DNA from: Leucoraja ocellata
Lineage: Eukaryota
Reading direction: 5' to 3'
DNA length: 64,000 bases
NCBI GenBank assembly: GCA_036785375.1
Contig: JAWMAR010000081.1
Location: 3,100,001 to 3,164,000 of the forward strand
How positions within the stretch are numbered: position 1 is the stretch's first letter; the number at the start of each line of letters is the position of its first letter. The notes beneath the pieces were generated by a model. That model was given only the letters and a program-made list of their open reading frames with translations. It did no database searches and was not told where the DNA came from. Positions 1-64,000 of this stretch are shown here, one piece after another. A program made the position numbers and the translations under genes.

Positions 1-2436
1 GCAAATAATATTTTGATTTAACATTACTTGCAAAGCACAATGCCTCAGATAATAATTCATTTCTTTATTAGTTTTATCTGGAACATCAACTGAATAAGGC
101 TCATAAGTTCCTGTTTATATAAAGTACAGATTTCAGATGCTGAAATCTGGAGCAAAAAACAAACTGCCAGAGGAACTCAGTGGGTTAAGCAGCATCTGTG
201 GAGGCAAAAGAATGGTTAATGGTTTGCGTCAGGGCTGAGAGCAATGGAAGATAGCCAATCTAAAGAGGTCAGCGAGAGGGGTGCGTCAGGAACCAATCAT
301 GACTCTGTCGCATGATAGCTGAGTAATCCAGCTAGTCCCACTTCTCTACTTGCTGAAAATTCTGAAATTCTGAAAACAATTTCCTATGCTTATCCTGTTC
401 TCCTTCAAATGCTACAGTTGAATTCTGTTCCACTGCTACATCTGGCAGTACATTCCTGACAACAGTCATTTGCTGTGTAAAAATATTTGTCCTCATTTCA
501 CTTTTTTTTTTGCCAATTACCTTTATTCTTTTACACCAGTATAAAGAATTTCCTTCTCTCTCCCTTGACTATACCTCTTATGATTTTAAGTACTTTCAGC
601 TGATCTCTCACAGTCTGATCTGTTCCAAGGAGAACAGCTTCTCTGGTGTATCCATTTACCTGAACTCATTTTGAGATATCTTTTCTGTGACCCCTCTAAA
701 TTATTGGTTTCCAGTACTAGATATACTATTTTAATTGTATTTAATTAATGTTTTATGAGGAGCTGTTTGTTCTTCATTTTTAAAAAAAATCAAATGCTTT
801 GTTATGTGGTTATATCCAGGACAGTTTTATGATCTTTAGAACAGACTTCTGAATCTGACGGTTCAAATGAGTTCAGTTTGGACTAGATCTCAGAAAATCT
901 TTAAGATTTATAAATTCAGGTGATTTAGACTTAGATTCTACTAGCTCTTTTAGAAAAAAATACTTTGACAATGCCATATAATAGTTCCTCATTTGTTCAA
1001 TTCATTTGGTTATATTCAGGGTTTTTTTTTGGATTCTGCCATCCGTAACTGCAAAAAATCTGATTATCAAAAGCGAAAAACATTTCTGCAAGTACTCAAC
1101 AGGTTGAGCAACATGTCAGGAGAGGGAAAAGCATTGACGTGAATCATTATTCTGCTTTTCTCTCTATAGAAGATGCCTTGGCCTGCTGATCTTGACCTGT
1201 ATTTTTTATTTTATTTTATTCACAAATTGATTATTTTTCAATCAGATTTCATAATGATTCCTCAATTCAGTTTACTAGTTTAGGTCAGGCAGTGTCTATG
1301 GACAGAAAAACAGAGTTACTGTTTCAGACTTGAGATACTTCATCAATGTTTTTTGGAATATAACTTTTTAGAAGGTAAAACATCTTGATGAAACTGCAAT
1401 CTTGATAAAAATTGCATGGAGTAAAAGGTTCTAAAACAGTTACCACATAATCAGTATGTCGGAAAATATGCTTATTGATAAATATTACTACACTATATTG
1501 TTTTCCTTCATAACATTAACATAATATAATTAGCATGGTAAATGTCTTTTCCACCACTTATAGATGTAACTCGCATTGAATTTACATGTTGACAATTTTA
1601 TAATACTTTGGCATTAGAAGGAAATAAATTTCAGATAATTTTGAGTTACTCTACAATGTAACCTATGAATTATAGCCTTTGCTCAATTTTCTCATCATTT
1701 ATTAAAATTAAGTTATTAATATCAGTACGATACACTTTATAAAGTTATAAATCATGTGGGTGAAAAACAGACATCAGCCCCCTTCAACCCCCCCACCAAA
1801 ACTAGTCTAAGAAGTTACTCTGTCCCTGATTTATACTTGCTTCTTATCATCGCAAAAAAGTACAGCTCTGATTTGAAGCAGTGCAGTGTTTCAGATTGCA
1901 AATAAACTGGCTACTTTTTCAATGGGTCCACAGATCATACAATTATATGGCAGAAAAGAAGATCAATGCTGGCTCCCAGTAGAGCAACTCCAACAGTTCC
2001 ATTCCCCTGGTATTTCCCTGTCGCTCGACAGATTACTCTTTGTCAAGCACTTGTCTAATTCCCCTTTGAAGGGCACATATTGATTCTTAGAAATTCTAAT
2101 CACAGTCTGTGTAACATTATTTTTCCTTCCAACTCCCTTGCCAAAATATTGCTTGGTCCATGCATCATCTGCTCATGGGAAAGGGTCCCTTTATTTCTAT
2201 TTATCTAAACCAGTACATATCATTCAAATCTTCTCTCAACCCCGTTCAACCCCGAGAATAATGCAAATTTTTCTCACCATGAAATCTTTCATCTCTGGAA
2301 CCATGATAGTAAATCTTTACTCCATCCTGTCTAGGAACTTCACATTCTTCCTCTGTAGTGACTGAAATTGGATGCAGTAATCCTATCCTGGCCTACCAAT
2401 GTGTTTATAAGTCCATTATAAATAGAACACAAAATG

Positions 2437-2713
2437 GTACAAAATGCTGGAGCAACTCAACGGGACCGGCAGCATCTCTGGATAGAAGGAATGGGTGATG
2501 TTTCGGGTCAAGGCCCTTCTTCAGACTGAATCAGGGGAGAGAGAGATACAGAGATAAGGAAGTGTAAGGTGAAAACGAGTCCAAATGGATGAAGCTCAAG
2601 GAAAATGTAGTCAAATCAAGCATCATTGTTAACTAGGAAAAGGTCACTACAAGGCAAACCTGCATTTTGTATCTATCATCAGTTTAAACCAGCATCTGCA
2701 GTTCTTTCCTACA
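2437..2713. mobile_element. Penelope-like-derived non-autonomous element (inverted terminal segments)
   Basis: acaaaatgctggagcaactcaacggg...cagcatctctgg...tttcgggtcaaggcccttcttcagactg, with an opposite-orientation end ccagcatctgcagttc; related copies at about 134-230, 26275-26600, 30655-30851, 46220-46380, 51795-51888, 58890-59210. Confidence 0.6.
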
Positions 2714-2714
2714 A

Positions 2715-3006
2715 TAACCATATAACCATATAACAATTACAGCACGGAAACAGGCCATCTCGACCCTTCTAGTCCGTGCCGAACACATAATCTCCCCTAG
2801 TCCCATATACCTGCGCTCAGACCATAACCCTCCATTCCCTTCCCATCCATATAACTATCCAATTTATTTTTAAATGATAAAAACGAACCTGCCTCCACCA
2901 CCTTCACTGGAAGCTCATTCCACACCGCTACCACTCTCTGAGTAAAGAAGTTCCCCCTCATGTTACCCCTAAACTTCAGTCCCTTAATTCTCATGTCATG
3001 TCCCCT
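2715..3006 (-). mobile_element. CR1 LINE 3' fragment (young subfamily, tatggtta tail)
   Basis: ORF 2797..3051 RGHDMRIKGLKFRGNMRGNFFTQRVVAVWNELP is a CR1 ORF2 C-terminus; (taaccata)n tail on + strand; nearly identical to 7903-8185. Confidence 0.9.
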
Positions 3007-3320
3007 TAGAACATAGAACGGTACAACACAGGAACAGGCCCATGAGCTCACGATTCCATGCCGAACATGATGCTAAAGTAAACTAATCTCTGCCTGCATG
3101 TGATCCATATCCCTCCATTCCCTGTGTATTCATGTGCATACTGTATCTAAAAACCTCTTAAATGCCACTATTGCATCTGCCTCCCCCTGGCGGTGCATTC
3201 CAGGCATCCTTCACTCTCTGCGTAAAACAAATCTTCCCTCGCACATCTCCTTTGAACTTCCCCCTCTGACCTTAAAGTTATGCCCTCTAATCTTTGACCT
3301 TTTGGGGGGAAGATTCTATA
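3007..3320 (-). mobile_element. CR1 LINE 3' fragment (older subfamily)
   Basis: tagaacatagaac tail, acaggaacaggcc 3' UTR, reverse complement of FTQRVxxAWNA-like coding end. Confidence 0.75.
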
Positions 3321-3339
3321 GTCTAGTTGTATTTCCTGA

Positions 3340-6205
3340 GATAAAGATCAAATCAGTCGAGTGAAGCTCAGCGGCAGGATACAACCCACAGTCCAACGAG
3401 CATCAATACCCCAGTGGCTAAGGAGAGTAATTCAAGCACAACATCTGAGAACCCGGAATCCAGCCAAACGCAGCCTGCTTTGGAGAAGAAGGTGCAAGGC
3501 CACAGACATCATGTGAAGTGGCTAAAGTCCAGCAGCAAGAAAGAGTGGCAACAATCGACGCAGACCAGATTAAGATCCTAGATGGACTTCAAGGAACAGT
3601 GGAGATCAAACTGGAGAAAATTAATGATATGATCTATTCCTACTGGGCAGAAAGGTTCGGAACCAACAAGGAGGAAAGAACAACCCTTACCAAACTCAGA
3701 AGGCAGCGAGAAATCGAGCACCTAATCAAAGAGAGAAGGGACCTGAGGAAACGGTGGAGGAAATCCTCACTGGAGGAAAGAGTGGGCATCAACCTTCTGC
3801 AAGCAAATCTAAAGGAACGCCTGGGAAGACTGCGGAGAGCAGAAACCCTCAGAACTCGACACAAGAAGAAAGAGAGGGCAAGAACATCCTTCTACAAGGA
3901 TCCCTTCTGATTTGTGAAAGGACTCTTCACAAAGGAAAAGAACTGTCACTTAAGGTGTCAAAGAGGGAATTGGAGGACCACCTGAAATCAACATACACAG
4001 GCAACCAAAGATTTGAGCAGAGGGGGGATACCTCCAGACATGCCACCCATTCCGCAACCAGAACACCAGTTGGACGACAGCCTCCCAAGTTGGAGCGAAG
4101 TCGAAAAAGCCACAAGGAAGGTAAGGGCAGCTATAGCTCCAGGACCAAACGGAGTTCCATACTGGCTGTACAAAAATATCCAAATGTTCTACGGTTCTTA
4201 TGAAGGCAAATGAAGATACCATCCCAAAAGCATGGTGTAGACCAGGGGGAGTGGTGATCCCCAAGGAAAAAGATGCCTTAAACATAGACCAATTCCAGCA
4301 AATCAAACTCTTGAATGTTGAAGGGAAGCTCTTCTTTAGCATTGTTCTGAGGATGATAACCTACCTGAAACAGAACAACCTGATTGATATGTCGGTACAG
4401 AAAGCTAGTATACCAGGCTTCTCAGGCAGCTTAGAACACACAAGCATGATATGGCATCAAATCCAGTCTGCAAAAAGGGAAGGAAGAGATCTGCATGCCT
4501 TATTCCTGGACGTAGCCAATGCTTTTGGATCTGTTCCTGATTCTCTCCTCTAGACAGCCTTCGAGTTCTTCCATGTGCCAAAGACCTGGTCAGAAACTAT
4601 TTCCAAGATTTGCAATTCTGTATTACAACAACAGGATACACAATATCATGGCAATCACTGGAAGTGGGAATAATGGCAGGTTGCGGCAGCTCCCCGCTAA
4701 CCTTCACCATGGCGATGGAAGTGATCATCCGAGCTTCCAAGTGGACCAATGGAGGAGAGCGGCTGCAGTCTGGGCAGCGGCTACCTCCCATTCGCGTCTA
4801 CATGGATGACATGACCACACTGACCTCAACCATTGCATATATCAAGCACCTGCTGGAAAAGCTTCATGTGAACATAACATGGGCCTGGATGAAGTTGAAA
4901 CCTAGCAAATCCGGGAGCATATCCATCATCAGAGGAAAAAGCATAGACAAGCGATTCCACAGTGATGAAACACCCATTCCGATGGTGTCAGAGCTGCTAG
5001 TCAAGAGTTTAGAACGGTTGTACAATGCAAGCCCCAAAGGCTCAGATCAGTGTGACCAACTGCGGGAAAAAACCATCGAAAGCCTTGCTAGCATAGACAA
5101 GACTCCGCTTCCTGGTAAGCTGAAACTGTGGTGCCTGCAATTTGGATTGTTCTCCCGTCTGATGTGGCCTCTGACGGTCTACGAGGTCCCCATCACCAAA
5201 GTCGAGAAGCTGGAGAGGACAGTCAGTTCGTACATCAAGAAGTGGCTTGGACTCCCGCGTTGCCTCAGCAATATCGGCTTGTATGGACACAGCGCTCTAG
5301 AACTGCCTGTCTCTAGCTTCACAGAAGAATACAAATGCACCAAAGTGAGGCTAGACATGACCCTGACCGAGTCTCAAGATGATGCGGTATGAGCGGCTGC
5401 TCCCAGACTGGCAACTGGGAGGAAGTTGACCCCATCAGAGGCTGTACAGCAAGCAAAATCTGCTCTCAGGCATGGAGATGGAGATATTGTAGGACAGGTG
5501 CAGCAGGGAAGAGGTGGGATTGGACTCGGGCCAAGTCGACCCACATGGCACAAGGCAACATCCACCCAGAGAAGAAAGCTGGTAGTTGCTGAGGTCCGTC
5601 AGCAAGAGGAGGCAGAGAGATGCGCAAAGGCAGTCTCACAGTCCAAACAGGGCCAGTGGACTACCTGGGGAAAACATGGAGCATCATAAGCTTACCTGGA
5701 AGGATCTGTGGGAGATGGAAGGAAGCCATCCTAGCTTCATCATCAGGGCCACCTATGATGTTCTTCCCACAGCCAAGAACCTAAACCAGTGGTTTGGAGA
5801 AGATCCATCATGTGGACCCGATCTTGTGGTCAACCTGACAGAAGTCCCTGTACATCGCGGAGTTAACTGTGCCTTGGGAGGCTGCAGTTAGTGAAGCGCA
5901 TGAACGCAAATGTCTGAAGTATTCAGACTTAGCAGACGAGGCAGAACAATGCGGTTGGCGTACCCAGGTGTTCCCTGTAGAGGTTGGTTGTAGAGGGTTT
6001 GTAGCCATGTCAACAACCAGACTCCTGAAGGGAATGGGAGTTCGAGGACAGGCCTTCCGGCAAGCCGTCAGGTCGCTGTCAGAGACTGCCGAGCGAAGCA
6101 GCAACTGGCTGTGGCAGAAGAGGAAGGACTCCAACTGGGCTGCAAAATGACCAGCATGGGGGGTAAAATGGAGGGGAGCTCATCTGGGACACCAGGTGTT
6201 GCTGT
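3340..6205 (+). mobile_element. Decayed non-LTR retrotransposon with C-terminal restriction-like endonuclease (HERO-like clade)
   Basis: Frameshifted ORFs 3518-6150: APGPNGVPY, FQQIKLLNVEGKLFFSI, LFLDVANAFGSVP, GIMAGC..SP, RT catalytic YMDD, then PWE..AHERK..KY..L..GW...FPVEVGCRGF RLE C-terminus ending at stop 6150. Confidence 0.85.
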
Positions 6206-6525
6206 TCAGATTCAGATTCAAACTTTATTGTCATTGTGCAGTGTACAGTACAGAGACAACGAAATGCAGTTAGCATCTCCCTAGAAGAGTGACATAGAAT
6301 ATGAGCAATAAATAAATATATTTACGTGCAGTCATAATAGTGCAATTATTTTTTTCCTGGTGGTATGAATGTGTCCGGGGTGGGGGGGGGGGGTGATTGG
6401 CAATCACCGAGGCACAGTGTTGAGTAATGTAACAGCCGCAGGGAAGAAGCAGCTGTTCCTGGACCTGCTGGTCCGGCAACGGAGAGACCTGTAGCGCCTC
6501 CCGGATGGTAGGAGGGTAAACAGTC
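6206..6525 (-). mobile_element. Rex1/Babar-type LINE 3' end
   Basis: Minus strand reads PSGRRYRSLRCRTSRSRNS..FP-like ORF2 end; (tgaatc)n tail abutting the HERO 3' end. Confidence 0.7.
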
Positions 6526-7329
6526 ATATTTCACAATATGGAAGGATATGACATCATATGAATTGTGCATCGATTGAGGATACCTGACAATTTTGGACTG
6601 ATGCAACAGCAGCAGTTTATCTATATATTCTGCCATTAATACTGTGTAACATCCTGAGACCCATAATAGAACCATCTCAAAGAAATTGACTGCCTCCCAA
6701 CAGGTTCTTAGTCCTCCTGCCAATCTGTCCAGGGTGTTTTGTGGATGCTGTTGGGTTTGCATATCAAATGCAGAGTCATTAGCACAACAATTTGTGAATT
6801 GATTCTCCATAAATCTTGAGTAAGGTGCTAAGTTTACTCAATTTGAGAAATTTCTGTAAAGTTTCATGTGTGACTGGGGTTACATGTTTTCTGACATCAC
6901 TCATGACTGTTGTTAACCTTGGCCCAGTGATGGTTTTCTGAGATGCGAATGTGTCGTCCGCTCTGATGCTTCAGTGCAACATGGAGTGAGTATTTAATTT
7001 AAAGACAAGCTATCTTTTAGATGAGAAGCAAAAATGAGGACAACTTAGACAGATGGGAATTCACTTTACAAAAATGTGCTTTGGAGTTGTCACAATATCC
7101 TGGCCAACATTTATGCAAACCAGGATCATTACAACAGATTTTCTAGTTATTTATTTTACAGCTGTTTCCGTTGGACAGGAGGCCTCGTAATCTCCTCCAC
7201 TGTCTTATATTGCAGAGGAGGCAGCTGAACAGCTCCTATGCCAAAGCTTTCCTGACAAGAAAGAAATGCGTTAAGATTTATTTATATTTGGATTTTTTTC
7301 TTCTCTGAAATAACTAGGATCTGCACTAA

Positions 7330-7902
7330 TAAACGCTCATAGTTGGTGCGTTGATAGCAGGTTGGCTGAATGGTAGAAGACAGAGATGGGCAATAAAGGG
7401 GGCTTTTTCTGTTTGGCTGCCAGTAACTAGCGGTGGTCCGCAAGAGTAGGTATTGGGGCCGCTACTCTTTACAGTGTATATAAATGATTTGGATGAGGGA
7501 ATTGAAGGCTTTGCGGCCAAGTTTGCAGATGATACATAGATAGGTGGAGGGGCAGATAGTGTTGAGAAAGCAGGGACTCTGCAGAAGGACTTGAACAGGT
7601 TGGGAGAGTGGGCTGAGCGGTGGCAGATGGAATACAACGTAGCAAATTGCGGAGTCATGCATCTTGGTAGTAGGAATATAGCCATAAACTATTTTCTAAA
7701 TGGGGAGAGAATTCAGAAATTGGAGGTGCAAAGGGACTTGGTAGTGCTAGTGCAGGATTCCTAAAAAGTTAATTTGCAAGTAGAAGGTAGTAAGGAAGGC
7801 GAATGCAATGCTAATATTTGTTTTGGATGACAGGACAGCTGAGGCTTTACAAGGCACTGGACAGACCACATTTAGAGTATTGTGAGCAGTCTTGGGTCCC
7901 AT
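7330..7902 (+). mobile_element. CR1 LINE fragment (5' part of a copy split by a nested insertion)
   Basis: SGGPQxxVLGPLLFTVYINDLD..KFADD..LQKDLNRLGEWAERWQMEYN, then LYKALDRPHLEYCEQSWVP. Confidence 0.85.
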
Positions 7903-10828
7903 ATAACCATATAACAATTACAGCACGGAAACAGGCCATCTTGGCCCTTCTAGTCCGTGCCAAACACGTATTATCCCCCAGTCCCATCTACCTGCACTCA
8001 GACCATAACCCTCCATTCCTTTCCCGTCCATATAACTATCCAATTTATTTTTAAATGATAAAATCAAACCTGCCTCCACCACCTCCACTGGAAGCTCATT
8101 CCACACAGCTACCACTCTCTGAGTAAAGAAGTTCCCCCTCATGCTACCCCTAAACTTCTGTCCCTTAATTCTCAAGTCATGTCCTCTTGTTTGAATCTTC
8201 CCTAGTCAGTGGGAAAAGCTTATCCATGTCAACTCTGTCTATCCCTCTCATCATTTTAAAGACCTCTATCAAGTCCTCCCTTAACCTTCTGTGCTCCAAA
8301 GAATAAAGACCTAACTTATTCAACCTTTCTCTGTAATTTAGTTGCTAAAACCCAGGCAACATTCTAGTAAATCTCCTCTGTACTCTCTCTATTTTGTTGA
8401 CATCCTTCCCATAATTAGGCGACCAAAATTGTACACCATACTCCAGAATTGGCCTCACCAATGCCTTGTACAATTTTAACATTACATCCCAACTTCTATA
8501 CTCAATGCTCTGATTTATAAAGGCCAGCACACCAAAAGCTTTCTTTACCACCCTATCTACATGAGATTCCACCTTCAGGGAACTGTGCAGTTATTCCTAG
8601 ATCCCTCTGTTCAACTGCATTCCTCAATTCACTACCATTTACCAAGTACATCCTATTTTGATTTGTCCTGCCAAGATGTAGCACCTCACACTTATCAGCA
8701 TTAAACTCCATCTGCCATCTTTCAGCCCCCTCTTCCAACTGGCTTAAATCTCTCTGTAGATTTTGAAAATCTACTTCATTATCCACAATACCACCTATTT
8801 TAGTATCATCTGCATACTTACTAATCCAGTTTACCACACCATCATCCAGATCATTGATGTACATGACAAACAACAGTGGACCCAACACAGATCCCTGTGG
8901 CAACCCACTAGTCACTGGCCTCCAACCTGACAAACAACCATCCACCATTACTTTCTGGCATCTCCCATTCAGCCACTGTTGAATCCATCTTGCTACTCCA
9001 CCATTAATACCCAACAATTGAACCTTCTTAACCAACCTTCCATGAGGAACCTTGTCAAAGGCCTTACTAAAGTCCATATATATAACATCCACTGCTTTAC
9101 CCTCATCAATTTCCCAAGTAACCTCTTCAAAAAATTCAAGAAGATTAGTCAAACATGACCTTCCAGGCACAAATCCATGTTGACTGTTCCTAATCTGACC
9201 CTGTTTATCCAGATGCTTATATATATTATCTCTAAGTATCCTTTCCATTAATTTGCCCACCACTGACGTCAAACTAACAGGTCTATAATTGCTAGGTTTA
9301 TTCTTGGAACACTTTTTAAACAATGGAACAACATGCGCAGTACGCCAATCCTCCGGCACTATTCCCGTTTCTAATGACATTTGAAATATTTCTGTCATAG
9401 CCCCTACTATTTCTGCACTAACTTCCCTCAATTCCTAGGGAATATCCTGTCCAGTACTGGAGACTTATCCACTTTTATATTTTTCAAAAGTGTCAGTACT
9501 TCCTCTTCTTTGAATCTCATAGTTTCCATAGCTACTCTACTTGTTTCCCTTACCTCACATAATTCAATATCCTTTTCCTTGGTGAATACTGAAGAAAATA
9601 AATTGTTCAATATCTTCCCCCATCTCTTTTGGCTCTGCAGATAGCTGTCCACTCTGACTCTTTAATGGATCAATTTTATCCCTCGTTATCATTTTGCTAT
9701 TAATATAGCTGTAGAAACCCTTTGGATTTACTTTCACCTTACTTGCCAAAGCAACCTCATACCTTCTTTTAGCTTTTCTAATTTATTTCTTAAGATTCTT
9801 TTTACATTCTTTATACTCATCAAGCATCTCATTTACTCTATGCTGCCTATAATTATTGTAGATCTCTCTCTTTTTCCGAACGAAATGTCCAATTTCCCTT
9901 GAAAACCATGGCTCTTTCCAATTTTTACTATTTCCTTTCAACCGAACAGGGACATAAAGATTCTGTACTCTTAAAATTTCACCTTTAAATGTCCTCCATT
10001 TCTCTTCCACATCTTTCGCATAAAACAAAATGTCCCAATACACTCCTTTTAAATCCTTTCGCATCTCCTCAAAGTTAGCCTTTCTCCAATCAAAAATCTC
10101 AACCCTAGGTCCAGTTCTGACCCTCTCCATAATTATATTGAAACTAATGGTATTGTGATCACTGGACCCGAACTGTTCCCCAACACATACCTCTGCCACC
10201 TGACCTGTCTCATTTCCTAACAGGAGGTCCAGCACCGCCCCTTCTCTAGTAGGTACCTCTATGTATTGCTGCTAAAAACTATCCTGCACACATTTTACAA
10301 ATTCCAAACCATCCAGCCCATTTACAGAATGTGTTTCCCAGTCTATGTGTGGAAAATTGAAATCTCCCACAATCACTACCTTGTGCTTACTACTAATATC
10401 TGCAATCTCCTTACATATTTGCTCTTCCAATTCTCGCTCCCCATTTGGCGGTCTATAATACACCCCTATAAGTGTTGCTACCCCTTTCCCATTTCTCAGT
10501 TCCACCCAAATAGCCTCCCTAGACGAGCCCTCTAATCTATCCTGCCAAAGCACTGCTGTAATATCTTCCCTGACAAGCAATGCAACACCTCCACCTCTTG
10601 CCCCTCCAATTCTATCACACCTGAAGCAACAAAAACCTGGAATATTTAGTTTACAATCACAGTCCTCCTGCAACCATGTTTCACTGATTGCCACAACATC
10701 ATACTTCCAGGTGTCAATCCAGGCTCTAAGCTCATCCACCTTTCTTACAATGCTCCTAGCATTAAAATATACACATTTAAGAAACCCACCCCCTCTTATT
10801 CTCTGTTTATTGTCTTTTTCTTCTTTCT
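7903..10828 (-). mobile_element. CR1 LINE, near-complete ORF2 (APE endonuclease + RT), frameshifted
   Basis: ORFs 10272..10739 (ISETWL, GVYYRPP, IVGDFNFP), 9783..10235 (SDHN), 8553..9431 (YMDFSKAFDKVPH, GLPQGSVLGP, YADD), 8345..8572, 7918..8175; tatggtta tail at 7903-7915. Confidence 0.95.
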
Positions 10829-11320
10829 GAAGGATGTGCTGGCATCAGAGAGGGCCAAAGGAGGTTTACAAGAATGATCCCAGGAATAACTGGGTTAAGA
10901 TATTATGAGTATTTGAAGGCACTGAGCTTGCACTTGCTGGAGTTTGGAAGGAAGAGTGGGAACGTCATTGAAATTTATCGAATAGTGAAAGACACCTGGA
11001 TAGAGTGGATGTGGAGAGGATGTTTCCACTAGTGGGAGAGTCTAGAATCAGGGGCAATAGCCTCAGAATAAAAGGAATTATTTTATATAATTCTTTTAAA
11101 TAATTTAGAAAGGAGATGAGAAGGAATTTCTTTAGTCAGATGATGGTGAATCAGTGGAATTCATTGCCACAGACTGCTGTAGAGGTCAACTCTTGATTAG
11201 TAAGGGTGTCGGGGGGAGAATAGGGATGAGAGGGAAAGATAGATCTGCCGTGATTGAATGGCGGAGAAGACTTGATTGGCCAAATGGACTGAATCTGCTC
11301 CTAGAAATTATGAACATTGC
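10829..11320 (+). mobile_element. CR1 LINE fragment (3' part of the split copy)
   Basis: Resumes at aaggatgtgctggca (KDVLA), the expected continuation of EQSWVPY at 7900; ends with CR1 3' UTR tgattgaatggcgg...ggccaaatgg. Confidence 0.8.
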
Positions 11321-12731
11321 ATGTACATCTGTAGATCTCTGCCGATACTACATTCGTTTTGGATGCTATTCCATTCTTCTTCTTCCTGGCATACCATGTT
11401 CTCATGGGGAAGGGGAATTGATATTTCTATGCATATTTTATGGATTAGTGGTGGCTGGTCATAAGTGACTGACTGGCAGAGGTACACCAAATCTCACAAA
11501 GTAATTGACTACAAAACAGTAATATTTCATTAGATTTGGTGACAATTAATCACCCTGTCTTGAATTTTATATGCAGCAAATATGTTGGCATGAAGACTGT
11601 GGGGTAGTTGAAGGTGGTGATAGGTTTTGAAATTCAATTGTTGGAAGTTCTAGAATTAAAGGAATGTATATCTACTGGTTGCTGTTCTTGTGAAGGTAGT
11701 AAACGATTGCTTGTTTGTAGAACATGATACAGCCCCTGTCCCCAGCTGAATATCTGACTGTGGGACCAGCACCATCTCCTCTGTCCACTAATGCACAATG
11801 AATGGACAACTACACTTGAACAGTAATGTCTCTTCTGTGCAGTTGGAAGATGTTTCTGTTTGTTTAGCCCTTTAGCGATGTGTGGGAAATCAAGAGTTGA
11901 TCTTGAACCTCGAAATGGTCAGTAGAAAGTGGAAACCAGCTTGGATATTTCGTGGAGTGAAGCAGAACGGAAGTAATGTAGTAGATCATTGTTTGTGAAG
12001 GAACATGGAAGTAGATTGATCTGCTATGGCTATTTTGATGGCTATGAGCTTTTGGTACAACTTGGATTGGATTTGTTTGTTAGGTTTGTGCTCTACCTAT
12101 ATTTTTAATCTGCATGTCATTGAACAGATATAATAGTTAGATTATCTACATCATTGAAGGCTGCAGGTAGCGGCACACAATTTACTAATAATATTGGAAT
12201 CCAATAAAGCTGTACTCTTTCATGTACCACAGTTAGAAATTGAAGTCAAGAATAATGAAATCTGAATTTTGTTATTCATAAACTGAAGTGCTCATCTATT
12301 TTTAATTCTTCTACCAGTGACAGCAAGTGAGCTAACAAGTATCTGGATCATTTTTATTTCTAATTTAAGTTCTCAATGTTTCATTGTTGATTACATAGTT
12401 ATATGCATTAATTCTGCATGTTGTGTTTTTCAAATCGGGTCCCTAGCTATGTATTCTATTTAATCTAGAATCAAGCTGAAAACTGACTTAATCAAACTGA
12501 TACACTTATACAGATAGAATAACAGATCAGATTGCACGTTGGAATATGCTGCGTTGTCAACTTGCCACCTGCAACTGTTTGATTACCAGCAGCTGTGAAA
12601 TAGCTCCATCAACTTGGATTGTTTTTATATGTCTCCAGCAGCAATTGCTGCTTTAGATTTTCACTGGACCAATTACTTTTTGGCTGTTGGTATTATAAAA
12701 AGTGGAGAGGTGATCTTCGTTCCCAAACAAA

Positions 12732-13698
12732 TTGAATTTCCTTTATTGTCATTCAGACCTTACGGTCTGAACGAAATTTTGTGCCTGCAGTCATACATAC
12801 AATGATACAATAGTAAACAACACTAAACACAAATTAACATCCACCACAGTGAGTCCTCCAAACACCTCCTCACTGTGGTGGAGGCAAAAATCTTAGGGCT
12901 GCAGTCTCTTCCCTCTTCTCCCTCTGCGCTGAGGCGATTCCCCACCGGGCGATGGTACAAACAGTCCCGCAGCTCACCGAACCCCGCGAACGGGCCGGTT
13001 CAAACACTGCGGCCCGGGGTGGTCGAAGCTGCCGCACCTCCAGTCCAGCACACGCAGCCGCCGGCCCGCGGCTGAACCCAGGACTCTGGACACCGCCGCT
13101 AGAACGTCGTCCCAGCCACCGGAGCACCGTCCCAGCCCCCGGACCGGATCGCCCTCACGTGAGTGCCGTTCCACCCTCGGGCTGGGCCACTCCAGCGGGA
13201 GTGCCGTTCCTCCCTCGGGCTGGGCCACTCCGACGGGAGTGCCGTTCCTCCCTCGGGCTGGGCCACTCCGACGGGAGTGCCGTTCCTCCCTCGGACTGGG
13301 CCACTCCGACGGGAGTGCCGTTCCTCCCTCGGGCTGGGCCACTCCAGTCCCTCACCATGCCGCTCTCACGGGAGCACCGTTCCATCCCGGGCTGGGCCGG
13401 GAGCGAGCCCAGGACGAGTCCTGTCAGCTGCCTCCAGAGTCCCGAGGTCGCCGGCTCCGCTAGGCCTCAGCGTAGACGGAGGCAGAGAAGGGGGATACGA
13501 CAAAAAGGTCGTATTCCCCCGAAGGGAGTGACAGCAGCCCCCGTTTCACCCCCCACCCCCCTCCCCACATAAACACAGCCTAAAAACCAAAAACATAACT
13601 AGACAAAACGAAAAAAAACAACACAAAAAAGTAAAAGACAAACGGACTGCAGGCGAGCCGCAGCCGTTCCCAGCGCCGCCACTTCCGCCGCCACTTCC
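12732..13698 (-). mobile_element. GC-rich non-autonomous retroelement with Rex/L2-type 3' tail
   Basis: Abrupt GC-rich island; tttattgtcatt...gaaatt tail like the Rex ends; minus-strand start ggaagtggcggcg; homologous partial copy at 44195-44765. Confidence 0.6.
13159..13345. repeat. 38-bp GC-rich minisatellite, about 5 copies
   Basis: gagtgccgttcctccctcgggctgggccactccgacgg recurring at 13161, 13199, 13237, 13275, 13313. Confidence 0.95.
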
Positions 13699-14650
13699 AA
13701 AGGGATTGGGCAGCATTAAGGTTGTCCATCTTTCTTCTACCTTCAATTCTCATTAACTGTATCACATTTACAGCACGATCTCCTTCTTTATAAAGCCAAA
13801 AGGTTGTCATTCGGGAATCTTGTGCAAAAAAAAATGGTGTGCAGGAATTAATCTAATTCTGCATTTAAATGTTTTCAAAATTATTTCTTGATTCATAACA
13901 TGGATTCTTGGTATTTTGCTAGTCGGAGAACTAAGCAAACATGGACATTTTCCTGTTCATTTCACATTGACACAATTGAAAATCCAGTCTAGACCAGCTA
14001 ATAATAATGAACATAATATTTTATTAGAATGAGAATACAGAACAATAGAGAGTACGAAGAAAATAAAACATAAAACAAACAAGTTTTGTAACATCCCACT
14101 AATTATAGTTCCATCTCAAAAAAGTAACTTCCTTCAGAGAGCATAATCATTGACCTTCCTCCATCATGTGTCAGTAATGAAGCTAATAGCTGATAATTGT
14201 ACATTGTTCAATTCCATGTCCAGCTCCTCGGAAAATGAAGCAATCTGCAACTACTTCCAGCACAGCCTTTTATTCAGCTTGCAGGGTTTTGAGCTGAAAT
14301 GTCAACCATTCATCTCCAACACAGGTGTTCCATCTCCATCATAGATGTTCCTCTACATGCTGAGTTCCAGGCAGATTGTTTGTTGCTCCTTTTATTCCTA
14401 CTTTCCTGCGTTTCTCTATTACTGTCCCTTTTAATCTTAATTCATCTTCAGTTCAGATCAGTCTTTGTTTGTCTTTAACTTTTAAATTATTTTACCTACA
14501 TTTGGCAATCCCCTGAAAAACAATTAAGTATATCATATTAAATAAAGTGGAATTTTGAAAGGGAATCAGGAAGAGAATCAAATGTATCAAGTTGCTTGTA
14601 GAACCTGAAAACTGAGAAAGGCAATTCATGGTAATTTGTATTTCTTTCAG

Positions 14651-14720
14651 CTAACAGAGATAACTAATAATAATAACAATGGAATGAGAAAAGTAAAGGG
14701 ATTGGGTGCACCTAGTTCAG
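14651..14720 (+). CDS. Repeat-protein gene, exon A: LTEITNNNNNGMRKVKGLGAPSS (alternative acceptor 14658 gives a 63-nt phase 1/1 exon)
   Basis: tttctttcag acceptor, consensus CAG|GTAAGT donor, open frame ending in phase 1. Confidence 0.65.
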
Positions 14721-16103
14721 GTAAGTCTTTCTACTGAAAAAAATATTCCTCAGATTAATATTTGTGTTTTAAGTTCTGATAATCAATTGCATTCCAATTA
14801 ATATACTGCGGCGTACCATGTCATCAGAAATATAAATATTTTTGATAGTAAAACAAAATTGTTTCATCTCGTTTCTTACTGGTATTAGCTTATTATGGTC
14901 AAATGTACTGAGATATCCATTCAAATCCTACCATACATGAGTACAATCTAGCCATAGACATATACAACAGGACATTAAAATATCAGAGTAGCAGCGGGAA
15001 TAAATGTTTTTCTTTGTAATGGATTGTTACATGCTTATATTGATAACATCCAAAGCTAGTCACTAAGCCACAAGCTATGCACTGTTAATCTGTACTTTAA
15101 TATATTTATATGAAGTTGTGATGTATTTCTCAGAAATTTTATTCCATTTCTAGCAAACAACAGAACAAACTGGACACTACATTTACCCGAAAAGCCTAAT
15201 CTTAATACAAAAGCAGTCATAGGTACGTTATAATTCAAAATAACAATCTCCTTGTATTCTTTGTATATTGTCATACAGGTATTAGGTGAGTTTACTCTCT
15301 GCGCTCATGGGCTGAATATTTAGATATTGTAATTATTAATTTCATTATTAATGTTCAGGTAAACAATTCAGAAGTTCATGTTGAGAATTACATACCTAAT
15401 AGGCCCTTTATATCATTGAGTCATCACAGATGTATGTAACGCATACAATATTCAACTTTTTAAAGGGGAAGTTGAAAATGCAACAACATTGTCATGAATA
15501 CCACATTTTCTATATTTACTGTAAGATTTGTAGTTGTGATTTTTTTTTACTTTTACAAACTTGTACTTTACAAATTCTCTATCAGTTTTCAGTTTGCCTT
15601 AAGTACTATATCTTAGTTTATAAAATAACATTGTTCTTCCAAGTCAGGGTTTAATTTCCTCTGCTGGCTAATATCTTCCTTAAAAAAGGTATAAATAAAT
15701 AATGATTTACTTGGACATAATTACAAATGGGATTTTTATGCAGTATTTTTCTCTGGTGCTTCATGACCAAGATTGTTATGTTTTATGTATTCTAATCAAA
15801 TGGAAATAAACCTCACCTTTTAAATCAACGCCTTTTATAGATAGAGATGAGTCGTGAAATTATCGTTGATATGTCTCCCTTCCATTTTGTTACTCCATCA
15901 TTACCACCATTATACCAACCAAGATATTAAGAAGGATATCCTGCCCATGCTCCATTATAACTGCAGGCTGGATTCACTGTTCAGATTCCATTAAAATGTC
16001 CTTGCATCAAGATAAGTGCTAAAATTGCAGGTCTGTGTAGAGAGGTTGATAAATGGAGACACATGGATGATATATTTTATTTATATAGCAAACGGCATAT
16101 TGA

Positions 16104-16850
16104 GTTTAGTTTAGTTTATTGTCACATGTATTGAGATACAGTGAAAAGCCTATGTTGCGTGCTAACCAGTCAGCGGAAAGACAATACATGATTACAATTG
16201 AGCCAATACAGAAACATGATAAAGGAAATAACGTTTAGTGCATGATAAAATCCAGTAAAGTCCGATTAAAGATGGTTAAGGGTCTCCAATGTGGTAGATA
16301 ACTGCATGGACCCGCTCTCTGGCTGTTGATAGAATGGTTCAGTTACCTGACAGCAGCTGGAGAGAAACCATCTCTGAATCTTGAGGCGTCCATTTTCCCA
16401 CTTCTATACCTCTGGTTTGATGGGTGAGGGAAGAAGAGGCAGTGACCGGGGTGAATTTCATCCTTGATTATGCTGATGGCCTTACCAAGGCAGTGTGAAG
16501 TGTAAATGGAATACATGGATGGGAGGTTAGTTTGTGTGATTGTCTGAGCTGCGACTAAAATTCTCTGCATTTTCTTGCGGGTTTTGCATGGAGCTGTTCC
16601 CAAACCTGGCTGTGATGCATCCCGATAAAATGCTTTCTACAGTGCATCAGTAGATGTTGATGAGAATTGTTGGGACATACCAAACATTCCTAAACATTCT
16701 CAGGAAGTAGAGGTGTTGGTGTACTTTCTTGCCCATTGCTTTGATATGGGTGGTCCAGCACAAGATGCTGGTGATATTTTCTGCTAGCAATTTGAAACTT
16801 ACAACTAACTCTACTTTGGTGCCATCAATGCATACCGGGGTATGTGTACC
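16104..16850 (-). mobile_element. Rex1/Babar-type LINE 3' fragment
   Basis: ORFs 16647..16898 (VELVVSFKLL...HQHLYFLR) and 16343..16603 (IIKDEIHPGHCLF..PSNQRYRS..SRFRDGFSP); (taaac)n tail. Confidence 0.75.
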
Positions 16851-18069
16851 ACTATGGAGCATCAATGTAGCATCAATGTCAAGGTTAGCATTCAGCATCC
16901 CTTTGAAAAGTGTACCTCTATTTCATGCTAATAATCTCTCTGATATTAGGATAGGTCCTTAGTGCTATCGTTTAATGTCAGAACTTGATTTGCTGGCAAG
17001 GATGGTATATCCATGTCTGATTGATGTTTCATTTGGAAGGCAATTTGTGAATGATGGTGCACTTCTTCTTCCAGCTTGTGGATTGGTGGGCTTGGGAGGT
17101 GAAGCAGTCCATTTTCTAAATGGAGCACCTAGCATCCATGTTGTGGCATCGCTGGATTGAGCAACAACTAGCTTGATGATTGGAATGCCAATCAAGTGGG
17201 CTTGTTTTATTTGGACGGGTCAAATGCTTTTTTGCGTTTACTTGCCCAGGAAAGTGGAGAATAATTCTCTTGCACATATTTGAGACTTCTCCAATCATGT
17301 TTCTAGTAAACACTGAGCCCATGGGACGGTTTGTTAGGTATCTGAAACACTAATGCCATTGATTGTCGTGGAAAGGTAAATAGACTCTCTCTTTTACTGG
17401 AGATTGTCATAGTGTGATTGCAGATTTGAGGTTTTGTTTCTTGCAACCTAGACAGTTGTGAATGCTACTGAACATTGTGCAGTCAGCAATGAATTTTCCC
17501 ACTTCTGACATCTATTGAATGGAAGGTAACTGATGAAGCATCTGAGGAATGTGGAGCCTGATTTGGGGAATTTCTGTCATAGTGTTTTGAGGCTGAGATG
17601 ATTGATTACATCAACCACAAGCATCTCACTTTGTGCTTGGGATGATTCTATTCATTAGACAATTTTACTCAGACTGTTTGGTGCCACACATGGTCAAATG
17701 CACCCTTAATGTCAAACTAAGCTCTTTTATCTATACAAGGATATGAAGAAATCTGGAGCTGAGCGATTCTTAATAAACTTAGAATCAGTGTGCATACCAT
17801 GGCTGTGTAGCTCGACCCATCTTTAATGGTGTGCCTACAAAATGAACTACAATTCCTGATAAGATTATCAATAATTGTTTTCAGGTGGCCAGTCAACTTC
17901 AAACAGTGCAGACGTCCATCCTGGGAAAAGTTCATCACCAAAACCTGTTATTACAAGTAAACCAGGTACAGTGATAGATTTACAGTTATTATTGTCACAT
18001 GTACTGAGATACAGTGCATGAGAACAGCTTTGTTTTGCATGCTATCCGATTTACCATACAGAGGTCAGT

Positions 18070-18676
18070 CTGAAGGAGTTGAGTATAAGAGCAAAGAGGT
18101 CCTTCTGCAGTTGTACAGGTCCTTAGTGAGACCACACCTAGAGTATTGGCCTCCAAATTTGGAGCAGTTTTGGTCTCCAAATTTGAGGAAAGACATTCTT
18201 GCTATTGAGGGAGTGCAACGTAGATTCACAAAGTTAATTCCCGGGACTGTCATATGTTGATAGAACAGAGTGATTGGGCTTGTATACACTGGAATTTAGA
18301 AGGATGAGAGGATATCTTATTGAAACATATGAGATTATTATGGGATTGGAAATGCTAGAGGCAGGAAGCATGTTCCCAATGTTGGGGGAGTCCACAGTTA
18401 AAGAATAAGGGGTAGGCCATTTAGAATGGAGATAAGGAAAAACTTTTTCACCCAGAGAGTTGTGAATCTGTGGAATTCTTTGCCTCAGAAGACAGTAGAG
18501 GCCAATTCTCTGGATGTTTCAAGAGAGAGTTAGATGGAGCTCCTAAAGATAGCAGAGTTCAGGGATATGGGGAGAAGGCAAGAACGGGGTACTGATTGTG
18601 AATGATCAGGCATGATTACAATGAACGGCTCGAAGGGCCGAATTATCTATTCCTGCACCTATTCTCTATTGTCTAT
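18070..18676 (+). mobile_element. CR1 LINE 3' fragment
   Basis: GVEYKSKEVLLQLYRSLVRPHLEY..QFWSPNLRKDILAIEGVQRRFT, FTQRVVNLWNSLP, ctattgt tail. Confidence 0.9.
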
Positions 18677-20209
18677 AACCATGAAGCAAAGTCTACCTTA
18701 TGGAAAGATATAAAGGAAATACTGAAAGAATATTTACTTGCCAACTGATTCTTCCAGACAAATTAAACGAGGAAAGTATTCCTGCTGTCTGTGCCTTAAT
18801 GGGCTCCAACATTTTAGTGCCTGCATTAATTATTGGAAAGTTGGTCCATTTTAGATAAATCAGTTTAACTCCCAATCAATGAGCAGGAATGCAGGGGACA
18901 TAATGACTGTTACAATTGCAAAAATCAGAAATCCACACAAACTCATCTCCATCATAGCCATTTGTCATTATAATAAGTTGGTGGCTTGAAAAATCAGCCA
19001 TTTGCCAGAAACAGATATGTAATTACAACATTTTAATAAGGGCATGTGCCTCGTATTTCCACCATTGGCAGGATCTATAAGATGTGCTGCCTGAAGAAGG
19101 AAGCTAATATCATCAAAGACCCACACCACTTAAGCCATGCTATTCCAGCACTGCTATCATCAAGATGAACATACAGGAATCTAAGAATTCCCTCCAGGTT
19201 CAAGAATAATTTCATCCCATCAACCATGAGGTTCTTTAACCATCCAACACATCCCTAGCCACAACCCTTACCTCAGCACCGAACCACTATAGACTTTGAA
19301 ATACTATGGTTGCTCTAGCTGCTTTGGTTTTGGCCTGGTTTACTTAGAATAATGGACAATTTATTGTTTACTTACTGTTGTTGTGGTTGTCGCAGCAAGT
19401 AAGACTCATTGTTCCATTTACTATCCAATGCAGAGATAAATAAACACTCACGATTCTCTTGATTGATAATTCTCTTCACATTTTCCCAACTAAACATTTA
19501 TTTGCATGAGTCAAGTCGCAGGATACTCAGAAGCAGAAGGGAAGGCAAATGAATGTTTTTCCAGCACTGCTTGTGAACCAGCAGGGGCACAAGTACATTA
19601 TTACTCCACCACTAAAATAATTTCCCCAAAGCATAACTTACTTTTCATTGCCCCAGCACCAAATGAGCACCCTGCTGCTCATAACAGGATGTATGTCAGT
19701 ATTATACTGCAGTCTTATAACCCAACTTTTGTCCCCACAATCTAAACAACTGGCCGACCATCAACTGTTCCCCTGCAACTTCACACTGTGATCTAATGGC
19801 TCCCAGTTTCCTTTCAGACTATGACTACAACTGTAGTATTTTGCATCCCTGGTCTTATCAACGATGCAGTATAGCTCATCTGGTCTCACTGTTGACCTTG
19901 CAACTACAATGTCTCCCTCCAGCCTCTTTGCTCTCAGCATACGACCTACTACCATAGGTTTTCCCAGACAACAACAAGACAAGCTGTCGCACTGAATGAC
20001 AGCTGGCTAGGAACAGATACATTTTTGTTCTGCAGGGAAAAAAAATGCGAGGGCATTTATATATGATCCACCTTTTCAGGATTCCCTATTGCTGCTACTT
20101 CCTTGCCTCTCCAAAATAATAGGATCAATAATTAATTCTGATTTTTAATATTTTTATTTTTTAGTATCTTTCAAAAATGAATGCATTGCTTTTGTTCTAT
20201 TTGACACAG

Positions 20210-20254
20210 AGCACACTCGTGATCGGTTGCATGACAAGGAAGTCATAAAAAAAG
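20210..20254 (+). CDS. Exon B (45 nt): (E)HTRDRLHDKEVIKK
   Basis: tttgttctatttgacacag acceptor, AAG|GTAGG donor, symmetric phase 1, open. Confidence 0.6.
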
Positions 20255-21054
20255 GTAGGATGAATAAAAAATTAAGAGGTGGCAATGCTGTATACTTGCC
20301 TCTGGAAATAAGAGCCAAACCAGATATTTAAGCAGTAAATTTATGACTTTTGTTTGCCAGGAACACATCTTGTGAATTTGGCCATGTATCCCATATATTA
20401 ATTATTATAAATGGACCAAATGCTATCAGTGGAAGAATGTCCAATTTTCCAATAAGCATCTCTTCTGAGATAACTTAGAATTGAATTTTCCATTAATCTG
20501 ACATTTTCACAAAGCTAATGAGTATAGTCAGTTTCAGAAATGGAAAAATATATACTCCTTGGCAAAGGAAAAGTATAGTTCTGAGACTGGGAGTTAGCCA
20601 CATTGCCAAGGAAAAGATTAGCATTTCATCTGACCAACACTATAAATACATTGTCAGGAAGCACTTAATGTTGTCATGATGTGCAAAGTAGAAATGTTCC
20701 ATTCTGCAGTTCATCTTTCACCTTCATGAATACCACTGCAGGAAAAAATAAATTTCATTCTAAGTTAAGAAAGGGGTAGTAACACAAATTACCAAATGAT
20801 AAAATAATTAATTGTTATATTGATAGTTAACACATTGCTGTTATTTTATTTCAAATCTTAGAACAAAGACAATTCGCAAATTAAGTTAGCCCATAGAACT
20901 GGAACCTAATGACTTTATCATAATAACAAATCTTATGAAACTGTGATTTCATGTCATTTGCTGATAAAGGGTGTTAAAGTAACTCTAAAGAAACTTGAGT
21001 TGGGGTTTATAAATTAGCTTGTTGTTTTTATAACATATCATCTTATGTGTGCAG

Positions 21055-21147
21055 AGACTACAAACACTGTCTCTAAATCAGCACTGAAAAGGAGCAAAAC
21101 AAGAAAAGAAAATGACAAACCAGCAATGAAGCCCTTGACAACTAAAG
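21055..21147 (+). CDS. Exon C (93 nt): (E)TTNTVSKSALKRSKTRKENDKPAMKPLTTK
   Basis: tgtgtgcag acceptor, AAG|GTAAT donor, symmetric phase 1, open. Confidence 0.7.
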
Positions 21148-22380
21148 GTAATGGCCTGGGTATTGGACTGGGTGAAAAAGGATGTCTGGGTAACAACTGG
21201 TCATTTTTTACTTTTCAAATCATTTCCTAGGCTCTCTCATACAGATTTACAGCATGAGGCAACCAATCACACCATTGAATGTACATCCTAAAGTCCTCTA
21301 GTGAAAATCATCATACTCCACTTCCCCCATTGCCACTCCTCCCACCCATCTTCTGAACCTGCCATCTTTCCTTAAGCTCTCCCTCAGTATAAATTCACTA
21401 AACTATTTGCAATCACCCCCCCCCCCCCCCCTTGTCAGTCTATCACATGGTTCGCGATTCTTTTTATTACAATAATTTATGTGAGCCAGTGAGATTGTTT
21501 CATTCACCCATTTCCTCCATCATCACTACCCTGACTTATTTTTTTTCGGTATCATGAAGAAAAACTTTTCAATTTTTTCACTTACAGTTTCAAAATTTCA
21601 ACTGTGGAATATCTGACATTCATATGGAACTAGTCTACTAAACTAAAACTAGTCTCCACCTTAAATAGCCGAGACCCCATTAAAATAATTTACCTTGGCT
21701 ACTTTCCATTATAGCCTCATCTCCACTTTCTGGAGTCTAGATTGTTGATTTGTGTGAATATTGCTCCCAACTGGCTTATCCAGTCGCTGCTAGATCTACT
21801 AGAATTCAAAAAGAGAGACAGCACAAAGCCCTACACTCATTTGCAAAGCAGAATTACCATGGACTGCAAATATGAATCCCATGTTCACGTGAATGCTGAT
21901 CTCTAACTGCACCAACTCTTTTGACTCCCCTACCATCTCATAGTTGTAATATTACCTGCCTGATATTTCCTCCTTTATTTTCCTGTGACTAAACATTGGA
22001 AAGACCAAAGTCACTGCCTTTAATCTCAGTCACTAAGTTAGTACATAATCCTGTGACTCCATCCTTTTCATTGGCATTGATCAGCAACTGAACCTTGCTG
22101 TTCATAACTATGTCTCATGTTTGACCATATCCTTCAGCCCATTTTTCGTGGTCAGTATTTCCCCACAGCCTAGCCCCAAAACTTTCATCCATGCCATATT
22201 ACCTCTTGAGCTGGCTATGGCTGGCTATGGCTTGCTTCTTCTCTAAACTCAGCAGCCCATGTCCTAACTTGCACCAAAAACTTCACCTATCAGCAGAGTG
22301 CTCTAATATCCTTTAGTGTATCATTGAGCTCAATGCCCAATTTTGTGTGATAACTTTCTTGCAACGTGACTTGGGACACT

Positions 22381-22701
22381 TTTAGTTTAGTTTAGAGATA
22401 CAGCGCAGAAACAGGCCCTTCTGCCCACTGAATCCACACCGACCAGCGATCCCCGCACATTAACACTATCCTACACACACTAGGGACAATATTTTACATG
22501 TTATACCAAGCCAATTAACCTGCAAACCTGTACGTCTTTGGAGTGTGTGAGGACACCGAAGATCTTGGAGAAAACTCTCGCAGGTTACGGGGAGAATGTA
22601 CAAACTCCATATAGGCAGCACCCATAGTCAGGATCGAACCCTGGACCTGGGGCTCTGGCGCTGTCAGGCAGAAACACTTTCTCAGCGCCACCGTGCCGCC
22701 C
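22381..22701 (-). mobile_element. tRNA-derived V-SINE (HE1-like) with CR1-type tail
   Basis: Minus strand ggcggcacggtggcg (A box) ... ggttcgatcc (B box), V-domain-like tggagtttgtacattctcccc...cacactccaaagacgtacagg, tail gggcctgtttctgcgctgtatctc(taaac)n. Confidence 0.85.
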
Positions 22702-23214
22702 ATGTAACTTGATTAACGTAAATTGATTATGATAAAGCATTATATAAGCACATTGTTCTTGAAGTGCAAAATAAGTAGGTATAAGCAGAGACAAATGCAA
22801 CTTAAGTTCTTACAAATGGAAATTGTGCCTACAAAAACTGATGTTATCTAGCCAACAGATTGCATTTGGAACTTAATTCCCCTTATACAGTTCTTGGGAT
22901 GGCCTTGTCCACATTGGAATAACATTTGTTTTTGATATTAAGGTATAATGTTCTTATAAATCTTTTGCATTACGCTCCGGAACTTTAGTGATGCTGTTCC
23001 AAACTTTTATTGTAACACAGCCTGAGGGCCAAAGGAAACGTAGATGCCAAGTTTCTGTCATTGTTTTGGCATGGAGAGAGGATGGTTGAGTTTGTATGTC
23101 TGAATAATGATAGGACATAAGGGCAAGCTCCCACAGGCTTATAAAGTCAGTTTTTTTAAATGGGAATTAAATAATAGCTGTCTTTACAGTCATATGTTCC
23201 ATTTTGAATTACAG

Positions 23215-23283
23215 AATCCAAGCTGTCATCCTCAGCCACTCCATCCTTCCCACCAAAACCTATGCTTAATTCTGATAGAACAG
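23215..23283 (+). CDS. Exon R1 (69 nt): (E)SKLSSSATPSFPPKPMLNSDRT
   Basis: attacag acceptor, CAG|GTAAG donor, symmetric phase 1. Confidence 0.75.
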
Positions 23284-23312
23284 GTAAGCCATCAATATTT
23301 TTCAGATTCCTA

Positions 23313-23317
<5 letters not shown>

Positions 23318-23356
<39 letters not shown>

Positions 23357-23413
23357 CTATTCTATGAAGATTATTGGTTAAATTGGTTAAATAGTATGTT
23401 CTTCTATTGTATG

Positions 23414-23478
<65 letters not shown>
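23318..23478. repeat. Two (TA)n microsatellites (about 23318-23353 and 23420-23478)
   Basis: Direct dinucleotide runs. Confidence 0.95.
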
Positions 23479-23480
<2 letters not shown>

Positions 23481-24590
23481 AGACAGAAGTAAAACAAACA
23501 TCTCTGAATATTTAGAATAATTCCAAATCATTTATATGGACATTTTAGTTTGAAGTAACTTGTCTACTATGTCTTCAGACTATGAACTCGTAATTAAAGA
23601 AACTTCCACTACATGCACAAAGGCACAAATAAAGAAATGCATAGCACTGAAATGAAGATATTATCTGCTTTTCCTCATTTACATTGTTCCAATAGTTCTC
23701 AAGAGACATGATCCAATTTATTTGAACTTATTAATATGTGCAATGCAGTGCCTTTGAGGTCGTTAACCTTTGGCTGTGTAGCATGTATTTCATGAATATA
23801 ACTGCAATCCTGTCTGGATCTTGCAGAAAGAAATTAATCACTGTGAAGTTATTAATTTGCCAGAGCACAAGACTTAATTGTATTAATTGAGTGCCTCGTT
23901 CTCATTGTCTGTGAATGTTTGAAGCAAAAATCATTTTGCTCCGTTGTTTTAGCATGGTAATTTGATACTTGCATGAAGTGAAACATTTTAGACAACACCC
24001 TGTAACGTCTGGCTGAATAATCTGTTTCTTAATAGCTGTGAAGTTGTAACTGTTCATCATCCTTGTACTTAGACTGACATCACAAATGGCTAACAAAAGA
24101 AAATATTTCTCTGTGTTCCTTCTGCAATCTTATTTTTCAGTGTGCTTCGTAGTGCATTTTGGAACCATATTTTATATTTGGCTTTGTAGTGATATTTGCT
24201 TGAGGCTCACATTTTGGTTGTCGCACGTTTTCATGTTTTACCATAATGCCAACAAACTTTTAACATTAATATAGTTTGGTTGCCGGTTGCATTCTATCAA
24301 AGGGATATGGAATGGCACCTTGCAGAGATATATACGTCATCATGTATTGCTGCATGGCATGGTATAGTAACGTCGTGTTTATGCAATGCCATGTAACAGA
24401 ACTCATCATTATATTTTGCGATTGGATTGCTATGATTCCTTTAATAACTAAAGGTTTTGTTCTCATTGTTATGGCCGACCAAGGTGATTGTGCATGCATT
24501 ATGCTCAAACTTTGTTTCATTGGAAAGTATTGACATTACAAGGAATTGTTATCTTCAATAACTTTACGTTTTTTTCTGCAAAAATTACAG

Positions 24591-24659
24591 AAATTCAGTT
24601 CCCAGTTTTCCTCACTCCAAGCGCAGCTTCTGAACATGATACCATGGATGAATTCACAG
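24591..24659 (+). CDS. Exon R2 (69 nt): (E)IQFPVFLTPSAASEHDTMDEFT
   Basis: attacag acceptor, ACA G|GTAG donor, symmetric phase 1. Confidence 0.75.
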
Positions 24660-25545
24660 GTAGCCCTGTTCATCGGAATAACAAGGAGTGTATTATCTGA
24701 TTAGATAATTCACATTATAAATTGTGAATTATGTCAGGAAATTAATTTTATTAGTGTAAACAGTCTTAATTTTTCTAGGCATTAAGATCTAATCTACCAA
24801 ACTTGGAAATGTAAAATTCTTCGTCTATTATGTATTTCAACGTGAACCAAGTCAGGATTCTTTACCCAAATTACATTTTTTCTTCTTCAGGAAACTATAT
24901 CCAATAACTGAAACTATATGCAATATTTTTCAATCTGCGTGAGGCTGTATTCTGTTCATGTTTTATTTTTCCACATTTTTGTGGACCATTGCTATAGCCT
25001 TTAGCTGAGAGGATGGATGGGTAATTTCTAACAGTGATTACTAAAATGATTTTATGGATTAATTGCAGAGATGTGAGCAAATTCATTATCACCAGTATTA
25101 ATTTACTGTGTGGACAGATTACTGGACTACATTAATTATTTCCATAGGAACCTAACTAGAATGAGAAAGTCTGTAATGTGCAGTAATGTTTGAATCTGCA
25201 TTTTACTATCTCATTAGCTTGCAAGTTGGTGGTTTAAAATATTTGCATCTTTAAATCCTCAATCGTGCATGTGATGTTCTATCAATTACATGGTGTGCTA
25301 CAACTTCCAGTAATGTTCAACATATTTTGGTTAAGCATATGGTCTGATTAGTAAGCTGGAAACTGAATAGACAACATCAGAATGTTGTAAGTTTTCCCAG
25401 AAAACTATTAATAGTACATGGTGTCAATGTGTTTCTCAAGATGCCAATTAGGAAGTAAAATGTATTCTTTATCCCATTTTGATAAAAAAATTTCGTAACT
25501 TGATCAGGAAAATATTTCAACTTAATTTTCTAAAATGCGTTGCAG

Positions 25546-25635
25546 AACCTGAGATGCCATCTTCTACTAAAATGCCATTCAATATATTAAGAACAACTTC
25601 AGACCATACTGATGTGGGCAATCAGGATCTTCCAG
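25546..25635 (+). CDS. Exon R3 (90 nt): (E)PEMPSSTKMPFNILRTTSDHTDVGNQDLP
   Basis: gttgcag acceptor, CCA G|GTAG donor, symmetric phase 1; EPEMP shared with R5. Confidence 0.75.
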
Positions 25636-27857
25636 GTAGTTTCTATGTGCAGGGGTTCTATTTGCATGAAAGGAAACAAACATAATGTAACATATACAGC
25701 TTATTAGTATGAGAATTTCTAATGATTCATATGTTTCATGTCAATGGTCATGATAAGAATCGTTTGAACTATAAAACCTGCTGTGCCTACCACAATGTAT
25801 AATGGTAATTAGGGATGGTTTTCAAAGCCAATTAATCAGTAACAAATAATGTGCTGGATGGGATAACATGTATTAGCCATTGAAAGTTGGCATCTGGGGG
25901 TCGGTGGCTTTGTCTATTGATGGATCAGGACATGGGCTTCGATTATTGGAAGATGGGAGCCTTAGGTACAATGGGTATGGTGTCATTTTTTGGGTATTCA
26001 GTGGGTTGGTAGTCAAGGAGTGGAAAGTAGTGACATAGGTTAATTGGGTAATTGGCTCCCTGGCTGACTAGGAATGTTGATAGGTGGTGGGTAAAGGACC
26101 TTTCTTTGGTGGTGTTCCTGTACAGAGCCCAACTGTGGTGGAAGGAACCAAAAACTCGCTCCAGGAACAATGTGTTATATGTTCTCACATTGTTCTACAG
26201 CAGTTGCCTTGATGTCTCACAGTGAGAACTGCAACGTTTCTGTAATGATGCGAAATGAATCAGAAATAGAAATGTTTAAGAAGGAACTGCAGATGCTGAA
26301 AAATCAAAGGTAGACAAAAATGCTGGAGAAACTCAGCGGGTGAGGCAGCATCTATGGAGCAAAGGAAACCAGAAATAGAAATTGTCACTTTTTCAAGCTT
26401 AACACAAAGTTGGAGTAACTCATTGGGTCAGGCAGCATCTATGGAGGGAATGGATAAGCAACATTGTTCAGACTGAGACTGAAAAAGGGCCCTGACCCAA
26501 AACATTGCCTATCCAGACCCTCCACAAGAGCTGCCTGAACACTGAGTTACTCCAGCATTTGTGTTTTGCCCAAGATTCCGGCATCTGCAGTTCCTTGTGT
26601 CTCCAATGTCACTTTTTGCTTAGAATCATGCCCATATATATTCAAATTGTACTGTAATTGTAATTTTATAATTCCCTGAATTGATGCTTTCTTCATACCA
26701 CAGATTCTGTTCCTAAACACAGCCATTACTAAATGTGTAGCTCTTTCATCGCAGAGCTTATTTGTATAACACCCATATCAAATATTAGATTATATGATAC
26801 TATTAAAATATCAAGGAAGCTGTAGTTGTAATTTTGTGGATGATATAATAAATTGACATTTGGTTTGCCCTGTCCATTGGATGTAAAAGATCCAGTAGGA
26901 ACAGATTTCATGAAGAATAGGGTTAATTCTCCTCATAGCCTTGATAATAATTATCTGGACTGCTATTATTGGGAACAATTCTGGTTATTATCATATTCCC
27001 CCCTCATCATTCTAATTTCCCCAAGTATAGGCCCAGTCATCAAATGCTCCTCATATGTTAGCTCAATCAACCCTAGGATCATTCAAATAAACATCCTCTG
27101 AAGCCTCTCCAACACCAGCATATTCTTCCTCGGATATGGGACCCTAAACTGTTCACAATATCCCAAATATGGTCTGCTTTAAAAAGCTTTAGCATTATAT
27201 CCTTACTTTAATATTCTAGTTCTCTCAAAATGAATGCTAACATTGCATTTGCCTTCCTTACTACTGACTCAACCTGCAAATTAATCTCCTCTCATTAATA
27301 AAATCGCAAAGGGCCTACTTGAGTATTGTAAGAGCAGTAATTATTATTGTTTTCCAGAATAAGGCATTTGATGGAATAGTTTTAACCAATCATCATTGGG
27401 ATATTAGTATTCTCTACCTAGTTTGATACGTATCTCGTAACAATTTTTGAAATATCAAGTAATTTGATGCACATCATATGTTGACAATTCAATCCAGAAG
27501 CTGACAGCTAATGAAATTATGTTCAAGCATACACCTGCCTTTCGCAGAGGTCGATGTCAGCACTTTTTTTAAATATTGAGTAAGCCACTATTTAGCATTT
27601 ATATGTGAAGAATGTTGAAAGAAGAATACGTTGAAATGCATTGATGCATTTTTGATACTTCATTTTGAATTACTACACGTTCTCAAAATAATTGATTTCA
27701 AAACTAACCACTTTATTAGGGGATGTTAGTTGTCCCATCATAAATGTTGTTATTTGAGTCAACTTTATTTTTATTATGATGTTGGATATGATTTATTTTT
27801 GCAGTGATATTTTATTTAAATATTCAAAATATTTGTTCTTTTCCACATATCATCCAG

Positions 27858-27947
27858 AAATTGAGTTGCCATCCTCCAGCAATTCATTTTTAAACCCTCC
27901 AGACACTCCATCTGCATTAGATTCCATGGGAACAAAGCAGTTCACAG
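27858..27947 (+). CDS. Exon R4 (90 nt): (E)IELPSSSNSFLNPPDTPSALDSMGTKQFT
   Basis: catccag acceptor, TTC ACA G|GTAG donor, symmetric phase 1. Confidence 0.8.
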
Positions 27948-29513
27948 GTAGTTACATGGATATGAGATTTTTCTTGGACAGCTGCAGCAAGTTGCATGTA
28001 ATTGGTTATGAGACGTGGCGTGTCCATTCTAATGCTTTCTTAGCTTTAATATACAAGTTCATGATTTCATGGTCTTGAGTGTTTTGACACCTGATACATT
28101 GCATGACCAATGCAAAAATACTCTGATTGTGTTTAAAAGTAATCTAATGGAATGTTTGGAATTGATAAATAACAGTTTGGTTGTCTAACGTTTAATCAGT
28201 TCACCTGCATGATGTGCAGTACATGGTCAATAAAACCTGGCATGGAAATGAGAAATACAGACGCAACAAATTTGATGGAATATTTTAAGAAATGTATTGG
28301 ACAATACGAGAACTATACTGCTTGATCCATTTCAGAGATATAAATTTGTGCCTCTAGTTTGCTTTTTAACTCTTTCCATACCAAGAGATTATTTCACCAT
28401 TTGGTGGACAGGTAATATGTATCTAGGTCTGAACCAGAGGTGTTTGATGCATCTTCAAAAGGCACAAAAACGACCTCCTATTAAGCCACTCTTCCCTTTC
28501 AGAAAATTGATTAGCTTCCATTTCCACTGTGAATTTAAACCATTGAAAAGGATATGATAATGAGTCTACGTCTGCACATACAAAATTAGAAAAGAGCTGC
28601 CAGACCATCAGCATGGCCTAAACTCGTGATGGCTGGAATCTTGGATTTGTGGCATCCTCTTTCACTTCCACTGCTTCTACAATACAAATAGAGAAAAAAT
28701 GGCCAATAGAAGAACAATTACTCTGCTTTCTGCCAGAAAGCAATATTCCAGTTTCACAGATCATGACATTAAAGGGCTCTTCTACAGGATACAATTCTGC
28801 TTTTTCAACAGAGCTGAAGTGAGTCAGTGCCTACTACATTAATGAGCATTAGCTTCCAGAAACTAGGAAAAGAAGAATTGCATAACATCCAGTCTATTCC
28901 TGTTTGCGCAGAGTTTACGTCCACGTCCCTTAGTGTTTGTTAAATTGCAGCATTCTAACAATAGGTATGCTATGTAATTTAATAGACTTGTTAGGTCATC
29001 TCATTCAAAAAATGATTGCAAAAAATTGTTTGGATCCCAAATGTAAACAAGAAAAACATGAATTATCAGCCATTTGGTTTATGGTATACCACCAAAACAT
29101 TCAGTTTTATATATTCATTTATATATTTTATGTATTAATATATGAATATATATGCTTATATGCCATATATTAATACCGATATTATTCACTGATATTATGT
29201 AGTGACTCCATATCTAGAACAAGACTTTTGACTTTCTAAATGCATTCTATTTAACCGGGAGAAGTCATTCCGAATAGCGTTCCTACGTCTTTTGCAGAAA
29301 TAATAATTATTTTATTCCACTTCAATTATTTTTACTTGAATTCTCATTTCAAATACCATGTTATGTAACCACAGAGAAAATGATTACCTTTCTGATTTCA
29401 CACCTATTAATCTGTACCAGCCCACTGCATTGCCAAGCTGCTTCTACCATAGTTGTCCTACATCAGATAATGTGGATGATCACAGTGTTTGTTTTCTCTG
29501 AAATAAATTACAG

Positions 29514-29594
29514 AACCTGAGATGCCACCTACAAGCAGTAAACTTTTCGATCCAACATCTGAACCTGATGACATGGATACACAAACATTCACAG
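29514..29594 (+). CDS. Exon R5 (81 nt): (E)PEMPPTSSKLFDPTSEPDDMDTQTFT
   Basis: attacag acceptor, TTC ACA G|GTAG donor, symmetric phase 1. Confidence 0.8.
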
Positions 29595-30282
29595 GTAGCT
29601 CAGTGATGCATAAAAAAATTGTGATGTATTTTACAATATACTGCATGCATTATATTTCACCTTTCAACAGCATCATTTTTGTCATCTACATCTGCATTTG
29701 TATACATAATAGTTTTCAATGAGAGCATGTTGGGGTTTTTTCCAGTTACTTAGTCGGATTTGGGGCTGTTTGCATGATAGGTATTTGTACTTTTCTCAAA
29801 AAAAATTATTGGTCCACAAACTGGACTGAAATGTACTGATTTATTGCTACATTTCATGATGGTTTTTTTCCACATTTAATTTATTCCAAAAACTATAAAT
29901 TGCACAAACCATATTTACAATCTTTTTTTAACAATCTGTATAAATCCTCCCTTTCTATCCTACTCCCAATTCTCACCTGCATTACTTTTGAAAATTGTCG
30001 ATAAGTTCATATTCATTTTCATGCAAGTTCTTTTGAACAGTTCTTTGGAAGACACAGAAGGAAACTTGGCTGATTTTCAGTTTCTCATTTTACGCCACTC
30101 ATATGTTTAACTCAGAATTGCACTGCTTGAAAAAATTGTGGACTATGCTTTTGTTGCTTGTATATTAATGCAATAGTGTGTTGTATTCGAAGCTATTTAT
30201 CATCTTGCCCATCACAAATAGTAGAACCTGAGGTGAAGTTCACTGCATTCAGAGTTCTGTTTCAGATATCCTTTTCAAGTAC

Positions 30283-30984
30283 AGGGCCTGTCGCACTTAC
30301 GTGTCCTTGGCATGCAAATGACGCAACCCCCGTCATCGCATTGAGGCGCACGGGCATCGTATGGCCGCGCGGGGCCGGTCCCACTGAGAAGCGCGGATGG
30401 GTATGTAGTTGTGTGTGACATCGCGCGGGGCTCCGAAATTTTTATAGTGAATGAAAGCAAAATCTTCACGCGCCAACGGCCTGACGCGTAACTGACGGCC
30501 AAAGTGGGACTGGCCCAAGACCCTGGCGCGACGCAATGTCTTGCCTCCAACAGCAGCAGAAGCAGGCAAACGATCGCCAAACTCGGCCTGGGGCTGACGG
30601 CTATTGCGGTCTGGATCCGCCCCCACTTCTACACTCAGAGCGGGGCCAAGAATATTGAAGATGGACACAAAATGCAGGAGTAACTCAGCGGGACTGGCAG
30701 CATCTCTGAAGAGATGCAATGGGTGATGTTTTGGGTCAAGACCCTTCTTTTCAGACTGAAGAAGAGTCTCGACACGAAACATCACCCATTGCTTCTCTCC
30801 AGAGATGCTGCCAGTCCCGCTGAGTTACTCCAGCTTTGTGTCCATCTTCAAATGACGCCACATGCTCCAGATGGCTGTGCGTACGCATGAAATCGCACGC
30901 GACCTTCGTGGGACCGTCGCGGCTCAACGCGACCACAAGGTCGCGTAATTTGCATGCCAAGGACACGTAAGTGGGACAGGCCCT
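30283..30984. mobile_element. PIF/Harbinger-like MITE
   Basis: TIRs agggcctgtcgcacttacgtgtccttggcatgcaaat / atttgcatgccaaggacacgtaagtgggacaggccct; flanks tac / taa (degenerate 3-bp TWA TSD); related partial copy at 39309-39480. Confidence 0.8.
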
Positions 30985-32791
30985 TAAGGATGTGTAAGTT
31001 TCATTTCTATCTTATAATAATTTCAAACATTTGGAGCTTTTGAACAAGGACTCAACACATTTTGTTGTTAAAGCTCAGTAATGGTCCAAATGCGACTTCT
31101 TCAGCATCTAGTTTGTAGTCCTTTAACCATAAAAAATAGGTAATTTCTCATAATCTACTTGCTATTGCATGAAAGCTGCACAAGAGGAAATAAGTTAGTA
31201 AGGTAAGTAAATTCAATTAAGTAATGTATTCTTTTACTAGTGTACGCTTTGCTTTTAAGCTTTAGGAGGATATCAATGATATTCCAATATGTATTTCAAG
31301 AATATCATTGAAATCCTCCTAAAGTATCCTCCTAAAGCAGAGTATTTCTTCTTTCGCTTTCCTCAAGACATTGTTTACTAGCTAATCTACAATCCTTTGT
31401 TCTGGCATTTGGGCTTTTGAAGAAAGTAGAACACAAGATAAATCCAGAAAATGCCAAGACATATTTAGTAGGTATGGAGAGTAAAATAAAATAAATATTT
31501 TGTTTAAATGAGTGTGAGGAACAGCATTTACATATATCAACTTCTGTGAAGGTCTATTGCTGTCTTCCAGACTCAACACTGAGTTCGACAATTTCAGATA
31601 ATCACTCCTCCTGCATATGTACTCTGATTTCCAACATTTCCGCGGATTTCATATTCATTCCACATCATTATTCTAAATTTCTACGTCCTTCAAGCTTTTG
31701 CTATCATTTATCACCCCTTTTGTCATACAATTTCTCCTGCCTTTCATCCTGTCACTGTCTTGCTTTTTTGTTCCTTCCTCCCCTTGTGTCTGCATTTTAA
31801 AACTTTTTTAACTGTAGCCCTAGTCCTATGAAGGATTTTTTTTTTACCTCAACCATTGACTGACTGTTTCTTTCTATATAAATGCTGCCTGATATGTAAT
31901 TTCCAGCATTCTACTGCTTTTATTTCAGGTTTCGAGCATAAGCCATGTCCTTGCTTTTGCATTGCAATATAAGCATTATTTCTTACTATTCTGATGGTCA
32001 TTCAATTACTTCCATTGTTTTGGAGCCAAACTGTGTCGTTGTTTCAACTTTCATCATCCGTGCCATTCCTGTATCCTCCTTGTGCAGACTATGTTAGAAG
32101 AATTATTGTGGAATCAGGATCTATTGGGCTTCCTTGTCCCAAAAAAACCTTAGTGTCAGTGAGGATAGATGAGGACCAACCAACAAGAAGCGAGGATAGA
32201 GGAAGGAGAATACAGAATAATTTGGAGGGGAAGGAGCAACATGATGTAAGGGAGGAAAGGCTGTGCATGTTTGAACTGATATGTCAGAGGATAAAGATGC
32301 CAGTTCGAATTGAAAAGGGAAAGGATCACCATGAATTGAGCACAGGACAAAAATATATCCATGTATGTAGCCTATTACCATGTCTATTCGAGATTTTCCA
32401 ATAGCTATAAGAACCGTGGCGAGCACTGCATGAATGCAACTATTCCATCTTAACGTTATTCTGCACGTTGTCACTTTTATTAGTTTAGTTAACTTGTTTG
32501 ACAGTGCAAAGTGCACGCATGTCTCGTGTTATACATTTATGTTTAATTTCCTTATTAGAGAAGGAAAATTTGTCAACTTCCTACTCATTTTGCTGAACTC
32601 AGACTTACTTTGCAGAACAGTTGTTGGCTTCAGACCTCTTCCTGTCACTCCTTTTGTGCAGTTTGTGTGGATTTCAGTCTGTGGGATTGATATGTGCTGT
32701 ATATCTATGTCTTCTTTAAAACAATGCATTTGATTTTTACCTTTGTTTACAAATTGTCAGTTTTATTTGGTTTCTCTGAAATGCATTACAG

Positions 32792-32872
32792 AGCCTAAAA
32801 TACGATACTCCAGCACCTCCTCTCTCAATCCAGTTCCTGAATCAGTTACTATGGACACGGAGATATTCACAG
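32792..32872 (+). CDS. Exon R6 (81 nt): (E)PKIRYSSTSSLNPVPESVTMDTEIFT
   Basis: cattacag acceptor, TTC ACA G|GTAG donor, symmetric phase 1. Confidence 0.8.
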
Positions 32873-33323
32873 GTAGTTTGACAATGGCTGTTATATAACT
32901 GCCTTTTTGAAAGAATAGGCTGCATTTCTTTAAAAAGAAGTGTACTTTACCTTGGAATGCTTTAATGTCAATATGTTGTAATATGCAAAGTAAGTGAAGA
33001 TAGTGTTGCAAAGCGTATTTTATGATCTAGCATCCATAAAGAATTATTCATCTTGCATCAAAGTTAATATTATATTTGCTAGACCTGTTTTTCATGATGA
33101 ATGACAACTTATGCCTGCAAGTCAATTATTGTCTTTGATCAAACAATATGGGCATTAAACTTTATCTGGAATATATTTTACATAGGACAAACTGAATAAG
33201 TTTGAGGGTCTTTTAGATATAATTATTTATGTGCTTGGATATTCTTCCATTGAAACTACTGTGGCATCTTATAATATTTGAAATTACAGGCATTTTTCTT
33301 TGTTTCTATGAATGATATTACAG

Positions 33324-33407
33324 AGCTTCCATCCAGTACTAGTTCATTTTCGTCCAGTTCAGATATGGTTTCCAAACCTGATGTCGTGCACACAGAGTGG
33401 TTCACAG
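33324..33407 (+). CDS. Exon R7 (84 nt): (E)LPSSTSSFSSSSDMVSKPDVVHTEWFT
   Basis: attacag acceptor, TTC ACA G|GTAG donor, symmetric phase 1. Confidence 0.8.
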
Positions 33408-34073
33408 GTAGATTATTGACTAGAGCATGTTGCGCTGTGTTGCTGTATGTGCTGAATTCAGCATATCCATTGTGCACCTCATATATTTAAATACATAAGT
33501 GATGAGTACAATATTGTATTAGTCACCAGTAGTCATCCATGTCATGTGAGCATGTTCCAGCAAAAAGTATGTTGTCTGGTTGATGGCTTTTTCTCAATGT
33601 AGCCAAGAATTGGTTTGCTTTTGCAAAGTGCGCAAGTCAGCAAACAGCATGCAAATGAGCACTGATAAGCAACATAATTCAATTATATGTCAAATCTACC
33701 TTGCTTGGGCACGACACATTATTTAAAATCAAAGTGAATCATTGCTTGGAAAGTCCACGTTTTTGTCTACGTTGTGTCTTGTCCGGCTGGTTACTTCCAC
33801 TTCGCAGATTATTTTGTGTATTTTTTTAATTTTTGTGCCTTCTGCTTTAATCACAGAACTAGTGTAAATGATTTTATATGCAGCATGGATTTCATGCATT
33901 GTACTTTATTGGTATAGTTGCTATATGGTTTCTAATCTAACATTTAGTCTGTCTACAATTTGCATGAATTGTGCTCTTTGGCGTTTGAAGCATTTCAGTG
34001 GACTTTGAGGATGATGAAGGAAAAAAAATCAAATCCGTTAAAAAGGTGTTTTATTCCATTTGGTAAAAAACAA

Positions 34074-34157
34074 AGTATGAGGAACCATCCTCCAGTGGTG
34101 CATTTTACATCTATTCACCCACAACCTCAGCACCTGATAATGTGAAACAATTCACAG
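34074..34157 (+). pseudogene. Dead repeat exon (84 nt): (E)YEEPSSSGAFYIYSPTTSAPDNVKQFT
   Basis: Open frame ending TTC ACA G, but donor reads ATAGTT instead of GTAGTT and the acceptor position reads CAA. Confidence 0.7.
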
Positions 34158-35214
34158 ATAGTTAGTGCATATGAGATAGATATATCTATTATCAATAACA
34201 ATAATGTGTTGCTCAATATCAACAATATGTACTATAGTTACATGTGGGAGACTTCAATGACCATCATCAGTAGCAGCACGGTATTATCACCATAGACTGA
34301 GATGGCAGAATCCTGAAGTTCAGAGCTCTGGACTGGATAGCCAGTAAGCAGCAATTGAACCAATACAAGGGATAAGTCTGTACAATCACATCCTTACCAG
34401 TGTACCTATTGTAAATGCATCAGTTGATGACAGCGCTGGTACAAGTGACCAATGTGCAGTTCTTGTGTAGCCTAAGTCTTGGCTTGATACTGAGTGCATT
34501 ACCATCATGTTACGTTGTTCTCCAATGTTGCTAAATAATACTGACTCTGAATCGGTCTGGCAATTCAGTATCATGAGGTGAGGTAGACTGTTAGCGGCAG
34601 CAGATATGTACATTACCACATTTACCTGCCAGTTACGGTTAGCTTAACTTTCATTCTACTGTTGCAATCAAGCTGAGGATCAACCCTAGTTAAATTAGGG
34701 GTGCAGGCGGAGAGCGGCATTTGTTGCCCAAAAAAGTGAGATGGTAAACTTATGAAGCTGCAGCAGAAGACAACATGTATGCTAAACATAACATGCAACA
34801 GTCTGAACCAACCAGTACATCAGATTACAACTCTGCTGTCCAGACATATCCGGTCATGATTGGTGGTGGTCAATTCAACAGCTAAGAGCAGGAGGAGGCT
34901 CCAAAAACATTTATATCCTCCGGATTGGATTGGCCAGGCCCAACACATAAATGCCGAAGACGAGACTGAATGGTGGAAAGATGGAATGAAAAATGAGTCG
35001 GCAAAGTCATTGTCATCCTGTTGAAAGCTATTCAATATTTACGAGAGAATGCTGCAAGGATTGAGTAAAAGAATCATATTAATTGTTGGAAATAACAGAA
35101 ACATCTGTTGTGGGACATCCTTAGCTAAAGTTCCAAACCAAATGTTGTAGAAGTTTTTGCATCAGCCATTCTAAGGAGAAAATGTCTGTAGAGGGAAACT
35201 TGATGGAGTCTTGC

Positions 35215-35760
35215 AGTGCAGTTTTTGTCTCCTAATCTGAGGAAAGACATTCTTGCGGTAGAGGGAGTACAGAGAAGGTTCACCAGACTGATTCCTGGTA
35301 TGTCAGGACTTTCATATGAAGAAAGATTGGATAGACTCGGCTTGTACTCGCTAGAATTTAGAAGATTGAGGGGGGATCTTATAGAAACTTACAAAATTCT
35401 TAAGGGGTTGGACAGGCTGGATGCAGGAAGATTGTTCCCGATGTTGGGGAAGTCCAGAACAAGGAGTCACAGCTTAAGGATAAGGGGGAAATTTTTTGGG
35501 ACTGAGATGAGAAAAACATTTTTCACACAGAGAGTGGTGAATCTCTGGAATTCTCTGCCACAGGTAGTTGAGGCCAGTTTATTGGCTATATTTCAGAGGG
35601 AGTTAGATGTAGTCCTTGTGGCTAAAGAGATCAGGCGGTATGGATAGAAGGCAGGTACAGGATACCGAGTTGGATGATCAGCCATGATCATATTGAATGG
35701 CGGTGCAGGCTCGAAGGGCCAAATAGCCTACTCCTGCACCTATTTTCTATGTTTCTATGG
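35215..35760 (+). mobile_element. CR1 LINE 3' fragment
   Basis: ORF 35216..35647 (LSYEERLDRLGLYSLEFRRLRGDLIETYKI..FTQRVVNLWNSLP); tttctatg tail. Confidence 0.95.
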
Positions 35761-36907
35761 ACATTGAATGTCATTAAAGTAGTTAATTACGAATTTAAAA
35801 AAGTAATTTGCTTAGGTATTTTATTCCTGTCATATCATTGACTTAACAGTTGGAAGATCAGGAGTTGTAAATCCCTGTGTCTGTTGTTTGGCATTGTGTT
35901 TGATGAAGTTAATAATGGCAAGTATAACATTGGTGTCCAGCAATATAAATAAGCTATAACAAAGCATACATTATTTTAATTTATCATTTTAGATATTTAT
36001 TTGATTCATTTTGACTGAGTGAACAGTGACAGTGAATAGCTTCAATATTGCATTTGTTCAGCCAGTTGGTATGGTAAATATCTCAGGTACTTCGCAAGAG
36101 TGTATGAAACAAAATCTTCAAACATCAGTGGCCTTTATATTGGTTAATCAGAGATATCTTGCTTGTGATTGGGAACTAAACTTGACCATTCTTTGTGTGA
36201 CATTAATTTCCTTTAAATTCCCATTTCCTCAAGTTATGAAATTATGACCTGTGCCTTACGAATAGTTGTGATAATTAATTTTACTTTGGAATGAATATTG
36301 TAGTGAAAGCTGTACATATCCACTATTTGTATCAAATGTGATATTTTCACAAATTTTAAAGTACATCACTGTAAAACACTCGGGTTTGCCTGAAATGCAC
36401 TGCATTGGACCAAATACTTCAAATGAGAAAATATTGTAAATAAATAGTATTTCTAAAATTAATTTTCATTCTTTCCCGAATCATCTTACCCTGATAACAT
36501 TTTATAGACATTTAGAGAAAGTCCATCACTTAGTCATTTTATTATGATGTTTTTGAAAGGCACATCAAAGAATTCTGTTAAGAATGTGCATTAATTAAAG
36601 TATAACCACTTTCACACAGTCAGATCTATTTTTAAAACCATACATCTGTTTCCTCTTCAGCATTAATAATTCTGTGGTCTGTTGATGCATAATTACAAAT
36701 GTATTAAAGATTGAATAGAATAGAGTTTTGCGCACTATGAAAAAACAAAATATCTAAATGACATAGGAAAGTTGAATGAATGGAATAGTTCAGCTACATT
36801 CTTGGTGTTTGTGGTTTGCAGGCATGAGGGGTTGCAAGGTATACTTCTGCACCTATTTTCTTATGTTCATATCACGGAGTTTGCTCTTTGTTTTGACCAA
36901 ATTGCAG

Positions 36908-36997
36908 AACGTGTGGTTGAGCCCACCGCCAATTCATTTTTCACCACCTCAAATACAATTTATGAATTTGATTCTCCACAACGGGAGCAGATTTCAG
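36908..36997 (+). CDS. Exon R8 (90 nt): (E)RVVEPTANSFFTTSNTIYEFDSPQREQIS
   Basis: attgcag acceptor, TCA G|GTAG donor, symmetric phase 1. Confidence 0.75.
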
Positions 36998-37476
36998 GTA
37001 GTATGTAGATAAGTTATGGCATGGATGCACACTTCCTTGTCCTGTTCACCACTTGAATGCAAACACATTATCTATGTGCTTTCTTGCTCTTGAAAGATGG
37101 AAAGTGGCAAAATACATCAATAAGCCAATATACAATCACGCAGTGCAATACATTAGAAATAGTTTGGTAAGCAAATCTACATATTTTAGCTTTAGAATCT
37201 AGCTTTAGTCAGGTATCAATGTATCAATGACAATTTGCATGAATCAAATTATTAAGTGAACAATTTGCATGGAGGTATAATTTAAATACATCAGATTACT
37301 TCAGAGTACTGCTTAGCTTGATCAATGTATTCCATCATGCTTGGCCACTGCTCTGCATATATTTATATGGTTTTGAATTTGGAATGCTATAAATGTTCAC
37401 ATCTTATTTGATACCATGCAAAACAGTCCAGTTGGTAAAATACATGCTTTATTTGTATTCTCTGAATAAGTTCCAG

Positions 37477-37563
37477 AATTTGGGAAACCATTCTTGAGCA
37501 GTTCGCCTGTCAACTCTTTAGAATCATCTAAAAATGATGCAGTGGAACCAAAACAATCCACAG
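37477..37563 (+). CDS. Exon R9 (87 nt): (E)FGKPFLSSSPVNSLESSKNDAVEPKQST
   Basis: gttccag acceptor, ACA G|GTAT donor, symmetric phase 1. Confidence 0.75.
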
Positions 37564-38993
37564 GTATTCTCAACGAGAAACTTGAATTAGCCTTGATTTG
37601 TTTCAATGTGTTAATTCCATCATTTTATTCACATATATAAATGTCATTGTTATTGTCAGTTTCATTTTCTCACCTGAAATGAAAAATCAGAAGGTCCGAA
37701 TGACCAGTAAGAAATTTGCATCCTTAAACGTAGAAAATGTGATTGACCAGCAGTCAGTTAGAGTATTTGCATAAAATAGATTCCTAATCAGTAGAATTTT
37801 GTTTGGAGTGAAGTAAATCAATACGCTCATGAAACTATAGCTCACAGGTACTTAAACATGTGTACTTTGTTGCTCCTAAATAGCGCATTATTCTGAGGAT
37901 TCATTCTACACATTTGGTGGTAGAACATTGTTCAATATACCTTGGATCATTTGGATTATTTTGGTTGGAAAGAATTTCTGAGATGTATATCCCGAAATTG
38001 GTTTAAGTATTCATCTCCCTTATCTCCCTCTTGTGGGAGATGACTTTTGAGATGGAGTCATGATTTGCAGATAAAGTGCAGAATCGATGAGCTGATCTTT
38101 TCGTATCCTATGTTCTCATATATTTGCTTGTTACCTGAAAGCACTGTTTGGTGAAGTGCTCTGTATCGATGTACATTTTTAAACATTATATTTAGTCGGC
38201 ATTCAGAACCATTTTGACTTCTGAGTGCAGTAATGATGGAGTGTATTGGAACTAGCTGAACATGATTTGGATTATGAGAAAAAAAACCCTTTAGAAATGA
38301 AAATAATAGTGTACAAAAGCATGAAAAGAACAAAATACACAAATGGCCTTATCATTAGTTGTGATTATTATTTCTTGCTTACCACTTTAGTTCATTGATT
38401 GACTTGTTTCTTTGCTACTCTTCTAATGCTGGCTTTCACCAAAATTTGTTTTGTTGACTTAAGATCTTGAGCCGCTGCTTTCTTTTACCATTAACTACAT
38501 GTTTGTGCTGAAAATCAGTATTTGGTAAAACATAAGAACAAAAGAACTAAAAACAGGTTAGGGTAATTGGACCTTCACATGCACTCAGCCATTCAAAAGA
38601 TCATGGCTGATCTTCATTTTAGCACCACTTTTATATGCTTTATATATAAACCTCTATCAACTCCTGTTTTTAGTGTACAAGTATGAGAACCTCCTCAACC
38701 CGCCTAGCTCAAATTCCAACAAGTGGAAATCCCCAGACTGGAAAGCTACATGTTCTGCCTCTGCCTATGTACTGCTATTCTACATTAGCAGTACATAGAC
38801 TTAGCAACCCAGATGTGATCATCTCCCCATCTATCTTGTCACGTCATGTGAGAATTTTGCATATTGTGCCGAACATGATGTCAAGTTAAACTAATCTTAT
38901 CTGCCTGCTCATAATCCATATCCCTCCATATCCCTGACATAAGGTATCAAATGGCCAACCTGCTTCTTTTCCTTGTATTCTTAAGTTCTAGAA

Positions 38994-39210
38994 CAGGGGT
39001 TCCCAACCTTTTTCGTCCCGTTTACACCTGGCAACTTTAATAGCACATAACAATGTTATTTCACTTATTTATGAACAACTAATGATGAACAGATACCGGT
39101 ATACCAGAACCAAACACAGTCAGTCAATGAGAAAATATATGTACAAATCGAGAGAATAAACAAATTTACCCCCTGGGTAGGAAACATTTACCCCAGGTTG
39201 GGAACCCTTG
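38994..39210. mobile_element. hAT (Charlie-like) MITE, 217 bp
   Basis: TIRs caggggttcccaacct / aggttgggaacccttg; perfect 8-bp TSD ttctagaa at 38986-38993 and 39211-39218. Confidence 0.9.
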
Positions 39211-40103
39211 TTCTAGAACATTCACAGCATTGTGGGAGTAGCTTCACTAGAAGGTATGCAGCAGTTCAGGAAGACCGCTCACCGCCACCAGGAAATTAGG
39301 TTGTGTAAAGGGCCTGTCCTATTTACGCAATTTTTTCGCCGACTGCCAGCACCCGTCATTGTCGCAGCAGGTCGCTGAAAATTTTCAATGTGTTGAAAAT
39401 CCAGTGGCGACCAGAAAAAGGTACGACTATTTGGGCGATTACTCATGACCATACAGGCGTCACCCCGCGACATGTCTGGAAAGAATGGTGGAACAACCAT
39501 GTGCCACACTAATGTGCTGGGAGAAAATGTCACTGTTGATAGGAAAATCTAATGTTCATCTGGGACTGCCAGAACATCTATCAATGGAAAGTGAAATCAT
39601 CCTTGAATGTAAGCTTGAGCAAATCTATTCAAATGTGCAAAGTATTTCTGAAATTATAACTGAACTATCATTAAGAGATGATCTGCTATAGAACCTGGTG
39701 AATTTAAAGAGAAAATATATCCCGAGTGAAGGGCACTTGTCTTGTCAATGAAGATGTTTTGTTGGGTAAGTGTAGTAATTATTAGATCATATGGTAATAT
39801 ATTTAAGGTTTCCTACATAACCGTGGCAGTTAGATTAAAAAGACGTGTTAGAAGAAATGTTTGTGAGCCAGAGGAATTTTCACTGCTAACTTGGACAAAA
39901 TAAATTCCCAAGTCTAAAATGGTTCAAGTTCCTCTTTATTTTTGCTGTCAACAACAAAACATAAATGCTTATCTTTTTCCTTCAGACCTTTTTTGATTGA
40001 TAAACACTGTTGGCCATACGACAAGGTGTGGGTTCCTTTTGGAAAAATGTTAATTCATTTTCTGAATCCAAGAATTTTATATTTTTTCCAATGCACATGC
40101 TAG

Positions 40104-40187
40104 AATCATCATTCACCACAAGTAAAGCCTTCATCACTTCAAATCCAATTACTGATGCAGACAACAAAGTTCAACAGCCATTTGCAG
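40104..40187 (+). CDS. Exon R10 (84 nt): (E)SSFTTSKAFITSNPITDADNKVQQPFA
   Basis: atgctag acceptor, GCA G|GTAA donor, symmetric phase 1. Confidence 0.75.
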
Positions 40188-40779
40188 GTAATTTTAATTT
40201 TAAACACAGCAAAAAATACCTAACTTTTGTTTAAAGATAAATTGTTGGCATCTCTTAACATTGGGAAAACACAAACCATGCAACTTATCTCTTCCTTTGC
40301 TGGTTATCTTTCCAAATTTATAATATGTAGTAAACATGATACTCAAAGTTTAGATTGGCACAGGAAAGGACAAGGAGCTTGCCAGCTTACTTATTCGGAG
40401 GACACCCAATTTTAAATAATTTTAAAAACAGACTTGTCAAATTGGGGTCAAATATTTGAGAACATGTAGTTCTGCCTAAAATGCACGAGTTTCCATTGTG
40501 CTAAATGGATATAATGTGTTTGAGAAATTGGGGAAGACTATTTGTATTATGTGGGCTGAATAGGTTATCCCATGTAGTTATTCAAAAAGACCTTTATTTT
40601 CCGAAAATCCTGCAGGAAAATAATTTTGTTATTAAGGGTCTGAAATTTTCTGGGCCTAAATCCTCTATTCCCTATTAACACATTTGTTTTCTTAACATGA
40701 TTTTCTATAACGTGAGGTTTCTTAGATATGCAGCTATAGCATCATAGCAGAACTACCTGTACCATAGTAACAATCTCGA

Positions 40780-43380
40780 TATAGATAGCTAATGAGACCA
40801 CATCTGAAATGTTCTCGACAAGTCTGGTTTCCCTTTCTAGAAAAAGTTGTGTCAGAGGGAGTGCTGTGAAGATTTATCAGATTAATTCCTGGGATGATGT
40901 TTGTTATTTGAGAAAGCATTAAACGGAGTAGGCATGTGTCCTCTTTAATTCAGAAGAATGAGAAGTGACCTCATTGAAATATATAAAATTCTTGCCTACG
41001 TGACAGTGTAGATTCAGAGGTGATGTTTTCCCAAGCTAGGTTCCCAGATATCACATCATCAAACCACGGGATCAGTCATTCAGGACAGCGATAACAAGAA
41101 ATAGCTTTATCCAGGTGGTAGTCAGTCTTTAGAAATTTCTAACAAAGAAGATTGTGCAAGTTTAGTTGTTGAGTATATTCAAGGCAGAGATTAAAAGATA
41201 TTTAGACATTAAGGGATTCAAGAGACAAGGAGTCAATATGAGAAACTGGTGTTGATGGAAAAGGTCAGCTGTCATCTAACAAAATTATGATATGCAGAAT
41301 TAAAAACCTCTGTCTGTGTTATGTTCTTGTAATCAGAGGGAATATGGAAAGAAAAAGACCGATAAAGTAGCATGCGGAATTCTGGCAATCAAAATGTCTT
41401 GGCAATATCTTTCTAAACAATTAAATGGTGGTAAAAAGAGATGTGGCCAATTGGAGATCATAAAGGAGAGTTACATTTGAAGCCAGAGAACATCAATGAG
41501 TCAGAATGGATGTGGCAGCTCAATACCAGGCATCAATGAGACCCTGTGGACCACAATCAGTGAGATTTGTGTTCCAACACAATCTGTAACTTATTAGCTG
41601 GCATATCTTTCACTCTGACATTTTAGCAAGATAGGGGATCAACCCTGCTTCACTTGGAAGGGCATGGTCACTATAATCAAGTGCCAAATTTGTGAATCTG
41701 AAAAACAGTGCTTCATCCATTCTAAATAGAAAAAAACCCCACAACATACGTTATATCGAGCCAAGGGATCCCATGACCAAAAAGGCTAAACAAACCTGCA
41801 GCTTCGCAACATCTGATTATGAATGACGGTAGGCAGTTAAATAGCTGATAGGATGTTTTTGGGTTACCCGCAAGAATAGCAGAGTCCATTAAGTGAGTCG
41901 CAAAGTTAAGGTCAACCTAAAGCACCAAATGCTTTTAGTTGGCCTCCTCCTAAGAGCCCAATCATTGCACAAGCCAGTCTTCATCCAATTTGGTTCACTC
42001 TATGTAATATCAATGCACAATTGAGAGCACTGGATATAGCAAAAGCTATGAGACCAAACATCCTGGCTGTAGTAAGATTTTCACTCAAGTACCAACTGTG
42101 CTCCATCCAAGTTGTCCCAGTACATTTATAGTATTGGTATTTACCCGAAAATTACGTCTGGTTCATGAAAAGTTCATGAAATCTTTCAAAGTTGGAATAT
42201 ATCATTGACAGTACTATCTGGAGGCACGCACTCACCACTAACCTGCTCAACGTTGCCCAGTTTGGATTTTGCCGAGACTGCTCAGCTCCAGAACTCACCT
42301 TTGACAGTGTAATTAAGTTAACTTTCAGAAATTGCACGTGTTTGACCACACCACATCAAAGATCCAATTGACTGATTGAAAATGGCACAAGGAACTCTGG
42401 TGAAGATGGTCAGGGGGCATCAAAGGAAAAATATGTAAGGATTTGGAGTCATATCCTGCACAAAAGAAGGTGGTTGCGGTTGATAGCGATCAATTATCGC
42501 AACTCCTGTTCATTGTGATTCCTCAGCGCAGTGTCCTGGCCAAACTATTTTCAATTCCTTCATCAACAACCAATTATAAAATCATGAGTGGCATTGTTCA
42601 TTGATAATTGCATAATGTTACTTCCATTCGCAACTCTTCAGCAAATGGAATGATCCTTGCAGAAAGACCTGGACGATATTTAGGCAGAGGCTGGAAGTGG
42701 GAAACGAATATCACACCTAAATCATAGACCATTGGCAGCAAGAGATTGTCTAACATTCAAATGTATTACCATCATTGAGCCCCAGATCATCAACAGCCTG
42801 GGGGATCATCATTGATCAGAAACTCAACTGCACCTGCCACATAATTATGCAGATACAAGAGCAAGATAGAAACTGAGTATCTTTGGGCAAGTGACAGCCA
42901 GAAGCCATTCCACCATCAATAAGGCACAAGTCAGGAGAACAGTGGAATACTCTCCACCTGCCCTCAAGAAGCTTAACACCATCAAGGGCAAAGCAGCGTA
43001 TTGATCAGTAGCCCATCTCCCACACTAAACATGCATTCCCTCTTCAACTGGTGCACCTGTGGCTGAAGTGTTCGCCATCTAGAAAATGCTTGATTTTTTT
43101 TTCTCACCTGGCCTACTCTGATATCAGTATCAAACTCATGATCTCTATAATCAAGAAGGACACAAATATTAAATGCATGGATACACCACCTTCTGGAAAT
43201 TTCCCATTAATCTTACTTGATCCTGATATGAAAATAAACCTTTGTTCCTTCGCTTCCCTGGAGCTAATTCCTTGCCTTCTCTACTCAACAGCATAGGTGA
43301 GTACTTTCAACAGCAATCTGTGTTTTTATAGGAGAGTACTTTAACCAGCAGGACTGCAATGGGATAAGGAGGTGGCAGTG
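40780..43380 (+). mobile_element. Old degenerate CR1-group LINE remnants (a 3' fragment about 40780-41330, then an older RT-bearing remnant)
   Basis: atgagaccacatctgaaat..., gtgtcctggccaaactattttc, attgatcagaaactcaactg, aaggcacaagtcagg..gtggaatactctcc (KAQVR..EYSP); many stops. Confidence 0.6.
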
Positions 43381-44194
43381 TAAACATAGAGTAAATTATT
43401 TTATTTCCAGACCAGCCCTAAAACATGCCGAGTGATTTATTTTGCTCATGAAATCTCTGAATGAATTCTTTGTTGATACTTCATGGAAGATCTTGCATCT
43501 GTTTTGAATCTGTTGAATGGCCAACCACAAAATTACTATGAAGTAGTAACATGAAGTTCAGACACTACACAGAGATGCAGCGTATTATGGACAGCAATAT
43601 CTGTTTTCTTCCCTTTAGAGTACAGGGCAAGAACTGGCAGTTCTTTATTAACTGAAGCTGATTGCATGTGATGTGTTTAAACCTGTCATTAGTACACAAA
43701 AATATAACAGCAGATGTAAGCTATTGATGTCATTGTTTCTGTGAAAAAGTGATGCACGTGCACTGATTTGAATTTTGGATGCGTTAGGACAAGCTTGACT
43801 GAGAAACAAAAAAAACTGCTGGTTCTGGAAATCGGAAATAAAGCAGAAAATGTTGGGAAAATCTAACAGATCAGTTGGCATCTGTAGAGAGAGCGAGGCA
43901 GGTTAACTTTTCAAGTCATTGACCTTTAGTCAGAGCAGTTTGGTGATATGGGTCAAACAGGCAAACGGGCCTAACTTTGATGAGTATCTTGGTCAGCATG
44001 GATTAGTAGGGCTCAAGGACTTGCATCTGAGCTGTATGACTAAAGGTTATTAAGCTGAAACATTGACTCTTCTCCCACAATGGAAATGTTGTTGACAAAA
44101 CAGTTTGTCTTGACCAACAAACTGCAGTGCACGTAATATTCAGATAGGGTCAGAAGTCCAAAATGTGGCCTCCCACTTAATTTTAACACAGTAA

Positions 44195-44765
44195 TACACA
44201 ATACAATACCATACAATACCGTTTATTGCCATTTGAACCTAAGTTCAAACAACATTTCGTTTCTGCAGTCATACGAACAAGAAAAAAAACCCAAGACACA
44301 CAATTAACACAATTTACACGGACATCCATCACAGTGAATCTCCAAACACCTCCTCACTGTGATGGAAGGCAAAGTCTTGTCTCTCCACAGTACTTTATTC
44401 TTTCCCGATGTTAAAACCCCCGGCGGGCGATGGTAAGTCCCGCGGCCGTTAAAGCCGTGCTGGGCGATGTAAGGCCCCGCTCCGGATCATTTTTAACCCC
44501 GCGATTCGGGCGGGAGAAGTTGCCGTTGCGGCAGCTCCGAAAAGTGGTCTCCCACCAGGGACCTGCAAGCTCCCGATGTTACCGTCCACCAGACCTGTAG
44601 CTGGAGCCTCCGAAGCTCTGAAGTCGGGTAACAGCCGCGCGCCACCACTGCTCTCCACGCTCCAAAGCTGGCCACCTCCGCGATGGTGTGTCCGCCGGCT
44701 CTGCGACTGGGGCCCCAGGTTGATTTCGGTTGGAGGTCGCTCCACGGTGCTAGGCCCCAACGACT
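44195..44765 (-). mobile_element. GC-rich non-autonomous retroelement, relative of 12732-13698
   Basis: (caatac)-like tail, tttattgccatt...ctgcagtcatac, shared cacagtga..tccaaacacctcctcactgtg hairpin and gggcgatggta block. Confidence 0.6.
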
Positions 44766-44874
44766 GCGTCACCAACTTAGGTACCTTGATGCTAAAACTC
44801 CAATGTTTCAAGATTTTCCTTATATCTTTATGGTTGATTGTTTCCTTTAACTTATCTTCATTCTAGATATTAGT

Positions 44875-45215
44875 GATGCCATGGTGCAGCTAGCAGAGCT
44901 GTTACCTCATATCCAGCATTCCTGGTGCAATCCTGATCTCTGGTGCTTTCTGTGGAGTTTACATGCTCTTTATTTGACAGTATGGGTTTCCACCAGATGG
45001 TTTTGTTTCCTCCCACATACCGAAAGCGCATGGATTGGTAGGTGGATTGGCCATTGTAAATTACCCCTTGCGTGCAAATGAGGAACATTGATCGAAATAT
45101 TGTGAAAGGGAAATGGGTTAGAGTAGGATTAGTATAAAAATGACTACTTGATGGTCGAATATGGATATACATGTGGTGAAGGGCCTGTTTCCATGGTGTA
45201 TCTCTGAACTAAACA
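44875..45215 (+). mobile_element. Degenerate HE1-like V-SINE
   Basis: catggtgcagc..., tggagtttacatgctct..., ttcctcccacat, tgtaaattacccctt, tail gggcctgtttccatggtgtatctctgaactaaac. Confidence 0.7.
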
Positions 45216-45291
45216 AAAATGCACTTTTATCAGTATCAGTGCTGCTATACTGCATAATTGGAAAATTGCATTTAATATTTTTGTTATCTAG

Positions 45292-45366
45292 ATTATGCAC
45301 TACTAGATTCTGACACTCCGATTACTGTGTATGAAGTTAATAACCCTGAAGAGAAAGAATCCACAG
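45292..45366 (+). CDS. Exon R11 (75 nt): (D)YALLDSDTPITVYEVNNPEEKEST
   Basis: tttttgttatctag acceptor, ACA G|GTAT donor, symmetric phase 1. Confidence 0.75.
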
Positions 45367-46648
45367 GTATTCCCAGCAATACTTAACTCTGGGTTACATA
45401 TTTTAGCATACAGTTATACAGAAGAATATTTATACGAAACAGTTGGATCTCTTTCTCACGTTATTCAGTAATCTTTATTCATGTTTACAATGGAGCAAAT
45501 TATGTTAATATTCATTCCACACCCATAATAGTTTGAAGAGTTTTTGTTAAGTCTCCTGCATAATTTTTCCTGATTCCTTGGAAACACTTGGGAATTCACA
45601 TGAGAGAATATTTGTGTTAAAGCATGAAAAACTAAAGTGATTAACTGATGGGGAAAAGTGTAGTATTTGACTGGAATGACAGGATATGTGGTGGGATTGA
45701 TGGGACAATGGCAAGGAAGTGGAGTCAGAGAACTTAGCAGGAGACTCAACCTATTTTTGCATCCCAAATAACCTGGGATGATGGACAAGGTGAGCTTATT
45801 ACTGTTTAATGAAATCTGATGGCATCCCCAAAGCCTTACCGCTCGTCACTTTATTTTCATGTTTCATGTATTTTGTATTTTTTATGACTGTTGACAAATT
45901 AATTACTCTCCTGGGATAAATAAAGTTCTATCATATCGTAGAGTACCTTCCAACTCGTCCATTAGCGTATCAGACATTTGGCACACGTGACTGCTCCGGT
46001 AGTTTTTCTATTTTAATGTAAGTTTGGAGCTACTGTGACACTGGATTTTTCTAATTTTATTTACTTATCGGGCATTTGTTTTTTTCTAATTAATTATGTT
46101 ATAATTTTATTTCTAGAATATGTAACAAGAAATGGGGTGACTTATACATCGTGGTTTTCATTATATTGCCCGTGATGTGTTACTTTGCTTATAAATTGGG
46201 CATTTCAAAAGATTTGGTACAAATTATGTAAACTACTGGAGTAACTCAGCGGGCCAAGCAGTATCTGTGGAGGCAAAGAGATATATAACATTGTAGGTCA
46301 AGAACCCTGAATTAAAACTGAAAGTATAAACTGAACAATTTGTTTTTTGCACAAGATTCCAGCATCTGCAGTCTCTTATGTTTCAAAAGATTTATTTTGC
46401 AGCTAATAGAACATTCACATTAATTTTGGTTGAAGAATCATCAATCAAATACTTTTAATGTACAAAGAATATTTAAATTTAATAGCTGAGTCAGTTGATG
46501 TACCAATTCTCAATAAGTTTTAAAATTGCACGTATTTCTGTGCAGCCACAGAATCACAAAAGATATTCTAATTCAAATATATTTACTGGTAGAACTCTTT
46601 CATCATTGATTAAGAATTTTGTACTTGATTTCCTTCTTTTCCTCTTAG

Positions 46649-46765
46649 TGCCAGCCTTTGACACTTCTGAAGTGTTCACTTTAAAGTCAGACAATGAGTT
46701 GGTGGCCTCCGACTCTTCACATGTGTTCAATCCAATCACACAGACCACAGATACTGAACCAACAG
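46649..46765 (+). CDS. Exon R12 (117 nt): (V)PAFDTSEVFTLKSDNELVASDSSHVFNPITQTTDTEPT
   Basis: Strong polypyrimidine tract ttccttcttttcctcttag, ACA G|GTAC donor, symmetric phase 1. Confidence 0.8.
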
Positions 46766-49399
46766 GTACTTCGGACATTATGTGTGCTTTGTATGTAAGG
46801 CTGAGGAATGCGTACATATACGTGTGTGTTAACACCTTTGCTGAGTTGTCAAAAACATGGTCATGGGCTGTACACACAATACCATACCTTTTGCAAAGTA
46901 GCTTTTACATGTTTTGCATGAAATCATTCAATGTCACGGTTTCCATGAGGTTGCTTTTGCTTGGTCACCAATGCACTCAATCTAGTCTTATTCTGTGAAG
47001 GCCTCTCACTTCCACTAAGACATTGGCTCTGAGAAGATGGACAAGGTCCTGAACTGCATTCATGGAAGCCATGCTCTAATGTAGTCATGTGTTTGCAAAA
47101 AAGCTTAAAAAAATAATTTAAAATTAAATATTCACAATTTTAAAATGTAAAATAATAAACCATTTAAAACATAAGAAACTTTCAAAGTGATACAAAGTCT
47201 ACCCTCTAGAGAGGATAGGTTGCGGAAGCATTTATAACGGAATTTGGTTCGAGCAGGTGGAGCGTCCCCACAGTTACACTGCAGAGGTTGTTGAAATTGA
47301 CAAGCAATTGCTGTGATCGACACTTAACTCTTTTAAACAAAGTAACAAACAGCTTTAGTATTTTTAGCTTACAGTAACAAAAATAGATTTTAGCTGTACA
47401 CTTAGTAGGCAGTTTAGTGTCTTTGGAAGGAGAAGTGGAATTAATGTTTTAAGGTCGATGTCCTTTTAACCTGAACTCAGAATTATGCACAAATAAGCTT
47501 GTGGTGTTCTGATTTCCTACAATATCCCATAGATGTGCTGGTTGGTAGATTTATTGGCCGCGTGTAGCAGAGCATTAAAATCAGGGGTGACTTGATAGGC
47601 ATGAGGGGAAAATAATAAATCGGATCAAGGTAAAATAGTGTAAATGAGTAGTGGATAGTTGGCAAAGACTTAATGGGCAGAAGGATACATTTAGTTCTGT
47701 ATCTCTCGATAACACTGTGACTCTATGATCTGGATTTCTACATGCATGCAAGCATGTACAGTAGTTCTGAATTTCCTGGTTCTGCAGTTCCACTCATAAC
47801 TGCTAACATTTTAGTGGAAATTTTGGATGATGGAGCAATCCACCACCGCAAGCAAATGTGCTTAGTTTTGTTGGAATATTTGGTCAACAATTCATTAATT
47901 GCCGTTTGGCTGTAAATTAGTTGTCATTTCATCGAGGTTACATTGTGAAGTTTATTGGGTCGAAATTAGTTTTTCTGTAGTGAAAAAATTGTTGCCAGCA
48001 TGAATTATTTTGAAGAATTTGAATTAATGAGTGAAATATTATCTATAATTTAATATTGTAAGAGGCCACATGGTGCACATCTGAATAGATAGATAGAATT
48101 TAGATAGATAGAATTTATTGCCACACAACCAGGGTCGGTGGAATTTGGGTTGTCAGCAGCAGGACAATAATAAAGAACATACAGCCAAAATAAAAATGTA
48201 ACACAAACATCCTGTATACTGTATATTGAATGTTTTATGGTGAAAGGATAAGACCAACAATACAATCTGGTTACGTTATAATGATGCCCAGTGGAACATT
48301 TATTTTACTGAGAATTTAAGACTTTTTATTTGGCTTCCTTATCGTCAGCTGCAGACTATGAGGGGCCAAATTATGGCATTCCTAATGTGTTCAGTTCAAT
48401 CACTATATTTGGAAATAATATGGGAGTTCCATTCCTGGCATATAGTCAGGAATGTACTAAATAATCAACAGGATATGTTCAGGTTTGCATGGTATCAAAT
48501 AGTATGCCACATAGATGCTATGCTGCACATTCTTAGTGTTCATTTATTGTTCATTGTACTTTGCATAATTTATATTTGTTGGCACTTCACCGTCTTGCAT
48601 GATTGTCATTTGTCACTACACAAAATAATTTTGGGGGAAAATAGCAATTTGCTGCATCATTCATCGTATTTCAGCACTTAAATGATGTGTGTTGAATTCT
48701 GTGGTCAAACAATTCACTTCATGAAGCTTGGTGACTGTGCTTGGGTCTAAAATGTCTAACAGCCAGTTATGGCTTGAATGAAAAATATTTGACATTGTTT
48801 GGTTTTCCATTTGTTTTCCTATTGCTTTTGTACTGGTTATTTTAAGTAATATTTAATTAATTACCATAATGACTAGGCATAGTTCATGATTTTATGACAT
48901 GACTAAATAGAGTAGTTCTAACTTGGGAATTGTTCCAATTTTGAAATCCGAGAATGAGATCAATTCCAAAACAGTTCTATTTTCCAATGAAGTCGAGTTA
49001 GGCAAATATCGGTATTGATACAGCTCAGAGTTCATTTTCCCTGATCTCACAGTTCTCCAAGCAGCATTCTACTTGCTCTTACCCAGAAACATGGATAGGA
49101 CAGGTTTGGAGGGATGTGGACCAAATGCTGGCAGGTGGGACTGGCATAGCTGGGCCATGTTGGCCGGTATGGGCAAGTTGGACCGAATGGCTTGTTTCTC
49201 ACAATGTATCACTTTATGACTCTATGACTCTGTGAAACTGACTTCAATTCCTTCTTGGGCAGTTCCTCAGGATCCATGGTGATATGCTTCTACTCCAGTT
49301 CTTTGGATTTTAAGGTGGCTGAAAATTCTTTGGTGTAAGTCACAGACTATGTCAGCTGAGTCAGGTGGAACCTTATGGGCTAAGTGACATTGTAGTGTG

Positions 49400-50870
49400 G
49401 AATTTTGTGCATTCCTTATGCTGTTTATGATTGACCTTCATGTCCTCTCATCATGGACCAAGGATTCCCATGGGTTGGTGAGGATGTCACAATATTTCCT
49501 ATAGATTTTTAGAAGTTCTTGGAATAACTTTGTCCATCCCCTCAGAAAACGTTTTCCCCCAACTAGTTCCTAGTGATGCTTATGTCAAGAATCTTTTGTT
49601 TGGCATGTGGATTTGGATCATCTAGGTGGTTGGTTGAGTGTGACATTTGCCCAGGAGAGAATGTTGGCATAGTATTTCTTACCTGCCAATTGGAGTGTTG
49701 TGGATCCAGCAGTGGTGGTATCCAGTGCATTGAGGAGCCTACTGATAACGCTTGAACATTATAGGAAGTTGAGAATTGCTGCTGCTCAGTTAACCATGAG
49801 CTTGATACTGGTTTGAGATATTGGTCATCAAAGATAATTTTCCGGCTGTACGGGAAGCTGTGGTATCTTTCATCAATTATTTCTGCTTTTGATGTGATAT
49901 GGCTGCTAAGATGTGGAAGTGGTCCATGCTTTCCAAGCTCCATCTATAAACCATGGTTCTTAGTGAGGTAGATATGTAAAGGGCCTTACCGATGTTTAGT
50001 GCATGTTCCATCCTTTTATTTGCTCCTGTAAAAGAGCCAACAGTAACTTGTAGATTTCAGTAGCCACTTTCGTAAGTTCTGTTAGCAAATTAAATTGATG
50101 AAGGAAGATGAGGGAGAATCTGCTAGTAGTGAAGACAATGAAGGTTGGATCTTCTATAAATTAAACACATTGCTGTTCAAAATCTATTGGTATTGAAGTG
50201 AAGAATACAGATAGGGCACTGGATAGCACAGCTTGTTTGTCCCTGGAGTACATAGATTGTGCTTGAGATGGACCTGTTGGTTACCATCACAACATGCATC
50301 TCTTTGTTTCACATGCTTTGAATAGTGTTGAATTTCGTAGGACAGCTAGATTTGTGAAGGATTCTCCATAATCTTCAATCATATGCCCCTGTGAGTATAA
50401 AAAGGCCTAATACAGATGTTGGTAGTATCTTTACACTGTACCTGGGAGGACCCGTGATTTTCTCTTTAGTATATAACAGGGAGACACTCTATTTACTATG
50501 ATTGTTGTCTCCATTCTTGCAGACGATCAAGCTAGACGTGTCTCTGAGGTTCTGTGCCCTGCTATATCCCTGGATGGACACTTGATACCTCATATTTTTA
50601 ACGACATTAAAGAAAACCATTCAGCACAGTGACATTGGATCAGTGATATTGTGAAGAAGTTAGAAAGTACTATCTTAGGGATCTAGCATCTTTCCACCCT
50701 TTGCAGATCTCTAACAGTTCCATTACCAGTACCCTGCAGCCCGTTATCCCACATTGATGACAGTCATTGATGTAGTGAACTTACCAACAGAGCCATCGAA
50801 GTCTATAGCTGCTTGGAGCTGTCTGCCATGACCATCCAATAGGTTTCATCCTCCTACTGGCTAGATTACA
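49400..50870 (-). mobile_element. Old degenerate LINE, probably RTE-like
   Basis: Minus-strand remnants KIIFDDQYLK..., KQKIL..., and a G..GGQ..F..LK-like tail; heavily decayed, so clade is tentative. Confidence 0.4.
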
Positions 50871-51242
50871 GCAGTTAGGCTAGGCTAGGCTAGGGCGTGC
50901 ATTATGTAAAGATCATAGGGCCAATATCTAGTGAAAAGTTGCCAATAAGGGGAATGGGTTTTATCATTATTTGTTATTAAATTTCATTAGATTTGATTAA
51001 ACATTTACGTTAATTTCTTTCACTTTTTTAACAATGTTATTATTAACATTATCTTATGTATTGTTTTTTAGATGAAAACTATTAGTTACACACATTTCAT
51101 TCTATTTAATCAAAACTCAAGAATAAGGCAATTTTACTACATTTGCTACATTGCTTTGGTTTTCAATAGTCATTGGGAGAACTTGTGTGTTAACTTTAAG
51201 TGAGATTAAGAATGTTCTATTATTTCCTTCTTATCCACTCAG

Positions 51243-51383
51243 ACTATGAGGTGCCAATGTATGGCATAAATAATGTGTCCACTTTAATGGCAGACCATGA
51301 AATTCCAGTTACTGACACCCCTAATGTGATCTATCCAATTCCAGAACCAGAATCTGTTACGATAAGTGATATCGAACCTACAG
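51243..51383 (+). CDS. Exon R13 (141 nt): (D)YEVPMYGINNVSTLMADHEIPVTDTPNVIYPIPEPESVTISDIEPT
   Basis: ttccttcttatccactcag acceptor, ACA G|GTAC donor, symmetric phase 1. Confidence 0.85.
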
Positions 51384-51681
51384 GTACTTGTGAGAATGTT
51401 TGTCTCAGTTGAAAATATTGTGTGTTTTAATTATGTAAAGGCACAATTCTATGAAATGAACAATTCACTGCATATCTTCTGAGATATAAGATTTTGCTTA
51501 TCCTTGATGGGGTTAGTTGGTCAATGCTCTTTTTTGATAGAGCTCAATGTGTGCCTGGCTCTGTTTACCAATTATGGCTATATTGTTAGATAGCATCAAT
51601 TATGCTATGTGAACTGCTAGTTTGTTGTATTTTAATGAAAGATTAAGAATTTAGTATCTGGCTTCTTTCTTATCCCTTAAG

Positions 51682-51905
51682 AAACCAATCATTGATACTC
51701 CTATTAATCTCATGTTCTATACAACAAACCACTGACACTCCCAATATGGCAAAGAAGTTCCAGCACCTGAGCCAACTACCTTTCAATTTATAGAAGGTAG
51801 ACAAAAATGCTGGAGAAACTCAGCGGGTGAGGCAGCATCTATGGAGCGAAGGAAATAGGCAACGTTTCGGGCCGAGACCCTTCTTCAGATTTATAGAGGT
51901 CACGT
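51682..51905 (+). pseudogene. Dead repeat exon, frameshifted and interrupted by a 94-bp insertion
   Basis: Same upstream motif (attaagaattt..ttctttcttatccc), IIDTP / TTDTPNM / VPAPEPTTFQFIE in shifting frames; insertion 51795-51888 flanked by atttataga. Confidence 0.7.
51795..51888. mobile_element. Penelope-like-derived short insertion with 9-bp TSD
   Basis: aggtagacaaaaatgctggagaaactcagcgggtgaggcagcatctatggagc...tttcgggccgagacccttcttcag; TSD atttataga at 51786-51794 and 51889-51897; near-identical to 26308-26368. Confidence 0.8.
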
Positions 51906-52480
51906 GTGCTTTGACAATATTTCAATTTTGATCGCAACTTCATGATGAAATAAATAATACTTGCATGTTTAGTTTTGTCCAAAGGTAACACAAATATTGG
52001 TTGCCTTGGGCATGAAATGCATTTGATGAATCTTGGTGTCTATTTGCCAAGTTAAATGGAGCTTAAGTGTTAAAATTCTGTTTAATTATTGTGCATCCTT
52101 GCACAATTATTGTGCAATGTGCATCCTTCATATTTATAGATTGTGCTTAGCTGTCATGTTTAATCAATCTTTACAAGTGATTGCATAATGTTGCATGGAA
52201 TATCTTTTATAACAGTTAACTAAAACATCTGGAATTATATTAAATTAATATATCACTCATTATATTATGGATTACTCTGTATTACTTGAACATGCATTCA
52301 GCAATTTATGTTTGCAATGGGAGATATTTATTGTTATTGTATCAAAAAGGAGGATTTTTTCTGCAATAATACTTTATTCTAATAATGTATATACATACAA
52401 TTGAATTCTTGAATGCATGGGTGTGTTATCTCAATGGGGAATTACAACATTGTGTCATAATTCCTTCTTATTCCCCTCAG

Positions 52481-52597
52481 ACCATGCCATGCCAACCTTT
52501 CACACTCCTAAAACAATTACTGTAATATCAGGCTCTAAGTTGCCAAACCCTGGCATGGTCAATCCAATCACACAATCTGAACGTCCTGAAGTTACAG
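52481..52597 (+). CDS. Exon R14 (117 nt): (D)HAMPTFHTPKTITVISGSKLPNPGMVNPITQSERPEVT
   Basis: ttccttcttattcccctcag acceptor, ACA G|GTAC donor, symmetric phase 1. Confidence 0.85.
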
Positions 52598-53242
52598 GTA
52601 CTTCTGACAATGTTTCTGTCTTGTTGTTGAATTGTGAGGAAATTAGGAAACCTGTTGCAATAGCTCTATCTTCTATTCACATTTAATGAATGTTTGTTAC
52701 TTTTGTGAGACACGTTTGATAGCCTGTATGAATCTTGCATGCAACAAGTTAAATATATTGACATAATTTTTAAAAATGAACAGTACATTGCCTATTCCCT
52801 GGAAATAGGCATTGCATTCTTTGTAATCTGACTCATTGAACACAGAATTATGAAAGAATAGAAAGCTAGTCAATGGTATGACGAATAAATGAGATTTATT
52901 CTGCAAAGGTATGGCATTGTAATGATATAAAAGAAATGTGTTGAATAATTGGTGGTGGTACATGTCAGAGGGTGATAGGTGGAGGGTTGTTTTTCAGGTT
53001 GAAGGTCTGTAAGGTTGGTACTGGGTCCATTGTTATTTGTTACCTACATTAACAATTGGGATGAGAATATAGTTGCATTGTTAGTAAGTTTATGGATGGG
53101 ACCAAATTGGTGGTACATTGGTAAAGAATGATGTGATGTAATCAACTAATCATAACGGTAAAGAAATATATTCATCAAAGCAAGTGACTATTTTAATGAG
53201 GAATTAAGAATTTTGTCTCTGCTTTTTTTCTTATCCCTTCAA

Positions 53243-53380
53243 TACATACAATGCCACCATCTAATGCTAATTTCTTCAAATCACTCTCTAGCTGTAAACT
53301 AAAACCCACCAAGCCACCTAATTTATTCAATAGAATTTCTGCATCAGAACGAGCCAACAGTCCAGTTATTGATGTTGTAG
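53243..53380 (+). pseudogene. Repeat exon with lost acceptor (138 nt): HTMPPSNANFFKSLSSCKLKPTKPPNLFNRISASERANSPVIDVV
   Basis: Family upstream motif ends ttatcccttcAA rather than CAG; frame open; GTA G|GTAT donor intact. Confidence 0.65.
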
Positions 53381-53866
53381 GTATTTTGAGGATATTCATG
53401 TATTTTTCTGTGAACCCAGGGTTGGAGTAGTTGCCTGTTGAGAATTGTGTAAAATAACAAAGACATATGTTGTAAATGCTATACCCCACTCAGTCACACC
53501 TTGCACAGTTAATGTAGGAATTTTAAATGTGGTACTTTTTTCTGTTAGATTATTTGACCAGTGTTTTTCTTGAAGTTTAAAGAGTGTGCTTGACTGTAAA
53601 CTTTCAATTTGATACTTAATTTGTTCTAATTGTTGAATAATAATTGGTATTTATATTGTGTTGCTGCATGGGCTGTCTGCTTATTAGCACTTTCATCAGA
53701 AATCTTCAGAATAATACATTTATTTGGCTGAAAATTAAGTAATGAATTCTTTAGTCATGTATGAAAATAATTAACTACATAATTTTGGTATTCCATCGCA
53801 TCCACTTAAATTTAATCTAATGATAAAGGGTGTTTTACTCTACATACTTTTTCATTCAAAAAACAG

Positions 53867-54007
53867 ACATATATTGCTATCAATGGCTCAATGGTTGAAT
53901 GAAACCATTATGGTCAGGCCATAACCTCTTGGTCTTTGACTCTGCATATGTGTTCAATCCAAACCCCAAATCTGTAAAAGCTATAACAAGAGATGCTGAT
54001 GTTACAA
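53867..54007 (+). pseudogene. Repeat exon with in-frame TGA (141 nt): ...KPLWSGHNLLVFDSAYVFNPNPKSVKAITRDADVT
   Basis: aaacag acceptor, family length 141, TGA at 53896-53898, weakened donor ACA A|GTAT. Confidence 0.65.
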
Positions 54008-54814
54008 GTATTATCGACCATGTTTGTATGTTGATTGTTCGTAGTTGTGCTAAATTAAAAGTTTAAACTTCAGCTTAGAAATTCGGTTGCATGAAAATTG
54101 ATTGTGTCTTGAGTGCAACACACTTGTGACCATTTCAGGGACAAATATGACCAGTCATTTCCACTAGTGATTTGATGCTGTTTCCATTATCATTCTGGTG
54201 CGATGCCCCTTTAAAGCTTTGACCGGCACGAGCTAGCCTTGGGCATACTAGGAACAACCAGATTTTTACAATTCTGCTATTTCTTTAGTAGCTTGATTTA
54301 AAGAAGGCTCTCTTAAATTGGACCCTCCCAACACTAGGAGCCCAATTTGAGCAGGGGCATATTAATTTAGTTAGTACTAGCTCTCATCATGCTCTGCCAA
54401 CCCACCCATCTCACTCAACCAACAGACCCCCAGTCCCTACTCCTCAACCAAATGATGACCTTTAGCTAACGCCACACCATCGCTTCACCTCACCACTGAA
54501 TACCAACACAGCCATGACTTAATTGGACTCTCAATCATGCACTCCCAAGACCATGAAGGGGTGTTCAAATACCATTCTATCCATGTATCCCAATCAGATT
54601 CCTACACTCTCTACAACTCAATTAGCTCTGGACACATCCCTGCAGCAACCCCCTGTCCCTCTCCCTGCTCAATTTCTATATTCCTGTCTCTGCCTGTCCA
54701 TTTTCTATCCCTTGAGACACTTCTCCCAGACCCCAGTCAACCATCGACTTCGCCAAACAGCCAACATCCACACTGCCACACCCCTCTTTTTGCTTTCACT
54801 CAAGCATCCTGCAA

Positions 54815-55186
54815 GATGATTGCTGTCGTATGTCGGGGCATTGAGTGTAAGAGTCCGGAGGTCATGATGCAGCTTAAAATTATGAATGGCATAGGTAGGA
54901 TGGAAAAATCAAATACTAGAGGACCTAGCCTTTCAGGTGAGAGGGGCAAAGTTTAAAGGAGATGTGCGGGGCAGGTTTACGCAAAGGGTGGTGAATGCCT
55001 GGAATACGAAGTCGGGGGGTGGTGCTTGAGACAAATATGATAGTGGCATTTAAGAGACCTTTGAATCAGCATATGGATATGCAAGAAATGGAGGGTTATG
55101 TATTATGTGTAGGTAGATAAGAGATTGTCTAGCATCATGTTTGGCTGAAGGGCCTGTTCTTGTGCTTCACTGTTCTATGTTCTATA
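54815..55186 (+). mobile_element. CR1 LINE 3' fragment with internal deletion
   Basis: RGIECKSPEVMMQL joined to SNTRG..L..RG, QRVVNAWN, (ttctatg) tail. Confidence 0.75.
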
Positions 55187-55874
55187 ACAGTTCATGGGCC
55201 TCGCAGCCACACAAGACTGTTTGTGCCTCCTTGTGTACTGATTTTGTTACTCATCAGCCGTTTACAACGTCAAATCCAAAGTGATTAAATTTGTAGACCT
55301 TTGTCAGAAATTTTCATTTAAATGCTGTGCTTATGGTGCATTTGTTAGTTTGTGTGAATCTTTGTTGCAATTCATTCAGTGTCAATTCATACCATATATT
55401 AAGGGAGCAATCCACTGCATATCTGTATTTACCCATCTTGCCTATCTTTGTTGGTTTAGTTTGTCAATGTGCTTACTTATTGACTTTGGAGTTTGTCTGT
55501 CTGTTCAGTGTTTGTGAACGGATTATGACTTTATTGTTGTGAGATTTATTGAATGATAATTAGCTTTGATGTAGTGAAACACTATTGCATGGATTATTTG
55601 TTGTTAAATCACTCATATTTGATGCATTATGATATACATGCAATTCATTAGTCATTGTGTTATACATTGTTTAGCAGCAAAAGAAAAGAAAAATGCTTTT
55701 CATAATAAATGGTTGCAATTGAATATGTATGTTTTTATAATGAACAAATTACCTTTTGGTTTATTTTATATTCTAATGGCATCGACGAATCAAACAATAT
55801 CAGCAAAATAATAAATGATTTATTTTAATGAGAGGTTAAGAATTTTTGTGTCTGGCTTCTTTCTTATTCCCCAG

Positions 55875-56012
55875 GCTACATGGAGCCAACCGCTGACACT
55901 CCTAACATGTTCAGAACAAGTTCAGGGACTAAATCACAAATCATTGACACTCCTGTGTTCACTTCGATCCCTGAATCTGTACCAACTAAAATACGAGTTA
56001 CTGAAGTTACAG
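55875..56012 (+). CDS. Exon R15 (138 nt): (G)YMEPTADTPNMFRTSSGTKSQIIDTPVFTSIPESVPTKIRVTEVT
   Basis: ttctttcttattccccag acceptor, ACA G|GTAC donor, symmetric phase 1; frame differs from listed ORF 55815. Confidence 0.85.
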
Positions 56013-56614
56013 GTACTTCTGACAATATTTGTGTCTGAACTTGGGAGTGAGGTAAATCATAGTTGCATGTTGAAATTTGTGCTTAAGTGTCTGAAAGTGG
56101 AGACACACGCTGCAGTTGCCATGCCACTCCTTTCTAGTTTAGTGTTCAGTCAGTCTGCGTGTGAGATGTATATGTTAAGTCACTGTCTTGCATGGAATCC
56201 ATTCATTCCAGTTGCACAATTTATATGGAATGAACAATCCACTGCAATTCACAAAGACTTGAACCACCTTTGCTTTTTTTCTGATGCATTACTTGTCAAT
56301 GTCCCTTCCTCATCTAGTTTATAGATTGCGCTTGGCTATAATTTGTCATTCAGTTTATTAAATCTACTTTACACCAAAGCTTTTTAGATTATCATTGGCT
56401 TTTGGGTTGTGGAAGCAATGTTATGCATGGACTGTCTGTTGTCATCTCACTCAAATGCAACATTTTCTGTAAATAATTAATTTGTTAATATGTATGGATT
56501 GTTTTATGAAAAGTATATTGTCAATTTGTGTTTGTGTTGGAATTCCGTGGTACCTTGGGGAGGTTTACATGGGAGATGTTTTTTAAAAATCCTGCTACCT
56601 TTTTATTTCCTCAG

Positions 56615-56758
56615 ACCATACAGTATCATCTTCTCAAACTCCTAATGTGGTCACCTTATTGCCAGGTCATAAGCAGCCAGTGTCTGACTCTCCTCCACAT
56701 GTGTTGAATCCAGCCATAAAATCTGAACCAGCTAAAATAAGATTTAGTGAAGTCACAG
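56615..56758 (+). CDS. Exon R16 (144 nt): (D)HTVSSSQTPNVVTLLPGHKQPVSDSPPHVLNPAIKSEPAKIRFSEVT
   Basis: tttttatttcctcag acceptor, ACA G|GTAC donor, symmetric phase 1. Confidence 0.85.
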
Positions 56759-57059
56759 GTACTTTTGACATTACTTGTGTCTTGGGTGTGAGCTCCAGAA
56801 TGCTGTACTATGACAATTATGTGTTCAGGTCACTTGTGTGAAGCCTATATCTTAATGATTATGCATAGGGGGCATTTGTTGCTTCACTGTTTTGCATTCA
56901 ACTAATGCAAAGCCTTGGCACCGATTATAGGAAATAAGCTGTCCAATGCACTCCTTGTGGAATTAATGGATTTCCATGTACCTGCTGGATTATTTAATCA
57001 ATGTGCTTCTTTCATGAAATTTGTGCTCTGCAATTGAGAAGGATAATGAGGTAATGGGG

Positions 57060-57560
57060 AATAGATCAGGAGCGTGATGGAATACTCTCCACTTGCCTGG
57101 ATGAGTGCAGCTTCAACCGCATTCAAGAAACAAGCAGGCTATTATACAGGACATAGTAGCCCACCTGATAGGGAGCCTAATCCAAACCCATCACTGACTT
57201 CACCACTAATGCGTTGTAGCAGGAGTTTATACTGTCGACAGGATGTGTGCAGCAACTCGCCACAATTCCATAGACAGCAGCTTCCAAACCCACAATCACT
57301 TCCAGCTAGAATGACTAAGGCAGGAAAACATGGGGAGATCACCACCTCGAAGTTGCCCTCCCAGCCACACATCATCTTGACGTCGATATATATCACCATT
57401 GCTTCAAATTTGATGGGCAAAATCCTGGCACTTCCTCTCTTCCTGTGTGGATATACCTACAGCTCAAGGTCTGTAGTGGTTCAAGAAGGCATCTGACTCC
57501 CATCTTCTCAAGAGCAATGGACAATCAATTCAGCCTGTAAATTCCACATCCCTTGGATGA
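57060..57560 (+). mobile_element. Old CR1-group LINE 3' remnant
   Basis: RSVMEYSPLAWMSAAST, same family as 42930-43300. Confidence 0.6.
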
Positions 57561-58189
57561 ATACAATTAATGTGTCAGTGTGTTTGCAGGAAATAAATAA
57601 TAGAGGTGGCATGTGGACATTTTTTAAATGAAAGGATTCACTGATAGGAATTAATAATCAAAGAATATAATTTCCATATGAATCAGATTGGTTTATTGTA
57701 GGCAGCTTTACAACTTAAAACACAATGTTGGAAGGTTTGTTGAATGCCGTTTTAAAGGTACCTTCCAGTAGTAATTTGGATAAATACATGAAAGATAAAA
57801 GGAACAGTCAAGGAATAATTGTGTGCATCTCACAATGAACTGCAATAGTCAAAAGGCCTCCTCCAATGCTATAATTTGAATATTCCTGATGAAATAACGT
57901 GTCAACCTGCTGCTGAAATGTTGTGAAGCTTATTGAATGAATATTGTCTTTGAATATTATCTAATGGAGAGTCTAATATCACATAACATTTTTGAATAAC
58001 AATTAAATAACTTTTCATTTTATATTGCACATAAAATGTTGCACTAATTGTTATATTTGAATCCATTGAATATTATTATATGATAACAGAAAAATAAGAC
58101 TGTTCATTTAAGTCTGCTGCAAGGACAACCAGTGAATGCTGCTACCACACAGCTTCAGCAAACTGGTTTTGAGCCTCATTTCAGATCAC

Positions 58190-58842
58190 AGGATCATGTG
58201 ATAGGAGTAGAATTAGGCCATTCGGCCCATCAAGTCTACTTTGCCATTCAATCATGGCTGATCTATCTCTCCCTCCAAACCCCATTTTCCTGCCTACTCC
58301 CCATAACCTCTGACACCCGTACTAATCAAGAATCAATCTAGCTCTGCCTTAAATATATCCATTGACTTTGCCTAAATATATCCATTGACTTGCTAAATAT
58401 ATCCATTGACTTTGCCTTTCGAAATGCATTTCGTTGTCTCTGTACTGTACACTGACAATGACAATTAAAATTAAATTAAATTGAATCTGAATCTCCACAG
58501 CCTTCTGTGGCAAAGGATTCCATGGATTCACCACTCTGACTAAATAAATTTCTCCTCATCTCCTTCCTTAAAGAATGTCCTTTCATTCTGAGATTATGAC
58601 GTCTCGTCATAGACTCTCCCACTGTGGAAACATCCTCTCCGCATTCCCTCTATTCAAGCCTTTCACTACTCTGTACATTTCAAGGAGGTCCCCACCTCAT
58701 TTTTCTAAACTCCAGCGAATATTGGCTCAGTGCCGCCCTCTTATGTTAACCTATTCATTCCTGGGATCATTCTTGTAAACCTCCTCTGGACCCTCTCTAG
58801 AGCCAGTACATCCTTTCTCCGATATGGCGCCCAAAATTGCTC
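58190..58842 (-). mobile_element. CR1 LINE 3' fragment containing a small Rex-type tail insertion (about 58421-58494)
   Basis: Reverse complement of QFWAPYRRKDVLALERVQRRFTRMIPG and VVNPWNPLPQKAVE; inserted gcatttcgttgtctctgtactgtacactgacaatgacaat...tgaatc matches 6206-6270; local triplication of aaatatatccattgact. Confidence 0.8.
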
Positions 58843-59505
58843 TATTTGTGGAGTTAACATTCTTCATGTGACAATATGCATTTTCTCTAGATGCTGCAGT
58901 TTATTAGCCCAACTCAATGTGCTAAACACAAACTGTTGGTTGAACTCAGCGGGTCAGACAGTATCTGTGAAGGGAAACGGACAGATGGCATTTCAGATTG
59001 AGGCCTGTCTTCAGACTGGTGGAGAAGAGGGCAATCACCACTAACCCATCACCTCTTTCTAGCAGCAATCTCCCCTTCACCCCAGTCCAAGGAAGGGTCC
59101 CGACCCAAACCATTCTCTGTCCATTTCCCTCAATGGTTGCTTCCTGACCCCTTGAATTCCTTCAGCTGTTTCTTTCCCATGATTTCAGCATATACAGTCT
59201 CTTGTTTCTTAATAACCGCAATCAATAACTCTAATGTAAGAACTGTGTGGCAAAAGAAGAGCGGTGACCTGTTGGTATGTGAGTGAGTGTTGCAAGGAAA
59301 TAAGAGGCAGTATGGAACTGACGAGATTGCTCTGTTAGGTTCCCCTATAATTCCAATGGACTGGATGACTTTGTTCCGTACTGTATTAAATCATTAAGTA
59401 ATGGTAGTGTTCAATGTGCTAATGTACATAGGAAACTACTAAGCATCAGGTGTACATTTACAAGATATTTAGAATTTTGTAATTTGACTTCCTTTTTATC
59501 CTTAG

Positions 59506-59649
59506 AAGACCATGAATTGTCAACTTCTCACACAACTAAAGTGTTCACTTTAATATCTGGCCATGAGCGGCAAGCCACAGACATTCCCAGTGTGATCAAT
59601 CCAATCCCAGATACTGATCCTGCTAAGATAGGAGAGGCAGAATTTACAG
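59506..59649 (+). CDS. Exon R17 (144 nt): (E)DHELSTSHTTKVFTLISGHERQATDIPSVINPIPDTDPAKIGEAEFT
   Basis: cttcctttttatccttag acceptor (TAG/AAG tandem), ACA G|GTAG donor. Confidence 0.85.
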
Positions 59650-60129
59650 GTAGTCCTAACAATCTGTGTATTCTATGTTTGAAGTAAACAATAGAGTAAA
59701 TAATTAAAAGTGTATGCTTAGGTTTATCACAATTAAGGAAAAAAATCTGGACACGTGCCACAGATGCTATGTTATGCTTTTAAATTAATATTTATGTTAA
59801 TATTTGAATTGGTTGTGTATAAGGCATGGAAGAGCCTGGAAACACAGACATGCTGTGCCCTTAGATGTCTGTCCTTAACTTGCTTCATCATTGTTGGCAA
59901 CAATGTGAGTGATTGCTGCAAGGAAAAAACAGGCGGTATTGAACTGATGGGATCCCTCTGTTAGGTTCTCATATAATTCCCATGGGCTAGTGGAGTTGTT
60001 CCATACTCTATAAATAATTAACTAATGGTAGTGTTCAATGTGCTAATAAACATAGGAAACTACTCGGTGTCAGGTGCACGTTTAGAAGATATTTAGAATT
60101 TTGTAATTTGACTTCCTTTTTATCCTTAG

Positions 60130-60273
60130 AAGACCATGAATTGTCAACTTCTCACACAACTAAAGTGTTCACATTAATATCTGGCTATGAACGGCAAGCT
60201 ACAGACATTCCCAGTGTGATCAATCCAATCCCAGAACTTGATCCTGCTAAGATAGGAGAGGCAGATGTTACAG
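60130..60273 (+). CDS. Exon R18 (144 nt): (E)DHELSTSHTTKVFTLISGYERQATDIPSVINPIPELDPAKIGEADVT
   Basis: Same splice signals as R17, open frame. Confidence 0.85.
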
Positions 60274-60743
60274 GTAGTTCTAACAATCTGTGTATTTTAT
60301 GTTTGAATTAAGCAATGGAGCAAATAATTAAAAATGCATGTTTAGGTTTATCACAATTAAGGGAAATAGTCTGCACACGTGCCACAGATGCCATACTAGG
60401 CTTTTACGTGAAAATTTGTATTGGTTGTGTGTAAGGCATGGAAGAAGCTGGAAAACACAAACATACTGTACACTTAGATGTCTGTCCTTAATTTGCTTCT
60501 TCTTTGCTGGCGACAATGTGAGTGAGTGTTGCAGGGAAATAAGAGGCGGTATGGAATTGATGGGTTCGCTCTGTTAGGTTCCCATATAATTCCAATGGGC
60601 TGGATGGCTTTGTTCCGTACTGTATTAAATAATTAACCAATGTAGTGTTCAATGTGCTAATGTACATAGGAAACTACTAAGCATCAGGTGTACGTTTACA
60701 AGATATTTAGAATTTTGTAACTCGGCTTCCTTTTTATCCTTAG

Positions 60744-60887
60744 AAGACCATGAATTGTCAACTTCTCACACAACTAAACTGTTCACTTTAATATCTGGCT
60801 ATGAACGGCAAGCCACAGACATTCCCAGTGTGATCAATCCAATCCCCGAATCCGATCGTACTAAGATAGTCGAGGCAGATGTTACAG
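60744..60887 (+). CDS. Exon R19 (144 nt): (E)DHELSTSHTTKLFTLISGYERQATDIPSVINPIPESDRTKIVEADVT
   Basis: Same splice signals as R17, open frame; not in the ORF track. Confidence 0.85.
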
Positions 60888-61365
60888 GTAGTTCTAACAT
60901 TCTGTGTATTTTATGTTTGACGTAAGCATGGAGCAAATAATTAAAAGTGCATGCTTATGTTTATCACAATTAAGGAAAAAAGTCTGGACACGTGCCACAG
61001 TTGCCATGTTATGCTTTTACATGAATATTTATATGAATATTTGTATTGGTTGTGTGTAAGCCCATGGAAGAGCCTGGAAAACACAAACATACTGTACACT
61101 TATGGTCTTTCCTTAACTTGCTTCGTCATTGTTGGTGACAATGTGACTGAGTGTTGCAAGGAAATAAGAGGGGGTATGGGACTGATGGGATCGCTCTATT
61201 ATGTTCTCGTATCATTCAAATGAGCTGGATGAGTTTGTTCCGTATTGTATTAAATAATTATGTAATGGTAGTGTTCAATGTGCTGATATACATAGGAAAC
61301 TACTTGGCGCAAGTGTATGTTCAGAAGATATTTAGACATTGGTAATTTGGCTTTTTTATCCTTAG

Positions 61366-61509
61366 AAGACCATGAATTATCAACTTCTCACACAACTAAA
61401 GTGTTCACTTTAATATCTGGCTATGAACGGCAAGCCACAGACATTCCCAGTGTGATCAATCCAATCCCAGAACCTGATCCTACTAATATGGGAGATACAG
61501 ATATTACAG
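61366..61509 (+). CDS. Exon R20 (144 nt): (E)DHELSTSHTTKVFTLISGYERQATDIPSVINPIPEPDPTNMGDTDIT
   Basis: Same splice signals as R17, open frame. Confidence 0.85.
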
Positions 61510-61781
61510 GTAGTTCTAACAATCTGTGTATTTTATGTTTGAAGTAAACAATGAAGCAAATAATTACAAATGCATGCTTAGGTTTATCACAATTAAGGAA
61601 AACAGTCTGGACATGTGCCACAGATGCCAGGTATGCTTTTACATGCATATTTATGTGAATATTTGTAATGGTTATGTGTAAGTTATGGAAGTGCCTGGAA
61701 AACACAAACATACTCAACACACAAATATCTTTCCTTAATTTGCTTCTTCGTTGTTGGCGACGATGTGAGAGAGTGTTGCAA

Positions 61782-63332
61782 CGAACAGTTACTTTGGATT
61801 GGATCCGTCTTCACTCAGGAGGACACAAACAATCTTCCTGATGTACTAGTGGCCAGAGGATCTAGGGTGACGGAGGAACTGAAGGAAATTCACATTAGGC
61901 AGAAAATGGTGTTGGGTAGACTGATGGGACGGAAGTTGATAAATCCCCAAGGCCTGATGCTTTACATCCCAGGGTACCTAACAAAGTGGCTCTAGAAATC
62001 ATGGACGCTTTGGTGATCATTTTCCAATGTTCGAAAGATTCAGGATCAGTTCCTGTGGGTTGGAGGGTAGCTAATGTTATCCCACTTTTTAAGAAAGGAG
62101 GGAAAGAGAAAACAGGGAATTATAGGCTAGTTAGCCTGTCATCGGTGGTGGGGAAGATGCTGGTGTCAATTATAAAAGATGAAATAGGGGCACATTTGAA
62201 TAGCGGTATCAGAATAGGTCCAAGTCAGCATGGAATTACAAAGGGGAAATCACCTTGACTAATCTTCTGGAAATTTCTGAGGATGTAGCTGGGAAAATGG
62301 ACAAGGGAGAGCCAGTGGATGTAGTGTACATGGACTTTCAGAAAGCATTTGATAAGGTCCCACATAGGAGATTAGAGGGCAAAATTAGATCACATGGTAT
62401 AAGGGTAGAGTGCTGACATGGATAGAAAATTGGTTAGCAGGCAGGAAACAAAGAGTAGGGATTGACGGGTCCCTTTCAGAATGGTGACTAATGGTGTACC
62501 GTAAGGCTCGGTCCTGGGACCGCAGCTATTTACAATATATATTAATGATTTGATGAAGGGATTGAAAGTAACATTAGCAAATTTGCAGATGACACAAAGC
62601 TGGGTGGCACTGTGAACGGTGAGGAGGATGATATGAGGATGCAGGGTGACTTGGACAATTTGGGTGAGTGGGCAGATGCATGGGAGATGCAGTTTAATGT
62701 GGATAAATGTGAGATTATCCACATCAGTGGCAAAAACAGGAAGGCAGATTACTATATAAATGGTGACAAGTTGGAAAAAGGGTAAGTACAGTGGGATCTG
62801 GGGAGTCCTTGTTCATCAGTCACTGAAAGTAAGCATGCAGGTACAGCAGGCAGTGAAGAAAGCGAATTACATGTTGGCCTTCATAACAAGAGGAGTTGAA
62901 CATTGGAGCAAAGAGGTCCTTCTGCAGTTGTACAGGGCCCTAGTGAGACCACACCTGGAGTATTATGTGCAGTTTTGGTCTCCAAATTTGAGGAAGGACA
63001 TTCTTGCTATTGAGGGAGTGCAATGGTTCACAAGGTTAATTCCTGGGATGACAAGAATAGGGGCTAAGCCATTTAGAATGGAGATGAGGAAATACCTTTT
63101 CACACAGAGAGTTGTGAGTCTATGGAATTCTCTGCCTCAGAGGGTGGTGGAGGCCGGTTCTCTGGATGCTTTCAAGAGAGAGCTAGATAGGGCTCTTGAA
63201 AATAGCGGAGTCAAGAGATATGGGGAGAAGGCAGGAACGGGGTACTGATTGGGGATGATCAGCCATGATCACATTGAATGGCGGTGCTGGCTCGAAGGGC
63301 CGAATGGCCTACTCCTGCACCTATTGTCTATT
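61782..63332 (+). mobile_element. 5'-truncated CR1 LINE inserted in one tandem unit
   Basis: GSVFTQED, WRVANVIPLFKKG..GNYRLVSL, YMDFQKAFDKVPH, KFADDTK, LVRPHLEY, FTQRVVSLWNSLP; ctattgt tail. Confidence 0.95.
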
Positions 63333-63454
63333 GTATTAAATAATAAAGTAATGATAATGTTCAACATGCTAATATACATAGGAAACTACTTAATGACGGT
63401 GTACATTCAGAAGATGTTTAGAATTTTGTAATTTGGCTTCCTTTTTATCCTTAG

Positions 63455-63598
63455 AAGACCATGAATTGTCAACTTCTCACACAACTAAAGTGTTCTCTTT
63501 TATATCTGGCTATGAACGGCAAGCCACAGACATTCCCAGTGTGACTAATCCAATCCCAGAACCCGATCCTACTAACGCAGGAGAGGCAGAATTTACAG
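63455..63598 (+). CDS. Exon R21 (144 nt): (E)DHELSTSHTTKVFSFISGYERQATDIPSVTNPIPEPDPTNAGEAEFT
   Basis: Same splice signals as R17, open frame. Confidence 0.85.
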
Positions 63599-64000
63599 GT
63601 AGTTCTAACAATATGTGTATTCTATATTTGAAATAAGCAATGGAGTAAATAATTGAAAGTGCATGCTTAGGTTCATCACAATTAAGGAAAAACGTCTGGA
63701 CAGGTGCCACAGTTGCCATACTAGGCCTTTATGTGAATATTTGTTTTGGTTATGTGTAAGGCATGGAAGAGCATGCAAAGCACAGCATACTGTACACTTA
63801 GCTGTCTTTCCTTAACTTGCTTCATCATTGTTGGCAACAATGTGAGAGAGCGTTGGAAGAAAATAAGAGGCGGTATGAAACTGATGAGATTGCTCTGTTT
63901 GGTTCTCATATAATTCTAATGAGCTGGATGACTTTGTTCCTTACTGTATTAAAAAAATTAAGTAATGATTATTTACAATGTGCTAATATTCATAGGAAAC

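Follow-up and report, generated by a model that had tools for sequence, protein, structure and literature searches.

Mid-array growth of repeats and turnover of ABI3BP exons in mammals are both known. Protein repeat arrays expand in mid-array, several units at once (Bjorklund et al. 2006, PMC1553488). Alpha-satellite arrays have been described as discrete, chronologically ordered and partly symmetrical layers with a young homogeneous core (Shepelev et al. 2009, PMC2729386), and the repeats of mucins lie in one large VNTR exon (PMC13345508). ABI3BP has been treated as an extracellular-matrix protein (PMC6426741), and the human gene is reported to have a cluster of 10 mutually exclusive exons that disappeared in the mouse/rat ancestor (PMC5740500). 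Judging by titles and abstract openings, with subscription journals outside the coverage, we found no paper on the skate ABI3BP exon array; the main text of PMC9013439 and that of bioRxiv 10.1101/2023.04.29.538821 do not mention ABI3BP.

The 64,000-nt stretch of Leucoraja ocellata DNA analysed here (the window) holds 21 exons, R1-R21, of an array of ~47. Our main reading, to which we assign a probability of about 0.88, is that a young core lies between older layers and that the array grew from inside, through bursts of tandem exon-plus-intron duplication. Like the arrays of Bjorklund et al., the skate array has internal youngest duplications and a multi-unit (four-exon) duplication; unlike them, its unit is a low-complexity exon with introns rather than a folded domain, and its layers can be dated by orthology. 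It shares with alpha-satellite the partly symmetrical age layers round a young homogeneous core, but it is coding, confined to a single locus of ~47 exons, and lacks centromere function and inter-chromosome transfer; the likeness is one of analogy, not membership. As in mucins, the exons are Pro/Thr/Ser-rich (35% S+T+P), and NCBI labels the little-skate model 'mucin-2'; here, though, there is one repeat per exon, and the array is flanked by FN3 and TARSH_C. Compared with mammalian ABI3BP, the skate unit is a long exon of 47-48 aa with an internal 17-codon repeat, and the predicted skate models join consecutive core exons in one isoform. Ordinary tandem duplication, a process of a known kind, is likely to account for the middle-out pattern with no new mechanism.

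The repeated exons are part of skate ABI3BP (TARSH, Target of Nesh-SH3), a tissue-matrix gene. TARSH_C is present at the C-terminal end (Pfam PF21731, E=1.3e-18; score 68.3 bits, cut-off 27), and both FN3 regions of ray and shark proteins are matched in order at 73-92% (tblastn), flanking the low-complexity spacer; the Pfam fn3 match, on a single 26-aa exon, falls under its cut-off (E=0.078). A conserved exon matches 'target of Nesh-SH3' from rays and sharks at 71-88%, and the exons correspond nearly residue for residue to P0026, an NCBI model for Leucoraja erinacea that carries the label 'mucin-2 isoform X4'. Sawfish ABI3BP matches the C-terminal exons at 72-95% at this locus and at 43-65% at a second locus (C183/C2256), so this locus is nearer to ABI3BP than to the second TARSH_C gene, which we take to be FNDC1. 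The first FN3 exon lies ~6.4 kb upstream of the window start. The same contig carries the exons for residues 1-159, attached to the second array copy; the window's piece begins at a gap. When one 47-aa core exon was searched for homologues, it gave three candidates, none of which scored, and the three repeat exons searched had no Pfam family.

Table 1. Features of the skate ABI3BP exon array; numbers beyond the window are contig (C81) position minus 3,100,000
Feature	Position	Strand	Basis
Upstream ABI3BP exons, basic low-complexity region (n=5)	14651..21161	+	tblastn, collinear with ray ABI3BP; splice scans
Limits of the five upstream exons (approximate)	about 14651-14720, 15144-15227, 17885-17965, 20209-20265, 21057-21161	+	
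R1-R11, old 5' layer, short exons (69-90 nt)	23215..45366	+	shark/ray orthologue matches
R1-R6	23215-23283, 24591-24659, 25546-25635, 27858-27947, 29514-29594, 32792-32872	+	
R7-R11	33324-33407, 36908-36997, 37477-37563, 40104-40187, 45292-45366	+	
Dead short exon, both splice dinucleotides lost	34074..34157	+	sequence, tblastn
R12-R16, 5' middle layer, long exons (117-144 nt)	46649-46765, 51243-51383, 52481-52597, 55875-56012, 56615-56758	+	
Decayed long-type copies in 5' middle layer	near 48340, 51680, 53240, 53900		
R17-R21 = C1-C5, first five young-core copies (144-nt exons)	start 59506, 60130, 60744, 61366, 63455 (59506..63598)	+	
Core intron running past window end	63599..64000	+	
Core copies C6-C17	64069-76071	+	contig sequence
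D1-D6, 3' middle layer, divergent long exons (126-147 nt), R12-R16 intron motifs	76852-87309	+	
E1-E8, old 3' layer, divergent short exons (60-93 nt)	89961-126902	+	
Conserved FN3 and TARSH_C exons	132165-168877	+	Pfam, homologue matches, tblastn

The 21 exons, R1-R21, which lie in 23215-64000 of the window, are all phase-1, preserve the frame, are flanked by AG and GT, and contain no stops. The original prediction had sorted them by length and divergence (R1-R11, 69-90 nt; R12-R16, 117-144 nt; R17-R21, near-identical) and had pointed to donor signatures that change in blocks: GTAG in R2-R8, GTAT or GTAA in R9-R11, GTAC in R12-R16, and GTAG in R17-R21. Both observations are correct (R1 has GTAA, and R17-R21 are 144 nt long), and the blockiness exceeds chance, with 10 identical neighbours against 4.7 in shuffled orders (p=0.0024, core counted once). 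Its description of the introns also held for the two ends of the window: those of R17-R21 can be aligned in full, the units being 84-87% alike, and those of R1-R11 lack obvious homology, the best upstream-intron scores (25-31) sitting at the shuffle ceiling (99th percentile 26, maximum 32). For R12-R16, the splice-proximal motifs it listed are enriched but do not occur in every exon. Sequences like TTAAGAATTTT are found in 3/5 of these exons (background 2.8%), like TTCTTATCCC in 4/5 (1.0%), and like GTACTTCTGACA in 5/5 (3.1%).

The array continues for ~63 kb past the window end on the same contig, and the near-identical 144-nt exon reaches 17 copies, the window ending inside this young block. 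The core unit is ~620 bp; a LINE fragment at ~61800-63330 interrupts the first five copies, and C6 carries an in-frame 30-nt deletion. Along the whole array the order is short, long, core, long, short, and this order recurs in the second locus copy, over the stretch compared, and in models of three skate species.

The layers can be dated by their orthologues: most short exons at both ends have unique shark matches, long exons on both sides pair with stingray and manta units, and the core is multiplied in skate models. Counts here refer to predicted isoforms, which may skip exons, and not to the genomes of those species; the isoforms from sawfish and electric ray are missing the entire middle of the array. 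In one or more shark models, a unique match was found for 9/11 of the 5' short exons (R1-R3, R5-R10) and 6/7 of the 3' short exons (E1-E5, E7), and R12 and R14 also satisfy the unique-match rule in sharks. Unique stingray or manta matches exist for 10/11 of R1-R11, all of which occur in order in skate models. The dead short exon has a coding orthologue in Rhinoraja and stingray models (P0029 residues 525-555). In a tree of 94 long units (46 columns; bootstrap unsettled at 0.966), starred triads, made up of one skate, one stingray and one manta unit, are seen for R13, R15, R16, D4 and D5. All 17 units of the core cluster with a single unit from stingray and a single one from manta (98/88), and D6 with seven stingray/manta copies (98/88), a different long exon having expanded in those two. 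The pairing of D3 with stingray/manta is less firm and unstarred (90/71); R12, R14, D1 and D2 are unplaced, and long units separate weakly into shark and batoid sets (35/80). The stingray and manta models each have one core unit, and skate models have 16, 13, 8 and 11.

Within the core, a four-exon higher-order repeat (C7-C10, C11-C14, C15-C17) is evident, its copies being 95-98% alike over 1.6-1.9 kb, compared to ~85% between monomers. Tandem Repeats Finder misses the array because of its period limit of 500. Core exons have no stops, and 28 exon pairs show no indels, against 1.3-1.8 indels per 100 nt in the flanking introns. Amino-acid constraint was not detected in the core (pN/pS 0.75; 13 synonymous versus 34 nonsynonymous alleles, p=0.61).

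Could the core instead be an old multi-copy block that gene conversion has kept alike, rather than a skate-specific expansion? Its exons are closer to one another (0.087 per site) than are their introns (0.135-0.150), and the last unit, C17, differs between the two locus copies at 9 exon sites, 8/9 of which match C13 in the second copy, a difference that resembles conversion. In addition, types C1, C4, C5, C7, C8, C10 and C13 are shared with Amblyraja, and hence the core is older than that split. Against this stand the single core unit of the stingray and manta protein models, which disagrees with old one-to-one units homogenised by conversion, the full alignability of the core introns, and a copy number and order that vary among skates (the C5 type is present four times in Amblyraja, and the C7-C10 block about three times here). 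We consider this explanation very unlikely.

From the window, the original prediction inferred polarised growth, in which new exons join at the 3' end and position records age. There, likeness to the core indeed increases toward the 3' end (rho -0.79 with distance), and inside the core the youngest duplications, which make up most of C7-C16 and have exons 99-100% alike within type, occupy the 3' two thirds. The inference fails, since the young block runs on past the window end; downstream of the core, which extends to 76071, the order reverses, through long D1-D6 to short E1-E8. All 14 of these older exons sit 3' of the core, most of them have orthologues in rays or sharks, and the order is the same in the second locus copy (stretch compared) and in the three skate species' models. 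Among the 30 non-core exons, resemblance to the core declines with distance to either side (rho -0.79 and -0.79 on protein z; length-controlled, -0.68 and -0.67). With signed order, raw protein z rises weakly (0.38, p=0.04), a trend that vanishes under length control (0.24, p=0.21, not significant). We used shuffle z-scores for this analysis in place of global exon identity, a length-biased measure (shuffled mean 0.60) that gave a misleading positive trend and was dropped. The exons are thus not ordered old-to-young along the gene; a young 17-exon core is flanked by older exons on both sides. The downstream sequence refutes end growth, barring misassembly in every one of these genomes. End growth is scarcely credible here, and a one-sided gradient in a cut array should not be taken as polarity. 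What survives of the proposed duplication record is local duplication that left datable blocks, and the youth of R17-R21.

The symmetry of the layers is only partial. Long layers mirror each other across the core, with shared motifs and many best partners on opposite sides. The short layers are not mirror images (mean z 0.56 for R2-R10 versus E1-E7, compared to 1.39 and 2.79 within layers), and D1-D6 show no outward fall in likeness to the core; the pattern is therefore one of steps rather than a smooth gradient.

The locus is present two times in the scaffold, as disordered pieces linked through 200-N gaps, and near-identical repeats are error-prone in assembly, but the probability that part of the core copy number is an assembly artefact is close to negligible, given an array without internal gap in the window's copy, 17 units in both locus copies, 16 units in the same type order in the Leucoraja model (possibly not an independent assembly), and higher-order copies that differ by 2-4%. 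A segmental duplication was considered for the second, 98-99% alike copy; that copy is more probably the other haplotype, since the stretches that were compared are found twice, breaks fall at 200-N gaps, and a paralogous gene is also present twice.

Growth from inside could have proceeded in three steps. Short exons of ~70-90 nt would have multiplied before the shark/ray split, leaving survivors at both ends. A 51-nt internal duplication in one of them may then have produced the long type, which would have multiplied mid-array, the ray/skate set becoming fixed before the skate/stingray split. In skates, one long exon with ~480 bp of intron would have been amplified, as single units first and as multi-exon blocks later, likely by unequal crossing-over plus some gene conversion. 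With each exon in phase 1 and divisible by three in length, copies leave the frame intact. The predicted effect, judged from sequence, is a spacer of greater length, acidic and probably O-glycosylated and alternatively spliced, that separates the N-terminal FN3 region from the C-terminal FN3/TARSH_C region of what is predicted to be a secreted matrix protein. A broader idea, which we regard as unlikely, is that the central zone of long exons in elasmobranch ABI3BP acts as a standing hotspot, each lineage amplifying a different exon (the core in skates, D6 in stingray and manta, other long units in sharks), under selection for a longer, splice-tunable, glycosylated spacer in a matrix protein; it would be the coding equivalent of layered expansion at centromeres, down to the higher-order repeats. 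The array offers a clean, datable case of growth from within. Its layers can be tied to the splits between sharks and rays, between skates and stingrays, and within skates, and it can be used for testing models of exon duplication and conversion.

Self-similarity at offset 17 was seen in 26/27 shark and 7/12 ray long units, with at most one at each of four other offsets; an offset of 18 was negative in shark long units, and only 17 was positive of the five offsets later tested. In the locus DNA, the internal repeat is significant (p<0.05) in 5/11 long exons. Four RNA or probable-RNA runs over 45100-61800 gave no exon-exon joint among the joints listed, SINE/LINE reads having swamped the signal. 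Exon bins had low depth; one 174-nt read contig covers 59504-59644 with 33 foreign letters ahead, which is suggestive only. In the models, predicted skate isoforms hold 8-16 consecutive core exons.

All 21 exons noted in the window (R1–R11, short and 5'; R12–R16, long and in the middle; R17–R21, near-identical) were recovered by sequence reading together with a scan for phase-1 exons, and the original prediction described them correctly. Exon lengths and donor tetramers agreed for 21/21 exons in the exon table, and donor signatures do fall in blocks, with 10 identical neighbours compared to 4.7 by chance (p = 0.0024). R17–R21 resemble one another introns included, as ~620 bp units 84–87% alike in alignment; R1–R11 lack obvious intron homology, their flank scores lying at the shuffle ceiling; and the three intron motifs attributed to R12–R16 occur in 3/5, 4/5 and 5/5 of these exons, against a background of 1–3%. 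The window also contains a dead exon (34074–34157) that has lost both splice sites and whose orthologue codes in Rhinoraja, stingray and manta models, a GC-rich element (30283–30984) with 72-bp inverted ends (85% alike) around a pair of inverted SINE-like pieces, and a GC-rich minisatellite (13157–13345; five copies of a 38-bp unit, 95% matches).

The further claim, that the array grows at its 3' end and position records age, is refuted. In the skate's own genome, where a search located the window at C81:3100001–3164000, the repeat unit continues past it on the same contig to ~3,176,300, and we added the next 100 kb on the 3' side, carrying on the window's numbering. R17–R21 are the first five of the core copies (C1–C17, with a 144-nt exon), and this core is not at the end of the array, since long exons D1–D6 and then short exons E1–E8 lie 3' of it.

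Array layers beyond R1–R16, in continued window numbering, and pieces of the doubled locus
Feature	Content	Coordinates	Pieces
Core	17 copies	59506–76071	
D1–D6	six divergent long exons, 126–147 nt	76852–87309	
E1–E8	eight short exons, 60–93 nt	89961–126902	
Doubled ABI3BP pieces		G000:C81:2690001-2900000 + 3373607-3427672	L011–L020, L041–L060

For the exons outside the core (n = 30), resemblance to it fell with distance equally on the 5' side (rho −0.79) and the 3' side (rho −0.79), and with length controlled the values were −0.68 and −0.67. Signed order showed no significant association with likeness to the core when length was controlled (0.24, p = 0.21). The three R12–R16 motifs recur in 2/6, 5/6 and 6/6 of D1–D6, and in 0/8, 2/8 and 1/8 of E1–E8. 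The short layers on the two sides are not mirror images of each other, and the pattern around the core is stepwise and only partly symmetrical. Nested, middle-out layering of the array is well supported, with a probability that we put at nearly 0.9. The middle layers also hold six decayed long-type copies (window ~48340, 51680, 53240 and 53900; outside it, contig pieces L002 ~4230 and L003 ~2030), and the copy in L002 carries a GC donor, with stingray and manta models containing a counterpart that codes.

The gene holding the array is ABI3BP/TARSH (target of Nesh-SH3). One exon downstream of the array matches Pfam TARSH_C, another matches proteins named 'target of Nesh-SH3' from rays and sharks, and tblastn with three orthologues places both FN3 regions and the C-terminus around the array in order. 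An NCBI little-skate model (P0026) follows the locus exons in the same order and nearly residue for residue (67/67 in one conserved exon), omitting R13, R14, C6 and E2 and using an inner acceptor in D1. P0026 is labelled 'mucin-2' and a horn-shark model (P0015) 'fibronectin type III domain-containing protein 1-like' by NCBI; both look like ABI3BP orthologues.

The ABI3BP region is present twice on C81 at about 97–99% identity, as pieces of mixed order and orientation between 200-N gaps. The second copy agrees with the first in exon order between R1 and E2 and in its number of core units (17), and most likely represents the other haplotype. Like this locus, a paralogous TARSH_C gene is doubled (contigs C183 and C2256). 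The doubled loci are probably uncollapsed haplotypes, which would raise copy counts artificially in this assembly.

Layers were dated by orthologues in predicted isoforms rather than genomes, a match counting as unique if, in one or more models, its score reached 50 and was no less than 1.3 times that of the runner-up. Unique shark matches were found for 9/11 short exons on the 5' side and 6/7 on the 3' side (E8 left out), and for 2/5 and 0/6 of the long exons, respectively. We also built a tree from 94 long units, 28 belonging to the locus and 66 to six species, after discarding 31 profile hits that were short or weak. In it, R13, R15, R16, D4 and D5 each fall in a starred triad with a unit from stingray and another from manta, the 17 core copies cluster with one unit per ray species, and D6 clusters with three copies from stingray and four from manta; D3 lacks a star, R12, R14, D1 and D2 lack placement, and bootstrap values are unsettled. 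Based on these groupings, the long exons flanking the core, 5' and 3' alike, are likely older than the split between skates and stingrays. The core itself is likely an expansion within skates, stingrays having expanded a different exon. Predicted isoforms of other skates carry 13 and 8 core units (two from Amblyraja) and 11 (Rhinoraja). Amblyraja and this locus have core unit types in common, differently arranged; Rhinoraja core units cluster by species (5 changes versus 9.6 shuffled).

All exons are in phase 1 and have lengths that are multiples of three, so the reading frame survives duplication or skipping. Long exons contain a 17-codon repeat (offset 17 was positive in 26/27 shark and 7/12 ray units, and each of four other offsets in at most one), and some retain an AG acceptor 90–93 nt before their end; given both features, the long type probably arose from a short exon. 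Unequal crossing-over favours the internal, most homogeneous part of an array. Within the core we see single-unit duplications, ~85% alike, and a four-exon block in about three repeats, 95–98% alike; the block duplication would be the later. At the last core unit, nine exon sites differ between the two locus copies and 8/9 match C13 of the other copy, which suggests recent exchange. LINE reverse-transcriptase fragments break the core in both copies (window ~61800–63330; L001 ~880–2590), and these could date the earliest core duplications. About 2 kb within the core is present in only one copy (L001:8493–10000 and L002:1–545).

Middle-out growth is of a known kind, and this array is an additional case. 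Repeat regions are reported to expand mid-array, several units per event (PMC1553488), and the ABI3BP array likewise probably expanded inside, including by a multi-unit block; alpha satellite is reported to form age layers around a young core (PMC2729386; cited by PMC7463522), as here, with symmetry partial in both. ABI3BP is treated as a matrix protein whose function is unclear (PMC6426741), and the human gene is reported to have a ten-exon cluster lost in mouse and rat (PMC5740500). Among the papers listed by a literature search, judged on titles and the openings of abstracts, none is on this array.

Core exons contain no stops. No indels were seen in them across 28 pairs (8/17 units), compared to 1.3–1.8 per 100 nt in introns; C6, outside this set, carries an in-frame deletion. 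Amino-acid constraint in the core was not detected (p = 0.61), and RNA reads on the array showed no splicing among the joints listed. The product is predicted to be an acidic spacer of considerable length, in which Ser, Thr and Pro make up 35%, and would likely be O-glycosylated.

Follow-up and report, generated by a model that had tools for sequence, protein, structure and literature searches.

The long repeat exons of a gene in the skate Leucoraja ocellata consist of two similar halves and a tail, and in many of them an in-phase CAG stands at the seam between the halves, which raises the question of whether this inner CAG serves as a second splice acceptor. A first-pass annotation of the window, by which we mean the whole stretch of 64,000 nucleotides that was analysed (G000:C81:3100001-3164000 in a genome of 3.44 Gb), had proposed that the long exons arose by an internal duplication of 51 nt that retained an in-frame CAG, and that each middle exon may have a long and a short form, an option lost in the youngest copies. 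The window exons in question are called R12 to R21, and exon copies past the end of the window bear D names, numbered by window-based kilobase (Table 1).

Identity of the gene

On its plus strand, the window carries phase-1/1 exons with Pro/Thr/Ser-rich coding sequence. A protein search with the R13 exon alone as query gave no match. About 100 kb past the window, on the same strand and with no run of N between, three exons encode the TARSH_C domain (PF21731), each of them over the cut-off. Their best matches are shark and ray proteins with 90-94% identity, most of the named top matches being called 'target of Nesh-SH3' or abi3bpa; the exceptions in naming are one Heterodontus match labelled FNDC1-like and a Leucoraja model labelled mucin-2. 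The Leucoraja RefSeq protein P0202 contains R12 (38/38 aa) and R16 (47/47 aa) together with a C-terminal TARSH_C domain. Because of the downstream TARSH_C exons, their matches, and P0202, which joins R12, R16 and the domain, we identify the window gene as skate ABI3BP, or TARSH (target of Nesh-SH3). TARSH_C belongs to the same gene, the nearest named proteins are ABI3BP and not its paralogue FNDC1, and the gene has numerous short phase-1 exons and a Pro/Thr/Ser-rich middle whose length is varied by skipping. The annotation of the Leucoraja model called mucin-2 is hereby corrected to ABI3BP. A second TARSH_C locus, different from that of the window gene, is located on C183.

The window lies within a block of about 121 kb (G000:C81:3090177-3211059) that is found again, inverted, at C81:2717571-2835216 (L030-L042) with 98.4-99.4% identity, and the TARSH_C exons occur twice on C81. 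Both copies of the block end at an N gap, and each holds 17 young repeats, in differing order. The inverted block is likely an uncollapsed second haplotype; it does not differ from the first copy at any of the seven inner sites compared. Two intronic stretches of the window (about 3350-6150 and 61800-63300) we take to be decayed, reverse-transcriptase-like retroelement sequence, the second of which separates R20 from R21 within the young array.

Table 1. Repeat exons and inner CAG triplets of the skate gene; positions are counted from the first letter of the window unless a locus or contig is named.
Feature	Position	Strand	Description
Ten short repeat exons	24591..45366	+	69-90 nt, upstream; single-half ancestral type; matched by skate RefSeq proteins
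R12	46649..46765	+	117-nt phase-1/1 exon; inner in-phase CAG 46688-46690 (+42)
R13	51243..51383	+	141 nt; half 1 51243-51293, half 2 51294-51344, tail 51345-51383
R13 inner CAG	51291..51293	+	highest score among the five inner sites
R13 second in-phase CAG, +102	51342..51344	+	at the end of half 2, in Pro-Glu codons; corresponds, within the exon, to the +51 CAG
R14	52481..52597	+	117 nt; inner CAG 52529-52531
R15	55875..56012	+	138 nt; inner CAG 55923-55925
R16	56615..56758	+	144 nt; inner CAG 56663-56665
R17-R20	59506-59649, 60130-60273, 60744-60887, 61366-61509	+	young 144-nt copies; CTG at the seam
R21	63455..63598	+	young copy
Four decayed exon copies	48355-48471, 51682-51796, 53243-53380, 53918-54007	+	profile matches
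D76	L004:2909-2998; start C81:3176909		90 nt, 13 kb past the window
D78x	L004:4238-4377		outer AG broken, first half of 50 nt, open second half

Evidence for a 51-nt doubling

The pooled DNA self-identity of 12 distinct long exons is 0.46 at a lag of 51 nt, compared with 0.20-0.31 at 60 other lags, and identity at lag 51 exceeds that of codon shuffles (p<0.05) in 23 of 28 copies; taken singly, R15 (p=0.052), R16 (0.14), D64, D76 and D77 fall short. The two halves of R13 are 59% identical (p=0.0005). A profile built from short exons only matches both halves of the long exons, and with this the similarity between half-repeats and short exons, which the first-pass annotation had named as a check, is present. 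Significant self-similarity at one lag and the match of both halves to a single-unit exon are the marks of an intra-exon tandem duplication, and the proposed origin of the long exons by internal duplication of 51 nt is borne out.

The inner CAGs of R12-R16 lie in phase at the places given in Table 1, as had been described, and CTG is indeed present at the seam of R17-R21. The distance of 51 nt from acceptor to inner CAG holds for R13-R16 and not for R12, where it is 42 nt. The sum 141 = 90 + 51 applies to R13 and does not extend to the other exons: short forms of R12-R16 would be 75, 90, 66, 87 and 93 nt long, respectively, and 90 nt, although the commonest length among the short exons of the window, is found in only 3 of 10. 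A decayed short exon with a broken donor is located at window 34074-34163; Rhinoraja and stingray models include its orthologue as coding sequence.

R17-R20 form exon-plus-intron units of about 620 bp with a tandem acceptor, TAGAAG. In R17-type exons, splicing takes the first AG of this motif (144 nt), and the CTG thus stands 54 nt after that acceptor; Rhinoraja models also contain an R17-type form that is 1 aa shorter. At tandem acceptors of this kind, which stand at window 59504-59508 and in the other young copies, Rhinoraja and Hemiscyllium models show a one-residue difference. A second in-phase CAG, at +102, overlooked in the first-pass annotation, is present in R13 and in four of the five exons R17-R21 (R17, R18, R20 and R21).

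Context and strength of the inner CAG

Over seam positions -20 to -6 of 10 distinct long exons, the sequence matches the exonic end of half 2 at 0.58 and acceptors at 0.29; at positions -5 to -1 the two tie (0.54 for the end of half 2, 0.50 for acceptors). Since the seam matches the end of half 2, the doubled unit is exon sequence, with at most about 5 nt of acceptor copied and no pyrimidine tract. Pyrimidines occupy 9-12 of the 20 positions before the inner AG versus 17-18 at outer sites, too few to count as a tract. Of the acceptor that had been described as retained, the last 5 nt or so are the most that can stand; the tract is absent, and positions -20 to -6 are exonic. The seam CAG could stem either from the acceptor or from the Pro-Glu codons that close the unit, and a shared CAGA probably guided the doubling.

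For acceptor strength we used a matrix of our own making, built from 36 acceptors of the gene. The inner sites of R12-R16 score 1.9, 5.0, -1.8, 0.2 and 1.2, respectively, versus 9.6-15.8 for outer sites. Four of the five score like random AGs and below all 36 true acceptors; the R13 site, at the 86th percentile of 1944 window YAGs (R14: 39th), is below 34 of the 36. The +102 CAG of R13 scores 6.0, above the +51 site of the same exon.

Of 11 distinct long exons that are intact, 7 have CAG at the seam. The third base of the seam xCN codons is A in 7 of 10 (0.70), versus a mean majority share of 0.80 over 17 xCN columns, and the donor-adjacent silent column keeps its majority base in 10 of 10. 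Silent columns are a fair control for the seam CAG because the copies share ancestry, and against these columns no selection on the inner AG is visible in a comparison of paralogous copies only. CAG is found in 7 of 9 seam xCN-G codons, compared with 39% by codon use (p=0.02, in a test that ignores the kinship of the copies), an excess that speaks for selection. As far as sequence comparison can tell, the inner acceptor is likely unselected. In these exons, 50 of 919 codon boundaries carry a YAG in phase. No new intron by tandem duplication was found at the seam, where AC, GC or GG comes after the CAG in four of the five exons and GTC in R16, and splicing of an internal segment appears in no transcript examined.

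Use of the outer and inner acceptors

Transcripts were represented by Logan contigs from three runs of relatives (X1, X2 and X3), guessed to be RNA, each with a small share of the stretch; such contigs drop rare variants and give the major form only. The stretch was absent from runs recorded as RNA, two RNA-type runs of the same species contained almost nothing of it, and run X10 gave no match, a blank that says nothing about expression. A spliced contig of 1050 nt from run X1 contains all of R13 and all of R15, separated by exactly 117 letters, the length of R14. By X1 depth, 116 bases of R12, 141 of R13 and 117 of R14 are covered, R12 from its outer acceptor; R12 is also identical over 38/38 aa to Leucoraja and Amblyraja RefSeq proteins. 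The junction from 56012 to 56615 (GT..AG), which joins R15 to R16, is present in all three runs, and that from the end of R14 to the outer acceptor of R15 in X1 and X2. No short junction was found in these contigs, in which rare forms are dropped; junctions at inner acceptors, which the first-pass annotation had proposed to look for in reads, did not appear in the contigs, outer acceptors alone being joined.

The four decayed copies carry stops, broken splice sites or a frameshift, and they are skipped in contig X1, where R13, R14 and R15 are joined directly and depth is zero at 48314-48754 and 53165-54046. The copy at window 53918-54007 is an open 90-nt second half plus tail, directly after an inner-type CAG; a decayed first half precedes it, and its donor is weak. 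It is skipped in contig X1, is missing from the skate proteins examined, and is possibly a failed takeover.

Gene models of relatives were compared as 85 isoform proteins from 12 species, all of them automatic RefSeq predictions and partial as sets (for example, 15 of 23 in the Rhinoraja cluster and, for Amblyraja, 3 out of 30 or more models). Most isoform differences are whole exons or tandem sites of 1-3 aa, and whole-exon skipping is the main splicing mode. R13 and R14 (window 51243-52597) are skipped in each of the 3 Leucoraja models examined and present in 18 of 18 models from Amblyraja and Rhinoraja.

Three of the 85 isoform proteins are cut within a long exon. Hemitrygon model X2 (stingray; XP_072901276.1) is without the first 17 aa of the R13 orthologue, cut at the seam, and its short form starts at the position orthologous to the R13 inner CAG. 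Stegostoma model X8 (zebra shark; XP_048396826.2) is without the first 17 aa of one long exon, again cut at the seam. Hemiscyllium model X25 (XP_060689668.1) is without 35 aa and starts at the end of half 2, and therefore the purely exonic +102 site serves as well. Of the 20 Hemitrygon models with R13, one has it in the short form, compared with 0 of 18 skate models and 0 of 6 Mobula models, and contig X1 has the long form only. Short forms of R12-R16 are found in 0 of 21 skate RefSeq models, where these exons are always long or absent, and none for R15 or R16 is found in ray models. The short forms are predicted by automatic RefSeq models, one per species, and none was seen in RNA contigs. 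The claim that each middle exon has a long and a short form narrows to the R13 orthologue in one stingray model; in the contigs and models examined, R12, R14, R15 and R16 are long only and never use both acceptors in the manner of alternative 3' splice-site exons, which allows for rare use.

Probable takeover of the inner acceptor in D76

Wherever a model carries D76, in 21 of 21 cases among skates and 19 of 19 in Hemitrygon (40/40), the exon starts at the seam CAG, and it is identical over 29/29 aa to Leucoraja and Amblyraja models. It is preceded by 49 nt that represent a first half with 2 nt deleted; their mean alignment score is 36.3 against 7 first halves, compared with maxima of 23.4 for shuffles and 12.1 for 16 control acceptors. 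Read from the homologous outer AG, D76 runs into stops, and its inner site scores 10.0, like a true acceptor. An upstream AG at 76852, 57 nt before the start of D76, would give an open form of 147 nt and is used by no model. From the sequence and the gene models, the inner AG likely took over as the acceptor of D76.

D78x is omitted in skate models and appears in a short form in 19 Hemitrygon and 5 Mobula birostris models. In rays, this short form may stem from a genomic deletion.

Age and spread of the doubling

In chimaera proteins (3/3), identity at a lag of 17 aa is 0.047-0.049, below their own median, and the only period is 30 aa. Shark and ray proteins (9/9) have a lag-17 identity of 0.084-0.128 and a period of 47-48 aa. 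Because the repeats of the chimaera proteins are of 30 aa only, the doubling was likely a single event early in the history of sharks and rays that then spread by exon copying. The long-exon expansions are lineage-specific, the R17 type being found in skates, the D87 type in stingrays and mantas, and others in sharks (Hemitrygon P0051, Mobula P0077, Stegostoma P0061).

Past R21, beyond the window end, there are 12 further young copies, 11 of full length and one with a 30-nt deletion. The shortened copy, at L003:69-182 (window-based 64069-64182), has lost its 30 nt in frame across the seam and has a changed donor, and it is not in the Leucoraja model examined. The 17 young copies form a single clade, with 100/100 support and a mean identity of 0.91 for the 8 placed in the exon tree, and therefore their CTG is one event, a silent TCA>TCT change in the common ancestor. 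The option said to be lost in the youngest copies comes down to this one silent change in one clade; CTG is there, and older copies are also without the seam CAG (D77 TAA, D83 CGA, D87 CTG). Since 12 of 18 inner forks of the tree are open among the old copies, an order of origin is claimed only for the young clade.

Discussion

We consider it probable that an ancient 51-nt doubling in ABI3BP left a latent acceptor at the seam of the long exons, which is occasionally used, as gene models predict, and which was once promoted. The doubling itself is seen in the exons; we infer that an exon of 90 nt doubled its first 51 nt in tandem where a short stretch of CAGA matched, in an early ancestor of sharks and rays. 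An AG would have been copied and the pyrimidine tract not, so that the strong outer acceptor would normally win and a long exon result; the weakness of the inner AG and the long form of the main transcript are observed. As the seam keeps the frame, the inner AG could be used without harm, and the site is presumably neutral. Gene models point to low-level use where the context is best, namely in the R13 orthologue of a stingray and in one zebra shark exon, and to constant use in D76, before which the decayed first half is directly visible. When an outer half breaks, the inner AG likely acts as a fallback and becomes the true acceptor, bringing the exon back to 90 nt, as D76 would illustrate. 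The length of the disordered, Pro/Thr/Ser-rich stalk varies mostly by whole-exon skipping and exon copying.

A more ambitious account would make the seam a reversible length switch, with a fallback AG in every descendant exon, regulated in R13-type exons and promoted repeatedly (D76, D78x, the zebra shark exon) when the outer half broke, exons returning to the ancestral 90 nt by a shift of splice site. We regard this as rather doubtful; if it were true, the many copies across species would be a replicated natural experiment on the promotion of latent acceptors. It is quite improbable that the inner CAG is coding sequence only, a Ser/Pro/Thr/Ala codon followed by Asp or Gly that is never used in intact exons, the short models being reverse-transcriptase template switches or errors of mapping between the two similar halves. 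In-phase YAGs stand at 50/919 codon boundaries, the halves are 40-59% identical with CAGA shared at the seam, each short model is a single automatic prediction, and template switching at direct repeats is an artefact described in the relevant part of PMC8240250; however, D76 would then be unexplained, with its frameshifted first half before a strong inner acceptor in 40/40 models, and the cuts fall exactly at an AG in three species, including the exon with the best-scoring inner site.

Very unlikely, in our judgement, is the original proposal in its full form, in which each of R12-R16 keeps a functional alternative acceptor that gives a long and a short form, an option that was lost in the young copies. 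The absence of short forms from the skate models (0/21), and of R15 and R16 short forms from ray models, speaks against it, as do the RNA contigs of three studies with their outer acceptors only, the background-like scores of 4/5 sites without excess conservation, and the single origin of CTG in one clade. In its favour are the CAG in 7/11 distinct long exons, the kept frame, and the short R13 orthologue of the stingray model with the same cut in the zebra shark model. For the protein the consequence is minor, 17 residues of a disordered stalk that is already varied by whole-exon skipping. The latent acceptor traces, in a many-copy gene, a path from a small internal doubling to occasional use and to a takeover in which the extra half is lost to the intron, a series useful for the study of how exon borders move.

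Comparison with known systems

The middle of human ABI3BP is described as disordered and varied by cassette-exon splicing in the pertinent sections of PMC9239745 and PMC13518942, and to the extent of those sections the gene described here is alike, its isoforms too differing mostly by whole exons. Unlike human ABI3BP, the gene of sharks and rays has an expanded middle with two-half repeats of 47-48 aa, 17 near-identical copies of which are found in this genome. A literature search, thin in subscription journals, found nothing on two-half repeat exons of shark or ray ABI3BP, and exons and isoforms are not discussed in PMC6426741, a review of ABI3BP.

Alternative 3' splice-site exons are derived from constitutive exons in the account given in the main text of Koren et al. 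2007 (PMC1876488). The long exons resemble these in having a weaker competing AG inside the exon, a kept frame and a dominant outer site of ancestral strength. They differ in that the new AG there arises by point mutation, the word 'duplication' being absent from that main text, whereas here a 51-nt doubling provides it and the short form brings back an older exon length. Splice sites made by tandem genomic duplication are reported in the relevant parts of Hellsten et al. 2011 (PMC3265369) and PMC3443670. There, as here, doubled exon sequence supplies a usable signal and the extra copy can be removed; in contrast to intron gain of that kind, the acceptor alone is doubled in the skate gene, no new intron arises, and the extra copy is coding in most exons. 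With acceptors inside exons, duplication-made splice sites and intronization already described, this is an ordinary case of exon evolution. D76 comes close to the intronization of exon sequence outlined in PMC3443670, in that a former coding half-repeat is now intronic, and differs from it, as far as that outline goes, in that an existing intron was lengthened by an acceptor shift and no new intron was made.
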